Virus record (IMG/VR): IMGVR_UViG_3300043467_002020 | Reading direction: 5' to 3' (one strand) | Source of the DNA: an uncultured virus (IMG/VR IMGVR_UViG_3300043467_002020) | Taxonomy: Duplodnaviria; Heunggongvirae; Uroviricota; Caudoviricetes | Length of the DNA stretch: 64,000 bases | In this document: positions 1 through 64,000 of the stretch, one piece after another | How positions within the stretch are numbered: the stretch's first letter is position 1 | How the letters are laid out: the number at the start of each line of letters is the position of its first letter | Notes under the pieces: generated by a model | The model's database searches: none | What the model was told of the DNA's origin: nothing | Seen by the model: only the letters and a program-made list of their open reading frames with translations | Made by a program: the position numbers and the translations under genes

Positions 1-38
1 CCTCTAGTCGCAGAGCTTCTCCCACCAATAAAAGGCAT
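1..38 (-). CDS. 5' end of a probable tail fibre/structural protein, truncated by window edge (MPFIGGRSSATRG...)
   Basis: ATG at 38 lies 13 nt after the stop of the upstream gene, behind a purine-rich leader; the frame is open to the window edge. Confidence 0.45.
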   Translation of the reverse strand, partial: MPFIGGRSSATR

Positions 39-51
39 GCCTTATTCCCTA

Positions 52-1143
52 CTACGCGAACTTCGATTGACTTGCAAAAACAGTATAAGTACTGGTCGCC
101 GTTTTAATCATCACAAACGTGTACGCATCAATTGCATTGCTACCACTACCGTTAGGAAACGATAGTCCACCAAACCACTTGACAGTCTGCACGACCCCGT
201 CAATAGAGACGGCCGTCGGTCTGGCTGTAGTGCTGCCAGAATTAATTAGGACAACCGCAGTAATGGATTGATTATTGGCCATCGTAGCGTCAAGCGTTGT
301 TGATGCATTCCCTCTGAAGTCGAGCGAGCATGAGGCACTAGTGGAAGTCGGGTAAAAATGAATTGCGCCATCTAGCATGTTGATGTTTAGTGCCCCAGTC
401 GCCTGACCCAAGGACTGTACGGTTTCTAGGACTTCGGAAAACGTAGACGTACCCGTAACCGTTGAGTTGCCCGTAACCGTTGAGTTGCCCGTAACTGCAA
501 CGTTGGCGGAAGCTGAGACGTTACCCGTGACCGTGAGTGTTCCAGCAATTGCGATGTTTGTATCTAGTTTGGCAGAGGTGACCGCGCCAGCCCCAATTTT
601 TGCGGCAGTAACGGAACCACTACCAAGTTTGGCTTCAACTATTCCCGCGTCCTTAACTCTTAAAGTATCTGCATTTACCTCAATTGTGGAGCTGTCGACG
701 TTTACGGCAAGAGCGGTGCCGTTGCCTCCAGAAAGTCCGCTTCCTGCAACTGAAGTAGTTAGCTTGGCCTCGGTGATTGTGTTGTCTGCAATGTCCGCAG
801 CAATAACCGTTCCAGCCGCAATCTTGGCACTCGTAATTGAATTGTCTGCAAGCTTTGCGGTCGTGATAGTACCATCGCCCACCACGAACTGCGATGAGTC
901 TATCCATGCGGAGCCGCTGTAGTACTGCACTACATTGTCATTTTTGAGATAACAAAATTTACCTTCCGATAGGAGCGGTCTTCCATTTCCTCCAGCTGAT
1001 GTCGGAATGCCATCACCGAAAGCGTTATCTCGTGCAGTTCCGCTATCAAAAACACTAATTACCTGGTCCATTAGGTATGTGTTAATTTCACTCGCGTATG
1101 CAACTTCGCCAGAGACAAAAAGTTTTACTCCTGAGCCTGCCAT
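52..1143 (-). CDS. tail fibre / virion structural protein
   Basis: ITxAK[LI]AxxS repeats and VTGNST beta-repeats (18-bp direct repeats near 452-495); AGGAG RBS; located in the tail module. Confidence 0.7.
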   Translation of the reverse strand: MAGSGVKLFVSGEVAYASEINTYLMDQVISVFDSGTARDNAFGDGIPTSAGGNGRPLLSEGKFCYLKNDNVVQYYSGSAWIDSSQFVVGDGTITTAKLADNSITSAKIAAGTVIAADIADNTITEAKLTTSVAGSGLSGGNGTALAVNVDSSTIEVNADTLRVKDAGIVEAKLGSGSVTAAKIGAGAVTSAKLDTNIAIAGTLTVTGNVSASANVAVTGNSTVTGNSTVTGTSTFSEVLETVQSLGQATGALNINMLDGAIHFYPTSTSASCSLDFRGNASTTLDATMANNQSITAVVLINSGSTTARPTAVSIDGVVQTVKWFGGLSFPNGSGSNAIDAYTFVMIKTATSTYTVFASQSKFA

Positions 1144-1181
1144 GTTATTCTCCTGAATCTTTCATTGTTAATTTTATCATT

Positions 1182-2636
1182 TCATCCAAAGGTCATGGAG
1201 TCGAATCTGCCAAGAACTGGGTCGTCAATAGTAAAGTTAAATTGGTTAACGGTTTCTTGAGAAATTAAGTAGCCCATTGGTTTGGCCCAATTGACAGACT
1301 GCATGACAAGTTCGCTCACCTGATTGGCGTTGGCATCTGGGGTTTCATTAGCCAAGGTGCGAATATGTATTGCGAATGGGTCATTTTCATATCTTGGGGT
1401 CAATGAAACTGAAAAAGTGCTCTGGGCACCATTCTCGGTATAAGAAAGAACCTGCTTGGCGGCCTCAATCATTGCCTCCCTTGACCCAGCAGCGCGTCCA
1501 TAATAACCCTTGGACAACTGCCATTCAATAAAATCCCTACGGATGCTTTCGTTCCCAAAGAAGGCGGTACCGTTTGAGTAATAAATATTTTGGCGAATAA
1601 AATCGCCAGAAAACTGAGAAAGCCATGGGACATACTTGTTTTTAACCGAACGAGGCGAGACAAGAGAACTTTGCGCCCAATATGCAACTGTAAGATTTTC
1701 GTATAGTAGCTGACTGCCTTCTATTCCATACATGAGACCATATTCTGCGAATACCTCGCCCGCAGCAGATGTTAACATATCTAGCAATCTAAAGAATGGG
1801 TACGAAGGCTGGCTTTGTAGTGAATCTATTTCAAAATAAAAATCTGGTAAAAAATTTCTAGCCGTACCCAGAAATGAATTTTCAAATAAAGCCAAATCGT
1901 GGATTAGGTGCGGCATTGTCATGTGTGCTGTCTGGCCACCAAGAAGCCCAGAAATCGTAATTTGTATAGTTGCGGTATGAATGTCTTCGTCATCTGGAAC
2001 AACCGCCCTATTCGTATGAACAGCGTTATATGAGCCACTTGAGTAAGTTTTTGAGTAGGGCTCATAGGTGGTAGATGTAGAGGATTTGGCAATGCCGCCA
2101 TGAGAATAGGACCCACCCGTGGAGCCGTTAAACAGTATAAAATAAAATTGTGTAGCTGAAGCAACATTAACAGTTGCCGTACGGTTGAATGAACTTGGCG
2201 TCATCCCAGTTACTGCAACAGTGTCGCCGTTGCTAAAACCATGAGGCGTTATGGTGTTGTAGTTTGTCGTGCCGTAGTATGAAGAATAAGAAGCACTGGA
2301 TATTGCGGGAGAGTCTATGGATAAGAGCGAACTCACCGTAATAGGCGCATTTGCCTTAATTCGCATATTCGCAGACAAGACACGACTATTGTCATCCAAG
2401 GTTAGAGGTATTCCTGAGAGGGTTAGTACTACATCCCGTGCTTCTCCCTCGGAGCCTGCCGCAATCGCCAGAGTATAGCGACTATCGACTACAAAATCCG
2501 TACTACTAATCATTATGGATGCATTTTTGACTACCCAGTCATAGTCGACAGCAGCAAGGCCTATAGATGTTCCGTCTAGAGAGGAGAATCTACGTAAGGC
2601 ATTGCCATCTGAAAGAAGATTTACTGTGGTTGCCAT
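1182..2636 (-). CDS. baseplate wedge protein (P2 gpI-like) with an inserted small beta-barrel domain
   Basis: follows the baseplate J-like gene; 'LPDFY...YVPWLSQFSG...RAAGSREAMIEAAK...AKPMG' pattern typical of gpI-like proteins. Confidence 0.65.
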   Translation of the reverse strand: MATTVNLLSDGNALRRFSSLDGTSIGLAAVDYDWVVKNASIMISSTDFVVDSRYTLAIAAGSEGEARDVVLTLSGIPLTLDDNSRVLSANMRIKANAPITVSSLLSIDSPAISSASYSSYYGTTNYNTITPHGFSNGDTVAVTGMTPSSFNRTATVNVASATQFYFILFNGSTGGSYSHGGIAKSSTSTTYEPYSKTYSSGSYNAVHTNRAVVPDDEDIHTATIQITISGLLGGQTAHMTMPHLIHDLALFENSFLGTARNFLPDFYFEIDSLQSQPSYPFFRLLDMLTSAAGEVFAEYGLMYGIEGSQLLYENLTVAYWAQSSLVSPRSVKNKYVPWLSQFSGDFIRQNIYYSNGTAFFGNESIRRDFIEWQLSKGYYGRAAGSREAMIEAAKQVLSYTENGAQSTFSVSLTPRYENDPFAIHIRTLANETPDANANQVSELVMQSVNWAKPMGYLISQETVNQFNFTIDDPVLGRFDSMTFG

Positions 2637-2637
2637 A

Positions 2638-4317
2638 TTATTGAGTCACATCTACTGTCGTGTATGTAAAGCTAATATCCTCAATGGATATAATTGGCAA
2701 AGAACCCTTGTATCTAAATAGAAGGTCGTCTTCGTATTGCGGCAACCATCCATCTTCGATGGGTGTTAAAGTCAAGGAGTTGACGTACACAACTCCTGGA
2801 ATATTGCTAATTAAGGAAACTATTTGATTATGTCGTATTCTGTCAACATTGAGAGGAAAATTCACTGGGCTGAGGTAATCCACGAGCGTGTCCTCTATCG
2901 TTTGAGCAAGAGAATCTTGGTCGTATCGTTGATTTATGGAAATAGTTCCACTAAGTTGAAGTGTTACAAAAGCTGGGTCAACGACATTAATTGTCAATCC
3001 AGCAACAGATTTTGATTGTATGTCAGTCAGTATGTTAACTTTTTGCGTCTCTGTCAACAGCGTATTGTTTCCGTAAGCAACAACGCTCACAAACCCTGAA
3101 ACATCCTGTCCGGCGTATGCGGAACCACTAATGGTTGCGCTGGCCGACGTGCCAGTCTTGGTAAATCTAAACGTCGTGTCCGTTGGGACGTGGGTAATGG
3201 TGTTCTCACCGCTAAACGAATTTAATCTAACTTTCGTCAAAGCACCGCTGAATGTCGCTGAACCTGATGTTGAGTTTGATACCGTGAACGTCGTTACGGT
3301 TGGAACTGTGTTAATTGTAAATGTTCCGTTGTAGCCAGTTGTTAGTCCGACGCCCTCTACGGTTACCGATTGACCGGCCAACAAAGCATGACTAGTACTT
3401 GTTGTGTACGTTATGAGGGTGCCGTCACCTGAGGCTGAAGTAATTGTCGAGCCGTTAAAGTCCATTTCAACAACATCCCCAACCACGAATAGATGTGGTG
3501 CTGCCGTTTTTATTGTTGCGACAGAACTTCCTACGTGTGTTTGAATGACACCAATTGAGCGTTTGACAGTCAAGCCTCCACTATCAAGGTCGCCATCTGT
3601 TAAGTCGTATGTTTTTGCACGTGAGATTATTCCTGGATAGGTAGTCAAGAGATAGGCGTCAACCTGTGATGCTCGGACTAGTGCTGATGTGAGCGAACGT
3701 AGATACGTGGTGGCTTTGGACAGGTAGTCGATGTCTCCGTCGGCGTTGATTCCGTTAGAGAAACGCGATGGGGTGGCAATAACGGCGGATACGATGTCGG
3801 TCCCAGAGGAGATGATATTTAACTCAGTCCCAGAAGCTAGAGGCGGGATGACCCCGGGGTCAAGCGATATAACTTTAGCCACTCCTGATGGATATTCACC
3901 CAACTCTGGGTCAACTCCTTCTATTTCGAGAGCAAAAAGCAACGTAAATCCGTACTGTTGGGCCTCGTCTTCAAAAAGTGCGTCATACGAAAAGGTCGTT
4001 CCAGCAGGGATGGTTCCTCCACTATAGGAACCTAGTGTGATTTCGACATTTACTTCTGCAGGGGTCGCTTCTTGACGCTGATACCCAAGCATTGTGACTA
4101 TTCCGGCCATAAGTCTGTCTGGCAAGCGATTAATTGCATTTATGTTTAGGGCGCTAATATATGCTGCGGCTTGAAAAATCGCGTCTTCTGGAGTCCCAAC
4201 GCGCAGATTGAAGTCGGGCATAGTTAGACGCCCTAGTTCGATGGCGTCAGTGTAAATATCACCTGGCTCTTTGTCAAAGATTGCTAAGTTAATGTATTCT
4301 GAAAAATCTACCGGCAT
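2638..4317 (-). CDS. baseplate J-like protein
   Basis: 'LGYQRQEATPA..TIPAGT' N-terminus, 'NGINADGD..YL' and C-terminal 'ISNIPGVVYVNSL'; synteny after the gp25-like gene. Confidence 0.8.
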   Translation of the reverse strand: MPVDFSEYINLAIFDKEPGDIYTDAIELGRLTMPDFNLRVGTPEDAIFQAAAYISALNINAINRLPDRLMAGIVTMLGYQRQEATPAEVNVEITLGSYSGGTIPAGTTFSYDALFEDEAQQYGFTLLFALEIEGVDPELGEYPSGVAKVISLDPGVIPPLASGTELNIISSGTDIVSAVIATPSRFSNGINADGDIDYLSKATTYLRSLTSALVRASQVDAYLLTTYPGIISRAKTYDLTDGDLDSGGLTVKRSIGVIQTHVGSSVATIKTAAPHLFVVGDVVEMDFNGSTITSASGDGTLITYTTSTSHALLAGQSVTVEGVGLTTGYNGTFTINTVPTVTTFTVSNSTSGSATFSGALTKVRLNSFSGENTITHVPTDTTFRFTKTGTSASATISGSAYAGQDVSGFVSVVAYGNNTLLTETQKVNILTDIQSKSVAGLTINVVDPAFVTLQLSGTISINQRYDQDSLAQTIEDTLVDYLSPVNFPLNVDRIRHNQIVSLISNIPGVVYVNSLTLTPIEDGWLPQYEDDLLFRYKGSLPIISIEDISFTYTTVDVTQ

Positions 4318-4333
4318 TTTGTGCAGCCTTCCT

Positions 4334-4636
4334 CTATATATCTAATTCAAATGAAACGGAAACTTTGCTAGAGCCGTTTACTGATTCTTGGTCAAGTATT
4401 TCTATATTTGTTATTATTACTTCTGGAACAAACTGAGAAGCGTTAAGGACGAATATGCTTTTATTTATCAAGCGGAAGGATGGGTCATATGCCCCAAATT
4501 GGGGGCTCATGGGGTGGGTTCCAGGCTCGGTGAGCATAGATACTGAAAGCAACTGCGAATAGTAATCCGTCGTTGCTTCATCTAGTTTTTCTAGGCCACT
4601 AGAATCAAATTTAATTGGGAATTTAATTGCTTGCAT
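4334..4636 (-). CDS. baseplate wedge subunit (gp25/gpW-like)
   Basis: 100 aa, 'IKFP...LTEPGTHPMSPQFG' motif, immediately upstream of J. Confidence 0.75.
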   Translation of the reverse strand: MQAIKFPIKFDSSGLEKLDEATTDYYSQLLSVSMLTEPGTHPMSPQFGAYDPSFRLINKSIFVLNASQFVPEVIITNIEILDQESVNGSSKVSVSFELDI

Positions 4637-4663
4637 AACTAGCCTCCTTTTGTAAATTAGTCA

Positions 4664-4840
4664 TCATTTTTCTCCTGCAGTTGACGTATCGTCCCAGATT
4701 CCTCTAGAAAATTCAACCCAGTCTTCGTATTCTTGTTGAGTTAATAAGGTAATGGAACCATCATCGTTTTGTTTGGAGATTGTTCCAAATGGGTTTTGTT
4801 GAATAAACTCTTCTTTAGTTATTGGCATGTAATCGTTCAT
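4664..4840 (-). CDS. small acidic hypothetical protein (58 aa, MNDYMPITKEEF...)
   Basis: ATG at 4840 overlaps the upstream TGA (ATGA coupling); the longer start in the ORF track is unlikely. Confidence 0.55.
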   Translation of the reverse strand: MNDYMPITKEEFIQQNPFGTISKQNDDGSITLLTQQEYEDWVEFSRGIWDDTSTAGEK

Positions 4841-6090
4841 GATGCGTCTTCTCCTCCTATACGAACAATGCGACCTACGGTTACACCGTTCCAAGAAGTG
4901 AAAAAACCGCCTAGAAGTATTTTGCCATCAGATTGAATTGCTATTGAGAAAACATCACTATTAGCAGCAGTGCCAGTATTGGTAGTAAATGTTGTATCTC
5001 TAGTGCCATTAGAGTTTAAGCGAACAATGCGGCGTACGGTTACGCCGTTCCAAGAATTGAATTGACCGCCTAGAAGTATTTTGCCATCAGATTGAATTGC
5101 TATTGCGTTAGCATTAATACTAGCACCAGTACCAGTATTGGTAGTAAAAGTTGTGTCTCTAGTGCCATCAGAGTTTAAGCGAACAGTATGGTTTACGGTT
5201 GCGCCGTTCCAAGTACTAAAATCACCACCTAAAAGTATTTTGCCATCAGACTGAACTGTTATTACTAGAACAGTAGCACTAGCACCAGTACCAGTATTGG
5301 TAGTAAAAGTTGTGTCTCTAGTGCCATCAGAGTTTAAACGCACAATGTAGTTTACGGTTACACCGTTCCAAGAAGTGAATTGACCGCCTAGAAGTATTTT
5401 GCCATCAGATTGTACTACTATTGAGCGAACAGCATTATCAGCACCCGTGCCAGTATTAGTAGTAAATGTTGTATCTCTAGTGCCATCAGAGTTTAAGCGA
5501 ACAATGCGACCTACGGTTACGCCGTTCCAAGAAGTGAAAAAACCACCTAGAAGTATTTTGCCATCAGATTGAATTGCTATTGAGAAAACATGACTATCAG
5601 CACCCGTGCCAGTGTTGGTTGTAAAAGTTGTGTCTCTAGTGCCGTCAGAGTTTAAGCGAACAATGCGGTTTACGGTTACGCCGTTCCAAGAAGTGAATTG
5701 ACCACCGATAACTATTTTACCGTCAGACTGTACTGCTATTGAGCGAACAATATTATTAGCACCAGTGCCAGCGTTGGTAGTGAATGCTACATCTCTAGTG
5801 CCATCATAATTTAAACGCACAATGTAGTTTACGGTTACACCGTTCCAAGAAGTGAATTGACCGCCTAGAAGTATTTTGCCATCAGATTGAATTGCTATTG
5901 AGAAAACATCACTATTAGCAGCAGTACCAAATTGCACCGTCTGGTCCCTTAAGCCGCCCTTAATAAAAGATGCATACCATGTTCCGCCAACCTTGTTATA
6001 ATAGTAGTCAAGCAACTTCCATGTTCCAGCAACTTTTGTATAAGGTTTTGCATTTCGCCAAACACCAGCGACTTTAGTAAGATGAGACAT
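4837..6090 (-). CDS. delta-60-repeat (DUF5122-like) 7-bladed beta-propeller, probable receptor-binding protein
   Basis: seven 53-aa repeats 'IAIQSDGKILLGGxFTSWNG...RLNSDGTRDTTF'; N-terminal KVAGxW repeats typical of fibre attachment modules. Confidence 0.8.
   Translation of the reverse strand: MSHLTKVAGVWRNAKPYTKVAGTWKLLDYYYNKVGGTWYASFIKGGLRDQTVQFGTAANSDVFSIAIQSDGKILLGGQFTSWNGVTVNYIVRLNYDGTRDVAFTTNAGTGANNIVRSIAVQSDGKIVIGGQFTSWNGVTVNRIVRLNSDGTRDTTFTTNTGTGADSHVFSIAIQSDGKILLGGFFTSWNGVTVGRIVRLNSDGTRDTTFTTNTGTGADNAVRSIVVQSDGKILLGGQFTSWNGVTVNYIVRLNSDGTRDTTFTTNTGTGASATVLVITVQSDGKILLGGDFSTWNGATVNHTVRLNSDGTRDTTFTTNTGTGASINANAIAIQSDGKILLGGQFNSWNGVTVRRIVRLNSNGTRDTTFTTNTGTAANSDVFSIAIQSDGKILLGGFFTSWNGVTVGRIVRIGGEDAS
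4858..5925 (-). repeat. tandem 159-bp in-frame repeats (7 copies, last partial)
   Basis: equivalent positions recur at 5343, 5502, 5661 and 5820 (period 159). Confidence 0.9.
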
Positions 6091-6632
6091 CAGGAATAAA
6101 CCATCCAGACATCCCCATCACTGCCACCAGTTGGTGAAGACGTAGATATCGTTGCATTAAAAGGGACAGGTCCTGTTGCGCCAGTTGCGCCCGTATTGCC
6201 AGTTGGTCCTGTTGCGCCCGTATTGCCAGTTGGTCCTGTTGCGCCAGTCAGGCCAGTTGGTCCAGCTAGTCCAGTGGGTCCGGCGGGCCCAGTAGGTCCG
6301 GTAGGTCCGGGGTTGTTGCTTATAGATTCAAGCAGGGCATCGTATTGGGCAATCGTTGGGTGCATGTCGGAGCGGACTCCGGCCGAGCCGTATACGATTA
6401 GCTCTGTAAAGAATTCATCAGAAAAACCACACTTCACGGAATCCCCGACCGAAAAGTGCGAATTAGGGGTTGTGTTTAGTGGCATTACTTTCTCGAAAGT
6501 TGAGCCGAGCTCCATGACTCTGACCGACACGAAACCTTTTGCGTCCACGGACTTGACTATGCCAGTATAGACCCTACCCGGAGCAAGCGGGTGGGACGAT
6601 GATTTGTTCCTGCTGACTATATCTGGACGCAT
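6090..6632 (-). CDS. baseplate spike-like (gpV OB-fold-like) protein with collagen-like repeat
   Basis: N-terminal 'YTGIVKSVD...VGDSVKCGF...IVYG' OB-fold pattern; G-P-T/G-A-T triplets; C-terminal '[10 protein letters not shown]'. Confidence 0.65.
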
Positions 6633-6673
6633 ATTAATAACCTTACTATTTTGAATGGATTAGCCATTGCTAC

Positions 6674-8395
6674 TTACCAATTACTATCGGAACCGCCTGG
6701 AGTATTGACTAGTTTCTTTTCATTAAAATTGGGTGTCTTTATCAGCAATACCCACGCTGACTGAATACTCAATAGGTGTCCATAGTCGCGAGCGTTTCTG
6801 ACGGCGTCTTCAAATGTGTTCCCGCGCAAAACACCCAAATGTTTGGCCGCGCCTGCAAATCCACCATCAGCGTTATACCTAGCTATGATTTCGTCGTTTG
6901 TCTTCATGACCGAAGTGCCATTTTGGGTAAAAACACTCGGCAAAACAATGGCTCTATACTCTGAGCCAGCCTGAACAACATGCGTTATAGAATGAATGGT
7001 TCGCCACTCGATTACTTCATTTTTCTTGTTTCTTACCACAAAAATAGGGCGATTATAAAGGTCAAGATTTCCCGTAATTATTAGCGAATTATAATCATTG
7101 GTGCTTGCTGGCATCGGCCCTTTTTCCGCTGCGTACGTTCTAGATATGTTCGCGTAAGGCATTTCTGGATATCTATACACATTGTTCGCATCGGGCAAAT
7201 TTGCTCCAGTAATTCTTTTATCAGCAAAGGAGAATTTTATTTCCGGCATGTTTAATATTGCATTTTGCTCAACAGTCGTCTTTATTTTTTCTCCTGCTAT
7301 AAATGTTTGCTGATAAGTGACGCCAATCGGCAGTAGCTCAATTTTTTCTTTTTCTTCGTCACGTGTCAATGTTCTGAAACCTACAGACACGGGGTCTGGT
7401 GTCATTTCGTTAAATGACACAGATTCAACAATGTAATACCCAGACATGTCAGGTACATTGCCAACATAGGCGGTCATTCCTGGCCGTATTTGTGTGCCGT
7501 TGAAACGCTCGACCGAGCAACTGCCTTCTGCCGCATACGGGTCGTTGGCTTTTTTTGTAATGGTTGGCCGTTCCGTCAGTCTAAAATACCCCGATTTCCC
7601 GACGTAATCCGGTCCGCTATTTGGCCACTGGAGTGGTATGAATCTCAGGGTGAATGGTGTGCTTTTTGTTTTCTTGGCCTTTGGGTCAAATCCCGAAAGG
7701 TCTACCGTAATTGTACTTGTCCCCCACTTACTTAGTAAATATTTCTCAGAAGCAAATACTAGAATTCCGTCCACTTCAAACAAAACAAACTTTGCGTCAC
7801 CAGCCATTCTTGTCATGACATCCCATAGGGATTCGGTTTGTTTCGAGCCGCTTGCCTTGGTCGTGCCTTTTCCTTTGGCCGTTTGCTCGCAATAAAAATC
7901 TAATCCATATTTTTTTGCAGCATTAATAATATATTGACTACCGCTTCCCGGTATTGAGCCAGGCTGCTTGTCTCGTTTCATTTGCTGTATGGCCTTGGAA
8001 TAGCACTTCAATGAGTACACGGCGCTTCCACCCGGACCCTGAGATACGCTTACATCGGATATTTCAAAAAGCTGTTGTATCGGCTTAATGCCCCCTGTGC
8101 GTGCGTTAATCTGGCCAAGCGTTTGTGTCTCGTAAATGACGTCGCGCCCAAGTATGAAGTAATTCTTTTTAGCCATCTGCAAATCAACATCTATGACATC
8201 AAAAGATAATTCAGATGCCATAGAAATTGAATAACTAATACTTGCTCTAGTTACCCGTGACGATACGTCGTCGTAAGCTTTATCCGAAAGACTTGCAATA
8301 ATTATTTTGCGTTTATACCTGTCCGGCGACCTGGATATTCTGCCGTATTCATCTGTGGCCGTCTGAGGGGCAAATATTGTATCTGGTGTGTTCAT
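6674..8395 (-). CDS. baseplate hub / late control gpD-like tail protein
   Basis: 'QTESLWDVMTRMAGDAKFVLFEVDGILVF' and 'IRPGMT...SGYYIVESVSF' patterns; start moved to ATG 8395, just after the upstream stop. Confidence 0.65.
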   Translation of the reverse strand: MNTPDTIFAPQTATDEYGRISRSPDRYKRKIIIASLSDKAYDDVSSRVTRASISYSISMASELSFDVIDVDLQMAKKNYFILGRDVIYETQTLGQINARTGGIKPIQQLFEISDVSVSQGPGGSAVYSLKCYSKAIQQMKRDKQPGSIPGSGSQYIINAAKKYGLDFYCEQTAKGKGTTKASGSKQTESLWDVMTRMAGDAKFVLFEVDGILVFASEKYLLSKWGTSTITVDLSGFDPKAKKTKSTPFTLRFIPLQWPNSGPDYVGKSGYFRLTERPTITKKANDPYAAEGSCSVERFNGTQIRPGMTAYVGNVPDMSGYYIVESVSFNEMTPDPVSVGFRTLTRDEEKEKIELLPIGVTYQQTFIAGEKIKTTVEQNAILNMPEIKFSFADKRITGANLPDANNVYRYPEMPYANISRTYAAEKGPMPASTNDYNSLIITGNLDLYNRPIFVVRNKKNEVIEWRTIHSITHVVQAGSEYRAIVLPSVFTQNGTSVMKTNDEIIARYNADGGFAGAAKHLGVLRGNTFEDAVRNARDYGHLLSIQSAWVLLIKTPNFNEKKLVNTPGGSDSNW

Positions 8396-8396
8396 G

Positions 8397-9947
8397 TTAT
8401 AAGAATAAGGGATAGAGCGCAGCCCAGTTCGGCTCGCGTCCCTTACAGGCCGAAGGTGGAATTTTAAAGTTCTTGCCAAGTTCGTCAGTAGCTTTTCGAA
8501 TGCAAATCTCTAAGTCGGTAGGTTTCCGAGGCGGGGGCGTCGGGAGGATGGGGTCTTTCTTGAGTAGTGGCATGAATATTAATTGGTCTTCATTTAGCCT
8601 TACTTCTTGAATTGTTATACTCACTGTTGCTCTGCTAATGCTGCCTTGAGCGCTGTCACTAGAGCTCGAGCCGCCGGGTGTCCTTTGTATTGAGTTGAAT
8701 GACATGTCGGCAATCGCCCACTGGCGATATTTGACAGTAGAACTATTTGTGATTCCGCTAAATAGTGAATCGAAATTAGTAAATACGACCAACTCTGGTG
8801 TCTCTGCCATTTGTTTAAGCAACCTGAGTTTATGTTCGCAAGAATCATAAAGACTTGACACGTAAGAAGGTTGACTGTCGACGACAAATTCAAACGATAT
8901 TTTCATAAGTTTGTTGTTTTTGTAATCGACAAGAGGGAAGTTCGCAACTCTTTCAATGTCAGTCCATGTTACGCCTATGTTCGAATAAGAAACATTATTG
9001 GGCTTTAAAGTAAATTCATATGTAAGAGCAGTTGTATTATCGGCCGTTCGTTGAATCATCGTAGGAAGGTTTTCGGGGGCTGTGGTGGCGATGGCGGCTT
9101 GTCCGCTGCTCACTCGTGCCCCGACATTCATGGAAGTAACGACAGTCGCCCTGCTTCTTTGTCCAAGTACATCTCTGTAACCATTGCTATTTTGTGCACC
9201 AGAAACGACGCTGGATGATTGATTAATAGAAGAACCCGATATTGCCTTCTTGATGAGAGAGGCAATGGTGGCCTCTGCTGCCTTGGCAGACAATCCCGTA
9301 GATTGAAGTAACTTTATTTGTGCAAATGTAAAGTTTTCAAGATTCATATCTTTTGCATCGCCGATAAATTCATTCCAGCGCGACTGTGAGGGTTCGTCGA
9401 AGTCTGGCAGTTCCTGTAATGTTGGCGTATTTTCAAGGAGAAAAAATCTACGTAAAAGTGGGTGATACCAGTACTGCACCCAGTTGACGCTGTCCGTATC
9501 GTCAAACTTGCGCCACTTCGTTATTCTTGTTGACTTATATGGGTTCAGGGATAGGTCCGAGACGAGCTCATACCAGTCAAAAGTGTATGTTGTCGCTACG
9601 TATATTGTATTACCCCATACGATTTTTTCCCCAGATGGGACACTGTCATATTTTGCTGTTCTGGGGTTGGAATAAGATATCTCTTTTGCGCGAACCTCTT
9701 GGTCGTCGGACCACCCAAATTCATCACTTACCTCATATGGAATGAAATCGTAATCCGACACAGCCACGCCCTGAAAGGGAAACCAATATGTGTCATCCGA
9801 AACTAATGTAAAATCTGCCGGAAAAATTGGATATTGAGTATTCGTAATTTGCTTGTATCTTTTTTTTATTGGATAGTTTTTACGTAAACTACTATTACTA
9901 GAGTCCGTGTATCCCACTGTCTGATAGTGAATGCTTCCTACTGCCAT
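8397..9947 (-). CDS. tail tube initiator / gpU-like protein with N-terminal extension
   Basis: directly follows the tape measure gene; C-terminal 'YEFTLKPNNVSYS..WTDIER...ISRATVSITIQE'. Confidence 0.55.
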   Translation of the reverse strand: MAVGSIHYQTVGYTDSSNSSLRKNYPIKKRYKQITNTQYPIFPADFTLVSDDTYWFPFQGVAVSDYDFIPYEVSDEFGWSDDQEVRAKEISYSNPRTAKYDSVPSGEKIVWGNTIYVATTYTFDWYELVSDLSLNPYKSTRITKWRKFDDTDSVNWVQYWYHPLLRRFFLLENTPTLQELPDFDEPSQSRWNEFIGDAKDMNLENFTFAQIKLLQSTGLSAKAAEATIASLIKKAISGSSINQSSSVVSGAQNSNGYRDVLGQRSRATVVTSMNVGARVSSGQAAIATTAPENLPTMIQRTADNTTALTYEFTLKPNNVSYSNIGVTWTDIERVANFPLVDYKNNKLMKISFEFVVDSQPSYVSSLYDSCEHKLRLLKQMAETPELVVFTNFDSLFSGITNSSTVKYRQWAIADMSFNSIQRTPGGSSSSDSAQGSISRATVSITIQEVRLNEDQLIFMPLLKKDPILPTPPPRKPTDLEICIRKATDELGKNFKIPPSACKGREPNWAALYPLFL

Positions 9948-12900
9948 TATCGACGCTCCTTTTCTGAACGTTCCCTATCCTGTAATTTTGCCATAACCAT
10001 CTGAGCTATAGCTTCTGGCGAGCTATTTCCGCCGTTTACCTCGATTGAGTAGTAGTTGTTAGTACTACCTCCACCGCTAGTAGCGGAAGAGATTGGTCGC
10101 GCGACTGACGTGTCTCCGACTCCAGGGCCGGGAACGACGTGTAGATGGCGATTTGCCGCACTTCCGTGGAACTCAGCGAATCCACCATTTGCGTGAACCA
10201 ACTTCGAATATTGTCCAAGATTTTGACCAACAAGGTCGTACGCCGAGCCGGTGGCATGGTCGGAGCTTGGTGAACCAAGGGCGTAATTTCGCAAGCTAGA
10301 CGTAACTGTCCTCTTGCCAGTTAGCTGACCATTCATGGCGGCATGCCGGCCCATCGTTTGGGAGAGTTTGCTTGTGGAAGTATCTCCGATGGCACCTCCG
10401 CGAGGGGTAGAGGTGTCTCCGGCTGGCCTGAGTGATTTGTCTTCCTCGTTATATACAAGGCCCTGCTTCCACCATTCCGGAGCTTCGCCTAGCGGAGCCG
10501 TAAAGAAACCTGCCATATTCGTATTAAATATTTTGATTGCATCTTCCAGCCCTGCTGCCGCGGTGCCCATGCTTGTAGCCGCTGTTGCAACGTCGTCTAA
10601 TGCAGCCGTGTTTTCTTTTGCCAAACCTAACTCACCCATCCCATAGCCAGACAATGCGCTTTGGGCTCCGAGCGCCGGATTGTAGGCACCTTCCAACCCT
10701 AATGTTCCGGTTGGAATCGCCCCTGGCGCCCCCTTGGGTGAATCTAGCAATCGTTGACGCAAGCCGTCTGCGTCGTCGTAGGTTAAATCGTAGTCTTTAA
10801 TATCACCTAAGAGTTTAAGGAATTGTTCTGGGTTGTTTTGAAGTAGCGTTGTTAGTTGCGACTCCAAAACCCCTTCTTCAATTTTTAGATTTCCATGCTC
10901 TTCGCTTGACAGAATGGTTCGAAGTTGCTCTGAGGCTGCACCTACCGCTCCTTTCTCCATGTCTCGTACCGACGCCTGATATATCGGGTCATTTACGAAT
11001 GTTTCGCCTTGTCCAGCGAGCTCAGCACCGGGAGCAAATATTTTCCCATCGGCATTCTTTCCGCCAAAAAGCTCCAAGAATCCTTGGTACGCCATGATGC
11101 CGTCACCACCGGCAACTTGTAATAATTGATTAAATGCAGGCTCCATATGCGCACGCATTGCGGTTGTTTTTTCGTCAGCGGTCGTACTAGGGTCCCTCAT
11201 TATGTCGCCCAGTTGCCTCAAATTTGAATCAAGAGCGTATGTTGCCTCTTCCTTCTCTCGTTGCGTCTTGAAGGCGTTGGCGCCAGAAAGGACAATATCA
11301 GATATTAGGTCGTTTAATTCTGCTCCGGTCTTTTTCAGGGAGCCTGAGAACTTTAAAAGAAGGTCGTTGTATTTTATTGTTGGGTCATACAGGTCGACGC
11401 CAAGCGTTTTTGCCAGCTGCTCTAGCTCTGCTCCGCTCTTACCCGTAGCTCGTGATAATGCGCCGATTCTTTCGGTGTTTTGTTTGTCTATTCTCGACAA
11501 CTGCGCTTCGATAAGCGGGTCTGATGTTTTCATGATATGTCGGATAGAGTTGGTTGCTCTGGCTTTTAGGGCGTCCCTCTCCTCTGATGTTAATTTTTTA
11601 CCTGAATCTGTTTTGAAGTATTCGTCGAGTATGCCTTTGGCGTCATTAAATTCTGTTTTCCCATTACTCTCGTAACTCCCGCCACCAGCTGCAATGGCTG
11701 CCGTAATATCCCTATTGAACTGACCTAAAGTTTTTCCAAAGCTTGTCCCCAGGCCCACCATTGCGGCATCTCGGCCCTTGAGGCTTCCGCCGCCCCTCAG
11801 TGTTTCTGCATTTCTTTCAAACTGTCGACCGGATTTCCGAAGGTCAATCATGAAGAAGCTAGCCATGCTGGCGTCTATAATCTTTTTAGCCTTTTTTAAT
11901 TTCTCTCTACCAGCACCTACTGCGCCAGCAATGCTGCCGACAAGAAGACCTACTCCAGCACCTATTGCTGCGCCATAGGGTCCGAACATTGCACCCGCCG
12001 CAGCTCCACCGGCCGCTCCAGCGAGTGCTCCAGCCTTCACGGATGTTGCCTTGAGCGCCGAGCCGATTCCTGCGACGGCAGCACCCAACATAGGGTTCAC
12101 TTGCGCAACCATTCCGCCTAACGCAATTGCTCCTTGCATTTCTTCCGGTGCGTATTGGCTTGCCAGTCCTAGTCCCATACCGACGCCCATTTTCGCGCCC
12201 ATACTGTTGTTAAACTTTTTTACTCCTCCGCCAAATTTGCTATCATTTCGTGAAATTCTGTTCATATCGCGACGATAAGACAGTCTGCCTCCAAGCTTTT
12301 TTAAGCCCCCTTGCTTATCGCTTTCACCTCTTCTGGCCAATAATGCCGCTCTCGGCGTAGCTAAATCCTTGTATTCGCCCTTCTCTGCATCCCATGCCCC
12401 AGAGTTCATCTGAGCGAAACCGCCGCGAATGGCGCCAAAGCCACGTCTAGCGAGGTATTGCCCCCTATCGGCGACTCCTACGGCCTTTAGAGCGCCACGC
12501 TTTGCGCTATTGGCAAGACCCTGCCCGACGCTTACAGTACGACCATCTTCCGAGTATATTTTGTTTGAGCCTTTAAACTTGCCCTTATTCTTATTCAATA
12601 TTGCATCGACTAGTAGCTTTCTGTCGGCGAAAGTATCGCTCATTCTGGGTGCGCCTGGTCCTTGCTGGCCACCCGGCATTGCTCCACCGATTTGAGTGCC
12701 AACAATCCCTTTTTTTGTGGCTATTTCTCGCAGTTCATCCATCGAGCGGGCATTAAGAGATTGCCTCGCCCTAAATTTTGCGCTCATACCAGAGTTGGCG
12801 TTGGGGTTGACTGCCGTCGTTGTGCCGTCTGGGTTCGTTTTTATCGTGCCGTCTGGGTTCTTTACCTGTCCCATGTCTGCGTACGGGTCTCTGGCGCGAG

Positions 12901-14848
12901 CTCCAGTGACCGCATATCCAAACCCACGGCCAATTTTGCTATCTCTTTCTTTGCGTTTTACAATTCGGTCTTGAATTCCGCTATTAGCAACCTGCATTTT
13001 ACTGCCAAGTTTTGAACTTCCAAAAAACTTCGAGTTTGGGTCGTTTGAAACATCACGGAATCCTTGACGGACATTCATTCCCGGCAGGACTAGTGGACTC
13101 GTCGCCGGATATCCGCTAGAAAGGGCTCCACCACCGCCGCCGCCTCGACCTGATGCCAGCGATGACGTTGGGCCAGCTGGACCAAGATTTTTGCCACCAA
13201 TAGAAACATTTTGAGCGTTAACGCTCATGGTCTTGACGGTTTGAACCCCTGGCATTAAACGGCCCTTTACGCCGCTCATTTTTTTACCTATAATCGAGAA
13301 TGCCAGTAATGGTGCAAGGGCCGAAGCCAGCCCTCCGCCAGCCCCACCACTAAACATTTTGGAAATCATATTGAAGACGCTTGTTAGTCCAGATACTAGG
13401 TCGCTCAAAAAGGGGAGCATATCCATAAACATCTTTTTAAGATTCATGAAGAATTTTGATAAAGAATCGATGAGCTCCCCAACACGTTCGCCGAATTCTG
13501 CAACTTCATTTTTGTTTTCAACAAGAAGGTCTTTGAATAAGGTCAGGTTTCCGGCACCTCGTTTAATTGCCTCCCACACTGGAGTAAAAGCGCCATAAAG
13601 TACTTTTGCACCCTCTATCAATGGACGGGTCTGGTCAAGAACCAAATCCCAACCGCGCTTAAATTTAGTGAACCAATCTCCGATTCTGTCGAACATACCT
13701 AACGCACCGGGGAGGTATTCGCGAATCATCTTCACGAGCCAATTAGATGCTTTTTCTATGCCGCCAGCAAAGCCATCGATTACGCCCGTCGCCCCAAAAC
13801 TATATGAAATAGCGCCCATTATGCGCTGCATGTCTCTGCGTATTGTTCCGAACACTCCCTCAAATGCAGTTTTGAGTGGCTCCAAGAATGAGTCGCCAAA
13901 ATCAGCAAACTCGCCACGTAATTGACTAAAGTAGCCCTTCATCTGAGAAATTAAAGTACCGTTTACGGCTTCGAACTGACCAGTGACACCGCCCTTGTCC
14001 GCCAATTGCCCAGACATCAGAAGTTCTTTAAATTGCTCCTTAGTTTTTATGGTTGTCCCTTTTAGGGCTTTTTCCATTTCTGGGCCAAGTTTTTTAGCTT
14101 CTTTTATTACGTCAGAAATGCTCTTTTTGCTATTAGAAAGATTTTCGATAACAATAGATACTTGTTCCAGGCCCTTTGCGGGGTCTTGGCCTGCTGAACC
14201 AAAATCCATCAAAGCCTTGATTGATGCACCGCTTTTATTTATTTGTGCGGTATTCATCGACTTAGACATGGTTCCGTAAGCCTTGTTGAGTGCCTCGACT
14301 CCGAGGGTCGCCAGACTTGCGTCACTCTGTAGGTTCCGCATACCCATTCTTGTCTGATTCATCGCTGAACCAAATGCAGGGGCTCCCTTGCCTCTGTAGG
14401 CATAAATGGCGGCCTGCTGCTCCCTGATAGCGGCGCTCGCTGCCGATATTGCGACGACTACCCCCGCCGCACCAGCAGAAAGCATTTGCATCGCCCCCCT
14501 ATATGCTTTGACAAGTAATTGCCCAGCAGCAAATAGAGCGTGGACTCCTATCATCGCAGCGCCAAGGGCTGCCATTTCTATAACGACACCCTTGATAGCC
14601 ATACCGAGGAACTTGGTGAGCCCTTTTCCTGCCATTTTGGCGCCAGCATCTATGGCGTCGAAACTGCGTTTCCAGCCTTTTGTGGTATTTGCTAGTTTAC
14701 TACCCGACTGTTGCGCGAGAGCTTCGCCCCTGCCGCTGGAAAGTTTTTTTACTCTTTTTTCTAGTAATGAAAGCTGAGCTATTGCTTTAGTGAGCTCCCT
14801 AGTTTGGGCCTCAAACTTAATTTTAATATCAACTATTTCATCAGCCAT
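9947..14848 (-). CDS. tail tape measure protein with C-terminal M15/LAS-type Zn peptidase-like domain
   Basis: 1633 aa, Ala/Gly-rich and helical; downstream of the chaperone genes; 'SDHATGSAYD...RHLHV' = H-x6-D...HxH. Confidence 0.9.
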   Translation of the reverse strand: MADEIVDIKIKFEAQTRELTKAIAQLSLLEKRVKKLSSGRGEALAQQSGSKLANTTKGWKRSFDAIDAGAKMAGKGLTKFLGMAIKGVVIEMAALGAAMIGVHALFAAGQLLVKAYRGAMQMLSAGAAGVVVAISAASAAIREQQAAIYAYRGKGAPAFGSAMNQTRMGMRNLQSDASLATLGVEALNKAYGTMSKSMNTAQINKSGASIKALMDFGSAGQDPAKGLEQVSIVIENLSNSKKSISDVIKEAKKLGPEMEKALKGTTIKTKEQFKELLMSGQLADKGGVTGQFEAVNGTLISQMKGYFSQLRGEFADFGDSFLEPLKTAFEGVFGTIRRDMQRIMGAISYSFGATGVIDGFAGGIEKASNWLVKMIREYLPGALGMFDRIGDWFTKFKRGWDLVLDQTRPLIEGAKVLYGAFTPVWEAIKRGAGNLTLFKDLLVENKNEVAEFGERVGELIDSLSKFFMNLKKMFMDMLPFLSDLVSGLTSVFNMISKMFSGGAGGGLASALAPLLAFSIIGKKMSGVKGRLMPGVQTVKTMSVNAQNVSIGGKNLGPAGPTSSLASGRGGGGGGALSSGYPATSPLVLPGMNVRQGFRDVSNDPNSKFFGSSKLGSKMQVANSGIQDRIVKRKERDSKIGRGFGYAVTGARARDPYADMGQVKNPDGTIKTNPDGTTTAVNPNANSGMSAKFRARQSLNARSMDELREIATKKGIVGTQIGGAMPGGQQGPGAPRMSDTFADRKLLVDAILNKNKGKFKGSNKIYSEDGRTVSVGQGLANSAKRGALKAVGVADRGQYLARRGFGAIRGGFAQMNSGAWDAEKGEYKDLATPRAALLARRGESDKQGGLKKLGGRLSYRRDMNRISRNDSKFGGGVKKFNNSMGAKMGVGMGLGLASQYAPEEMQGAIALGGMVAQVNPMLGAAVAGIGSALKATSVKAGALAGAAGGAAAGAMFGPYGAAIGAGVGLLVGSIAGAVGAGREKLKKAKKIIDASMASFFMIDLRKSGRQFERNAETLRGGGSLKGRDAAMVGLGTSFGKTLGQFNRDITAAIAAGGGSYESNGKTEFNDAKGILDEYFKTDSGKKLTSEERDALKARATNSIRHIMKTSDPLIEAQLSRIDKQNTERIGALSRATGKSGAELEQLAKTLGVDLYDPTIKYNDLLLKFSGSLKKTGAELNDLISDIVLSGANAFKTQREKEEATYALDSNLRQLGDIMRDPSTTADEKTTAMRAHMEPAFNQLLQVAGGDGIMAYQGFLELFGGKNADGKIFAPGAELAGQGETFVNDPIYQASVRDMEKGAVGAASEQLRTILSSEEHGNLKIEEGVLESQLTTLLQNNPEQFLKLLGDIKDYDLTYDDADGLRQRLLDSPKGAPGAIPTGTLGLEGAYNPALGAQSALSGYGMGELGLAKENTAALDDVATAATSMGTAAAGLEDAIKIFNTNMAGFFTAPLGEAPEWWKQGLVYNEEDKSLRPAGDTSTPRGGAIGDTSTSKLSQTMGRHAAMNGQLTGKRTVTSSLRNYALGSPSSDHATGSAYDLVGQNLGQYSKLVHANGGFAEFHGSAANRHLHVVPGPGVGDTSVARPISSATSGGGSTNNYYSIEVNGGNSSPEAIAQMVMAKLQDRERSEKERR

Positions 14849-14913
14849 TTGGCACTCCGTGTGAGTTTTAAGTCACGTGAGTGTAAGGCTGCCAAGCTAT
14901 TGGGGCTCCACCC

Positions 14914-15105
14914 CTAAGTCTTCGGCTTGCGCTCTTGCTCTTCGCGGTCGTTACTTATAACTTTAGCACAGGCAAGAAGTAGTAACCAGTCATTATCGTC
15001 TACGTCCATTAATTCCAATGGACTAACGTGAAATAACTCGCCTAATCTTGCCGCAGATATAAGTGTGGAATCTTCAACTAGTTCGTCGAAGACTCCTTCG
15101 TAGGG
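14914..15105 (-). CDS. tail assembly chaperone frameshift extension (gpT/gpE'-like); not in the ORF track
   Basis: -1 frame open for 63 codons: PYEGVFDELVEDSTLISAARLGELFHVSPLELMDVDDNDWLLLLACAKVISNDREEQERKPKT*; overlaps the end of the chaperone gene. Confidence 0.75.
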   Translation of the reverse strand, partial: PYEGVFDELVEDSTLISAARLGELFHVSPLELMDVDDNDWLLLLACAKVISNDREEQERKPKT

Positions 15106-15629
15106 TCCACAGCAGCAACCGTGTCTGAGTATCCAGCGGAGTCAAGGATTGCTAAAGCCGCAGATTCAACATGTGGGTCAACGCCAAACATTGCTCGAAC
15201 TGCATCCGGAACCGGCTTCATCGACTCGGTCATTTCGAGAATTTGAGGATGGGCAAAATTGAGATTATTGCCGTTTTCGTCAAAAATCTCTTCATCATCA
15301 ATGCAGATACCGATGGTGGTGTGGCCGATAACTAGACAAGCAAACTTGAGCGAGTCAAGTCCATTTCTTGAATCTTCACCAGCATTTTTGCGCCAGTTCT
15401 TCATCTGCGATTGAGTGATATTGGGGCTCACTTTGAGGCTTACACCCGGGCGTTCCGTCACCTGAATATGGACTACGGACCGCTCAACCTTTTTCTTGAC
15501 AATGTTTCTCAGCTTTTCAAGCTGGGTCTCTTCCTTGGCGGCAGGCAACAAGGAATCACGATGAGTTGACTTCTTGCTGCTTTTTCCGTCGTCGGCTTCT
15601 TCAGTTACGTATAGTGAATTTTCGCTCAT
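15078..15629 (-). CDS. tail assembly chaperone (gpG-like)
   Basis: located between tube and tape measure genes; ends 'VDPTKESSTN' at a candidate slip site. Confidence 0.75.
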   Translation of the reverse strand: MSENSLYVTEEADDGKSSKKSTHRDSLLPAAKEETQLEKLRNIVKKKVERSVVHIQVTERPGVSLKVSPNITQSQMKNWRKNAGEDSRNGLDSLKFACLVIGHTTIGICIDDEEIFDENGNNLNFAHPQILEMTESMKPVPDAVRAMFGVDPHVESAALAILDSAGYSDTVAAVDPTKESSTN

Positions 15630-15636
15630 AGAGCAA

Positions 15637-15671
15637 AAACTATCACATAATTAACCGACTCTATGCAACTA
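15637..15671 (-). promoter_or_regulatory. putative late promoter (TAGTTGCAT-N20-TAGTTT), leaderless
   Basis: motif shared with the sheath, protease and capsid upstream regions; the -10 lies 7 nt before the ATG. Confidence 0.45.
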
Positions 15672-16172
15672 GCTTAAAGTTGGTGCGTTTACGTCCGAGA
15701 TAGCAAAAGTCAAGGCGAATGTCGCCGGAGCGCCCGAAGATGAGTCACCTTCTGGTTCGGTCATTCCTACCAACAAAGCATTGGAGTAGATTCTGTCGTT
15801 CGTGGGGTCTTTGATGTCGCAGCTATAAACAGATACCGTAATGTTGTAGTAACCGGTACCGACATATTTGCGTAGGCCTTGCAGCTTGGCGCCAATGCCA
15901 GCAGCAGTATCGGCGCTGGTCATATCGTCGTCATAGTGTGCCGTCAGTGTAATGTCGCCTATTTCAGATGGAGCGCAGAGAACTGTAGGTCGAGCACTGC
16001 CACCTTCGTAGATTTTTTCTACAGAGGCGGTGATTTCTCCACCCGACACCTGGGCAAAGCGAAGATTGCCCCACTTGGGGAGGTTCACCTGCACGTTGGT
16101 CTGCTGCTTGCCGTTAATGAAAGTGCTTGGAACTATTGTTGCAAGTACTTGTCTCTGTGATACTTTTGCCAT
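15669..16172 (-). CDS. tail tube protein (T4 gp19-like)
   Basis: 'FAQVSGGEITASVEKIYEGG...GDITLT' pattern; directly after the sheath gene. Confidence 0.8.
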   Translation of the reverse strand: MAKVSQRQVLATIVPSTFINGKQQTNVQVNLPKWGNLRFAQVSGGEITASVEKIYEGGSARPTVLCAPSEIGDITLTAHYDDDMTSADTAAGIGAKLQGLRKYVGTGYYNITVSVYSCDIKDPTNDRIYSNALLVGMTEPEGDSSSGAPATFALTFAISDVNAPTLS

Positions 16173-16188
16173 TAGCTACTTCCTTCGA

Positions 16189-17652
16189 TTAAACCACTGT
16201 TGAAGTGAGGTTAGACTTTACGATATCGATTTCAATTCTGTCACCAATGCTGCTGACACGGACACCGACTCTGGCTTTCACCAAACCATTTGCCAACTGT
16301 GAGGTTGGGTTGATTGAGGAATCGCACTTCACGATGTATCCGTTATCTAGCTCACGGCCGTTGGCATCAAATGCTGGGTAAAGAGCACCGAGGTTGCGCA
16401 TTACCGACAGGATTGACACAAGGCGTGACTCGATGTCAGCGAAAATGGTGTTTCTTCCATCGATTGAGCTGAACACCACATCTTCAAGCGACCGGTAGCA
16501 CTCTGTAACGATTGAGTTAACAACATCCTGTTGCGTGATATAGCGGAAGTTGTCGTTATCGGAAGAGAGCGAACGGGCTCCATACACGCGAATCGTGTTT
16601 TGAATCACTCGAATTGCGTTTACGTTGCCTTCGTCAAGGTCGTCACCGACAACCTTGCTAATGTCAGTCTTGATGCCGGTCACAAACTTGGCCGCTGAAA
16701 CAATTCCTGCGGCTGGAAGATGTGGTCCGGTCCCATTATGGGCAACGGCGCGCTTTGCAGCCACATACCCAACTGGCGGGATGAATCGTCCTATGCCAGG
16801 CACGCTGGTGGGGATTAAAACCCAAGGATGATATAGGGCTGCATGCTCCGAGCCTTCTCCTGTTTGCAGTGAGAGTGCCTTTTCTTTCATGGCAGCAGCG
16901 GTCGCGCCTTCCGTTCCAAACAGAATAGCAATTCTGCTAGTTGCGTTTGCGTGTTCGATGAGGGCTTCAGCCACAGTGTCGCCGCTATCCTCTGGGCAAA
17001 CAACAGCGCCCGAGCCGAGAGCGTCATTGAACAACGCAAGCTGAGCGATATATTCAGTAGAAGTTACGGTGTCATTATTGTCGTCACCTGTTCCTAATGC
17101 TGTTGGTTCAAGTACTGCCGGCTTCAGGGCCGTACCACCAGAAGCAACTGCTGCAGTCACATAGCGAGCAGCAACTGCACTTAAGTTAATTCGTCCGACT
17201 GCCTGTGATGCTGTCGTCACGCTTCCAGTTGTGTATTTCAAAACATCTTGGTAGTAAATATCAACTTTGAAGGTTGTCGCGGTCGGGTGCGTCACAGCAA
17301 CCTCAACGTCCGCGCTCCAAGCGCCTGCGCCATTCGCTGTCAACGTAATCACGTCGGCGGGAGCTGAGGAGGCCAAAGTCAACGTGCCGACTGTTGCTGA
17401 TGCACCAACGGCACGCGCAATGAAAGCTCGCGTCCCACCTTCCTCAAAAAATGTCTCCACCGTTGGGTGGGTGTACGAGGACGTCAGAAATCCACCGAAA
17501 ATGTCTTCAAAGTCACTAAGACTCTCGACAAGTACGGCTTCGTCCGATGGACCGCGCTCTGTTTTGCCAACAATAAACAGCTGCGAAGATTCGCGGACTG
17601 TTGCCGTTGATGGACCAGTTCTAACTGAAGTTGAAATGACTACGCCAGGCAT
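16189..17652 (-). CDS. contractile tail sheath protein
   Basis: MPGV start; 'VGKTERGP', 'FFEEGG', 'YHPW', 'PP.GYVAA', 'VNAIR...VYGARSL'. Confidence 0.95.
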   Translation of the reverse strand: MPGVVISTSVRTGPSTATVRESSQLFIVGKTERGPSDEAVLVESLSDFEDIFGGFLTSSYTHPTVETFFEEGGTRAFIARAVGASATVGTLTLASSAPADVITLTANGAGAWSADVEVAVTHPTATTFKVDIYYQDVLKYTTGSVTTASQAVGRINLSAVAARYVTAAVASGGTALKPAVLEPTALGTGDDNNDTVTSTEYIAQLALFNDALGSGAVVCPEDSGDTVAEALIEHANATSRIAILFGTEGATAAAMKEKALSLQTGEGSEHAALYHPWVLIPTSVPGIGRFIPPVGYVAAKRAVAHNGTGPHLPAAGIVSAAKFVTGIKTDISKVVGDDLDEGNVNAIRVIQNTIRVYGARSLSSDNDNFRYITQQDVVNSIVTECYRSLEDVVFSSIDGRNTIFADIESRLVSILSVMRNLGALYPAFDANGRELDNGYIVKCDSSINPTSQLANGLVKARVGVRVSSIGDRIEIDIVKSNLTSTVV

Positions 17653-17695
17653 AGAACCTCACTGTTTCGCATAGGGAATCCTGTTTGTGATTTCA

Positions 17696-17731
17696 ATTGT
17701 ACAGATGGGATTCTATTATTTTGTGCAACTA
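17696..17731 (-). promoter_or_regulatory. putative late promoter (TAGTTGCAC-N21-TACAAT)
   Basis: intergenic, upstream of sheath; same motif and spacing as before protease and capsid. Confidence 0.55.
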
Positions 17732-17757
17732 TGAATTGAACTTTTAAAACAATATTT

Positions 17758-18366
17758 TTAGTAATCAAGAGATGGCATCTCCTGACTAACGCCAGTAGGC
17801 GTAGTCTCAACGTCTATTTCTGAGACAACACCCAATGCTTCTCGAGCGACAACCTCGTCCATTTCTAGCGTGTAGGCAATGTATGCCCCTGCCATCATTC
17901 GGTCGCCCTTGAGTAGGGTTATGTCTGAATACTCTTCCCGGAAGCTATTTTCGCTGATAAGAGCCCTAAAAGACGTTCGTGAGTCGTGGGCCTTGAGGCA
18001 AGGGTAGTCAAGAAGGGCGCTTCTAGTTACCGTCGTCAATCTATCTCTCATTAAAGTTGTTGCTTCATTTCCTTCGTCTCGTACCCATAGATAGGTCCGC
18101 ATGGAGTAGCTGACGCGATAAAGAGGGTCGGTTTGGTCGTAACCTATTCTTTCAAGTCCATTCATGGAGAGCGCGACAGTAATAACCGAGGGCCATTCAT
18201 CTATCGCCATTGGCTCATAACCTATGTACTGGCCTGGGTCCGGGAGTTTCGTGCTATCGAGGTTCCAGCCGTTTCTGTACCGAATGAGGCGAATCGGAAG
18301 GTCGGCGGTCAAATAGTCATTGACATATTTTTTAGCAAAATGCGAGCCATTCATTAAATAGGTCAT
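17758..18366 (-). CDS. tail terminator/completion protein
   Basis: position between neck and sheath genes; 'WPSVITV' pattern. Confidence 0.55.
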   Translation of the reverse strand: MTYLMNGSHFAKKYVNDYLTADLPIRLIRYRNGWNLDSTKLPDPGQYIGYEPMAIDEWPSVITVALSMNGLERIGYDQTDPLYRVSYSMRTYLWVRDEGNEATTLMRDRLTTVTRSALLDYPCLKAHDSRTSFRALISENSFREEYSDITLLKGDRMMAGAYIAYTLEMDEVVAREALGVVSEIDVETTPTGVSQEMPSLDY

Positions 18367-18863
18367 GCCAGCTTGCTTCCTTGGACAATGTACTGCGTTG
18401 CTTTTTTATTGATGTCTCTGTCAAAATCTTTAGGAACAAATAGCAGCGGGCGAGCAGGCATGTCTTGAGTTCCATACTGGTGAAATTTCGCAATTGGGCT
18501 ATCAATTACGAAAGTTCCTTCCATGTCACTAATCGAGTTCTTGGGACTAGACCCCATGCCGGCGACGCTGCGAAACAGCTTTCCAGTTATTACCAGAGGT
18601 GGAGCCCCAGGAACATTGCGGAACTTCCACGACTCATAGTCATCGTCTAGTGGTGGCCATGCACCCTTGAGCATCGCCTTGGCGGAAAGGGCACCCATGG
18701 TGGTGAAATTCTTAGAATATGCTCTTTCTAAATAACCCTTAGCCCAATTCAAAACAGGCCGCATTGATTTAGCCCTGTCTTTCATGTTTCCTAAGCGGTC
18801 CTTTGCGTCCTCGCCGTGGAAATCGGTATCTCCAATATAAACTACTATGCCGCTTCTGGACAT
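18363..18863 (-). CDS. virion morphogenesis / tail completion protein (Mu gpG-like)
   Basis: 'WPPL...LVITGKLFRS...AKFHQYGTQDMPARPLL'. Confidence 0.85.
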   Translation of the reverse strand: MSRSGIVVYIGDTDFHGEDAKDRLGNMKDRAKSMRPVLNWAKGYLERAYSKNFTTMGALSAKAMLKGAWPPLDDDYESWKFRNVPGAPPLVITGKLFRSVAGMGSSPKNSISDMEGTFVIDSPIAKFHQYGTQDMPARPLLFVPKDFDRDINKKATQYIVQGSKLA

Positions 18864-18865
18864 AA

Positions 18866-19510
18866 TTAAGCCCGAACGCGACGGTATTTGCGCAATGAAG
18901 AAAGTTCCGAATCAAGGAAGCCCGTAACAAGCGGACCAGTATTTCTCGTTGTGATGTCCTTGACTCCAACTACGTCGTCGTGCATGTTTTGCATTTCACG
19001 TGATGCTGCTCTAAGTATCATTAGCTTGAATACGGGTATTGATGGACCATCAAGTCCGGCAGTATACGTAATGGTTATTAAATCATCTGAATATCCGTGG
19101 TAGTAATCAATCCCGTATGTTCGCGTAACGTAGTCGGTATCTTCAATAAGTACTCTTTCCGTGCCAAAAAGTGGCTTTACCTTAACCTCTGATATTGAAG
19201 CAATTGGGGTATTTCTAAAGTAAATAGCGGGTGGCGGTGTCGCCCACGCAACTATGTCGGTGTATGAACCTTTAGTGAAGGAAGAATTATAACTGGTGTT
19301 GTCTGCTGTTAAAAATGTCCCCATTGGGGTGCCATTGTGATTGGAGTCCAGACGGTGCTCTTCTACATATTCGCTGACCTCTATCGGGCGACGTAGGAAT
19401 GATTCGAGCTCGCTTTGAAGACCGGCGAGGACCATGACGGCGGCATCTTCCTGACGTGCCGACAGCTTGATATCCATATATACCTTGACATCATTAACTG
19501 AGACAATCAT
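18866..19510 (-). CDS. head-tail adaptor (gp6-like)
   Basis: 'IVSVNDVKVYM...LESFLRR...ITYTAG...LRKYRR'; GGAG RBS before ATG 19510. Confidence 0.8.
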   Translation of the reverse strand: MIVSVNDVKVYMDIKLSARQEDAAVMVLAGLQSELESFLRRPIEVSEYVEEHRLDSNHNGTPMGTFLTADNTSYNSSFTKGSYTDIVAWATPPPAIYFRNTPIASISEVKVKPLFGTERVLIEDTDYVTRTYGIDYYHGYSDDLITITYTAGLDGPSIPVFKLMILRAASREMQNMHDDVVGVKDITTRNTGPLVTGFLDSELSSLRKYRRVRA

Positions 19511-19594
19511 CGTCACTCCCGTGATAAAGCGATTTTGCAAATAAATGCTTCATCAAATTCTAACACCTAGTTAACTTGTGGGAGGAGAGAAGGG

Positions 19595-19629
19595 TTGACC
19601 GAGCAACGGAATTGGTGTAGATTCGTGCC
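19595..19629 (+). promoter_or_regulatory. sigma70/SigA-type promoter, leaderless
   Basis: TTGACC-N17-TAGATT, then 6 nt to ATG 19630. Confidence 0.65.
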
Positions 19630-19932
19630 ATGTCGGGAAAAAGTAAATTCGATACAATTATTGACATCAAGGGAGATGACCTTAAGTCAATAAATATGGA
19701 GATTCTTGGAAGAATAACTAGGGTTATCTTTTTCCTGTTTATGCCCGACGGTCAGCCAATGAGCGAATCGGACATAGATGACCTGATGGATGAGTCTTTT
19801 GGCCTTGCCTCGCTCTTGATGGCCGTGGCAGGGATGCGGGTGGTTGGGGAGAATATTAACGGCGACTACGTTGTGAAATTCAAGCCATATAAGTCACTAG
19901 AACACTTTGAAAAGGAGAATGAATCCAAATGA
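19630..19932 (+). CDS. hypothetical protein (paralog of the next gene)
   Basis: own promoter; ATGA-coupled to the next ORF; shares a motif with it. Confidence 0.7.
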   Translation: MSGKSKFDTIIDIKGDDLKSINMEILGRITRVIFFLFMPDGQPMSESDIDDLMDESFGLASLLMAVAGMRVVGENINGDYVVKFKPYKSLEHFEKENESK

Positions 19933-20339
19933 AAACAGAAATTACGATTACAGAATATTTTTCCAACGAAGAAACCAAGCGGGCAGCAAATGTTGAAGTT
20001 TTGCAAAATGTCCTAAAGGTCCTTTTTTTCTGGGTAAACGAAAGAGAAGAAAACATCTTTGACGAAGAAGGCGAAGTCAATGAGGATGCAATGAGTGATT
20101 ACACGGATTTTCTATGGTCCATCACTTGCTCTATGATGGCCGCTACAGGTATGAAGATTATTGGCAAGGATGAAACGGGAAAGTACGTAGCAACGCTAGA
20201 ACCGAGCACATCTGTCAAAGATTTCTTGATTAAACAAGATATTGGCACGGACGAAGATATCTACTGGGATGACATCTTAGAAGACATGGAGCCAGATAGT
20301 GGCTTTGAAAACTATGATGACTATTTAATGAGGAACTAA
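19929..20339 (+). CDS. acidic hypothetical protein (paralog of the previous gene)
   Basis: AGGAG upstream; 'MAATGMKIIG...GKYV..LEP'. Confidence 0.7.
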   Translation: MKTEITITEYFSNEETKRAANVEVLQNVLKVLFFWVNEREENIFDEEGEVNEDAMSDYTDFLWSITCSMMAATGMKIIGKDETGKYVATLEPSTSVKDFLIKQDIGTDEDIYWDDILEDMEPDSGFENYDDYLMRN

Positions 20340-20355
20340 ATCGGTGCGAAGAAGT

Positions 20356-21105
20356 TTATTTCTTCTTGCCTTTTTTGCCTCCGCCTTTTCCGCCCTTTTT
20401 GCCTTTTGCAAGGTCGGCAGCTTTCTCCGCTCCTGTCTTTGCCCTCTGTCGTTGCACGGCTCGAGCAGCTGACTTGGCCTTCGGAGGACGGATTGGACGT
20501 CCTGCGCCTAGAACGCGTCCTCCTGGGGCCTTGCCCCCTCTTGGCCTATTGAGAATGTCGCTGCCGCCTGCACGTGTTCTTGCTAGGTTTAATTTGTCAA
20601 CCTGAGACAAGAAGTTGTCTGGCTTGGTAGCTCTTGGTGCAATCTTGGCTGCACCAAATTGTGCCCCATTTTTTGTCATTCTTCTTTGGGCTCGGCCTTC
20701 AAGCTCTCGGAATCTCTTTGACCTAGTGCGACCCGCATACCATGAATCGGCTGGGGCGCCTACGCCACCAGGCTTACGACCACTAGAGTCGCCACGGTCC
20801 GCAAACTCCCTGCTAACGGACTTCTTCATGGTTCCGCCGGTTCTCCAACTTTTCGCAGCTTTGCTTCGCGACTTTGAACCACCGTATCTGGCCATTTCCG
20901 CCAAATCGCCAAGCTTGCCTTTATCGAAGTCTGAGTTTTTTACACCAAAAATGTCTTTTGCGATATTTTTATAATTATCAAGACGCTTGCTGTCGGCTTT
21001 GGATAATTTTGCTCCCTTGCGCAGCTTTGCTTGCGTTTCTTTGACAAAATCGGTAATTTGTGCGGCGTCATCACTAATGTCTGGGCCGTAACGTACTCCT
21101 GGCAT
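20356..21105 (-). CDS. highly basic Lys/Arg/Gly-rich protein, possibly nucleic-acid binding
   Basis: AGGAG RBS; TGG-TATATT -10 upstream; composition; GKKGGKGGGKKGKKK tail. Confidence 0.7.
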   Translation of the reverse strand: MPGVRYGPDISDDAAQITDFVKETQAKLRKGAKLSKADSKRLDNYKNIAKDIFGVKNSDFDKGKLGDLAEMARYGGSKSRSKAAKSWRTGGTMKKSVSREFADRGDSSGRKPGGVGAPADSWYAGRTRSKRFRELEGRAQRRMTKNGAQFGAAKIAPRATKPDNFLSQVDKLNLARTRAGGSDILNRPRGGKAPGGRVLGAGRPIRPPKAKSAARAVQRQRAKTGAEKAADLAKGKKGGKGGGKKGKKK

Positions 21106-21152
21106 AAAAGCTCCTATGGTCTTTGTTCAAATATACCAGAAAATACTTTTAT

Positions 21153-21710
21153 CTATCTGTCGGAATTAGGCGGTCTTTCTATTGAAAGCACTTCTGGGGG
21201 CACAGAATTCGGGGGAGCCTCTATCGGAACCCAGGCTCTAGCGTAATTATGTTCTTTTATTTTCCTGACTTTGAACAAATTTCCGTCAAGCATTAATGCA
21301 AGTTCTTCTGCTCGCATGCAGAGAATGTCCTGAAAATCGGATGCGCCATACTTGCCGGAACGCCTGACAGACCTAATTATTTTGGAAGCTTTCTCTGCAA
21401 TCACATGCGAATGCCCCCGATTTAGGCGAAGATGCATCATCATCGCATCAACCTGGTCGACATCATGAAACACTACTGGGATTTTGCCTTCGGACTTTTT
21501 TAAAATCTGCGGAATACTCGTTGCCAAGATGTAACGCTCAGAACCGTCGATTATCTCCCCAGTAGATAGGCGAGCGTGTATTGGCTGAATGAACCCAAGT
21601 TCAGATAGTGATGCTGAAATTATTAACATCTCCGGGCGTAGGGTATATGTGGCTCGCCATTCGGGGACGGATAGGCGGGATGGTTCTACGTATTCAATAT
21701 TAATATTCAT
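21153..21710 (-). CDS. ParB/Srx N-terminal domain protein (IbrB-like)
   Basis: 'SLSELGFIQPI...EIIDGSERY...IPVV'; overlaps the PAPS-reductase-like gene. Confidence 0.75.
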   Translation of the reverse strand: MNINIEYVEPSRLSVPEWRATYTLRPEMLIISASLSELGFIQPIHARLSTGEIIDGSERYILATSIPQILKKSEGKIPVVFHDVDQVDAMMMHLRLNRGHSHVIAEKASKIIRSVRRSGKYGASDFQDILCMRAEELALMLDGNLFKVRKIKEHNYARAWVPIEAPPNSVPPEVLSIERPPNSDR

Positions 21711-22839
21711 ATATGTCTGCTCTCTCTAGTTCTACAGCCCTGACCGTGTGCGCCTTTGTCTTGGGTCCAACTGGCGTTGGCGAGTTAACGTCGATATCGT
21801 TCAGCATCAAATTTCTTATAAGCCAGCTAACCGGGTACCCATGTGGGTCCGACAAATGTTTTTTTCTAAATTTAGAAACATAAGCACGTGCCTCTGTTTG
21901 TCGTCTTTCACCTACCAAATATTGTTCGATGAAACTTGAAGCGCCATCAAAGCCAAACTGGGCGTAGATGTCAATCAGTTTCTCCGAGTCAAACTCGGGC
22001 CAAAGTCTACGCTGTGCGTCAATGTAAGGGAAACACTCATAAAGTCTGTCGTAGAACTCTGGCTCCGTTGCGACAACATCCCCAATCCGTCTTATTGCAG
22101 TTGCATGCAGAGGGATTCCAACTCGCGTGTTGCTTCCAGTTATTGTTGCGAGGTCATAGTACTTGCAGTACTCTGCGTCGTGCTCTTCGATGATAAATTT
22201 AAAAACATCATCCGTGTTCCAGTCGTATATGACTTTGGCAAACTTGAGTGGTATTCCCTTTTTTAACTTGTATGGCGTGTTTATGTAGTTCTCGTGAAGT
22301 TTCTGAACAATCGACCTATACCTGACCATTGACTCACTCGCCCTAACTCCAGTCAGAAAGGCAACATTACCTTTTTTGCCTTGCATTGTGTAATAGTCAG
22401 TTTGCTCAGGTAATGAAACACTATGGCTTAGCCCAAAATTTTTGCCACTAATTGCCCATGGCGGCATTGGGCGCACCCACCTATCTTGTTCAAATCTTTC
22501 TTGACTCCACAGAAGGGTTGTTATTCTGTAGCCAAGGACCCATATCTCCGCTGGATACGGCAAGCAGTACCACTCCATATCGACCCAGTCGTAGTTGCGG
22601 ACCCTCTCTACGTAGTCTACGACGACAGGACTTACCATTTCTTCGTCGCGGAAAATCACCTTAACAGGGCCTAGGCCACGCTCTTCGTGGACCTCCTTGG
22701 CAAGGAGAAGAACGGCGGTTGAGTCTTTGCCGCCAGAAAATTGAACACACACCGTGTCAAAGGTGTCGTATACGTGACGTATTCTTTGACGAGCAGCGTC
22801 AACGCAACTCATATCCAAGAACAGGCGTTGACGAGTCAT
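21700..22839 (-). CDS. PP-loop / PAPS-reductase-like protein (IbrA/DUF3440-like)
   Basis: 'FSGGKDS', 'FRDEE', 'WYCLP', 'GVRASES..RY', 'IYDW..DDVF'. Confidence 0.85.
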   Translation of the reverse strand: MTRQRLFLDMSCVDAARQRIRHVYDTFDTVCVQFSGGKDSTAVLLLAKEVHEERGLGPVKVIFRDEEMVSPVVVDYVERVRNYDWVDMEWYCLPYPAEIWVLGYRITTLLWSQERFEQDRWVRPMPPWAISGKNFGLSHSVSLPEQTDYYTMQGKKGNVAFLTGVRASESMVRYRSIVQKLHENYINTPYKLKKGIPLKFAKVIYDWNTDDVFKFIIEEHDAEYCKYYDLATITGSNTRVGIPLHATAIRRIGDVVATEPEFYDRLYECFPYIDAQRRLWPEFDSEKLIDIYAQFGFDGASSFIEQYLVGERRQTEARAYVSKFRKKHLSDPHGYPVSWLIRNLMLNDIDVNSPTPVGPKTKAHTVRAVELERADIYEY

Positions 22840-23039
22840 TAGTTTTTGTGCATTTTGTTGAGGCGGAGTATTTCTGCCCTGAGCTCGTTGTTCTCATTTA
22901 GAGCTCTCTCGGCAACAGCCTTCCAATATGCGGAGTCCGCTATGTGCTTGTCCATGATGTCCAATATCTTCGGACAGTCATTCTTGGAGACCCTAGCCAC
23001 TTGTAGTAGATGTCTGTATACCTGTTCTTGTTGGTCCAT
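22839..23039 (-). CDS. small coiled-coil hypothetical protein
   Basis: fills the gap with translational coupling; GAGG RBS. Confidence 0.6.
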   Translation of the reverse strand: MDQQEQVYRHLLQVARVSKNDCPKILDIMDKHIADSAYWKAVAERALNENNELRAEILRLNKMHKN

Positions 23040-23040
23040 A

Positions 23041-23922
23041 TTAAACCTCTATGTGTTGATTAATAAAATCTATCAGCTTCTCAGCGGTAGTTGCTCCGAC
23101 TACTGCGGGGTCGGATTTTATCCACTTCAAAAATTCATACCATCTAGCCTGCTGTGTCGTGTCGTCAAATACAATTGTGCATTGAACGACGGCTCGTGGG
23201 GCCGAACCCGGAGAGACGGTCGTTGAGCCACGTTTGACGGCATCATTTTGGTCGAAGCCTGAACGTATTTCAATGTGCTGCTTGCCATCTTCCGTATGGG
23301 TAACGTTCACCATATTACGGTCTAGTTCTGGCGCAGTAGGTGATGCGTTTGTGCTTGTTTTGTTCTCTCCATAATTGTCATAGTCGTCATAACTGTCAAA
23401 TTTTGCAACAACAGTAAATCCATTATCCGAAGACCCACTAATAGTCGGTGAAATGAATCCAGCACCAGGCTCTATTACTCTATTGTCCTCACGAATGAGT
23501 TTTTGTTCTATTTCGGCAGTGTAAAATTCATCCCATCCGAGTCCGTTGATGAGCTCCGGGTAGATATCTGCCAGTTCAAGTATTACTTCATTCAATAACT
23601 CTGGCTCGGTATATCCAAGCTCCATCGTTCTGTTGTCTGCAAGCGCAAAGGCAATAGCTCGCTCGCCATCAACCGCAAAGCTGACGGCTGCTATTTTGTC
23701 CCAGCCCAACCTTTTTGCTGCCTCTAGCTGGTGATTTCCAGCGATAACTGTCGCCGTTCCATCATCGTTGGGTCGAACAACTATTGGTTTGATTTGTCCA
23801 AATTCGCGATACGAAGCCATAATTGCTCCTACGTCACCGCGTCTGGGGTTTGATTCTAGTGGCAGCAGCGTCTCGATGTCTACGGCCATTTGAATGAGTG
23901 ATTCGTGAATTCCATGAGTCAT
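23041..23922 (-). CDS. ParB-like nuclease domain protein
   Basis: 'NPRRGDV..I..S.REFGQIKPIVV...VIAGNHQLEAAKRLGW...ALADNRT'. Confidence 0.85.
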   Translation of the reverse strand: MTHGIHESLIQMAVDIETLLPLESNPRRGDVGAIMASYREFGQIKPIVVRPNDDGTATVIAGNHQLEAAKRLGWDKIAAVSFAVDGERAIAFALADNRTMELGYTEPELLNEVILELADIYPELINGLGWDEFYTAEIEQKLIREDNRVIEPGAGFISPTISGSSDNGFTVVAKFDSYDDYDNYGENKTSTNASPTAPELDRNMVNVTHTEDGKQHIEIRSGFDQNDAVKRGSTTVSPGSAPRAVVQCTIVFDDTTQQARWYEFLKWIKSDPAVVGATTAEKLIDFINQHIEV

Positions 23923-23926
23923 AGTT

Positions 23927-24262
23927 CTATACCTGATTTCTAACGTTGGCGTTTAGTGTTCGTATTGCATCCATGGATGAGCGAACGGAAAGAAGCTTTT
24001 CTCTTTTAGATTTAACAAGAGCTTCGGCACACTTGTATTCAAAGTACTCCTGGTCAAGCTTGTAATCCGCCCACGCTTCTCTCTCTTTTATAGACCCCTT
24101 GGCAGACAGATATTCGCGAGCCCAATTGGCTTTATAGAGAGCTTCTTTTTTTGCCATATCCATAGATAGAGATTCAAATTGCTCTGTCTCTTCTTCAAGC
24201 ATATCCATCAACCGGAGCAACTCCTGCTCAATATCAATTTGGCTAATTGGCGTTGTTCTCAT
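23927..24262 (-). CDS. coiled-coil protein, possibly a UvsY-like recombination mediator
   Basis: all-helical 111 aa in the recombination cluster; 'IKEREAWAD' pattern. Confidence 0.45.
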   Translation of the reverse strand: MRTTPISQIDIEQELLRLMDMLEEETEQFESLSMDMAKKEALYKANWAREYLSAKGSIKEREAWADYKLDQEYFEYKCAEALVKSKREKLLSVRSSMDAIRTLNANVRNQV

Positions 24263-24263
24263 A

Positions 24264-24791
24264 CTAAGAAACCTCTCTCATTCCCTCGATAGGGGACCAG
24301 TCTACTTTTATTAAAGCCTCTAATTGCTCTTTAGTCCAAGATTCCTTTGATTCTCCGATATAAGCAAGGCCCATCTGCCGGAGTATCCATGCATCGCATT
24401 CGTCGTCTGCCCCAGCCCCCAAAAAAGTTAGTCCGGTCTTAGCAGAAATAGCTGAAATAACCTCAGTCTTTCCGGCATTGCCCTTGCCGGTGGCAAACTT
24501 TGCCCTACAGGTAGGTGGAACCTCCACATAGGGGATGTTCATCTCCCACAATTTCATTCTTACAGCACCCCCCATTTCGCCAATACTGTGAGCCTGGCTG
24601 TTACGCGAGGCAAAAGAGTAGCCCTCAATTATGGCAACATCTATCGCGTTGGTCTTAATTATTTTAATAATCTCGTCAGAAACCCTAGATAGCCTTTCGG
24701 CCCCTTTTAGTTTAAGGGCTATGACTCCAGTCTTTTCTTCTACGCAATAGCCGGTAGATGTAAGAGAAAGGTCAAGCCCAAGTAAACGCAC
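24264..24791 (-). CDS. ruvC: RuvC-like Holliday junction resolvase
   Basis: 'LGLDLSLTSTG', 'IIEGY', 'KFATGKGNA.K', 'DDECDA'. Confidence 0.9.
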   Translation of the reverse strand: MRLLGLDLSLTSTGYCVEEKTGVIALKLKGAERLSRVSDEIIKIIKTNAIDVAIIEGYSFASRNSQAHSIGEMGGAVRMKLWEMNIPYVEVPPTCRAKFATGKGNAGKTEVISAISAKTGLTFLGAGADDECDAWILRQMGLAYIGESKESWTKEQLEALIKVDWSPIEGMREVS

Positions 24792-24810
24792 AATTGTGGA
24801 CTATAGCAAA

Positions 24811-24852
24811 TACAAAGGCGGGTAGTAGCTCAACGCTGAACAACTACCCGCC
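24811..24852 (-). terminator. intrinsic terminator-like hairpin
   Basis: perfect 10-bp inverted repeat GGCGGGTAGT/ACTACCCGCC (24817-24852), followed on the minus strand by TTTGTATTT. Confidence 0.6.
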
Positions 24853-24908
24853 CGTGCACCTATTTGGGTCCTCAGGTAGCGATTTCTGAAGATAACTAAA
24901 TAATACAC

Positions 24909-25262
24909 TCACTCCCATGAGTGTTTGGCCAACCCAAGCGAAAAAGCAAGGGCCGGTTCGTTGCCGATTCTTGAGTGACACTTTCTGCACACGGTAACGA
25001 GATTTTCTTCTTCAAGTATTGAGCCACCCTGCGAGCGACGAACGAGCTCATGCACATCGACACTATTGCGATGAATAAAAACATGCAATCCATCATTCTT
25101 GGCAAAAACTGGGCAGGCAAAACAAAGTGGGAAATCAGACAGCATTCGAGCAACAATCTTGCGGCGCTCAACGTATATTTCTTCAGTTTTTTGGCTACGT
25201 TTGGCTATTTTCTTTGTACTGCGTTTGAGCGGCGTTCGTTTAATTGGCTTATTGGGCTTCAT
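24909..25262 (-). CDS. HNH endonuclease
   Basis: 'CFACPV...DVHELVRRSQGGS....NLVTVCRKCH'. Confidence 0.8.
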   Translation of the reverse strand: MKPNKPIKRTPLKRSTKKIAKRSQKTEEIYVERRKIVARMLSDFPLCFACPVFAKNDGLHVFIHRNSVDVHELVRRSQGGSILEEENLVTVCRKCHSRIGNEPALAFSLGLAKHSWE

Positions 25263-25279
25263 TAAGTATGAATATTACA

Positions 25280-25822
25280 TCATAAATTGTCATTATTAAT
25301 GTCCCCGAAAGTCCATTTACCATCAAGGCAATCCCATAGCGAACGGTCGATGGCCGTATCTTCAAGGTCAAACTCTTCTAATAAGTTTTTGTGCGCAATG
25401 ATTGCCCTGCGGTAAAAGTCAACTTCCTTCCACCCGTCGTTATTACTGGTTTCCCCTGTGTCAATCATTAGGCAGACGTCGTCAAGACGGCGGTCTACGT
25501 GATATTTGAATCTCTTGATTCGGGTTGCTTTTTCACCATAGTAACGAAGTGCTTCCGTCGTTAGTTTCCCACCTTTGGCACCAAGAGAAGAATAACGCTG
25601 CTGGTCTGATTCACTATCTGCCTCTATTGAATCAATTTGTCTTTGTAGGTTGTCCGAAAGAGCTATAAGAGCACGCTTCCATCTATCCCAATGTTCTGGA
25701 TTTTGAAGTTCTTCGCGTTCTTGAAGTGAAGTTTTGTTTTTTACTTCTTCGGCAACCATTCTTGCAAAGGCGTCGTCGTTCCATTTTGTATTCATTGTTT
25801 TATTAATCTGTGATGTCTCCAT
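25280..25822 (-). CDS. hypothetical helical protein
   Basis: start probably ATG 25822 or 25795; the longer start overlaps the upstream gene. Confidence 0.65.
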   Translation of the reverse strand: METSQINKTMNTKWNDDAFARMVAEEVKNKTSLQEREELQNPEHWDRWKRALIALSDNLQRQIDSIEADSESDQQRYSSLGAKGGKLTTEALRYYGEKATRIKRFKYHVDRRLDDVCLMIDTGETSNNDGWKEVDFYRRAIIAHKNLLEEFDLEDTAIDRSLWDCLDGKWTFGDINNDNL

Positions 25823-25835
25823 TAGGGCCTGCAAC

Positions 25836-26627
25836 TTATTTCCAGGCTGGGCAAATTGACTTGAAGCCGCACCAATTGCAAAGAATTGACTTGTTTGGCT
25901 CAAAATGACCCTGAGCAATTCTCAGGTCGATGCCGGCTTTAACCTCAGCAATGACAGAAGCAACATTTGCAATGTCTTCTTCGGTTACTCGTTTTTCAAA
26001 TCTGACGCCGTCTTTTAGATAAAGCAATTCAATCTCAAAGTTTTTTGCCTCTATTCCGGCACTTCCTAGAAGTTGAGTGTAAATTATTAATTGGAAATAC
26101 TTATCATCAACATACTGTTTTTTGGGAGTTTTCCCGGTTTTGTAATCACAAACCTTGGCCGTATCTCCATCTACATGAAGGCGGTCTATGTATCCGTGGA
26201 GCTTCACTCCAGAGATTTCCCCCTCTACATGCTCTTCAATCGCCCATGGCTGAACCTCCATAGGTTGCTCTAGGGCCCAAACATTTTCAACACACCACCA
26301 AGCGGTCCACCTAAAAAGTTTGATTTCTTTTTCTGAACGAATAATGGTTTTTACCATTTCTTCCCATTTTGACTCCCACAGGTCGCGAGCAATCAATCTC
26401 GCAGTGTCTTGAGTTCTTTGCTCAGGAGGAAGGGCGTACATTGTTTCGAGAATCTCATGCACGAAATTTCCAAGCATTGTGGATTCAGTGGGAGAATCTT
26501 GCAAGCCATCAATTTTAGTGAACTTAAACTTTAATGGACACTGACGGAATGTTCCAATTGAAGACGGTGAAAGCATGTTTGGGGCTTTCATGACAACCGA
26601 CTGTTCACTTGTCATTTGGTGACTCAA
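25836..26627 (-). CDS. PD-(D/E)XK RecB/Cas4-like exonuclease
   Basis: 'LSPSSI..F.QCP', 'GNFVHEILE', 'GYIDRL', 'DYKTG', 'QL..Y', C-terminal CxxC-x5-C (1+3 Cys Fe-S pattern). Confidence 0.9.
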   Translation of the reverse strand: MSHQMTSEQSVVMKAPNMLSPSSIGTFRQCPLKFKFTKIDGLQDSPTESTMLGNFVHEILETMYALPPEQRTQDTARLIARDLWESKWEEMVKTIIRSEKEIKLFRWTAWWCVENVWALEQPMEVQPWAIEEHVEGEISGVKLHGYIDRLHVDGDTAKVCDYKTGKTPKKQYVDDKYFQLIIYTQLLGSAGIEAKNFEIELLYLKDGVRFEKRVTEEDIANVASVIAEVKAGIDLRIAQGHFEPNKSILCNWCGFKSICPAWK

Positions 26628-27303
26628 TAATTGTCGCTCCGAAAGATAAACGCATTGCTTCTACTATGAGAGCCTTAATTTCTTCTTCTGTCACTGTAGT
26701 GCGGGTCGGCTTTGGCTTTCCAGAAGAGTATTTCGCCCAAAAGTCATTTAGGGACTCTTTTTGCTCTTTGTCAAGAGTCTTTGTGACGCCTACAAAGTTG
26801 TTCCATTCTTCGTCCAATTCAGAAGATGGTTCAATATTGGGGCTCGGCTCAACGTGAGGCATGGATGCGCCAATTGCGTCTTCGGCATCCATGGCATCGG
26901 AAGAGCGTGCTAGATAAAGTCCGACACCAAGTAGCTGTGCTGCTTTTTTAAGGGCATCCGAGACTGCTCCCTTGAAATCGTTGCCAAGGTCAACAGGCTT
27001 ATTGTCTTTTCTCTGACGCTTTACTGACTGTCCACCGAAGCCGTGCTTAGTTATCGTGCATCCATCAATCGTTGCCGTAAGGGAAACGTGCGCAATTATT
27101 TCGTCAGTATCGATTAAATCACGAGCAACAGAAATGATTTCGAATGACCAGTTGCTCATTCCCAGCACCTTATTTAGGCGATTTATAACTTCACTAATTG
27201 GCAGATAAATTAACTCAACACCACTTTTTATGAGTGTTCGTTCCATTTCTTCTGGAAACGGCTCCGCCAAGAGACGGGCGATATCGTTGCTGTTCTGTGT
27301 CAT
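26605..27303 (-). CDS. Rad52/Rad22-family single-strand annealing protein (Sak-like)
   Basis: 'L.Y....VINRLNKVLG..NWSFEI...KGAVSDALKKAA..LGVGLYL'. Confidence 0.9.
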   Translation of the reverse strand: MTQNSNDIARLLAEPFPEEMERTLIKSGVELIYLPISEVINRLNKVLGMSNWSFEIISVARDLIDTDEIIAHVSLTATIDGCTITKHGFGGQSVKRQRKDNKPVDLGNDFKGAVSDALKKAAQLLGVGLYLARSSDAMDAEDAIGASMPHVEPSPNIEPSSELDEEWNNFVGVTKTLDKEQKESLNDFWAKYSSGKPKPTRTTVTEEEIKALIVEAMRLSFGATIIESPNDK

Positions 27304-27314
27304 TTTTCCTCTAT

Positions 27315-27809
27315 TCAGTTTTTCGGTTTACGGACAATAATGCTGGTTTTGAGCTCGCCAACTTCGCTAAAGCTATCGGCGTTAATCCCAATTTTGTTCA
27401 GTTCTTTAATTCGCCAATACGAAGGGGCACAGTATGTAAGCATTTCTTCTGCTATTTGTTTTGGAGATTTTGTAACTTCGCCAGTATCCATATCGACAGA
27501 CATGTTTACGAGACGTTCCGCGACAGCCGAGCCTAGGTCTAGATGCTTCCAGCCTTTTCTGTCGTAGGAAGATTTCTTTTCAATGGTCGTACCATCTGGA
27601 AGAGAAATTGTGTCGGAGAGGCCCATAATTTCGGCAAAAAGATTCGCGAATTGTTCGTAGATAACAGACATGTCGCGTTTGAGAAAGTTCAACTCTGCAA
27701 GAACTTCTCCAGCTTTTTCTGCTGTTGGGTTTTCTGCAAGGAATGACGAAACATGTCCGTCAAGCTCTAAAATAGCCGAACGGAGTTCCTGGATTTTTTC
27801 TAAGCTCAT
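27315..27809 (-). CDS. hypothetical protein
   Basis: 164-aa ORF with GGGA RBS, co-oriented in the recombination operon. Confidence 0.7.
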   Translation of the reverse strand: MSLEKIQELRSAILELDGHVSSFLAENPTAEKAGEVLAELNFLKRDMSVIYEQFANLFAEIMGLSDTISLPDGTTIEKKSSYDRKGWKHLDLGSAVAERLVNMSVDMDTGEVTKSPKQIAEEMLTYCAPSYWRIKELNKIGINADSFSEVGELKTSIIVRKPKN

Positions 27810-27846
27810 ATTGGTCCCTTTAGTATGTGTCTAATTTATTGGTAGT

Positions 27847-29160
27847 TCAAAGGAGTATAGAAGCTTTTCTACGTCTAGGCAACCCCAAGCCAGTAAGAAA
27901 AGTAAAAGCTCCAACAGCGGAGTCTACCTGGTCGTCGTGATTAGCGGACTCGGGGAAGGATGAAAATTCATCAAGAAAATCCGTGAGCCATGGAGCCCTA
28001 ACCAGGCGAACGTTTCCGTTCGCTGCAGACGCGGCAAATGGACGTGCTCTTGTTACTTTGTCTCCGGTCGGCCTCATAGCGCCAAAATCGTAACCAGGGA
28101 CCACGTATCTAGCGTACTGGTCGACTAGTGCCTTGCCAGACGAGCCTGGTTCCTGCTCCATCCTGACAGCCACTCCGTACCCGTCCTCTGCTGCTGTCTG
28201 GGCAATTAGCTGTTCTACTTTCTCGCCTCTTACTCGTGCTTTCTTGATATCGAGAATATACGAAATGCCGCCATCAAACATCATTAGGGTTCCAACCGTC
28301 CAGTCGGGGTCGGGGTATGACGCGGATGGTTCGGATGCCGCAAGGTCCCAGAATCTAACAACTCTGGCAGAATTGGTTATGACAGGTATTTCGCTAGGGT
28401 CGATAATTATGAAAGATTCGCGGTCAAAAAGGCTACCGAGGGTCGTCGACCACCAGTCGCCTTCTTCTAGACGTCGCCGTTCAACGGGGTCTAGGGCAGA
28501 CAGGGCCTGCCTATATGAATCTGCATCAATTCCTGGGTTGTCTTTAAGCGTGGATGGAACAAAGACCCGTCCAGTCTCTCTGCCCTCTACGATGAACCGC
28601 TGACGAACCCAATTCGGAGCAGGGTTGGACGCTGCCCTCATTCGAAGCGGAATCTGCGCCAAAGGACCACTTGCGGGACGACGCAGACGAGAGAAAAGGT
28701 ACCTGTAGTCGGATTCTCGGATTTCTGTAACTTCATCCATCCCTATGAACTGAAACTCAGAACCTTTGTATCTCAGATAGTCGTTAACGTTATTTAGGTA
28801 ACCGAATGAAATGCGAGCCCCAGACGGGAAGGTGGCCACGAAACTATTGTTGTTCCAGTGAACATCGTCGTAATTGCTCATCCACGATTTAAAGCGGTCC
28901 ATCAAGGCACCTGGCAGAGAGAGGTCGGCAAATGTTCTACGGAAGAGGATTGCCGAATAGCCAGGGACATCCACATACTGTAGGGCGGCCATCAAAAGGG
29001 CTGAGGACTTGCCTCCACCGGCCGCCCCACCGAAGAGGCCTTCAAGACAGTTTGTCCTCAAAAAAACTTTTTGATTCAAAGATGGCTCTTCTGGGCAAAA
29101 AGGAGGCAGCTTGGGGCTCAGATACTCTAGAACTTCTTCCCAGTTAGATTTTGATGCCAT
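27847..29160 (-). CDS. terL: terminase large subunit
   Basis: Walker A GGAAGGGKS, Walker B IGMDE, 'ASNP', RNase H-like 'FWDLAAS' and 'HDDQVDS'. Confidence 0.95.
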   Translation of the reverse strand: MASKSNWEEVLEYLSPKLPPFCPEEPSLNQKVFLRTNCLEGLFGGAAGGGKSSALLMAALQYVDVPGYSAILFRRTFADLSLPGALMDRFKSWMSNYDDVHWNNNSFVATFPSGARISFGYLNNVNDYLRYKGSEFQFIGMDEVTEIRESDYRYLFSRLRRPASGPLAQIPLRMRAASNPAPNWVRQRFIVEGRETGRVFVPSTLKDNPGIDADSYRQALSALDPVERRRLEEGDWWSTTLGSLFDRESFIIIDPSEIPVITNSARVVRFWDLAASEPSASYPDPDWTVGTLMMFDGGISYILDIKKARVRGEKVEQLIAQTAAEDGYGVAVRMEQEPGSSGKALVDQYARYVVPGYDFGAMRPTGDKVTRARPFAASAANGNVRLVRAPWLTDFLDEFSSFPESANHDDQVDSAVGAFTFLTGLGLPRRRKASILL

Positions 29161-29211
29161 AAGTTAACGTAACCAATCAAATAGCGCCCATGGTGCCCGA
29201 GGGCCAACTTC

Positions 29212-29229
29212 TGCGCTACTGTATCTTAC
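29212..29229 (+). promoter_or_regulatory. putative leaderless promoter TGCGC-TACTGT-N7-ATG
   Basis: same TGCGC-TANNNT element at 63604-63614 and upstream of nrdJ. Confidence 0.45.
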
Positions 29230-29496
29230 ATGCCACCAGCATCAGAGAACATAAAAAAACAACGCAAAAAATCACCCGGAAGACTTAGGGTGGTATTATT
29301 ATCTCCAGTTTTATTCCTCAAAAAAACAAAATCTTCACTAGCAGCCAAGGCGAACAGAGGAACTTTCGCAAATTTGTTAATGGTTTGCTTTATAATGTTC
29401 TGTAGTATTGGTACAGGTATGATATTCATGCCTGCCGGTTGGGTGGTTGCTGGTGTTTGTTGCGGACTTTTCGCTTTGTTATTGGGCCTCGGGTAG
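29230..29496 (+). CDS. small membrane protein
   Basis: basic N-terminus and two C-terminal hydrophobic segments; immediately upstream of portal. Confidence 0.65.
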   Translation: MPPASENIKKQRKKSPGRLRVVLLSPVLFLKKTKSSLAAKANRGTFANLLMVCFIMFCSIGTGMIFMPAGWVVAGVCCGLFALLLGLG

Positions 29497-29503
29497 GTAG
29501 CGC

Positions 29504-31615
29504 ATGCGTTGGAACCCGTCTCAAAATAAAAATATAATCCCCCCGTCCCGCAAGGACCTGGGCTATGGAGCTCCGGTATCCATAAACCCGTCTCTAGCAG
29601 GGAAAGCGTATAAGGATGGATGGGACATTGAACGCGCCTATCGCGAGGGAATGTCCAAGATTACTTGGGTCAATAGATGTATTGATGCGATTGCTGGAAA
29701 TCAGGCTCGCCTTCCAATTATTCTTAGGAAAGACAACTCTAATCAGGGGGAAATAGTTCGTGGCCGCGAGGCCAACAGGTCTACCCTCTTAGAGCTCTTG
29801 AATAATAAGGCGAATGTAGGAGAAAACTCTTTTATTTTCCGATACAGATTGTCGGCTCAGCTGATGCTCGGTACTCGAGGGGCATTCGTAGAGAAAATTA
29901 GAGGACGGGATGGGGGGATTATTGCCCTCAACCTTCTTCCACCTCAATCAACGGCACCAATACCGGACCCCAAAAAGTTCGTATCAGGGTACGAAGTACA
30001 AATGCCCTACGGAGAAAAGCAGTTCTTAAAGCCAGAAGATGTTTGCTGGATAAGAAGACCGCACCCTCTCGACCCTTATCTGTCCCTTACGCCACTGGAA
30101 GCGGCTGGGGTTGCCATTGAGATAGAAAACCTAGCCAAAATCTACAACCGCAACTACCTGCTTAATGATGGTCGTCCTGGCGGCATTTTGGTTGTTCGTG
30201 GAGAGATGGAAGAAGACGATAAGGAGGAGCTTAGAAATAGGTTCCGCGGCAATCTGGCAAGGGCTGGCCATACAACAGTTATTGCTGCCGATGACGGTGT
30301 TGATTTCGTCGATACTTCGGCCAATCCGCGCGATGCGGCATATGTTCAGATGCGTCAAATAACAAAAGAAGAAATTCTGTCAGCATTTGGTGTTCCTGAA
30401 TCCGTCATAGGAAACGCTTCTGGAAGAACATTCAGTAATGCCGGAGAAGAAATCCGTGTTTTTTGGATGGAAACAATGCTCCCCCATCTTGAGCCAATCG
30501 CCAGAGCTCTTGATGAACTCGATGACAAGTATTATCTAGATTTTGACACGTCAGAAGTCCCAATTCTTATGCTCTACAAGCAGGAAAGAGACAGGTACCT
30601 GTTACAGGAGTTCCAGGGCGGGTTAATCAGCGCGAATGAGTACAGAATCGGTTCTTCTCGCAAGGAAGTTGAGGCAGACCTCGCGGACTCTTTGCTACAG
30701 AACCCCAATCTTATTCCAATTGCTAATACCAAAAAGAAAATGGAAGAAGGCCAGACCGAAGTTCCAGGTATGCCGGGAATGCCACCAGGTATGCCTGGAA
30801 TGCCGCCGGGAATACCGGGAATGCCGCCGGGTGTGCCAGGAATGCCCCCAGGACCAGTTCCGCCGGGCGGCGAACCTGTACCGCTGGACGTCAATACGAT
30901 GGCTGGGGCACTTGCAGAGTCCGCAGCCAGTGGTCAGCTTGCCCAAACTACGACCCCGCCAGAAGCCTTTGGTGGTGGCGTGCAGGCCCCAATGCCCCCA
31001 GGACCTATGTCCGTGGCATCGTCGCCGGATAACGAAATACAGGTAAAGTCCACGGAAGAAAAACAAGAGACCAAAGACCCAATCGACCGCAGCGAACAGG
31101 CAATAGAGCGGTGGACCAATATCCTAGCTCGTGGCATGGAGAGAGTTATCGAGCGCCAGCAACGGGTAGTTCTCGAAAAGGCAAGTGGGGCAAAATCAAG
31201 GAAGGCCTTAATGCACGGCACGCTTGATATTGAATCCGTGTTGTCAATAGAAACATGGAACAGACAGTTTGATGAAGATATTCGCCCCGTTGTGTCCTCG
31301 ATAATTAACGATTCCTTTGAGTCGCGAGTCGATGATGCGTCTACGAAAGGTCTAAAAATCAAAGCACTGCCAGCAAAAGATGTCCGAGCAATGGTTGATG
31401 CACATACATCCAGAATGAAGAAAATTAATGAGGTTCATTTCAATGAAATTAACTCCTTAATGCTTAAATCTTTCGTATATGCAGACGAAGAAAAACGGTT
31501 TAGCTTCTTTCGTGATGGCCTCGTAGAAATGTTTACGGATTTTTTTGCGCACCAGCAAGAATTGCTAGCAGAGCGCGAGACAAGGTCGGCATGGAGTTTC
31601 GGCCAGACAGTTTAA
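29504..31615 (+). CDS. portal protein (HK97 family) with Pro/Gly/Met linker and MuF-like C-terminal helical domain
   Basis: 'WVNRCIDAIA...LP', 'NDGRPGGIL', 'EILSAFGVP..VIG', 'ISANEYR'. Confidence 0.92.
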   Translation: MRWNPSQNKNIIPPSRKDLGYGAPVSINPSLAGKAYKDGWDIERAYREGMSKITWVNRCIDAIAGNQARLPIILRKDNSNQGEIVRGREANRSTLLELLNNKANVGENSFIFRYRLSAQLMLGTRGAFVEKIRGRDGGIIALNLLPPQSTAPIPDPKKFVSGYEVQMPYGEKQFLKPEDVCWIRRPHPLDPYLSLTPLEAAGVAIEIENLAKIYNRNYLLNDGRPGGILVVRGEMEEDDKEELRNRFRGNLARAGHTTVIAADDGVDFVDTSANPRDAAYVQMRQITKEEILSAFGVPESVIGNASGRTFSNAGEEIRVFWMETMLPHLEPIARALDELDDKYYLDFDTSEVPILMLYKQERDRYLLQEFQGGLISANEYRIGSSRKEVEADLADSLLQNPNLIPIANTKKKMEEGQTEVPGMPGMPPGMPGMPPGIPGMPPGVPGMPPGPVPPGGEPVPLDVNTMAGALAESAASGQLAQTTTPPEAFGGGVQAPMPPGPMSVASSPDNEIQVKSTEEKQETKDPIDRSEQAIERWTNILARGMERVIERQQRVVLEKASGAKSRKALMHGTLDIESVLSIETWNRQFDEDIRPVVSSIINDSFESRVDDASTKGLKIKALPAKDVRAMVDAHTSRMKKINEVHFNEINSLMLKSFVYADEEKRFSFFRDGLVEMFTDFFAHQQELLAERETRSAWSFGQTV

Positions 31616-31673
31616 AGAAATTACTATTTCAGTAAAATAAATAATATTTTCTTTAAACAAATAACTTTGGTGA

Positions 31674-31709
31674 TAGTTGCACCGGACAGACTTCTAAATC
31701 GCTTATTAT
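31674..31709 (+). promoter_or_regulatory. putative late promoter (TAGTTGCAC-N21-TATTAT)
   Basis: intergenic AT-rich region upstream of the protease giant; motif shared with sheath and capsid. Confidence 0.55.
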
Positions 31710-31741
31710 TTTCAATAGACACGACGTGAAGGGTCTATCGA

Positions 31742-34700
31742 ATGCCATCAGAATTGTTTGAATATAAGTCGTCTACGCTCGGGCACTCCGACTCCATCAA
31801 TTTGGATGAAGCGCAGGGAATTGTCGAATGCTTCGTGGCTGGCATCGGCAACAAGGACTCTGTGGGCGACATCGTTGCCACTGGAGCATTCACGAAGAGC
31901 CTCCAACGCCGTAAGCCGCGCGTTGTCTGGGGACATAGTTGGAACGACCCCATCGGTAAGGTCCTGGAGATTTACGAAGTTCCGAACACAGACAACCGCC
32001 TTCCCATGAAGATGAAGATGGCCGGAATTGGTGGCCTATTTGCTCGCGTTCAGTTTAATCTCAATTCGGAAAAAGGCCGAGAGGCCTTCGCTATGGTTGC
32101 TTTCTTTGGCGAGGAGCAGGAATGGTCGATTGGTTACAAGACACTTCGAGCTCAGTTTGACCAGAAATCCCAAGCAAATATCATTTATGAACTTGAGTTA
32201 TATGAGGTATCTCCGGTTCTGCATGGCGCAAACCAGCTAACTGGGACTATTTCCGTTAAGTCCGAAGAGTTGTCCGGTGGAATCTTGATGTCCATGATGA
32301 ACGAAGAAGACCCAATTGACAAGGCAGAGATAGAAAAGCAGCTTGCTGCAATTTTGGGCGCAAAAGTATCTTTAATGGAAGTTAACGACGAAGAGATTAC
32401 GTTTGCGCGAAGAATGGACAACGGAGAAGTTGGCCGCTACAAGTGTGGATTCAGCAATAATCGCGGACATTATATGTTCGGTGCGCCGCGCCCCATTGTT
32501 GTAATGCCCGCGCGTAAGCCCATTGCTCCTGTAAGCGCAATGCCAATGGCGATGCCAGGTATGCCCCCAAATGAGCCACAAAGAATTGTTCGGCCTTCTC
32601 AAATGCCATCAATCCCAGTTGCTATTAAGCCAGGCGAAAACGGCAACCAGATAGTTCCTTTGCCACCAGTGCAATACGAAAACGATAACGGGAGTCGATT
32701 TGACCCCAACAATCTCGACCAAGAAGAAGTAGACCTCAGGGATGCTCTTTTAAAAATCGTAAAGCGTCACGGAAAGTTCAACGAAGATTCCGAGGGAGTG
32801 TGGGCGGCATATACTCCTGCTGCACAAAATGAAGTTGCCGGAATCGGCGTCAAGTGTTCAAACTGCGTCTTCTATCAGGGTGGAAGCGCCTGCAAGATAA
32901 TCGACATGGAAGTAGAGCCTGAAGGCAAGTGCCGTTTTGCTGTCATCCCAAAGGGTGTTGTCAAGGGAGCTGGCTCAAAGGCATACGAACTCGACGAGGA
33001 ATTTGCCGAAGAAGATTACGTTGCTGACCTCGAGGTAAAATACCCCGGAGAATTGGCAATTGCAGGACTTCGCAAGGTAGTCGGCAAGCGCAGAAAAAAG
33101 CGCCGGAGCTTTAAGTTCTTAAGTGAATTCGGTTCCAAAAACGAAGATTTCGACGATAAGCCATATTTGCTTCCCGTTGTTCCTCAGTTTGCGTTTCAAG
33201 TGAAGCAGATTCTTGACCCAATCTTCGACTATCACGGCGTTGATTCTTTCGTCGACACAAACGGCATCTTCATGACCTCTGGCGTTACCTACGAATTGAT
33301 TGAGGCAGTCGACAATGCAGTCGCAAACTTAAAAAAAAAATCCTTAAGTGAAAACAACCTAGAGTGGAAAGCAGCCGGGTATCGCCTCGGCAGAGCTATT
33401 AGTGGCCGTTTAACTGACCGCCCAAACATAGGCGGAGGTCGTTCTGCAGGACGTTTCTTCACGTCAATCGGTGCGGAAGACTTTGACCCATTTACCGCAC
33501 GCGACGCGAACCTTAACGGCATTGTTGGAGAGGGACTATTCCTGCGTGGGGTTCCGCTTGCCGTAACTGACCCGACGCCAGATGGCCCTGGCTCTATCCG
33601 TAACCCCAAGCCATCCCCCAGGCAGGTTGCGAAGCCGAATGCTGCAGCAATTTCTCGAGCGGAAATTCAAGTAGAGAAAATAACAAAACCTAAAGAGCGC
33701 CAGAAACTTTCCTCTGGAAGCGAGCTTGTAAATCTTCCGCGAATAGACGACCCGGATGTTGATTCGGCAGAAAAATATGGCGCAGCAGAGTCGCAGCGTG
33801 ACGAGCTTCAAGGCGTTTTGGATGGAGCATCAGATTCTGACCAAATAAAGAAGTTAAAGAAGGCCATTGCCGAAATCGACAAATACATGGAACGTGTCGA
33901 GAAGATGGCCGAAGGCGAAATGGCCGATACTGAAAAGCCAAAGAAAAAGCCCGTAAAAAAGCAGGTAGAAAAGACCAGCCAAGGTCTTTCAAGCGGCTAC
34001 GGCAAGTACCTAAATAAGCCCGAGGCGAAGCGGACAGGCGATGAGAAGGCCAAATATGATGGAGTGCTTTCGTCTGGCACACTAAATGTTGGGGACGAAA
34101 TCCCCGAAGATTCCCCACTCGTGCAGGAAATGTACGATGAGATGACGAAGCAAATTCTTGATGCGCTTCTGGGGCTTTCGCTCAATCCTGATTCAAAAAC
34201 GTGGCAGTTTCCATGGCGGAACCCCGAAGCTTATGCAAGAAATCCAACAAGCGGTAGAATTTATCAGGGCACAAACCAAATGCTCCTACAGCTAACTGCC
34301 AGTGCTCGCGGGTACCAGACTTCCAGGTGGGCTGGGGCTGGGCAATGGAAAAAACGTGGCGGGAAGATTAGTGCGAAAGACCTATCTACCAAGGGCGTAA
34401 AAGTTCTAGTACCGCAACGAGGCAGAGAATCTGTTGACCTAAATGGAAATATTGTTTCTGGTCCAAAAACATACAAAGTTATGGAAGTCTTCAACGTCGC
34501 TGAAGTCAAGGGGCTCCCAGAGAAGTTTTATGCTCTTGAAGATGTAGAGATAAATAAAGAACAGAGACTTCAGGACCTAGAAACAGTCATTCAGGAGATA
34601 GGGCCAGCATTCGTTGAATCGAAGGGCTCGCAGGCGTTCTATCGGCCAGGCACCGACAAAATTCATATGCCTGCATTTGAACAATTTAAAGACGCTTTGG

Positions 34701-37700
34701 CTTTTTACGGAACTGCCATGCATGAAACAGTCCACTGGACATCACATCCGAGCCGACTCGATAGAAAATTAGGGAAAACGTTTGGTGATGAAGGCTACGC
34801 CTTTGAAGAGCTGATTGCAGAAATCGGCTCAGCATTCGCAATGGGCTCAATGGGTCTCGAGCCCGTAATTCGCGAAGACCATATTTTGTATCTGAACGCA
34901 TGGATGAAGAAGCTACAGTCAGACCCAACTGCGATTCATAGGGCGATTCTTCAGGCTCAACAGGCAAATGATTACCTGCTCAATCGCTCGGCAACAATGC
35001 GCCGTTTGGCTGGAATTCCAGACGATGAACGCAAGGGCAAGATAGATACCTGGCTGGAAGTTCCAAATATTGCGGGATACGAAGACAGCCCACTTATCCC
35101 GCCGAGTAGGCCCATTTCTGGTTTCATCGAAGACATGCTTGATTTGGACCAATTTGATGAAAATCCAGATGCCCAGATGGCTCGGTTAATGATTCCGAAT
35201 CCAGACGGGGAACTCTCTCGCGACGAAAAAATAATTCGTGCTTCTGAGTTTATCGGTGACGTCGGAAAGAAGAGTCGCGATGGCTCTGTTATAGGTGCTG
35301 ACGGACTTTCAAGCGGCAAGGTAACTGGACCAATCAAGGGCGCAAAAGATGGCGTTCCCGAGGTCAAGCGCAGCGACAGGTCTATTTCTTACAGAAGAGT
35401 GTTTAAGCTCAAGGTTGAGCCAACTGCTGAACAGAGAGACATTCTTGACTTAGTGATTAATCTGGTCAGAAACAAAGACCCGAAAGTGTTGAGCGTTCTT
35501 GCTGGTGCAGGAACCGGGAAAACAACTTCCTTAAAAAATGTTTCATGGGTTTTAGAGAGAGAATTCAACGTGCCTTCCAAGGGCGAGGAAAGGGTTGAGC
35601 ATCTAAAGTATCTTACCGATAGATATGGCGTCTCTTTTGACGGAATGAATGACGCAGCAATCAACGATGCTGTGAAAGAACTCGCAGAAAAATACAAAAT
35701 GGGTGACATGTATTATGCTGTATTTGGTGTCAAGAATCAGCTCGAGGCAGAGGTGCAGTTCCCGGGAAATACAGGAATTGCAACAACCTCAAAGATTTGG
35801 TACTACTCCCTCACTCTTGGTCAGGGTGATAAGAAATTTGGAAAAAATTTAAGGAGAAAAATCCAAGCTGGCATCTTAGAGAGAGATGGTGAAAAAAGGT
35901 TTGGGAAAAAGAAGAATCCAAAGTTCATAAGCGCGGAGAAAACGCCAGATGAGCCGCCAATGATTCCGTACGACTTTAGTGGCGTGACTTTTGATGGAGA
36001 TACGGTGACCGTATCTGGAAAGAGGCCTGGGTTCAAGGAACTTGGCTGGCAACGTCTCGACGATGGGGCAGATTGGGTCGATTTCCTAAAACTCAAAGAA
36101 CGGTCAGACAAAATAACGTTCACAAGAGGGGACGTTGAACTCGAGGGTTTCAAGCTTCCAAATGGCGCAGAAGTTACGGTCGAGGAATTTGGTGACCTTT
36201 TCAACAAAGCAATGCGCAGGTGGACGCTTTCTGTAGACGAAAAAACATCAAAGAAAATGTTCTTGATGTCAGAACTCGAAAAAGAAGGCCTTGAGAGCGC
36301 GAAAGGGCAAAAGAAGATAGCTCGCGGAGAAATTAGTCCCGTTGATGCCACTTTCGCGGAACAAGAAATTCCCGACGAGTGGATAGGCATGCTTCAGGGG
36401 GCCGTCGACAAAATGCTCGATGGAGATTCAAATCTTCTTCTTCATCGTGACGCCGGGCCAAAGGTATGGATGTTAACCGACCCCGACCTCCGTACGGACC
36501 CTGGCTTGGTTGGGCATGCTGGAACATCGTCAATTAAAAACAAAACAATTCCTAAATCTTATGAAGTTGGCGGAACTTACGAAATTGATGGTGAAGAGTG
36601 GATTGTGACAAGCGTGAAGCCCAACAAAGGCAACACGCAAATGGCAAAACTTTCTAAAAAATTTGCCACAAAAGATAAACCTTTAGCTGCATTCTTTGTT
36701 GACGAAGCTCAAGACTCAAACCCAATTATTGAAAAAGTTCTTCTTGATAATAGAAAAAACCTTCCAATAATTGTTGTCGGAGATGACCGTCAGGGAGTAT
36801 TTGCATTCAATGATGCAAAAAATATTCTTTCCTCACTCGAGCCAGACTACGAACTGGAGATAACACAGTCTTTCCGCTATGGAAGCAATGTGGCTCACCT
36901 CGGAAACCTTGTTTTGGCTCTACAAAACCTATACCTGACAAAGCAGGGGGTCAAACAACCGCCGTGGAAACACGTCAAGGGCGAAGCACAAGGCGTTGTT
37001 TATAAAAACTTTGACGACCTCCTTCCAGAAAAAAATAGGGTTCTCAAAGATTTGCCGGAACTATCGGAAGCTGAGAGAAGAGAAAAAATTCTTTTTATTG
37101 AGAACACTTACTCTACTCCAGATAGAAAAATTGATATAGCTGATTTGCCGCGTAAAGAGCAGGACAAGGCATTGCTCGCTCTACGTGATGAGTTAGTTCT
37201 GCCCAAGGCTGGCGTAATAGTTGATGCTGCTGAGGAAATCAAAAAAGGCAACCTGCCATCTATGATTCTCACTAGGTCTAATAGACAAATTATCAATGAG
37301 GCTCAGGGATTTCTTATGCAGTTCCTGTTATCACCAAAAGGAAAAGACAAAAACGGCAATTCGATAATGCCAGAAATTGTCATACCCGCGAAAAAACATA
37401 CGCAGATGGCCGCATTTGCCGAGCACCTGTTGTACATAATGTTGCCAGAAGCCTCGAAAAAAGAATACGACAAGAAGCGTAACGGCAGACCACCGGAGTC
37501 TTCAATCATAGGACCCGTATGGAATATCGGTCAGCTAAAAAGAAAAGTTAATCAATCTCAATATTCTCAGCTGACAACTCTTTTTAGGCTCACCCAGCAG
37601 CCCGACCCCAATGACCCATCTGGATTACCGCTGGGTGCAAAAGGATTGCTAAGGCTACTAAATGGAACCAGTAGATATGTAACAGATGACAAGGGGAAGA

Positions 37701-40483
37701 AGACCCTTGTGAACATCCCTCCGGTAATGATTCCCGAACGAGAGACCCTTGAACTGCCGGCATTTGCTGTCAGCCCAGAACAAATTAAAAAAATAGCATC
37801 TCACAAAACTGTAAAAACAAATGTTAGACAAGGTGAAACAGGGCAAGATAATCAACTTGAAAAAATTGAAATACTCCCATCTCTCAACTCAAAAATGGTT
37901 CATGGCGTTTATGGTCAGCTCGAAATAGAAGGCGGTGGACCAACCAAGCCAGGAAAGGCGACTGGTCGCATATTCATAACCGGGGATGGTGTTGATACGG
38001 GTAGGCCAACAATTCTTCCAAATGGCGTTGAAAAACCAATTGAGGGTCGCAGGGGTAATGGCCGCTATCGCCGGGATATGGAAAAAATCATTGAGCGCCT
38101 CGGACTAGGAGAAAAAGTAAAATTAGGCAATGAATTAGCAACACAAAGAGCGGGAGCTCAAAGGCGTTCTCATGACGGTTTTATTATCGATGCTGGTTCT
38201 TTGGATGAAAACGCAAAAATACTTACACAGATTGCCTCTGAACTTCGTGAATCTGCACGGGAAGTTGGCGGTGACGTAGAAATAACTACAGCCCAACTCG
38301 CCAAGGGGCGTGAATCGCGTTTCGTGGTTTTGGCTGAAGACTTCATGAACCCATCCGAGGTAATGGTTGACAAGCCCCAAGGAGAGACGGCCGTCTCTTG
38401 GATGGAAGAAACAAACCTCGTCTACGTTGCCTTAACAAGAGCGCAAGAGATGATTGACCCAGGTTCTTCTGTATTTGAGAGTTATCTTGCCGATGGAGTC
38501 ACGGCCGACCAGCGAAGAGGAATAGAAGAGGCCGTCAAGCGTGGGGATATACCTGAAGAGATAAGTAAGGGCGCATTCGCTGATGGGAAAATAGCCCTCC
38601 CAGACAAGTACGACAAACTTAATCGAGGCATTACGCCAAGTAAAGACAAAGAAAATGAGCCAGTAGGAGAAATTGAAGTAGTTGAGGACGTAGAAGGACT
38701 CAATGAAGACGAGGTCGACATACCGGAATCGCCAGATGTAGAAATAGTTGAAAGCGAAGATGAAGCTGATTCAATCCTTGACAAGAGAGACGAAGAGCGC
38801 GTTCTTGATATCGGGGGCGAAGGTGACCCGGAAGACACAGGCCCCCCATCGATGAGTTTGTCAAGTGGAGCGGGTAGTGGCCCCAAAAATACACCAACTG
38901 GTCGCAGCGGCAGACTCAACAGAAGAGGGTCGTCGGGTGGAAGTAGAATTTACGATGGCAGCGGAAGCGCACAAGAAATTGCTGGCATTCGCTTTAGGGG
39001 TGACTTAAAGTCGCCAAAAGAGCAAGCCAAGTTGAATTTCTCAATGAACGTGTGGAAGCGTTTCCGTGACGTCGGAATAGCAATAGATGTGGACGACGAT
39101 GCATCAGAAACTGAAGCACGCAAATCTAAAAATACTGCAACAATAAAGTCCGTTGGTGCGGAGATGAAAAAGCGTCAAAACCTCGTTCGTGTCGGCAGAG
39201 TAGGCGACAATAACGTGAATGATGCTCCCTCGGCACTGACATGGATGCTGTCCGTGGACAAACTTGCTGAAACTCTAAGAGTTCCGACCGAATTTGTTTC
39301 CGCCAATAGGGACGGGAAGAGTTCGCTACAGTGGACTCAGACTCGCCCAGTTACACGCAAAGAGCTTGCAACACTTCTTGGCTTGAATGGTCCAGATACG
39401 GCAGCCCTGGAAGCGCCGGACGCCGGCATCAACCATGATGCTGTCAGACTGCTTATTGCCGAACTCGGCAAGCAACCAGAGCTGAGCGCATGGCGATACT
39501 TTTCCCCAGTTAGCGCCGAAGAAGTAGCAAAGATTATTCCGCCGTCACCCAGTGGTGATGTTGAAGGATTCTCAAAGATAGACCTCGCTATGGAGAATGT
39601 TGGTCGTGCAAATATGCGTGACAGGTTCATAATCGAGACCTTCGGCAAGGACGCGTTCCCTCATTGGTTTGACCCGGAAGAGGGCGAGTCCATAACGCCA
39701 GACGAATATAGCAAGCTTGGCGAAATTAGCGCAGTGTCCAAATTCCGCGCAACTGGTCGCTTTGACCCAGAGGACCCGACCAAGGGCGACTCAGAGGCAG
39801 AATATGACCTCTACGGAGAGCTGATTGATGGTGTTCTGCCTAGCACGGAACCAGATGGTGAGATAATTAGTGGAGATAAGACAAGCAGAGAAGATTTTGA
39901 ATTAGAGAAACTTCTGGAATATCTAGGAATAGATAGAAAAGAATGGAAAACAACTCTCAAAGAACGAATGTCTGCGGCTTTCGGAATGGATGCCGTCGGA
40001 GCCTGGGACGAATGGAAGAAAGACGGAATACCAACGGCCACGGTCGCTCACATGATTAGAACTGGACTAATACCTAACGCCGCTTCAGTTTGGAAAGACG
40101 CGTCCACGGGCGAACGATTTGACAACGAACTCAAGAAATCAAAATACGCCGTGTATGAAGCATTGAACGAATTTATTGACAAGAGTTTTCCTGATAGCAA
40201 GCTCAATAGCCAAGCCAGTCGAAACAAGATAACTGGAAAGACTGATATGGGTGTTGCGTTAAGAGATGCTGCGACGGCAAAAGGCTCAGCATGGTCTCCG
40301 AAAAAAGGAAACGAAGCAAGATTCTCTGACTCAGAATTGCAATCAATAGTTGACAGATTCAATGAAGTGTTCGGCACCAATCACACCATCGATGACATAT
40401 TTAGCGCCGAACAACTCAGAACTGCCGCAGAAAGAATTGAGTCTGGCGAAACCTTGTCTGGCAAAAAGAGAACAGTAAGTTAG
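31742..40483 (+). CDS. 2913-aa polyvalent protein: HK97-type prohead protease + Cys4 (HiPIP-like) module + ArdC-N/zincin metallopeptidase + UvrD-like SF1 helicase + unknown C-terminal domain
   Basis: protease 'DSVGDIV..GAF','H.WNDPIG','WSIGY','LYEVSPVLHGAN'; ArdC 'W..PW...NPTSGRIYQGTN','VFNVAEV'; HETVH 34721-34735 and 'YAFEELIAEIGS'; AGAGTGKT 35501, DEAQD 36701, VGDDRQ, QSFRYG, AKGRE, YVALTRA 38423. Confidence 0.9.
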   Translation: MPSELFEYKSSTLGHSDSINLDEAQGIVECFVAGIGNKDSVGDIVATGAFTKSLQRRKPRVVWGHSWNDPIGKVLEIYEVPNTDNRLPMKMKMAGIGGLFARVQFNLNSEKGREAFAMVAFFGEEQEWSIGYKTLRAQFDQKSQANIIYELELYEVSPVLHGANQLTGTISVKSEELSGGILMSMMNEEDPIDKAEIEKQLAAILGAKVSLMEVNDEEITFARRMDNGEVGRYKCGFSNNRGHYMFGAPRPIVVMPARKPIAPVSAMPMAMPGMPPNEPQRIVRPSQMPSIPVAIKPGENGNQIVPLPPVQYENDNGSRFDPNNLDQEEVDLRDALLKIVKRHGKFNEDSEGVWAAYTPAAQNEVAGIGVKCSNCVFYQGGSACKIIDMEVEPEGKCRFAVIPKGVVKGAGSKAYELDEEFAEEDYVADLEVKYPGELAIAGLRKVVGKRRKKRRSFKFLSEFGSKNEDFDDKPYLLPVVPQFAFQVKQILDPIFDYHGVDSFVDTNGIFMTSGVTYELIEAVDNAVANLKKKSLSENNLEWKAAGYRLGRAISGRLTDRPNIGGGRSAGRFFTSIGAEDFDPFTARDANLNGIVGEGLFLRGVPLAVTDPTPDGPGSIRNPKPSPRQVAKPNAAAISRAEIQVEKITKPKERQKLSSGSELVNLPRIDDPDVDSAEKYGAAESQRDELQGVLDGASDSDQIKKLKKAIAEIDKYMERVEKMAEGEMADTEKPKKKPVKKQVEKTSQGLSSGYGKYLNKPEAKRTGDEKAKYDGVLSSGTLNVGDEIPEDSPLVQEMYDEMTKQILDALLGLSLNPDSKTWQFPWRNPEAYARNPTSGRIYQGTNQMLLQLTASARGYQTSRWAGAGQWKKRGGKISAKDLSTKGVKVLVPQRGRESVDLNGNIVSGPKTYKVMEVFNVAEVKGLPEKFYALEDVEINKEQRLQDLETVIQEIGPAFVESKGSQAFYRPGTDKIHMPAFEQFKDALAFYGTAMHETVHWTSHPSRLDRKLGKTFGDEGYAFEELIAEIGSAFAMGSMGLEPVIREDHILYLNAWMKKLQSDPTAIHRAILQAQQANDYLLNRSATMRRLAGIPDDERKGKIDTWLEVPNIAGYEDSPLIPPSRPISGFIEDMLDLDQFDENPDAQMARLMIPNPDGELSRDEKIIRASEFIGDVGKKSRDGSVIGADGLSSGKVTGPIKGAKDGVPEVKRSDRSISYRRVFKLKVEPTAEQRDILDLVINLVRNKDPKVLSVLAGAGTGKTTSLKNVSWVLEREFNVPSKGEERVEHLKYLTDRYGVSFDGMNDAAINDAVKELAEKYKMGDMYYAVFGVKNQLEAEVQFPGNTGIATTSKIWYYSLTLGQGDKKFGKNLRRKIQAGILERDGEKRFGKKKNPKFISAEKTPDEPPMIPYDFSGVTFDGDTVTVSGKRPGFKELGWQRLDDGADWVDFLKLKERSDKITFTRGDVELEGFKLPNGAEVTVEEFGDLFNKAMRRWTLSVDEKTSKKMFLMSELEKEGLESAKGQKKIARGEISPVDATFAEQEIPDEWIGMLQGAVDKMLDGDSNLLLHRDAGPKVWMLTDPDLRTDPGLVGHAGTSSIKNKTIPKSYEVGGTYEIDGEEWIVTSVKPNKGNTQMAKLSKKFATKDKPLAAFFVDEAQDSNPIIEKVLLDNRKNLPIIVVGDDRQGVFAFNDAKNILSSLEPDYELEITQSFRYGSNVAHLGNLVLALQNLYLTKQGVKQPPWKHVKGEAQGVVYKNFDDLLPEKNRVLKDLPELSEAERREKILFIENTYSTPDRKIDIADLPRKEQDKALLALRDELVLPKAGVIVDAAEEIKKGNLPSMILTRSNRQIINEAQGFLMQFLLSPKGKDKNGNSIMPEIVIPAKKHTQMAAFAEHLLYIMLPEASKKEYDKKRNGRPPESSIIGPVWNIGQLKRKVNQSQYSQLTTLFRLTQQPDPNDPSGLPLGAKGLLRLLNGTSRYVTDDKGKKTLVNIPPVMIPERETLELPAFAVSPEQIKKIASHKTVKTNVRQGETGQDNQLEKIEILPSLNSKMVHGVYGQLEIEGGGPTKPGKATGRIFITGDGVDTGRPTILPNGVEKPIEGRRGNGRYRRDMEKIIERLGLGEKVKLGNELATQRAGAQRRSHDGFIIDAGSLDENAKILTQIASELRESAREVGGDVEITTAQLAKGRESRFVVLAEDFMNPSEVMVDKPQGETAVSWMEETNLVYVALTRAQEMIDPGSSVFESYLADGVTADQRRGIEEAVKRGDIPEEISKGAFADGKIALPDKYDKLNRGITPSKDKENEPVGEIEVVEDVEGLNEDEVDIPESPDVEIVESEDEADSILDKRDEERVLDIGGEGDPEDTGPPSMSLSSGAGSGPKNTPTGRSGRLNRRGSSGGSRIYDGSGSAQEIAGIRFRGDLKSPKEQAKLNFSMNVWKRFRDVGIAIDVDDDASETEARKSKNTATIKSVGAEMKKRQNLVRVGRVGDNNVNDAPSALTWMLSVDKLAETLRVPTEFVSANRDGKSSLQWTQTRPVTRKELATLLGLNGPDTAALEAPDAGINHDAVRLLIAELGKQPELSAWRYFSPVSAEEVAKIIPPSPSGDVEGFSKIDLAMENVGRANMRDRFIIETFGKDAFPHWFDPEEGESITPDEYSKLGEISAVSKFRATGRFDPEDPTKGDSEAEYDLYGELIDGVLPSTEPDGEIISGDKTSREDFELEKLLEYLGIDRKEWKTTLKERMSAAFGMDAVGAWDEWKKDGIPTATVAHMIRTGLIPNAASVWKDASTGERFDNELKKSKYAVYEALNEFIDKSFPDSKLNSQASRNKITGKTDMGVALRDAATAKGSAWSPKKGNEARFSDSELQSIVDRFNEVFGTNHTIDDIFSAEQLRTAAERIESGETLSGKKRTVS

Positions 40484-40613
40484 AGATGCCAAAAAATCAA
40501 AGAGAAGTATTGGGTGTTCCTAATTCACTCACGTATAGCGTGATAGGTTATAATTTAAATACATTATTGGTTAATGGTCTACCCGGTCATTTCCCTGCAC
40601 TAACGGGAGCTGT

Positions 40614-42329
40614 ATGAAATACGACGAAAAAGTTACGCTAAGCATTGACGGTGGCGGCAATGTTCTTAAGTGCGCAAAAGGCGCTGTCGCAGATTGCGGC
40701 TTCGTCAAGGGCGCAGAACTATGTGCCAAGTGCGGAGCTATGCCCGTAGAAATGAAGATGGTGCCCGCTGTTGCTGAACCAGAAGCGGACGAGGAGATGG
40801 ATGAGGAAGAGTTACTGAATCCCACCTCTGCTTCCGTCAAGAAAAAAGGCAATAATAAAAAGCCTGGACATGTACTTATGGAAATGGCCAATGAAGACGA
40901 TGAACCAGACATGACGGAGGAAGAAATGGCCGCCGTTATGCCGAAGAAGAAGGGCATGGTCGCGCCCATGGAGCTCGAAGAGGACGAAGAAGACGAAAAA
41001 ATGATGTATGCAATGCCTAAGAAGAAAAAAGGCATGGGCATGGCCGTCCCAGCAATGGATGACGAAGAAGACGTCATGGAAGAAGACGACGAAGACGAAG
41101 AATATAAGCAGATGATGCGGATGCGCCGCGCCGGCCGAAAGAACATGGAAGGCGCTATGCCAGTCATGGATGGCGAAGAAGACGACGAGGAGCTCGAGGA
41201 AGAAGAAGTCGAAGAAGAGCTCGAAGAGGACGAAGAAGTAAAGATGAACGGCCGTCGACACATCAAGGGTCGCCGAAAGAACATGGAAGGCGCCATGCCA
41301 GCTATGGATGGCGAAGAAGAAGACGACGACGAGGATGAAGAAGAGGAAGATGAAGAGTACGCAGAAATGGGTGCCAAGTCTTTCTCCCCGCTTCATACTG
41401 AGTGGGAAGAGATTCGTCGCGCTCGTATTGGGTCCATGGGACTGAAGGTCGCCGATATTGGTGCGACAGGCTATGTGTGCGCTATTGAGCGCAAGGCCTA
41501 TGGTGGCTCTTCGCCAGTTTGCGATGACTGCCCAGGAGGCTGCGTTGCCGAAAAAGGCATGCCAGGAATTCTTCATGTTGAAGGTCTCGCTGAGAAAATG
41601 TTTGATGGCGTAGTCGTTGATTCTGGTTATTCACCAGATGCCGATATGTTCGTTGTGGATGTACAGGTAAAAGATGGTTCCGTAAACGAAGTTTTTGTTG
41701 ATGGTACCTCTGCGGAAATTCTTGGTTTCCACAAACTCGACATGACAGAATTCGATAAGAAATCAGACATCGGTAGTTTCAGATTAATTGACTTTACAGA
41801 AGCTGCTGAAATTGCCGTTAAATCAATTGATGGAACAGTAGTAGCGATTGAGCCCGATATATTTGAGGGATTTGATTCGTATGCTGTTGAAATAGAAGGC
41901 TTTGATGGCAAGTCGTACGACGTATTCGTGGCATTGGATGGAGAAGTCCTCGGCTACGACAAGTATGAATCCGATGAGATTGAAGGAATTGAAGCCGAAG
42001 CGGCAGAAATTGCGATGAAAAATGCGTTCTCGGAAGAGAGGCGCATGGACTTGGCAAAAGATGGCATGGCCATGGAAGACGGGTCTTACCCAATTGTCTC
42101 TGAAGGTGATTTGCGTAATGCAATTCAAGCATTTGGTCGAGCAAAAGACAAAGAGGCAACCAAGAAGCACATTATGAAACGTGCTCGCGCCCTCAAGTTA
42201 GAGAGCTTGATTCCAGCAAACTGGATAGCCGGTGGAGAAGAGAAAAGCAGCAGTAATTTGAGTGACGCAGAATTCATGGCGTCTCTTGTCGAGTTTCAGC
42301 TGCTCGAAGACTCCGTAGACGACAACTAA
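40614..42329 (+). CDS. head-associated (scaffold-like) protein: Cys-rich N-terminus, acidic Met-rich repeats, two PepSY-like domains, actinophage head C-terminal domain
   Basis: 'FTEAAEIAVKSIDGTVVAIE...YAVEI...YDVFVALDGEVL' PepSY pattern; 'DGSYPI...DLRNAIQAFGRAKD...KKHIMKRARAL...IP..W'. Confidence 0.65.
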   Translation: MKYDEKVTLSIDGGGNVLKCAKGAVADCGFVKGAELCAKCGAMPVEMKMVPAVAEPEADEEMDEEELLNPTSASVKKKGNNKKPGHVLMEMANEDDEPDMTEEEMAAVMPKKKGMVAPMELEEDEEDEKMMYAMPKKKKGMGMAVPAMDDEEDVMEEDDEDEEYKQMMRMRRAGRKNMEGAMPVMDGEEDDEELEEEEVEEELEEDEEVKMNGRRHIKGRRKNMEGAMPAMDGEEEDDDEDEEEEDEEYAEMGAKSFSPLHTEWEEIRRARIGSMGLKVADIGATGYVCAIERKAYGGSSPVCDDCPGGCVAEKGMPGILHVEGLAEKMFDGVVVDSGYSPDADMFVVDVQVKDGSVNEVFVDGTSAEILGFHKLDMTEFDKKSDIGSFRLIDFTEAAEIAVKSIDGTVVAIEPDIFEGFDSYAVEIEGFDGKSYDVFVALDGEVLGYDKYESDEIEGIEAEAAEIAMKNAFSEERRMDLAKDGMAMEDGSYPIVSEGDLRNAIQAFGRAKDKEATKKHIMKRARALKLESLIPANWIAGGEEKSSSNLSDAEFMASLVEFQLLEDSVDDN

Positions 42330-42342
42330 GAGGGGGCGCCAC

Positions 42343-45300
42343 GTGGCGAATACCCCAGCAATGCGGGAAAGAGTAATAGTTTCAGCACAACTCATGGTGC
42401 CGTCTTCGTGCTGCGGCGACTTCAATGAAAAGGCAGTTCTTTTCAGGCAGTCCATTAACTCGTCTCTGTCAACTGGAAAACTTCAGGCCGAGCTTGTCAC
42501 AAAAACTATTACAGAAGGTTTTGGCATACGCGTAAAAGCCGATGTCGATACCGACGGGAAAAAACGAGAATTCACCGGAGACAGTCGACCTGGTGTCGAA
42601 TCCAATGAATTTGGATATAGATGGGAAACGGGAGGAAAGTGGGAACCCGGTTCGAGGCTTGTCTTGAGCCCTCCTTTTCAATCTCGCGAGGGAATGGGCA
42701 CAGAGCCCAACTTCGGCTGGTTGCCGCCGGAAGATAAGTCAACGACAACATTTGAAGAAATGCTTCGGGCCTATAGGGAAAAGCCAAAAATAAAGTTAAG
42801 CAAATACAAGGTAAATCCAAGGACAGATGAGGTCATACCTGATTCTGAAAAAATAATTGACCCATTTGGGATGGCGGCAGGGCTTACCTACGAAGAAAAA
42901 CAACAAGCCTTACGAAAAAATGAAAAAAACACCCTAGAAGAAAAAAGGTTACCGGGCCGTAGTCTTGAATCTAGAGTTCCAGGAGGCTCGCTCCTTTCGC
43001 GAGCTGCAGCCGTGTTTGGCATCCTTCGTGACGAAAACAATAAATTTAGATGTCCTCCGGGAACGCCTGCAGCAAATCAATTTACAGACGCCACTGGAGC
43101 GAACTGTTTTGGATTTAGTGCATCAAAATTCTCTCGCTTTGCAGCGCGTAAGGCGGCCGAGCTCACTGCCCAAGGCGAATATACGGGATTGCGCCAAAAC
43201 GCGGCAGACTTCTTCAGATGGATACATGGCCCCAGGTCGATGAGAGACCCTGCCATTGCGGAAAAGTGCGCCTACTGGGGAGTCAAAATACCGGAATGGC
43301 GAAACATTGCCGTCCCAGAGAATCTACGTTTATTTAAAAACGGAGCCATTCGCGGTCAGGATGATATCGCCCGTCAAAAGGCCGAAGTTGTTCGTATGTA
43401 CGACGCATTGGGGATTGACGCCGACGACCCAGATGCTCCAGTTAAGGCGCTTAAAAAACTAAAAGAAATGCATTCGCAAACCGGCGGCACTGCTGGATGG
43501 GATGTACAAGTTCTTGATGTGTCCGGAAAAGGGGACGAGCTATTAACAGATGTAGAAATAAAAGAATTTGTAAAAACAAGACTCTCATCTACACCTGGCT
43601 GGAACAGACTCTCTAGTAAAGAACAAGAAAGACTATTGAAGTCTGATTTTGAGCGATACAAAACCACCCAGAGAGCAATGCTTGAAACCTTGCTTGACCA
43701 ATTCATGACAGACCCAGGCAGCATGCGGGGGGTTGGTCGAATTGAATTCAACTTCATGACAGATGATGAAGCTGGCACGTCCTTCTATAGAACGCAAAAT
43801 GGGATGAAAACGGCAATACACATCAACATGGGGATGATTAGTGCCAATCAAGAAACCATGCTTCCAAACATGGGCGGAGACGAGCGTTTAGCAATATCCG
43901 CCATTGGTGCTAGAAGCGAAGCAGAAGGACGACTTGCGGTTGCTGATTTCATGGTAAATGCAGACCATACGGCCAGAGGCATGGCCGGCCTCCTTGATGG
44001 CGTGTATGGATTTTCAAGTCATATCATGCTCCATGAAATAGCTCACCACAAACAATCTCAAGTATTCCTGGACAAAATACAGAAAGAAATTACAGAAAAA
44101 GGTTTCATTTCCGTTGCGGTCAGAAATAAAAAAGGAGCTGTTGTTGGCGAGCGTGAAGTTAAGAACATTAATAGCCTGACAGGCTCCGACCTTATGTCAA
44201 TAATGACTGGCATTGCTGACTCAATCAATATTGAATCGCTAAATGACGCAATGACCAGAATCCAGGCAATTGCTCCATTGGCTGGGGCATACCCGCGTGA
44301 TGGATACGCTGTAGGTTCGGAAGTATGGGCGCTGGAAGCATCTGCCGAGATTTGGGCACTACGCGAACGCGGAATTATCTTTGGCGACGATGTTGACGCT
44401 GCTCTTGAGTGGATGGACAACATGTCCTTCTCTGTGGCGGCAAGAGACCGAACGGCAAGTGATGACACAGATGGTCAGAGAAAATTAGATGACGTATTTG
44501 ATATTCCCGCGGACCCCGTTGACCCAGGTTCAGTATCAGATGAAGACATTGATGCGCGAGCCACCGCAGCAATTCGTGAAGAAATCAAGAGATTCAAAAC
44601 GGAATTCTCCAAATTTTCAGAAGATGAAATGTTTGAAGAAGCAGCAATCATTGGCTCTCAGCGTGACGTTAGTGCCAGACAAGTCGAATCACTAGAGGCA
44701 ATAGAGATAGACCCGTCACTTCCTGAGGATGAGCGCGACGCCAGAGAGCTACTCAAGGCTCAAGCGGTAAAGGACGCCAAGAGAGAGTTTGATTTTCACA
44801 CAAAACGATACGACGAGGCGTCAAAAATTTGGCGCAAGAAGTTCGGCATAGGCGCTAGTGGTGAAAAAAAGAGATTTGAAGATGAGGTGTACTCTATCCG
44901 TAAGCGGGAGGGCCTGCTCGATTCTAAAGAAATGGCAGATATTGCTCGCAGGGCCGACCTCGATGATTTGCGCGACAGAGTTAAGTCAATGCCCGAAAAG
45001 AAAACTATCAGCCTCTTGGTTGACGACAAGGTAAAGCTCTCAAAGCTCGACCCCTCATCTGAAGAATTCAAGAAATTGGCCGATGAGATTGAAGTCATTA
45101 GAGAACAGTACGTAGAGAACATGAAGGCCGCAGGAGATACGCGGACTAAAGCGCAAATCAAAAAAGACCTTGATAAAAAAGTTAATGACACCATAAATCC
45201 ACCATCAAAGCCTAAAAAGAAATTCAAGAGCGCTGACGAAGCTCGCAAGCACGGCGCTAAAGAGCGCGCTCGAGTAAAGGCAACGCCCGAACAGAAAAAG

Positions 45301-48300
45301 GCCATGAAGGAGCTCGGAGATGTGGCGGAATCAGATGTAGGGATGCTTCTTGACCCGGTTTCGCAAACAAGAGCCGGCCGAGCAATAAATAAGCGCAACG
45401 CACGCCTCAAAAAGCTCGGCCTAAAGGTAGATAAAACATCTTCTGAAGAAGGAGATGTCGTTCAGCAGGTAGAAAATCTACTCATACCGACGATGGAGGC
45501 AATCGATGGGACGTCGGTAGGCGAACCATTTGAGATGGAAGCAATAATTGACTTCAAACCAGGTGATGTTGGCTACCAAAGAAGTCAGGGCAAAGAAGTC
45601 AGCCTGGACCAGTTTATCTCCGGAAGGGTCATAACAAGCAGAACCAAAAAGACGGAAATGCCGGCACGCGGAAAGCGTGACCCCAAGTCCGGAACAACCA
45701 AGCGTCGCGTTATCCTTTCCGTGCGCGAAAAAGACCGCGGACTATTCCCGACTACGGGAGGGGATTCGGAGCAGAAATTCGTTGCTCCGCCAGGCAGGAT
45801 AAGAATTACCAATATAGACAACGACGGAACTATCCGTGCAGAAATTTCATATCAAAAAGATACCGTAGAAGTCGTCGACTCATTGGCAGAAAATCTCTCC
45901 AAGAACACGACAGACGCAATTTGGGCTAGAAGTCACGGCAAAAAAATCCAAGCCATGGCGGACAAGTATGTTACCAAGCGACGCTCGTCTGGAAAGGCGG
46001 GCCCTGGACCACGAAGTGATTCTGACGAGTCTGCCAGCACCAAGAGTAAGGCAACTTTAGATAAGGTCACTGATGCCGGTGGCTCATTTGCCGACTACGA
46101 TGATGCTCCCGCCGGGCCAAGCCTCTCCTCTGGAGCCACCAGGCCCGATGGAGTACTAGGGAAGCCATCTACGCGTCAGCAAAGAACAGAGTCGCGTACA
46201 GCAGCAAGCTCCTCGATTATCAGAAACATAAAAGACGTACTAGGCGGTGGCGGGAAAGATGGAACCATCTCTCGTGGAGACATCCATCCAGAGGTGGCGA
46301 AATTTATAGCCGACACGCCAGAAGAAGAAATCATAGCCAAGGCAGCTGAAACCGCCTACAGGATGCATGAGGGTTTCGATAGAAGAGTGCGTGTTAGAGC
46401 AACAGATTCAGACATAGACAAACTCGCATCAGGCGCTGGTGTGCGTTCCCCATTTTCTGGGTCATCAGCGGATAGTTCTCGTCCAACAAGAAGAGCGCAG
46501 AGACTTGCACAAATGGGACCAGAAGAACGTTCCGAAAGACTTTCTTCAGGCAGAACGATAGATACAAGCGGGAACCTGGCCGAACGCAGGCGTCAAGAAG
46601 GGGACATCGCAAAAAAGGCTTTGGACGTTTTCAACGATGTCATCGATAGCGGCACAAATATCAACGACATGTCTGATGATGAGATATCCAAGAAGTTTGG
46701 CGGAGTAGTAAAGCGTTCTGCTAGAAGTTCGATTAGCGAGAAGGACTCAAATCTCTACGAAGTTGATGATGTCCATACAGCCGTAGCAATGATGATGCTT
46801 GGACACCATGTGGAAGTTAAAGAACAGGACATACGTCTAACTGAACAAGCACAGAAGGTCTTTGAAAAAGAAGTTAAAAAAGTTGCAAAAAATCACATAA
46901 AAGACAATCATCCAAAATGGCGCTCATTCCAAGAAGACTACGCAAAGAGAAATCCAGACGCAGACCTAGATGACCCCGAGACACGTAAATCCATGGAGGG
47001 GGAGTATGTCGGGAATTATCAGGCCGACCTATGCTCCCTATACAACCCTGCCAACAACCTCATGTGTTCAGGGCATATTGGTATTGACAGAGAAAAAATG
47101 CCTCAGACCAATGGGCGCTCATCTGGCCACAAGACCAAGGCAATCCGCGCACTAAAGAATGGCGTTGCGGCAGGCAAATGGGAACCACTAAAGGACGCCA
47201 ACGATAACTCGCTCGTGTCCAGAGACAGGGGACTTGAAATAGAGTTTGCAGACGAACTGGACAAGGCAGTAAAAAAACAAAATGCTAAACGCGCAGAACA
47301 AGGCAAGCCCCCGGTATCTGATGAAGAAATATCTGGAATCCTGTACGGAATCATCGCCGATAAGCACTCATTAAAGAACGAAATGGGCGGAAAGACGGCG
47401 GCGGAGCACAGGGAAGATTCTTTTTCTAAACTTTCAGATAGAGCGAAAGAGTGGCTTTATGAAAATACTAACTGGAATGACACTGAGGTAAACCTTGAAA
47501 CACCATTCATTGATTGGCTGAATGGGCTAATTAAGGTTTCGGACCCAGAAAATGGTCCTGCAGTTAGACGTCGCGATGTTGACCCAAGCGAGTATGCGCC
47601 TTCACAGCAACAAATAGTGGCAAGCAAGGCAGACGGAACCGCTCAAACAATTCAAGAAAAAGCAATTGAAGTAGCAGAAAAAATAAGAAAAGATAATCCC
47701 AAGATATCTGACAAAGATTTCAGAGATAAATATTTAGAAGAAATGAAAAAAGAATGGTTTATGCAACCAATTCTTACAACAAAAGACTCGTACATTCTTG
47801 ACGGACACCACAGATGGGCTGGAATAGTCGTCGGGAATAGGTCTTTATCAGAAGAGCTTCAACTGCCACTCTCAGCAAACGAAGTACAAACAGACATTAT
47901 CGAAGGATTGACTCTAGGTAAGGTTTTCCAAGATGCATTTGGAATCAAGGAAGCTCGCCTAGGGGCAGAAAATCCATGGGAAGTCGGCGAAATTGAGGAT
48001 ATGAGCGCTGCCGAGTTTGCCGACATCGCCAAGGACTTGACAGATAATGCCCCAAGCTTAATCGACGCAAAATACGAACAAGGGGATTACATCCAACTTG
48101 GCTCAGTGGGTCTCACAAACAATCCAGATTATGCAGCAAGGTCCAAGGAAAGGCAAGCTACTGCCGCTCGGGATGAAACTAGAAAAATAGCCAGCGATGT
48201 TGTTGGAAAGATTCGCGCGCGCGGCAAGCCCCTGCACGAGTACACCCCCGAAGAGCTAAAAGAAGATTTTGGTGACTCGATAAAGCCAAGCGACCTGAAG

Positions 48301-50883
48301 CCTTTATTCACTAGCTCGGACCCCAAAGACATGGCCGTTTACAAGGTCGACAACGTCGGACAGGCAATAGCGTTAATGGCCCTTGGTCATCACGTCAGCT
48401 TGGAATACTCTTCCGATGAAGCCATTGCCAAAAAACAAAAAGAGTCTTTGAATTTTGCAAAAACACTTCAAGAAGAATTTTTTAAAGATATTAAAAAAAT
48501 GGGCGAAGACGTTATTGCAAATAACGAAAAAGAATGGCTTGATTTTAAAGAAAAAGAAGAGAAAACAATTATCAAGAACGGCGGAGACCCTGCTGCTCTT
48601 CAGGAAGTGATAAAAAAGAATTTCCTGAACAAATTTACCGACAAATACAAAACAAATCTTTGCAATTTTTACGATGGAGACGAAAACGTCTTCTGTGGGA
48701 ATAATCTTGGTATTCCACGAGCAAAAATGCCACAGGCTGGTGGGCGCTTAGTTGGAGCGAATACTCGCGGAGCAGAGCTAGGTCTCGCTGGAGAGATTCC
48801 TCTCAAAAAAGTGACACACAAGCACATGGACCCTTATGGCATAAAGAAGTGGGAAGGCGAAGATAGATTTCAAGAAATTATGGCCAGGGTCAAAAAAGGC
48901 CCGGAATCGGCTTCCGCAATATCGGACGAAGATAGACAGTTCGTCATGGATAATCTGAATTGGGACGTTACTGAAATTGACGGAACGGGGATGATTAAAG
49001 AAATAATAAGAGGAAAACTGGGTGACGATGCAATAAAAGAAAATATTCCTGTCGACCCGTCCGAATACACTCCATCCCAACAGGAATTAGATGCCGTGCA
49101 AACTGACGGAATGCACGAATCACTAAAGGCTGCCGTCGAGCACTATACCAAAACGCTTACGGAAGGCGGAAAATACAAGAGGGGTACTAAAGAGTTTACC
49201 GATGCCTTAGTTCAAGCCCTAAAAGACGACGATGACACTGCTGCCAAGGCCTCTGGAAGACAGTTCGGCGCTCAGGGCATGATGGACCCTATTTTGGCAA
49301 CCTCGGACAAATACCTACTCGACGGACATCATAGATGGAGTGCTATTACCGTTTACAACGGAGAAGTAGACGACGACCAGAAAGTCCCCCTACATGTTGA
49401 CGAAGTTCAGACAGACATTGTAAGCGGTCTTACTTTAACAAAAGTACTTCAAAGAGGATTGGGACTCAAGGACGCAAAATTAACTGGAGCTGTCGATTTC
49501 GAGGAAGGCGACATTAAGAAAGTTGAAATTGGGGAAAGAGCCAGAGTGCTGAAGGAAATCAATGACAGTATGGATTCGCTTGCGGCCGACATTTATGCTG
49601 AAGGCGACTTTATTGAAATAGATTCAGTTGGCATGAGGAACAATCCTCAATACGCAGAAGAGATTCTAATGCGACAGCAAGATGCGCTGTCTAGGCCTGC
49701 TAAGCGAACGGCGAATGCAAGCCAATCTGCAGATTCACCAGATGCCGATACAGCCGACACTCTTTCTAGTGGCAGAACAAGCGTTGGTAACAGGGCGAGA
49801 CTTCGCTCCTCAACAGGCGGTGTCGGCGTGTCTTCCAGTCGCGAGTCAGAAGTTGAACCTGGAAGCACTGTTGGACTGTCCTCGGAAAACTACGCACGCG
49901 AATACTATTCACGCATCGGCATCCCGGATTCCGTAGACGGAGATTTGCTCCCAGTAAGCGGATATCTCGTGCATAAGTCCCACATGGATAAAAAGAAACA
50001 AGACGTAACGAAGGGTCGTTCTGGAAATCTAAGACCAGATGCTGTTTTTGAGATTGGCGACGAAGATGTCGTTGGAGATGGATTGACTGCCCTTGGCGAT
50101 ATTGAGATAGTTTTGCGGCCCGGTGTCTCAGAAAGAACCGCTTATGGACGCGGAAACTCAATCAGTTCTGCCCATAGGCCTGTGAGATTAAACTCAAGAA
50201 ATCGTGAAGATGTGGCGGACGCATTACTCAACTCCGATGGAGTCAGCGCTGACAGCAACCGACAAGATGCGTTCATCAATATGATTTCAGCATCGTTAAA
50301 TAACGATTTCTCAAATGTCAATGCCACACGCGGCAAAAACGGCAAAATGCCAAACTCATTTGAATCCAAACTCCCCGAGGGCTCTTCTCGTGAGCCTTTC
50401 GAAGCGCAAATACTTGGTGGATTTGACATTTCTGACGTAGAGCAAATAAACATACCTTTTAAAAGACTTGAAGCAGCTTCTGCAAAAGAAGACATCGGCG
50501 ATGTAGTGAATACTAAAACAATCGCAGACAGACTACGTTCTGCCGGATTTTCCCCCGAAGAAATTGAGTACTTTTACTCAATCGGTGGAGGTCAACTCAA
50601 CACGGAAAGTATGGCCATGTTGAGAAATTACAGAGCTTCACAAAAGATGAAAACTGATTTAGCTGGCCGTGGGTTTAACAATGTTAAATTTGCCCACCCA
50701 ACCGGATTCAATATTGAAGACCCGCGCTCTCACTCGAAAAGCCCTATTGGCGGAGATTCGGCCGAAGCTACACTCATTAGAGCAATAAGCGATGAAATTA
50801 TAAAAGCGGCAAAAGAATTGTTAGATGACATGAGAAAAACAAACAAGCCCACCCTCACTACGACAGCAGGGAGCTTGATGTGA
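42343..50883 (+). CDS. 2846-aa polyvalent protein: zincin (HEIAH) + degenerate VIP2-like ART + two tandem ParB-like units + DUF3626-like domain
   Basis: GAGGGGG RBS before GTG; HEIAH 44032-44046; DGHHRW at 47800 and 49321; 'EIVLRPGVSERT...GNS...FEAQILGGF...DVEQI'. Confidence 0.8.
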   Translation: MANTPAMRERVIVSAQLMVPSSCCGDFNEKAVLFRQSINSSLSTGKLQAELVTKTITEGFGIRVKADVDTDGKKREFTGDSRPGVESNEFGYRWETGGKWEPGSRLVLSPPFQSREGMGTEPNFGWLPPEDKSTTTFEEMLRAYREKPKIKLSKYKVNPRTDEVIPDSEKIIDPFGMAAGLTYEEKQQALRKNEKNTLEEKRLPGRSLESRVPGGSLLSRAAAVFGILRDENNKFRCPPGTPAANQFTDATGANCFGFSASKFSRFAARKAAELTAQGEYTGLRQNAADFFRWIHGPRSMRDPAIAEKCAYWGVKIPEWRNIAVPENLRLFKNGAIRGQDDIARQKAEVVRMYDALGIDADDPDAPVKALKKLKEMHSQTGGTAGWDVQVLDVSGKGDELLTDVEIKEFVKTRLSSTPGWNRLSSKEQERLLKSDFERYKTTQRAMLETLLDQFMTDPGSMRGVGRIEFNFMTDDEAGTSFYRTQNGMKTAIHINMGMISANQETMLPNMGGDERLAISAIGARSEAEGRLAVADFMVNADHTARGMAGLLDGVYGFSSHIMLHEIAHHKQSQVFLDKIQKEITEKGFISVAVRNKKGAVVGEREVKNINSLTGSDLMSIMTGIADSINIESLNDAMTRIQAIAPLAGAYPRDGYAVGSEVWALEASAEIWALRERGIIFGDDVDAALEWMDNMSFSVAARDRTASDDTDGQRKLDDVFDIPADPVDPGSVSDEDIDARATAAIREEIKRFKTEFSKFSEDEMFEEAAIIGSQRDVSARQVESLEAIEIDPSLPEDERDARELLKAQAVKDAKREFDFHTKRYDEASKIWRKKFGIGASGEKKRFEDEVYSIRKREGLLDSKEMADIARRADLDDLRDRVKSMPEKKTISLLVDDKVKLSKLDPSSEEFKKLADEIEVIREQYVENMKAAGDTRTKAQIKKDLDKKVNDTINPPSKPKKKFKSADEARKHGAKERARVKATPEQKKAMKELGDVAESDVGMLLDPVSQTRAGRAINKRNARLKKLGLKVDKTSSEEGDVVQQVENLLIPTMEAIDGTSVGEPFEMEAIIDFKPGDVGYQRSQGKEVSLDQFISGRVITSRTKKTEMPARGKRDPKSGTTKRRVILSVREKDRGLFPTTGGDSEQKFVAPPGRIRITNIDNDGTIRAEISYQKDTVEVVDSLAENLSKNTTDAIWARSHGKKIQAMADKYVTKRRSSGKAGPGPRSDSDESASTKSKATLDKVTDAGGSFADYDDAPAGPSLSSGATRPDGVLGKPSTRQQRTESRTAASSSIIRNIKDVLGGGGKDGTISRGDIHPEVAKFIADTPEEEIIAKAAETAYRMHEGFDRRVRVRATDSDIDKLASGAGVRSPFSGSSADSSRPTRRAQRLAQMGPEERSERLSSGRTIDTSGNLAERRRQEGDIAKKALDVFNDVIDSGTNINDMSDDEISKKFGGVVKRSARSSISEKDSNLYEVDDVHTAVAMMMLGHHVEVKEQDIRLTEQAQKVFEKEVKKVAKNHIKDNHPKWRSFQEDYAKRNPDADLDDPETRKSMEGEYVGNYQADLCSLYNPANNLMCSGHIGIDREKMPQTNGRSSGHKTKAIRALKNGVAAGKWEPLKDANDNSLVSRDRGLEIEFADELDKAVKKQNAKRAEQGKPPVSDEEISGILYGIIADKHSLKNEMGGKTAAEHREDSFSKLSDRAKEWLYENTNWNDTEVNLETPFIDWLNGLIKVSDPENGPAVRRRDVDPSEYAPSQQQIVASKADGTAQTIQEKAIEVAEKIRKDNPKISDKDFRDKYLEEMKKEWFMQPILTTKDSYILDGHHRWAGIVVGNRSLSEELQLPLSANEVQTDIIEGLTLGKVFQDAFGIKEARLGAENPWEVGEIEDMSAAEFADIAKDLTDNAPSLIDAKYEQGDYIQLGSVGLTNNPDYAARSKERQATAARDETRKIASDVVGKIRARGKPLHEYTPEELKEDFGDSIKPSDLKPLFTSSDPKDMAVYKVDNVGQAIALMALGHHVSLEYSSDEAIAKKQKESLNFAKTLQEEFFKDIKKMGEDVIANNEKEWLDFKEKEEKTIIKNGGDPAALQEVIKKNFLNKFTDKYKTNLCNFYDGDENVFCGNNLGIPRAKMPQAGGRLVGANTRGAELGLAGEIPLKKVTHKHMDPYGIKKWEGEDRFQEIMARVKKGPESASAISDEDRQFVMDNLNWDVTEIDGTGMIKEIIRGKLGDDAIKENIPVDPSEYTPSQQELDAVQTDGMHESLKAAVEHYTKTLTEGGKYKRGTKEFTDALVQALKDDDDTAAKASGRQFGAQGMMDPILATSDKYLLDGHHRWSAITVYNGEVDDDQKVPLHVDEVQTDIVSGLTLTKVLQRGLGLKDAKLTGAVDFEEGDIKKVEIGERARVLKEINDSMDSLAADIYAEGDFIEIDSVGMRNNPQYAEEILMRQQDALSRPAKRTANASQSADSPDADTADTLSSGRTSVGNRARLRSSTGGVGVSSSRESEVEPGSTVGLSSENYAREYYSRIGIPDSVDGDLLPVSGYLVHKSHMDKKKQDVTKGRSGNLRPDAVFEIGDEDVVGDGLTALGDIEIVLRPGVSERTAYGRGNSISSAHRPVRLNSRNREDVADALLNSDGVSADSNRQDAFINMISASLNNDFSNVNATRGKNGKMPNSFESKLPEGSSREPFEAQILGGFDISDVEQINIPFKRLEAASAKEDIGDVVNTKTIADRLRSAGFSPEEIEYFYSIGGGQLNTESMAMLRNYRASQKMKTDLAGRGFNNVKFAHPTGFNIEDPRSHSKSPIGGDSAEATLIRAISDEIIKAAKELLDDMRKTNKPTLTTTAGSLM

Positions 50884-51395
50884 AGTCAGTACTGGTTGGT
50901 CTCTTAAACGATAGTCGTGTCTATTACGACCTAGACGCAAAGCCTGGAGACAAAGACGCAATAATCGAACGTTCTGACGGCTCTGCATTGAAAGCTGACA
51001 TCATTCACCTCTCGAGTACTGCTCGGAATTTTACAAAACTTCGCACCACTCCATTTCAGAGATTTATGTGGGACGCCCCCAAAAGACCAACATCTGGCGC
51101 ATGGTATGAAACTTTTATAACCAAAACAAGACCAGTCAAAGATTCAATGCTTGAGTCAATGCCTTCGCATGCTGTTGTCGGCAAAAATAAGAAAAAGATT
51201 GACAAAACAAAACGCGCAGTCAAATCATTTATCTCGGAAACCATTGAACAGAGCATGCTTACGAAGTCATGCTGCAATCAAATGGTAAAGTTAAATGCAA
51301 ATAACTTTATTTTCAAAACCGCGGAAGAACGAGATTTCGCATGGCGGGCTACAAAAACGCTTCGCCAACTAGAGGAGCAGCAAGATGTCGGATAA
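50880..51395 (+). CDS. hypothetical head-block protein
   Basis: GTGA overlap with the upstream stop; GGAG RBS. Confidence 0.7.
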   Translation: MKSVLVGLLNDSRVYYDLDAKPGDKDAIIERSDGSALKADIIHLSSTARNFTKLRTTPFQRFMWDAPKRPTSGAWYETFITKTRPVKDSMLESMPSHAVVGKNKKKIDKTKRAVKSFISETIEQSMLTKSCCNQMVKLNANNFIFKTAEERDFAWRATKTLRQLEEQQDVG

Positions 51396-52041
51396 CGAGC
51401 TAATTAAAGCGGACCCGCTTGGTGGCATGCTGCCGCAAGAGCTTGTTACTGGTGATGTCCTGCGTGGCTACGGCCCTCGGAGAGGCAACCTCGAGCGTCT
51501 TCTTAGGTACTGGCGTCCGATAATGAAAAAGCCCGGTGGCTTCAGACGATGTAGGGTCATTCTCGCCAATCACCCCGAGCTATATCCGTTGAACAATATC
51601 TGCGCATGGCTGCACCATGAGACGACTGGACTGTGGCCGAATGAAGGATGCCATCATCCAGGGATGAAAAATTGCCGCAAAAAATTTAGAAAACTCACCA
51701 ATTGGACAGACTCTCAATTTGCGTCAGCGCTTGACGGGAAAAAACCCAAAAACATAATTCGGAATTCTGGGAAGAGCGCGGACTCATCACTTAATTCGGA
51801 TATTTTTTTCTACGAGCATTCAGAAATTGAGTCCAAAACAGAACAAAATTTCGTAGTTACCGAGTCTGACATAATGCATGCAATAAAAGTTTTAGGTGAA
51901 TTTTCTGAAATGGAACCCAAATTTATCAAATTTCTTCAAGATGAAAATAACTGGCAAATAGAAGGCGAAGATGAGAACGGCAAAAAGGCGTACTCTGTAG
52001 TTATTCGTACCACGTCTCTGGAAGAGGAATGTTGTGGCTGA
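51385..52041 (+). CDS. hypothetical protein with Cys/His domain seen in actinophage head proteins
   Basis: 'GNLERLLRYW...PGGFRRC...NICAWLHHETTGLWP'; GAGGAG RBS. Confidence 0.7.
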   Translation: MSDNELIKADPLGGMLPQELVTGDVLRGYGPRRGNLERLLRYWRPIMKKPGGFRRCRVILANHPELYPLNNICAWLHHETTGLWPNEGCHHPGMKNCRKKFRKLTNWTDSQFASALDGKKPKNIIRNSGKSADSSLNSDIFFYEHSEIESKTEQNFVVTESDIMHAIKVLGEFSEMEPKFIKFLQDENNWQIEGEDENGKKAYSVVIRTTSLEEECCG

Positions 52042-54055
52042 TTTTCAGGAATGCTGTGGAGACAGTGAGGTTCTCGTAACTCGAGTTATTCTGTTCGATG
52101 CTGCTACAAAACAAAACCTAGATTACCTGCGTGGTGTGAAGACGTCTTCCCAGGGGGCGACAGAGTACAAGGCCCTATCAAAGAGGTTTAATAACACTCG
52201 GCGGACTAAGCGAGACCCCTATTTAAATGAAATGCAATTCAAGGCCAATACTGGTCGCCAAATTGCAAGCACGATTCGCAGTACCCTCCTCCCTGGAGAC
52301 ACGGGTCCGTTGAGGTCTCCCGTCCGTTCTGCTTTTTATCGGACCATAACACCAGGACGACCTGGTGGTCGTGGTGGCTCTCTCCCTGGACAAAATAGGG
52401 CTCATAGATGCCCAGAGGGCTACCAGTACGGCGGAAGGTTCACTGACAACCGCCTTTCTACATGCGGGGCAAAACTGTTTGGAATACCCTCTGCTTTAGG
52501 TGCTGCGATAAGTGCTGGGCGACGAGCATTGACTTCTGGAATAACCCCAGAAACAACAGGAAGGGACATAACTGGGGCACCGTACGACAGCTCAATCATC
52601 CTCTCCAGGGCTCCACAAATCCCTAAAGTTACGTACGATAATCCCAAAACAGCAGCGTCAAGACTGAATGATTCAATCAAGTCCATAGGCGCGTTTAATA
52701 AGGATTCTGGCATCAAGGTGCGCCGCATGGTGAGGCGTGACGGCTTCGTGCTTGAACCGGTAGTTCCAAACAAAGTTTTGAGAGCAATCCCAGACAACAG
52801 AGACATGGAGGGGGCATTATTTATAATGTCAGCGCTTTCACCAAAGGATATTGGCGGCGAAGAGCTTGGTCTTCTGTCAAATACTGGTGTCAAGTCCTTG
52901 GTCTATGTTCTCCCCGGGGGCTCATATCTGAGATTAGAAAAAGCTAGGAAATTGGAAATTGGAGAGCGAAGAAAACTAGGACGCGTTGTCAATCAGGCCA
53001 TGGCCATGGATAATTCGCGCGACCCGGCCAAAAGACTACGTAATGTTGCCGAAGAGATAGGAGACGGTCTCAAATATTCCGAATCTTTTACTGGTGTCAA
53101 AAACCCCAATGAAGTTATAAAGGGGAGAATGAGCTGGGCGTCTCAGGTCTGGGGCAAGAGACTTTCGTCGATGACCGAGTCTTCGTCCGTAAGAAATACC
53201 GAATCATTTGGACCACGACGCAAACTCATAAAAAGCGTGGATGAAGCTATTCAATTTATTGTTGATGGGGGAAGCCTTTCTTCGGTTGACCCTTCAATCA
53301 TGCCCAAGATACTCGCAAAAGCTGGAGTAGTACAAAGACAGAGATTAGCCAACAACATTAGCGCTATATCCACCCCGTCAGAAAGTCTTTTTCTTTACGA
53401 AAAGCCATCCAAGTTTCAACATATTGCCGAAAGATTTGCATCAGATGTGCAGCAGTCTCTTGGGCTGGAATCTCCAGACGTCGTCTTTGCATCAAAGCAG
53501 GGTGATTCACGTCAGTTTCTGCGTCAAGAGGTAACTGCGGCAATACCTGGAGCCGTTTTCAATCCGGATGCGAAATTCAACGAGCTCGACCCTCAGGACG
53601 TGGCGGCAATGTTTGTGTCAGATTTCCTCACCGACCAGCGCGAACGTCCGATGACGTCTATATACACGCTAGATACCCCTGACGCTCGAAGGCTCGTACT
53701 GGGGCAAAACTCCACATCCGGATTAATAGACTTGTCTAAAATTGAAATTACGAATCGCATGAAAATGACGCTCAGCGAATTTTATAGTTCACAAGCAACT
53801 CCGGCATATTCCGATTATTACCAAGCACTAAAAGCCGAACAAAGATTGTTGTTTATGAAATATCTAAACATCCTAATAAATAGAGCAAGGAAATTCAATC
53901 CTAAAAATTTCAACGACTCGATGAATCAATATGGTATTTCCGAAGGAGAAAGAATACATATGAATATCATTGGGAAGCTATTCGAAGTACGCCTTGAAGG
54001 TTTGCAAAGTGGTAAAAACAGCCTAAAACTACTGTTCTCTGGAGGCAATGTATGA
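52034..54055 (+). CDS. multidomain head-block protein with degenerate JAB-like and HipA/PI-kinase-like domains
   Basis: RCPEGYQYGGRFTD motif; 'AERFASDVQQSLGLESPDV...VSDFLTDQRERP'. Confidence 0.6.
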   Translation: MADFQECCGDSEVLVTRVILFDAATKQNLDYLRGVKTSSQGATEYKALSKRFNNTRRTKRDPYLNEMQFKANTGRQIASTIRSTLLPGDTGPLRSPVRSAFYRTITPGRPGGRGGSLPGQNRAHRCPEGYQYGGRFTDNRLSTCGAKLFGIPSALGAAISAGRRALTSGITPETTGRDITGAPYDSSIILSRAPQIPKVTYDNPKTAASRLNDSIKSIGAFNKDSGIKVRRMVRRDGFVLEPVVPNKVLRAIPDNRDMEGALFIMSALSPKDIGGEELGLLSNTGVKSLVYVLPGGSYLRLEKARKLEIGERRKLGRVVNQAMAMDNSRDPAKRLRNVAEEIGDGLKYSESFTGVKNPNEVIKGRMSWASQVWGKRLSSMTESSSVRNTESFGPRRKLIKSVDEAIQFIVDGGSLSSVDPSIMPKILAKAGVVQRQRLANNISAISTPSESLFLYEKPSKFQHIAERFASDVQQSLGLESPDVVFASKQGDSRQFLRQEVTAAIPGAVFNPDAKFNELDPQDVAAMFVSDFLTDQRERPMTSIYTLDTPDARRLVLGQNSTSGLIDLSKIEITNRMKMTLSEFYSSQATPAYSDYYQALKAEQRLLFMKYLNILINRARKFNPKNFNDSMNQYGISEGERIHMNIIGKLFEVRLEGLQSGKNSLKLLFSGGNV

Positions 54056-54744
54056 AAATTGGTTTCATAAAAGACGTATTTAGTGGAATGCCGCACGTTA
54101 TGGCATCGATGGAAAATGAAGTTATTCACGTAAAATCGATTACTGAATTTGGTAAATCAATTATTGAAGATTTTGATTTTGATGAAAAAAACATTGGTGC
54201 AAACGTGCCTGTTGGTTGCGTTTTTACTGGATTTTTTGCTGACAAAAATAATCTCCAAGTGCCAGAAAAAGAAAACCAGGTTAAGCAAGAAAATTTTACA
54301 TATGCCAGAAAATCAATAAATGACATATCGCATCGAAAAATTAATGCGATTGGACTAGAAATGAATAAGTTCACAAACAGCACTAACAAAATTAATGCTA
54401 TTGCATTCAAAGCTGAATCATTCAAGAATTCTGTGCGCAGGTCTAACTTCATCCGAAGAATACATAGCGGGAAGATAATTTTTAACGAAAAAATGGGGCG
54501 GATTGAACTAAATCCAAAGTTTGCCTTTAGCAGTATCGAGAAAGAAGTTCTTAATTCTTCTTTCGGCAAGAGTTTCATTAGAAAATCAGCCGATAAAGAA
54601 ATAATGCAAAGTAGCGATAAGCGTAGAGTCGCACGCAGGGCAAAGGTCCTTCTTGGGCTAGCAGGCGGAGAACGTTCTCCTGAAAAACAACAAATTTCAG
54701 AACGAATACAAAAAGCCCGCAGGCAGGTCAAAAATGGCAAGTAA
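54052..54744 (+). CDS. hypothetical protein
   Basis: ATGA coupling; GGAGG RBS. Confidence 0.7.
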   Translation: MKIGFIKDVFSGMPHVMASMENEVIHVKSITEFGKSIIEDFDFDEKNIGANVPVGCVFTGFFADKNNLQVPEKENQVKQENFTYARKSINDISHRKINAIGLEMNKFTNSTNKINAIAFKAESFKNSVRRSNFIRRIHSGKIIFNEKMGRIELNPKFAFSSIEKEVLNSSFGKSFIRKSADKEIMQSSDKRRVARRAKVLLGLAGGERSPEKQQISERIQKARRQVKNGK

Positions 54745-55396
54745 AAAAGATTTGGTAAAAAAGGCTGACGCCCTGCGTCTAGCTAAAGATATTGGCTGTT
54801 CTGGTGCCCACAAGGACCGCAAAGGAAATTGGATACCTTGTGAATCAATAGAGGAACTAGAAAGAATATCCAATACTGCCGAAACATCAAAATGGCGAAC
54901 CGTGGTTCCTGGTTCAAAATCATCAAAGGAACGTACCAAGGGGAAAAATAAACGCCGGCCTGACGGCTGGGAAAACCTAAGAGAAAAGCCAATCCGTGGC
55001 ATTGAGTCACTCCCTGGCGTGGGGCTCGTTTCAGGCTCTTCATTTAATTCAAAATCACTTAACTGCTGTGGCACGAAAGGGGCCGGACCTGAATTCGTAC
55101 GCGACAATGATGTCGATGTGTTCTTGGATGCAGACTCAGCGAGGGCTCGTTCCCGTCAAATCGGATGCATAGGTATTAGTAGGCGAATAAGCAAGTCTGG
55201 GCGCACGGTTTGGATGCCATGTACCAATATGAGCGATTATTCAAACAGGACTGGTTCTACTGATTTAGGGCGCAGAAACATGCGGAATCGTCGCGAAGAA
55301 GAGACGCGACGTGCAGTAAGAACAGTTCTAAGAGAGACTTCTAAGCCAAATGTAGCGAGAAAAAGTTCGCTAGCAAAAGAACTACGTATTAAATAA
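54734..55396 (+). CDS. basic protein with two DUF3721-like IGCxG...W[IM]PC repeats
   Basis: 'AKDIGCSGAH...WIPC' and 'SRQIGCIG...WMPC'. Confidence 0.65.
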   Translation: MASKKDLVKKADALRLAKDIGCSGAHKDRKGNWIPCESIEELERISNTAETSKWRTVVPGSKSSKERTKGKNKRRPDGWENLREKPIRGIESLPGVGLVSGSSFNSKSLNCCGTKGAGPEFVRDNDVDVFLDADSARARSRQIGCIGISRRISKSGRTVWMPCTNMSDYSNRTGSTDLGRRNMRNRREEETRRAVRTVLRETSKPNVARKSSLAKELRIK

Positions 55397-55435
55397 TACT
55401 TCATCTATTTACGTACTTTAATTGCAAAATATTAT

Positions 55436-55471
55436 TAGTTCCACTGGAGAGTGTAAATCATCTGTTATTTT
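55436..55471 (+). promoter_or_regulatory. putative late promoter (TAGTTCCAC-N21-TATTTT) upstream of the capsid gene
   Basis: shared motif and spacing; followed by a (CAA)n leader and GAGGAG RBS. Confidence 0.55.
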
Positions 55472-55560
55472 TGATTATACATAGTGCTGGGTGCTGACCT
55501 AAGCCTAGATAAACAACAACAACAACAACCCAACACTCAATCTCAACAGAGGAGAAACAA

Positions 55561-56910
55561 ATGTCGCAAGACAATTCCCGTACCGAGGAGCTTCAATCAG
55601 CCCTCCGTCAGAAGATGGCAGACAACAAGACCATCGCTGACTCATTCAAGGTAGAAGACGGCACAGTAGTCGTCACTACGGAACAGAAGACCGCGTTCGA
55701 CAAGAACATGCGAGACATCAAGGAAATCAAGTCGCTTCTTAGTGACCTTGATACCATGAAGTCAGTCGACCAGTGGGGCTCACAGCCTGCAGGCGAATCA
55801 GCCGCAGCAATGTACGCTGCCGCTGCCGCAGACCTCAGTCACTTGTCTTCACGTGAAATCAAGAGCATCGGTCAGCTATTTCTTGATTCTCCGGAATTCA
55901 AGGCACTCAATGGTGGTCGCAATGGCGCAAACATGGTTGCCCCATGGACCGTCGCTGCTTCACTGACGACCCAAGGAATGTACAACGTCAAGGATGTCTT
56001 CTCGGCAACCCCGACCGGCACCCCTGGTTCGTTTGGAACGATTCAGCGTGACCCGATGGTGACCCCGCCGACCCGCACAAAGCGCGTTCGCGACTTGTTC
56101 CCGGCCCGTAAGACCAATGCTGCTGTTATCGAATACTTCCGTCAGTTGGGTTTCACGACCCTACAGACGGGCCATGGTACGAACAGCGCCTCATCGGTTG
56201 CTGAGCGAAATAGCGGCAACACCGCCTTTGGCCTCAAGCCACAGTCGTCGTTCGCCTTCGTTGGTGAGCAAGCCCCAATTCGCACACTCGCACACTGGGA
56301 AGCTGCACACCGCAACGTTCTGTCGGACGAGCCGCAATTGCGTTCAATCATCGACAACGAACTCATGTACGGTCTCCGTCTCCTTGAGGATAATCAAATC
56401 CTCAATGGTGATGGCGTCGGCGAGAACTTGCTTGGTGTTTTGAATACCCCCAACATCCAGCAATACGCCTGGTCAGATGGAGAAAACTCCCCGGTCGCAG
56501 ATACAAAGGCCGATGCACTTCGTCGCGCCGCAACTCTCTCGTTCCTTGCTTACTACGAGCCATCTGGCGTCGTACTGCACCCGAACGACTGGGAAGACAT
56601 CGAATTGACCAAGGATGCCAATGGCCAGTACCTCATCGCAGTTTCGGTTGCAATGGGTGGCGAGCCACGCGTCTGGAGAATGCCGGTAATTGATACCCCA
56701 GCAATGACCGCTGGCAAGGCCCTTGTCGGAGCATTCGGTACAGGAGCACAGTTGTACGACCGCGAAGAGGCGAGCATTCGTATCTCTGAGCAGCACTCGG
56801 ACTTCTTCATCCGTAACGCAATCGTGATTCTCGCCGAGCAGCGTTTAGCTCTCGCAGTGAAGCGTCCCGAAGCGTTCGTTGAGGTTACCTTCGACAACGA
56901 GCCAGCCTGA
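55561..56910 (+). CDS. major capsid protein (HK97 fold, with N-terminal delta domain)
   Basis: 'VRDLF','IRTLAHW','LRSIIDNEL.YGL...EDNQILNGDG','VLHPNDW..IEL.KDANGQY','AEQRLALAVKRPEAF'. Confidence 0.97.
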   Translation: MSQDNSRTEELQSALRQKMADNKTIADSFKVEDGTVVVTTEQKTAFDKNMRDIKEIKSLLSDLDTMKSVDQWGSQPAGESAAAMYAAAAADLSHLSSREIKSIGQLFLDSPEFKALNGGRNGANMVAPWTVAASLTTQGMYNVKDVFSATPTGTPGSFGTIQRDPMVTPPTRTKRVRDLFPARKTNAAVIEYFRQLGFTTLQTGHGTNSASSVAERNSGNTAFGLKPQSSFAFVGEQAPIRTLAHWEAAHRNVLSDEPQLRSIIDNELMYGLRLLEDNQILNGDGVGENLLGVLNTPNIQQYAWSDGENSPVADTKADALRRAATLSFLAYYEPSGVVLHPNDWEDIELTKDANGQYLIAVSVAMGGEPRVWRMPVIDTPAMTAGKALVGAFGTGAQLYDREEASIRISEQHSDFFIRNAIVILAEQRLALAVKRPEAFVEVTFDNEPA

Positions 56911-56925
56911 TAACTTCTAGCTCTT

Positions 56926-56982
56926 AAGGGTTCCCCCCGGAAGTAGCCGCTTAAATGTGGTGAAACCGGGGGGTTTCCTTTA
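56926..56982 (+). terminator. GC-rich hairpin, probable terminator after the capsid gene
   Basis: CCCCCCGG (56933-56940) pairs with CCGGGGGG (56966-56973), followed by TTTCCTTT. Confidence 0.6.
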
Positions 56983-57014
56983 TATCGACACATTTATGTG
57001 GGAAGATTGTGTAT

Positions 57015-57830
57015 ATGACAAACCCTATTGACGAAACCCAGAAGCTTTATGAAGAGCTACAGGCAATATCTGACCAAATTGAATCAGAAATAGTCCTTGA
57101 GCAAATTACCGAGCAATCCATAATCGAACTCAAGCGCCTTGAAATGCAACCCATGTTCGACGAGTACTATGGTTCCTCTGTCTTCAGTAAGATGATTGAA
57201 AAGAGCGTCAGCAAGCCTGTCTATCGTGACCCTAAGGGTGGACTGACCGCAGCCGGACGAGCGTATTTCCGCAGAAAAGAAGGGGCCAACCTTAAGCCGG
57301 GGGTAATGGGTGCTGCGAATACCCCAGAGAAAATGAGAAGAAAAGGCTCCTTTCTAACTAGATTTTTTACGAACCCCTCTGGACCCATGAAAGATGAAAA
57401 GGGAAGAGCAACAAGACTCGCGTTGTCCGCTGCCGCATGGGGAGAGCCAGTGCCACAAAACGTGGATGATGCCAAAAAGCTCGCAGCTAAGGGACGCCGC
57501 ATGCTCCAGCGTTATCAAAAAACAAAAGATAAAACAAAATCATATTCCGAGTTCGATATCTTCAACAAAAATGCGTCTGAAAATTACTACTCAAATCTTG
57601 ATTCAGAAGAAATGAAAGGCGTTTGCCCAACAGGTGGGATTTTTGATTATTCTGACATTGACGCAGACGGCGAACTGTCTCTCAGGATTGCGGCAAGACG
57701 TGAACTAGCGAGCTTGGTCCCATCCCTCAAGTCCTCTATGTCGTATATTCCGTCAGACGCAGACAAGGCCAAGAGAATTGCTAGTGCCTCAAAAATGATG
57801 CGAAAGCGGAGAAAGCAAAAAAATGGCTGA
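57015..57830 (+). CDS. hypothetical protein with DUF6321-like basic domain
   Basis: 'DPKGGLTAAGRAYF...NLKP...RRKGSF..R...GPMKDEKGR.TR.AL...W'. Confidence 0.65.
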   Translation: MTNPIDETQKLYEELQAISDQIESEIVLEQITEQSIIELKRLEMQPMFDEYYGSSVFSKMIEKSVSKPVYRDPKGGLTAAGRAYFRRKEGANLKPGVMGAANTPEKMRRKGSFLTRFFTNPSGPMKDEKGRATRLALSAAAWGEPVPQNVDDAKKLAAKGRRMLQRYQKTKDKTKSYSEFDIFNKNASENYYSNLDSEEMKGVCPTGGIFDYSDIDADGELSLRIAARRELASLVPSLKSSMSYIPSDADKAKRIASASKMMRKRRKQKNG

Positions 57831-58221
57831 ACAATTTTGGTATGCAGCAAAAGTTATTAAGGTGGTTGATGGGGACACGCTTGATGTTCTCATTGACCTC
57901 GGCTTCAATATTCATCATAAGGTAAGAGTTCGGCTCTACGGACTCAACACCCCCGAGTCAAGAACTAAGGATTTGGGAGAAAAAGAGATGGGACTAAAAG
58001 CCAAATCTTTCACTCAAGACTGGACCACTAGGCATCAAGTAGTTTTTCTTAAAACAATCGCAGGAAAAGATGACAAATACGGCAGAGTTCTTGCACAGAT
58101 TTATTCAGACAAGGACATAAAGTCAGAAAAAACAGCTTGTCTCAACCTTGACATTGTATCTGCGGGTTATGCTCGCGAATATTTTGGTGTGGGCGACAAG
58201 ACATGGGAGGAATTCAAGTGA
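57823..58221 (+). CDS. thermonuclease (SNase) family protein
   Basis: 'KVVDGDT.D','VRLYGLNTPE','DKYGRVLA','GYA'. Confidence 0.92.
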   Translation: MAEQFWYAAKVIKVVDGDTLDVLIDLGFNIHHKVRVRLYGLNTPESRTKDLGEKEMGLKAKSFTQDWTTRHQVVFLKTIAGKDDKYGRVLAQIYSDKDIKSEKTACLNLDIVSAGYAREYFGVGDKTWEEFK

Positions 58222-58676
58222 GCGACAATACGTGGGCTTCTTATAATGGGCCAATCAAGGGTATTCGCATAGAGGAAAAAGCAGACGATTCCGCCAAATG
58301 CCCGACAGCAACAAAGGACATTTCTGTAAATCTTCAAAATCGTAAAAAGGCAATTGCCGTTGCTGATTATGGTCCACTTAATCCAGGAGAGGAAAATGAA
58401 GAGTTCTGGTCAAAGCTTGCCAATGAGTGGGAAGTAAGTGCTGAAGAGGCCAAAAAGCAAAAATGTGGTAACTGCTCCGTATTTATTGTTACCCCGCAAA
58501 TGAAGTCATGCATACAGGGCGGGCTCGTTGGGGAAGAAAAAAAAGATGAATGGGAAGCAATAGACAAAGCCGGCGAACTAGGCTACTGCGAAGCGTTTGA
58601 TTTTAAGTGTGCATCCAAGAGAACTTGCCGCGCATGGGTTGCTGGCGGACCGATAACTAGCGTCAAGCAAGACTGA
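58218..58676 (+). CDS. Cys-rich hypothetical phage protein (possible Fe-S/HiPIP-like)
   Basis: GGAGG RBS and GTGA overlap; 'CGNC...GYCEAFDFKCASKRTCRAW'. Confidence 0.7.
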   Translation: MSDNTWASYNGPIKGIRIEEKADDSAKCPTATKDISVNLQNRKKAIAVADYGPLNPGEENEEFWSKLANEWEVSAEEAKKQKCGNCSVFIVTPQMKSCIQGGLVGEEKKDEWEAIDKAGELGYCEAFDFKCASKRTCRAWVAGGPITSVKQD

Positions 58677-58711
58677 ATCGACCATGAACAATATAAGTAG
58701 AGGAAAATAAA

Positions 58712-59419
58712 ATGGCAGCACAAAAAGGTATTGGAGTTGTTTTTCATTGTTCAGACTGTGACCCCTATGAGGTGAGGTCTTACGGCTGGGGTGGTGAATG
58801 GCCAGGTTCGGACTGCGGTTATCACGCACTTACCGAAAACGCCAGAAGGTACATTCACGCTCATCCCGAAGAGAACCACACGTTTGAAGACATGGTTGCC
58901 TTGGAGGTGGGAGACGAAGTATTACCAGTACTCATTGATTTGGGAAATCAAATACAATCAGGCTATGAAGTAGTAAAAGATGGCGTAGTAGACGCATACG
59001 AATGGTTGGATAAGAACGCCTGCAACATAGCGGTGACTGCAGCAATCTCGGCCGGGGTTGTTGCCTATTTTACGCCAGCACAGCCCGCAGGAGCGGCAAC
59101 ATCAACCTCTCTATCAATTATGGCACAGCCGCTTCTTTATGTTGCAGATATGGCAACTAAGGCTGTAATAGTAACGGCAATGAGTGAAATCATAACGGAA
59201 GGATTTCTGCTAATACCATTCGTTAGCGAGAGCATTGACCACACACTATTGAAAAACATAATCTCAAACTGTTTAGCCAAAAGTTTAGATTCAGCAGCAC
59301 TGTGGGCAACGCCAGCGGGTGTTGGCATTGCAATCGGAGCAGCGGTTGCGCCTGTTATTGCAGATTTGATATGTACAAAAACCTGTCCTGAGGGATTTAC
59401 CAAAGCGTTTAACGGGTAA
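58712..59419 (+). CDS. hypothetical protein with hydrophobic helical C-terminal half
   Basis: GAGG RBS; N-terminal CxxC...C.H; Ala-rich hydrophobic helices. Confidence 0.7.
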   Translation: MAAQKGIGVVFHCSDCDPYEVRSYGWGGEWPGSDCGYHALTENARRYIHAHPEENHTFEDMVALEVGDEVLPVLIDLGNQIQSGYEVVKDGVVDAYEWLDKNACNIAVTAAISAGVVAYFTPAQPAGAATSTSLSIMAQPLLYVADMATKAVIVTAMSEIITEGFLLIPFVSESIDHTLLKNIISNCLAKSLDSAALWATPAGVGIAIGAAVAPVIADLICTKTCPEGFTKAFNG

Positions 59420-59440
59420 AGAAGAATGCAGGACAAATAA

Positions 59441-59566
59441 GTGAAAAAGAAAATAACTAACGTCATAAACTGGATGGCAGCGATTGTTTCCACCATTGTC
59501 GTAGCAAGAATGGCTATCAAAATTAAAAAAGCAGCGGGTCACCCCAACCCTGAAATGTGGGAATGA
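59441..59566 (+). CDS. 41-aa peptide with one hydrophobic helix (MKKKITNVINWMAAIVSTIVVARMAIKIKK...)
   Basis: AGGA RBS, GTG start, basic-hydrophobic-basic layout; below the ORF-track cutoff. Confidence 0.45.
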   Translation: MKKKITNVINWMAAIVSTIVVARMAIKIKKAAGHPNPEMWE

Positions 59567-59922
59567 ATTGTGTGCTCGGCGCACGAAACGTAACGCCTGC
59601 CAGATTCTTCCTCTTTGCGGGCGTATCCCTGTTCCCCACATCTTTCACATATAGTAAAAGAACTTTCTTCAATAGCAATAATCAATGAATTCACTTTCAT
59701 GTAGCTATCCATGTCTGTGAGATTAAAATAAAACCGCAATCCACCCATCTTTTCTTTGACCTGTGCGATTGTGTAGTTTGGGTCTTGTGCGAATAAAATA
59801 TCATCGCATTCCCTTATTAGGTTCGCCCAACCATACCCGCAGTCAATCGTTGCCGGTATCCCGTCAGCAAAACGGTCAAGGATGTTTTGAAAATCAGGGT
59901 CTGAGCCTATGTTGGTGTCCAT
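59539..59922 (-). CDS. conserved phage hypothetical protein (QVKEKxGGLRFY, CxxC)
   Basis: 'CGYGW..LI...QVKEKMGGLRFY...ICERCG'; AGGA RBS. Confidence 0.75.
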   Translation of the reverse strand: MDTNIGSDPDFQNILDRFADGIPATIDCGYGWANLIRECDDILFAQDPNYTIAQVKEKMGGLRFYFNLTDMDSYMKVNSLIIAIEESSFTICERCGEQGYARKEEESGRRYVSCAEHTIHSHISGLG

Positions 59923-59945
59923 AATTAAATCCTATACTCACGTTG

Positions 59946-60018
59946 CGCGCCGGGCAGGATTCGAACCTGCAATCGACAGATTAGAAGTCTGTTGCCTTAT
60001 CCCTTGGGCCACCGACGC
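59946..60018 (-). tRNA. tRNA-Arg (anticodon UCU); CCA not encoded
   Basis: acceptor GCGTCGG/CCGGCGC; anticodon arm ACAGA-CTTCTAA-TCTGT; T arm GCAGG-TTCGAAT-CCTGC. Confidence 0.93.
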
Positions 60019-60521
60019 TAGGGGTTTTGCTTGTTCTTTCTAGCATGATACAGATTTCTTTGCCGTTCATTTTGCTTCTCTTTGTTTTTTAGACGGTACT
60101 CGCGCTTGCATTCTTTACAAACTCTGTATTCTTTACCAATTTGTCTGCCTTGCTTCTTTACATAGACAAGAGGTTCAAACTCTTCAAAAGAGTGACCCTT
60201 CTTGCAGCCATCTTTCTTCCTATTAGAAGTTCCTTGTCTGTTTTTGTTAAACATGTCCCTTGAGTTGGCAGAATAGGTGTCGGCCCACAGGTGCTCTGGA
60301 TTGACACATGCCGGAACATCGCAGGTATGACAGATTATTAAACCATCAGGGATTTCACCCTTATGGATGATATAAGAATAATGGTGGGCCGAGGTTGTCT
60401 TGCGGTTTACCGCGAAAGAACCATACCCGCGAGAGTTTGGCGCTCCAGTCCATAACCAACAGGAATCAGTCTTGTTTACCTTTTGGAAAAAACGTTCTTC
60501 GAGGGACATGTTTTTAGGCAT
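60018..60521 (-). CDS. free-standing HNH homing endonuclease
   Basis: 'CWLWTG...GYG...AH..SY...GEIP...CHTCD...CVNPEHL...N..DM', C-terminal 'CKKGH...CKEC'. Confidence 0.88.
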   Translation of the reverse strand: MPKNMSLEERFFQKVNKTDSCWLWTGAPNSRGYGSFAVNRKTTSAHHYSYIIHKGEIPDGLIICHTCDVPACVNPEHLWADTYSANSRDMFNKNRQGTSNRKKDGCKKGHSFEEFEPLVYVKKQGRQIGKEYRVCKECKREYRLKNKEKQNERQRNLYHARKNKQNP

Positions 60522-60525
60522 GTGA

Positions 60526-62451
60526 CTACTTTACCGGACAAGCTCCAGTTGCGCAATCGTCCATATCAATCTCTCCGTTGAACTTCTCTTGTACTAATGG
60601 AATGGAGAAGTCGATTTTAGAGACCATCTTTTCGTATAGTTCTTTTGTTATCTCTTCATATGGAGGGAGAACGAAGTTGTGGTCGCTGTGCAAGAGGAAT
60701 GATACGGACTTCACGCTCTTGTCGTAGTTCTCAGTCAACCACTCCTGAATGCTTTTTAGCTCTTCTTTGCGGTAATAGACCGTAACGGAAACAGCATTGT
60801 CTGCCCACTCGGTTTGAACTTTCTTTACCCACTCAAGCTGCTGCACTGCTGTCATTTCGCTTGCCAAAGTTGAGCCCTCTGGAGACATGCAGGGGAATTC
60901 CACAACATAACGCGTATGGTCTTCTCGGCCATCAATGCCGATATCCCATACGACCTTGTAGCCACGCTTGCGACATGCGTCAACAAGTGGGTCTGCCGCT
61001 CCAAAACGAACGCGCCGGATGTAGTGAGGGGCAAAAGCCGGGTGAATGCCCGGAGTAACGCCTGGAAGCAGCGAGAGAGTGCCTGAAGGCTGAACCGTGG
61101 TCATTCTCACAGACTCAGGGAACCCCTTTTCCGCGGAATACTCCTTATCAAGGTCGCGTAAGTACTTGTACGCCGTATCGAGCCACGAAACCTGCTGTTC
61201 AGTTGCCTGAAGAACTCCAGTAATGCTTTGACCAAGGCGTGCATTGGCCCTGACAATAGATGTCGTCTTCTCGTACGGGTACGGGAGTCTGGTGATTTGC
61301 TTCTGCGTCATGTAAAGGAGACGCGAAAGTGACAAGAATTGCGGCAAAGATTCGATATTAGGAAGAAAAATTGTCGCGAGATTGCACGATTCTCCATCTG
61401 CAAGTGCAATTTCCGCACATGGATTAAAGCCCTCGATTGTTGCGTCTGGGCGTTTTTCGCCAAGGCGACCGTGAGTTCGTGCGAGCTTCCTATTAACTAG
61501 ACCGTATGGCTCTCCCGAGCCGTCATATCCACGCCATAGTTCTGCTGGTATTTCTTCCCAGCCGTCGGCATATAGCGAATTGTTACTATTTGCTCGCCAC
61601 CCAGGAATGTTTCCTGAACCCCAGTTCTTTGCTCGGAGGAAGAGAACATCGTCAGGGTCGCCCATTGCGATTTGCGCCGAACGCCTTGATGAACCGGAAA
61701 CAACAATTCGACCAATGATATTGCAGATATCCAAAACATCGATTGACCTAAGCTTCTTGCCGACACGGTTATCTAAAACCTTGCAAATATCGCTAATACC
61801 ATCAATGAGGGCTCCAGGTCCGGAAGCAGTACCGCCAAACGTCTTGAGAGGTGCACCAAACTCACGAATCAAAATGGTCGAATAGGTAAAGGACTTGCCG
61901 GTATCAAAGTACGACTTAAGAACGCTATGCAAAAGGCGACGCCAGCCAGTACGACTGTCTGGAACAATAATGTCAGCGTCGTTACTACGCTCCTGTGTAA
62001 TAGTTACTCCACTCTTGATTCTGGGCAAGTCGTGAATCTTTGAACGCTCTACGGAAAAACCCACGCCACCGCCAAGCATCAGGTAGTCAAACAGCATTTC
62101 AAAATCTTCAACTTTTTCGATATTCGTGAAGTAGCAGTTGTTTAAAGACGCTCCGCCAAAACGTGCAACCATTCCAGTTCCTAGTTGCCACAAAGCACGC
62201 CCACTCATTGAGCAGCGCAGGTTATACATGTGGTCAAAAAGCTCTTCCGCTTCTTCGCGGGTGTAGGGAACGCCAATTTCTATTGCACCATTGACAACAC
62301 GCTGAATCGTTTCGGGCCATGTTTCGATGTTGCCGTTGTCTTTTGTGCGGCTATAGGTACGGAGAAAAACAATTTCTCCCATGCCATTGAAGCCCCATGG
62401 AACGGGACGATTGGCGTAAGAAGCAACGAATTTGTCATCAATGTGGTTCAT
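60526..62451 (-). CDS. nrdJ: class II (adenosylcobalamin-dependent) ribonucleotide reductase
   Basis: 'RTYSR','SGRALW','NNC','GGGVGF','NPCAEI','CNL','TTVQPSGT', C-terminal 'CATGACPVK'; no beta subunit adjacent. Confidence 0.92.
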   Translation of the reverse strand: MNHIDDKFVASYANRPVPWGFNGMGEIVFLRTYSRTKDNGNIETWPETIQRVVNGAIEIGVPYTREEAEELFDHMYNLRCSMSGRALWQLGTGMVARFGGASLNNCYFTNIEKVEDFEMLFDYLMLGGGVGFSVERSKIHDLPRIKSGVTITQERSNDADIIVPDSRTGWRRLLHSVLKSYFDTGKSFTYSTILIREFGAPLKTFGGTASGPGALIDGISDICKVLDNRVGKKLRSIDVLDICNIIGRIVVSGSSRRSAQIAMGDPDDVLFLRAKNWGSGNIPGWRANSNNSLYADGWEEIPAELWRGYDGSGEPYGLVNRKLARTHGRLGEKRPDATIEGFNPCAEIALADGESCNLATIFLPNIESLPQFLSLSRLLYMTQKQITRLPYPYEKTTSIVRANARLGQSITGVLQATEQQVSWLDTAYKYLRDLDKEYSAEKGFPESVRMTTVQPSGTLSLLPGVTPGIHPAFAPHYIRRVRFGAADPLVDACRKRGYKVVWDIGIDGREDHTRYVVEFPCMSPEGSTLASEMTAVQQLEWVKKVQTEWADNAVSVTVYYRKEELKSIQEWLTENYDKSVKSVSFLLHSDHNFVLPPYEEITKELYEKMVSKIDFSIPLVQEKFNGEIDMDDCATGACPVK

Positions 62452-62540
62452 GATTTCCTGTCAGGTGGGTGGATTGAATAGTAACTAGGAAACGAGTGTA
62501 GCGCACAGATGAATAAAGAAAAAGTCGAGAGAATATAAAA

Positions 62541-62876
62541 TTAATTTAAAAAGCCAAGTCTCCTGGCTTCGGCGATAGAAATGTTTTTGCCTTTTTTATG
62601 GACAACTATTTTTGTAACAATACCTGGCGCAATTTCTCGCTCTTCGCAATAATCCTCTTGCATACAAAACGCCAAGGAGTCATCGAGAGAAGAGTGCGTG
62701 TTGTAGCCCCAAATATCTTCCGGCAACAAACTTGCAGAATTGCCCTCACAATCGCCAGTCGGGTGACCGCAAACGGGACACGGAAGCCTGTCGGCCCGAA
62801 GAATACTAAACCCAGAATGTTTATCTTCAAATATGGACATTTCGCCAAATCCTGGGCTATCGTAAAATGCATTCAC
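62541..62876 (-). CDS. hypothetical protein with CPVCGHPTGDC motif
   Basis: ORF in the minus-strand run; Cys/His cluster. Confidence 0.65.
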   Translation of the reverse strand: MNAFYDSPGFGEMSIFEDKHSGFSILRADRLPCPVCGHPTGDCEGNSASLLPEDIWGYNTHSSLDDSLAFCMQEDYCEEREIAPGIVTKIVVHKKGKNISIAEARRLGFLN

Positions 62877-62890
62877 ATTAATAAGTTTAT

Positions 62891-63529
62891 CTAAATAATG
62901 CTCTGCATAATAAAACCAAAACTGGCTATTTTTGCAGCAGCATCGAGAAGGCTCTGGTCGTCGACCGATTCGCTGGGCCCCATTTGAAGAACTCTATTTA
63001 ACATGTGGGGGTATTTTGTTTGTTTTGTATGGTGTTCTGCTTTTTCCGGATAAACCAGCACCTCTTTCCAGTGCACCTTGCGCCCTAACGCAATCTTGTA
63101 TGGGGCGGCAACCATGGATGTAGGCGTAATATGGCCATTTTCTTCGTCAATTGACGCATGGCTAACCGTCAGGCATTCATATATGGGCAATTTGGGGTCC
63201 GAAAACGCCAAAGCTAGGTCCATATTCTTGGTTTTATGGGAGTCTAGGGAGCAGTAACCCTCCGAGACCATGGTGATGGCCGTGGCCCACATATCCTTGC
63301 GGAGTACCTTGCACACCTCTTTGCATCTTTCAAAGCGTACTTCTGGGTCCAATTTCATTGTTTCAGAGTTCATTTGAGATATCGAAATCAGTCCGTCATC
63401 CATCCACGCTAGAAAATGGATGGCCAAATCCTCCCCAACCCCATGTTCCTCGACTGCCGTATCTTTCGCCAGCTGGGCCGATGTCAGGGCAAGAGCCATT
63501 TTACTAAAATCATCCATGTATTGGTCCAC
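62891..63529 (-). CDS. hypothetical protein
   Basis: probable GTG start at 63529, 5 nt after TAAAAT (leaderless), or ATG 63517. Confidence 0.65.
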   Translation of the reverse strand: MDQYMDDFSKMALALTSAQLAKDTAVEEHGVGEDLAIHFLAWMDDGLISISQMNSETMKLDPEVRFERCKEVCKVLRKDMWATAITMVSEGYCSLDSHKTKNMDLALAFSDPKLPIYECLTVSHASIDEENGHITPTSMVAAPYKIALGRKVHWKEVLVYPEKAEHHTKQTKYPHMLNRVLQMGPSESVDDQSLLDAAAKIASFGFIMQSII

Positions 63530-63620
63530 GAGGCATTTTAGACAAATATTCTTCATTTCCATGGTAAACAAATAAACCGCTTTTGCAACGGCCGACACAC
63601 TCATGCGCTAAGGTTGCATC

Positions 63621-63941
63621 ATGACTGAAAGCATCAAAAAGAACCAAACAAAGACCCCCAAGAAGGCCGCCGTTAAAAAGGCTCCTGCAAAGAAAACCGC
63701 CCCCAAGAAGGCCGCCGCCAAGAAGTCCCCGGTGAAGAAGGCCGCTGCCAAGAAGGCTCCTGTGAAGAAGGCCGCGGAGAAGCAGCCCGAAGTTCAATTC
63801 GATATCTTGGATGAGCTTCGCGATGAGGTCATTGAATGGGCCGACGATTTTATTGCCGCAAATCCGAATGTAAAAGTAAATGGCAAGGTTGGAATTTTAC
63901 AGACTTGGTTCCGTAAGTTCTTTAGTCGTCGCGCTAAATAA
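63621..63941 (+). CDS. histone-H1-like protein (PAKK/KKAA repeats)
   Basis: about eight KKA[AP]x pentapeptides followed by an acidic helix; TGCGC-TAAGGT-N6-ATG promoter. Confidence 0.8.
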   Translation: MTESIKKNQTKTPKKAAVKKAPAKKTAPKKAAAKKSPVKKAAAKKAPVKKAAEKQPEVQFDILDELRDEVIEWADDFIAANPNVKVNGKVGILQTWFRKFFSRRAK

Positions 63942-63964
63942 CTGCGCGAGTTGCATCTTTCATA

Positions 63965-64000
63965 ATGACAACAGAAAGACGCAGAGCCCCACGTAAAAAA
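63965..64000 (+). CDS. possible 5' end of a gene truncated by window edge (MTTERRRAPRKK)
   Basis: ATG 23 nt after the upstream stop; open to the edge; only 12 codons visible. Confidence 0.3.
   Translation, partial: MTTERRRAPRKK

Follow-up and report, generated by a model that had tools for sequence, protein, structure and literature searches.

In the window analyzed here, a 64,000-nucleotide stretch of DNA from an uncultured Caudoviricetes virus (IMG/VR record IMGVR_UViG_3300043467_002020), we found that the tetrapeptide LSSG recurs at junctions between modules in two giant proteins, designated A and B. Its enrichment, placement, and conservation among homologues support the conclusion that the motif is a selected, position-conserved signal at these junctions. 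The general form is hydrophobic-[S/A]-S-[G/R], usually with Arg or Lys flanks, and LSSG is the local form. On balance, we lean toward the interpretation that LSSG is an inter-module protease site, most likely for the S78 protease of protein A, and that the giants are cut as polyproteins.

The giant proteins and their motif sites

Protein A (2,913 aa; 31,742..40,483, plus strand; domains by Pfam, 120 homologues listed) and protein B (2,846 aa; 42,343..50,883, plus strand; 54 homologues) are flanked by the genes for terminase (27,847-29,160), portal protein (703 aa; 29,504..31,615, plus strand; Pfam Phage_portal, E = 1.6e-51), and major capsid protein (449 aa, HK97 fold; 55,561..56,910, plus strand; Pfam Phage_capsid, 38% identity to HK97 gp5). 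Two features of polyvalent proteins are found here, namely, neighboring virion genes and, in A, at least two effector-type domains besides the protease (ArdC-N, MPTase-PolyVal, and UvrD helicase). According to Pfam, the modules of A are, in order, an S78 protease, an uncharacterised region, an ArdC-N/zincin module, a UvrD-type helicase, and an uncharacterised C-terminal module.

The first domain of A (residues 27-170; 31,820..32,251, plus strand) matches the HK97-type prohead serine proteases (Peptidase_S78, PF04586; E = 9.8e-12, 45.8 bits vs. a curated cut-off of 21). The N-terminus of A is 39% identical to Gordonia phage capsid maturation proteases, and BLASTP aligns the domain with HK97 gp4 (E = 2e-9). 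Its His65 and Ser129 align with His65 and Ser114 of HK97 gp4, which we take to be the catalytic residues of that enzyme, and both are invariant across 24 aligned sequences (alignment A4). Judged from these alignments, the S78 domain is intact, and protein A begins with the phage's own HK97-type protease, the putative capsid maturation protease of the lineage. A search of the protease against PDB sequences gave no match. Downstream are ArdC-N (residues 796-887) with the MPTase-PolyVal zincin (residues 946-1068, E = 1.6e-39; HETVH at 994), together at 34,127..34,945 (plus strand), and the UvrD/SF1-type helicase module (approximately residues 1229-2237; 35,426..38,452, plus strand; Pfam UvrD-helicase, AAA_19, and UvrD_C). 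Gene A also contains a run of ten A nucleotides (A10; residues 530-533; 33,331..33,340, plus strand) located 5' of the first LSSG, and a slip at this run would stop translation within one to three codons.

Protein B has nothing over threshold in Pfam, NCBIfam, or a comparison of its family profile with PDB sequences. A nearly invariant HExxH (HEIAH, residues 564-568; 44,032..44,046, plus strand) marks a candidate metallopeptidase module. Farther downstream is a tandemly duplicated, ParB-like module (approximately residues 1400-1944 and 1945-2474), the two copies of which are 29% identical (E = 1e-66), with two DGHHR motifs (B1820-1824 and B2327-2331; 47,800..49,335, plus strand). We take DGHHR to be a ParB signature. 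This motif, found twice, is the only indication of ParB identity for the block; no PDB or NCBIfam match was found, and ParBc_2 scored E = 0.044 and 14.3 bits, below its cut-off of 23.6.

All LSSG copies in these proteins are in frame, and their sites lie on the plus strand. The five in A are at residue 656 (33,707..33,718), at the end of the N-terminal protease-bearing module; residue 749 (33,986..33,997); residue 776 (34,067..34,078), directly before ArdC-N; residue 1189 (35,306..35,317), between the zincin and helicase modules; and residue 2373 (38,858..38,869), before the uncharacterised C-terminal module. The three in B are at residues 1261 (46,123..46,134), 1400 (46,540..46,551), and 2474 (49,762..49,773), and a degenerate LASG is found at B1361 (46,423..46,434). 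These eight copies, their coordinates, and four sets of codons had been listed in a first-pass annotation, and all were correct on recheck. The Ser residues alternate between TCN and AGY codons, which indicates that the conservation is at the protein level.

The enrichment proposed in the same annotation also holds against shuffled sequences. Composition predicts 0.086 copies in A and 0.084 in B (approximately 0.17 together vs. 8 observed), and the most copies obtained from any of 3,000 global or 3,000 block shuffles (15-aa or 30-aa blocks) was two to three, with none at eight. LSSG is the commonest tetrapeptide of A and B, and the runner-up has four copies. Among 40 ORFs of at least 150 aa (9 of an initial 49 were removed as shadow ORFs within or opposite larger genes), LSSG is found only in A, B, and a 1,633-aa tape measure protein (two copies), and the other 37 have none. 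The non-coding frames of a six-frame translation hold seven further copies.

Conservation of the motif across homologues

The homologue set contains 174 proteins, of which 120 are A-type and 54 are B-type. LSSG occurs 851 times in the former (11.3 expected) and 159 times in the latter (4.3 expected). A motif word ranks first among tetrapeptides in 116 of the 120 A-type and 39 of the 54 B-type proteins, as well as in 43 of 52 redundancy-reduced representatives. Variants found in particular lineages are FSSG and G-F/L-A-S-R. A search for related loci using P0109 as the query returned none.

The positions are also held. In the alignment of 21 A-type sequences, the motif is present in 18 at A656, 16 at A749, and all 21 at A776 (including LASG and FSSG variants), A1189 (including LASG), and A2373. 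Among 24 aligned B-type sequences, it is present in all 24 at B1261 (including FSSG), 23 at B1400, 11 at B2474, and 9 at the degenerate B1361. Core identity at the window sites is 0.81-0.99 vs. 0.32-0.58 in the flanks, with A2373 showing the sharpest pattern (0.99 vs. 0.32); the exception is B2474 (0.47 vs. 0.27). Substitutions at these sites keep to the pattern (VSSG, LASG, and FSSG). Homologues devoid of the motif had been named beforehand as evidence that would count against a signal; instead, LSSG or a variant is enriched in the 174 proteins and stays in place in the alignments of 21-24 sequences.

Each lineage has a single motif class (Phi-SSG or G-Phi-A-S-R) that is common to its A-type giants, B-type giants, and tape measure, which points to a trans-acting reader. 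On the protease-domain tree, motif class requires 13 changes vs. 31.1 with shuffled labels, a clade coherence that is expected of any inherited trait. The two main classes separate at one deep and well-supported branch of this tree.

The tape measure gene (9,947..14,848, minus strand) comes after the sheath, tube, and tail assembly chaperone genes. Its product has LSSG at residue 36 (14,732..14,743, minus strand) and, within a Gly-rich stretch, at residue 576 (13,112..13,123, minus strand), and both sites are conserved. The first-pass annotation had left these two copies as either chance or the same signal. Because they are conserved and co-vary with the motif class of the giants, the former can be set aside and the latter stands. 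In the tape measures of the GMRS and SISGRM lineages, a cognate site was found in zero of two.

The motif avoids folded domains, in which its presence had been expected to speak against a junction signal. Only one of 208 sites in 13 homologues falls inside a Pfam envelope vs. 33.1 expected (p of approximately 9e-15), and the hydrophobic fraction of the flanks is 0.188 at 1,294 sites vs. 0.275 at random positions. In the window, the flanks are at or below the 13th hydrophobicity percentile at six of the eight sites; the earlier statement that each copy is in a low-complexity linker is accurate for these six and fails for A656 and A776. In an AF2 model of A640-1240, the stretch around A656 is disordered, A749 and A1189 each border a disordered linker (the one preceding A1189 is approximately 80 aa long), and A776 is in coil with pLDDT of approximately 80. 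The flanks of A1189 form short strands (pLDDT 59-73), such that some sites, including A1189 and A776, have conserved and partly structured flanks.

Motif sites coincide with the boundaries of homology more often than random positions do, as had been predicted for breakpoints of domain gain and loss. For B, 59% of HSP ends have a motif no more than 30 aa away (13% at random), and for A the share is 42% (22% at random). The first site in the A-type family has a median position of residue 621, which suggests that the protease module is a bounded unit. The number of sites per protein reaches 26 (P0104), and the median spacing is 126 aa. The module brackets described previously hold, with ArdC-N and MPTase within 776-1189, the helicase within 1189-2373, and the DGHHR pair within 1400-2474; the name ParB for the last is what falls below the Pfam threshold. 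ArdC-N and MPTase behave as a single module that lacks an internal motif and is likewise bracketed in 13 homologues. The junction between the two tandem copies inside B (approximately 1944/1945) has no LSSG-type motif, which runs counter to a strict cassette rule.

Candidate readers of the motif

Our preferred interpretation is as follows. The motif occupies exposed linkers in polyvalent giants that are probably packaged in the head, as well as two positions in the tape measure, and it is most likely an endopeptidase recognition site. A and B would be made as polyproteins and then cut into separate units, which may include the protease-bearing N-terminal module, the ArdC-N and zincin module, the helicase, the ParB-like block, and others. 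The cutting enzyme would most likely be the S78 prohead protease (HK97 type) with which A begins, and the cut would occur at or adjoining the second Ser (L-S-S|G or L-S|S-G) if the aligned capsid site of HK97 is a guide. From these sequence patterns, we infer cleavage at the motif, its enzyme, and its timing, be it in the prohead or after ejection. The first-pass annotation had proposed LSSG as a cleavage or ejection/unfolding signal for an extensible set of cassettes and had named an HK97-type protease as a candidate enzyme. What the data support of this proposal is a selected junction signal at points of gain and loss. The motif-free duplication junction argues against cassettes in the strict sense. 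In favor of the proposal, the HK97-type protease domain was found at the N-terminus of A by both Pfam and BLASTP.

The capsid sequences provide at most moderate support for the prohead-protease reading. The K103|S104 bond of HK97 gp5, presumably the capsid maturation cut, maps to K-D-[VI]-[FY]-[ST]-[AGS] in all capsid sequences aligned. In the window capsid, the extrapolated position is V-F-S-A (residues 146-149; 55,996..56,007, plus strand), which gives FSAT rather than LSSG at the equivalent site, and the same position is FSSG in Gordonia phages Chidiebere and ScarletRaider. This site stays the same across motif classes. The canonical motif was not found in the capsid, portal, terminase, or sheath proteins; the sole motif-like capsid site is LSSR (residues 95-98; 55,843..55,854, plus strand), which is the best PSSM hit. 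When PSSMs built per lineage from the giant-protein motif were scanned on the cognate capsids, the top hit was in the N-terminal boundary region in one of seven lineages, with a top-three hit in two more, and we dropped the idea that capsids carry the cognate cargo motif. The AF2 model of the capsid has a mean pLDDT of 43.5, which is too low for placing the delta-domain boundary.

Conserved HExxH metallopeptidase modules are a live rival as motif reader. The motif may be cut by a giant-borne metallopeptidase (MPTase-PolyVal in A or the HExxH module in B), possibly after ejection with the tape measure, although we consider this unlikely. Tape measures assemble with the tail, and one would not expect a prohead protease to have access to them. 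That the tape measure shares the signal therefore counts against the S78 prohead reading, and an ejected reader would account for it. MPTase-PolyVal is present in A, the HExxH in B is nearly invariant, and MPTase was proposed to free the domains of polyvalent proteins in the head or post-injection (Iyer et al., 2017, PMC5512222, in the portion consulted). On the other side, PF18818 was not found in any of seven records from strong-motif lineages (including G005 and G006), which are 24-79% complete such that the absence is no proof; as a control, the search found it in all three records with A-type giants. An exclusion of metallopeptidases on this ground was withdrawn because the second giant of these MPTase-less lineages has a conserved HExxHxxQ module (GAQxxAHExxHxxQ). 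Protein searches of G007, G008, and G006 did not recover the HExxH module of B. We know of no specificity that ties zincins to an LSSG-type motif.

Just as doubtful is a scenario in which the motif is read post-ejection. The protease would travel with the cargo and cut both giants and the tape measure in the host, whole lineages would have been re-coded, with G-Phi-A-S-R replacing Phi-SSG in three unrelated protein families simultaneously, and the A10 run may set the ratio of short protease to full-length protein. Such a system would be the phage equivalent of the way in which eukaryotic viruses use polyproteins.

We find it somewhat less probable still that the motif is never cut and is instead a short linear motif that tail-exiting proteins use for docking, as a hinge, or in threading, or else a modification site. 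Its presence in the tape measure and putative ejected cargo, while the canonical form is absent from the four proteins listed above, is in line with this, as are the partly structured, conserved flanks of A1189 and A776. However, no partner is evident, the median spacing fits domain sizes, and a motif that has a core of four residues, varies in its flanks, and recurs in disordered linkers at as many as 26 junctions per protein is typical of protease sites.

It is improbable that a host protease, or another protease of tail assembly or post-entry stages, cuts the motif and that the lineage variants follow hosts. The T5 and lambda tape measures are processed in tail assembly, by enzymes that the consulted portion of the source does not name. 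However, L and F variants are found together within single giant proteins, the main classes split at one deep branch of the phage protease tree, and up to 26 cuts per protein by a host enzyme would be a risk for the phage. Finally, chance or low-complexity composition can be given almost no weight because, even though Ser, Gly, and charged residues abound in the linkers, 3,000 shuffles in 15-aa or 30-aa blocks never yielded more than three copies, and positions are held across 21-24 homologues while the flanks drift.

Relation to known phage systems

The proposal is a variant that brings together polyvalent proteins and prohead-protease motifs, both already known; full-text searches of PMC and bioRxiv gave no description of the LSSG motif or of this protease-cargo fusion. 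Should the motif be a cleavage code, it would provide a sequence rule for module boundaries in hundreds of otherwise unannotated giants of uncultured phages and a route to candidate injected anti-defence enzymes. It would also imply that polyproteins can be processed by HK97-type head proteases and that a tail protein and head cargo can have a signal in common, and it would offer a natural portable linker for loading foreign proteins into, and releasing them from, phage capsids.

Polyvalent proteins are giant multi-enzyme proteins that were proposed to be co-delivered with DNA and processed into units (Iyer, Burroughs, Anand, de Souza, and Aravind, 2017, PMC5512222). As in the portion of that article consulted, the giants here have ArdC-N, MPTase-PolyVal, helicase, and ParB-like modules and are encoded among virion genes. 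Processing is credited there to the MPTase zincin and no junction motif is named in that portion, whereas here an S78 protease heads the giant and a four-residue code is found at junctions and in the tape measure. The 2017 proposal becomes directly testable with eight defined sites and three candidate enzymes.

In T4 (gp21), phiKZ, and SPN3US (gp245), one phage protease recognizes one short motif across head-internal and ejected proteins (PMC10052503, in part). Both head and ejection proteins of SPN3US are cleaved behind an AXE sequence by the prohead protease gp245, which favors Ser at P1', and its motif, like LSSG, recurs several times within one substrate (PMC10052503). According to the sections of that source consulted, these proteases mostly remove N-terminal propeptides and cut after Glu, and 13 of 14 mapped SPN3US sites represent propeptide removal (PMC10052503). 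In contrast, the sites described here are internal and inter-module (the first are at residue 656 in A and 1261 in B, far from an N-terminal propeptide), have small residues, and extend to a tail protein, and the S78 protease is fused to its presumed substrate. The T4 gp21 and phiKZ proteases belong to a different family from S78.

HK97 shares with the window a homologous protease domain (gp4, E = 2e-9) and a homologous capsid (38% identity), and its K103|S104 position corresponds to Phi-S-small in the window's capsid family and FSSG in Chidiebere. Unlike A, gp4 (225 aa) stands alone and carries no cargo. Chidiebere, a cultured relative, was rejected as a polyprotein model; its cargo genes are separate, and no junction motif is enriched in its head-module proteins (top words GGGG and ARTP).

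For tape measures, T5 pb2 is cut after R1127 and lambda gpH is also processed (PMC10038345). In both, as proposed here, a defined cut parts functional segments. The consulted portion of that source reports no motif common to head proteins, whereas the tape measure sites found here have the code of the head cargo and vary in step with it.

Enrichment and placement of LSSG in the giant proteins

In the two giant proteins of the window, we found eight in-frame copies of the tetrapeptide Leu-Ser-Ser-Gly (LSSG), namely five in protein A (2913 aa; 31742-40483, + strand) and three in protein B (2846 aa; 42343-50883, +), at the positions reported in the first-pass annotation. As it proposed, conservation is at the protein level; codons vary among copies, including TCN/AGY switches for serine. 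The expected numbers based on composition are 0.086 and 0.084 copies in A and B, respectively, and more than three copies occurred in 0/3000 global and 0/3000 block-confined (15-aa or 30-aa) shuffles. LSSG is the most frequent tetrapeptide in each protein, and among 40 ORFs (a count that leaves out nine shadow ORFs) its carriers are A, B, and the tape measure protein only. The enrichment is real and highly significant.

All homologs found, 120 of A type and 54 of B type, are metagenomic. LSSG was observed 851 times in the A-type proteins (11.3 expected) and 159 times in the B-type proteins (4.3 expected), with up to 18 copies in one protein. The motif, here including its lineage variants, provides the top tetrapeptide in 116/120 and 39/54 proteins, respectively, and in 43 of the 52 representatives retained after a crude redundancy reduction; no enriched word was found in 4/120 A-type and 15/54 B-type proteins. 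One class reads [R/K/S]-[L/F]-S-S-G-[R/K/A] (839 and 159 unique contexts), and the other, found in distant lineages, reads D-G-F-A-S-R-G or G-L-A-S-[R/S]-[G/S] (149 and 89 contexts). GFSS, G[L/M]RS, or SISGRM are the words of a few lineages. When aligned on the hydrophobic residue (Phi), the classes have a common core of hydrophobic-[S/A]-S.

The motif is a conserved junction signal. Among 21 aligned A-type sequences (38-94% identity), it is present in 18, 16, 21, 21, and 21 at residues 656, 749, 776, 1189, and 2373; the B sites at residues 1261, 1400, and 2474 have it in 24, 23, and 11 of 24 sequences. The 20 residues on each side are far less conserved than the core and contain indels. The location of the copies outside folded domains also held among homologs, as only one of 208 sites in 13 homologs of high motif density falls in a Pfam envelope (33.1 expected). 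In these 13 homologs, the median first site is at residue 621, the median inter-site spacing is 126 residues, and ArdC-N and the zincin are always enclosed together. Hydrophobic residues are depleted in the site flanks (0.188 vs. 0.275). AF2 modeling of A640-1240 (mean pLDDT 69) placed A656 in a disordered stretch, A749 bordering a disordered linker, A1189 after a disordered linker of ~80 residues, and A776 in a confidently modeled coil. The suggestion that the sites delimit exchangeable cassettes stood in part: in BLAST matches of the window's giant proteins to distant homologs, the ends lie near motif sites far more often than random positions do, which supports the idea, whereas B also contains a duplication whose junction, near residue 1944, lacks the motif. 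The duplicated module of ~530 aa occurs in tandem at B residues 1400-2473 (46540-49761), with LDGHHRW in each copy and 29% identity between the halves (E 1e-66); B homologs of ~2400 aa have a single copy with motif sites at its bounds.

A shared signal in the tape measure

Homologous tape measure proteins were found at 17 loci, of which nine were compared once duplicates and C-terminal fragments had been set aside. At residue 36, eight of the nine (52-93% identity) have K-LSSG-R; the ninth has R-FASG-Q, and the giant protein on the same contig has FSSG as its top word. The second LSSG is in the Gly-rich middle and is present in each of the eight rows that extend that far. For two lineages of the G-Phi-A-S class, the residue-36 column reads I-G-S-G-L-A-S and A-L-A-S-K, and the Gly-rich middle contains two copies of G-F-A-S-R in one lineage and a single G-F-A-S in the other. 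In these tape measures, G[FL]AS occurs three times (0.21 expected) and once (0.19 expected). No cognate tape measure site was found in the GMRS and SISGRM lineages (0/2). Within a lineage, one signal class is thus common to three unrelated protein families, which points to a trans-acting factor that recognizes it.

Candidate enzymes for the motif

Judged from sequence, proteolysis is the best-supported mechanism and quite likely the correct one when a phage protease, a metallopeptidase, and a host protease are considered together. The leading candidate is the Peptidase_S78 prohead protease domain at the start of A (residues 27-170), which has 37-40% identity to annotated capsid maturation proteases of cultured Gordonia and Brevibacterium relatives and stands first in 116 of 121 tested sequences of A type; in A, it is followed by ArdC-N, an MPTase-PolyVal zincin, and a UvrD-type helicase. 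His65 and Ser129, aligned opposite His65 and Ser114 of HK97 gp4, are invariant in 24 aligned sequences, and no further protease family match was seen in the window. Motif classes track the protease phylogeny with 13 changes (31.1 when labels are shuffled), and the G-Phi-x-S class groups in a single supported clade (21 rows), although the tree was built by a quick method and relatedness by itself can give the same pattern.

A link to the S78 protease also runs through the capsid. HK97 gp5 is cut at K103|S104, and both residues are seen in its sequence. Alignments with gp5 begin at residue 166 (HK97 124) for the window capsid and at residue 182 (HK97 130) for that of Gordonia phage Chidiebere, such that the cut extrapolates to residue ~146 and to S155|S156, respectively. 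The Chidiebere capsid (L001) reads K-D-V-F-S-S-G there, with an exact FSSG at residues 154-157, as also found in ScarletRaider (L143). Every aligned capsid sequence has K-D-[V/I]-[F/Y]-[S/T]-[A/G/S], which fits a protease that takes a hydrophobic residue and then small ones. Against the S78 candidate, this site is constant across motif classes, a stricter capsid PSSM test was positive in only 1/7 lineages, and a tape measure is an unexpected target for a head protease. The sole PSSM success is LSSR at residues 95-98 of the window capsid; among 47 unique capsid sequences, 36 have L-[S/T]-S at this place (counted on the alignment).

A metallopeptidase that reads the motif is a rival that stands. 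Passages of Iyer et al. (PMC5512222) propose MPTase as a processor of polyvalent proteins, in favor of this reading. Against it, PF18818 is absent from seven of seven incomplete records (24-79% complete) whose lineages keep a motif (positive control 3/3). Nevertheless, a nearly invariant HExxH is present in B, and a similar HExxHxxQ in the second giant proteins of these lineages, such that the rival stands despite this absence. At five loci (L119, L123, L124, L130, and L132), the second giant ORF has a conserved GAQxxAHExxHxxQ at residues ~590-620, resembling HIMLHEIAHHKQ of B, and the protease-led giant protein has no MPTase. This element may represent an unrecognized metallopeptidase family.

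With lower probability, a host enzyme could also cut the motif, since T5 and lambda tape measures are cut during tail assembly and a 1973 title reports that the host is involved in the case of a T5 tail protein (as stated and cited in PMC10038345).

In its logic, the S78 reading resembles the processing through a shared motif that is described in PMC10052503 for T4, phiKZ, and SPN3US and their prohead proteases, but it differs in protease family and motif chemistry; the window sites are internal rather than N-terminal, and a tail protein also bears the motif. Full-text searches of PMC and bioRxiv, which cover freely accessible papers, found neither the motif nor this protease-cargo fusion described.

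Genome organization and minor features

The window is a phage region of myovirus type, and giant proteins A and B match polyvalent proteins in the features that can be tested from sequence. On the minus strand are the tail sheath (16189-17652), tail tube (15669-16172), and tail assembly chaperone (15078-15629) genes, followed by the tape measure gene (1633 aa; 9947-14848), as well as the terminase gene (27847-29160). The head module on the plus strand has the portal (29504-31615), A, a 571-aa ORF, B, five ORFs without assigned function, and the capsid gene (55561-56910). Among cultured phages, myoviruses of Gordonia and Brevibacterium are the closest relatives (capsid identity ~47%); related uncultured viral contigs reach ~158 kb, and one record of this length, which has terminal repeats, is rated complete. 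In the G-F-A-S lineage (genome records G002, G003, and G004), the protease-led giant gene immediately precedes the capsid gene, as in the classical order of protease and capsid, whereas in the window the two are separated by an insertion of the second giant gene and six more ORFs.

Within gene A, a ten-A run (33331-33340, +; residues 530-533) precedes the first LSSG. Translation would stop three codons after a -1 slip and one codon after a +1 slip; either would yield a predicted short form of ~535 aa with the protease-bearing module only. The unannotated stretch that links the protease domain to the first LSSG also contains a conserved cysteine cluster (~32855-32930; residues ~372-395). It consists of CxxC and, after it, additional Cys residues that are nearly invariant, and may be a small zinc-binding element.

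Small ORFs flanking the capsid gene (54734-55396 and 57009-57830, +) contain DUF3721 (two stretches) and DUF6321 domains. A PAPS-reductase-like gene (21700-22839) is located between two ParB-like genes (21153-21710 and 23041-23922), and this cluster (21153-23922, -) adjoins genes for a RuvC-like resolvase, an exonuclease, and an Erf-like annealing protein. A 180-aa ORF (6090-6632, -) has collagen-like tail-fiber repeats, and its residues ~105-170 match many PHROG tail-fiber families.
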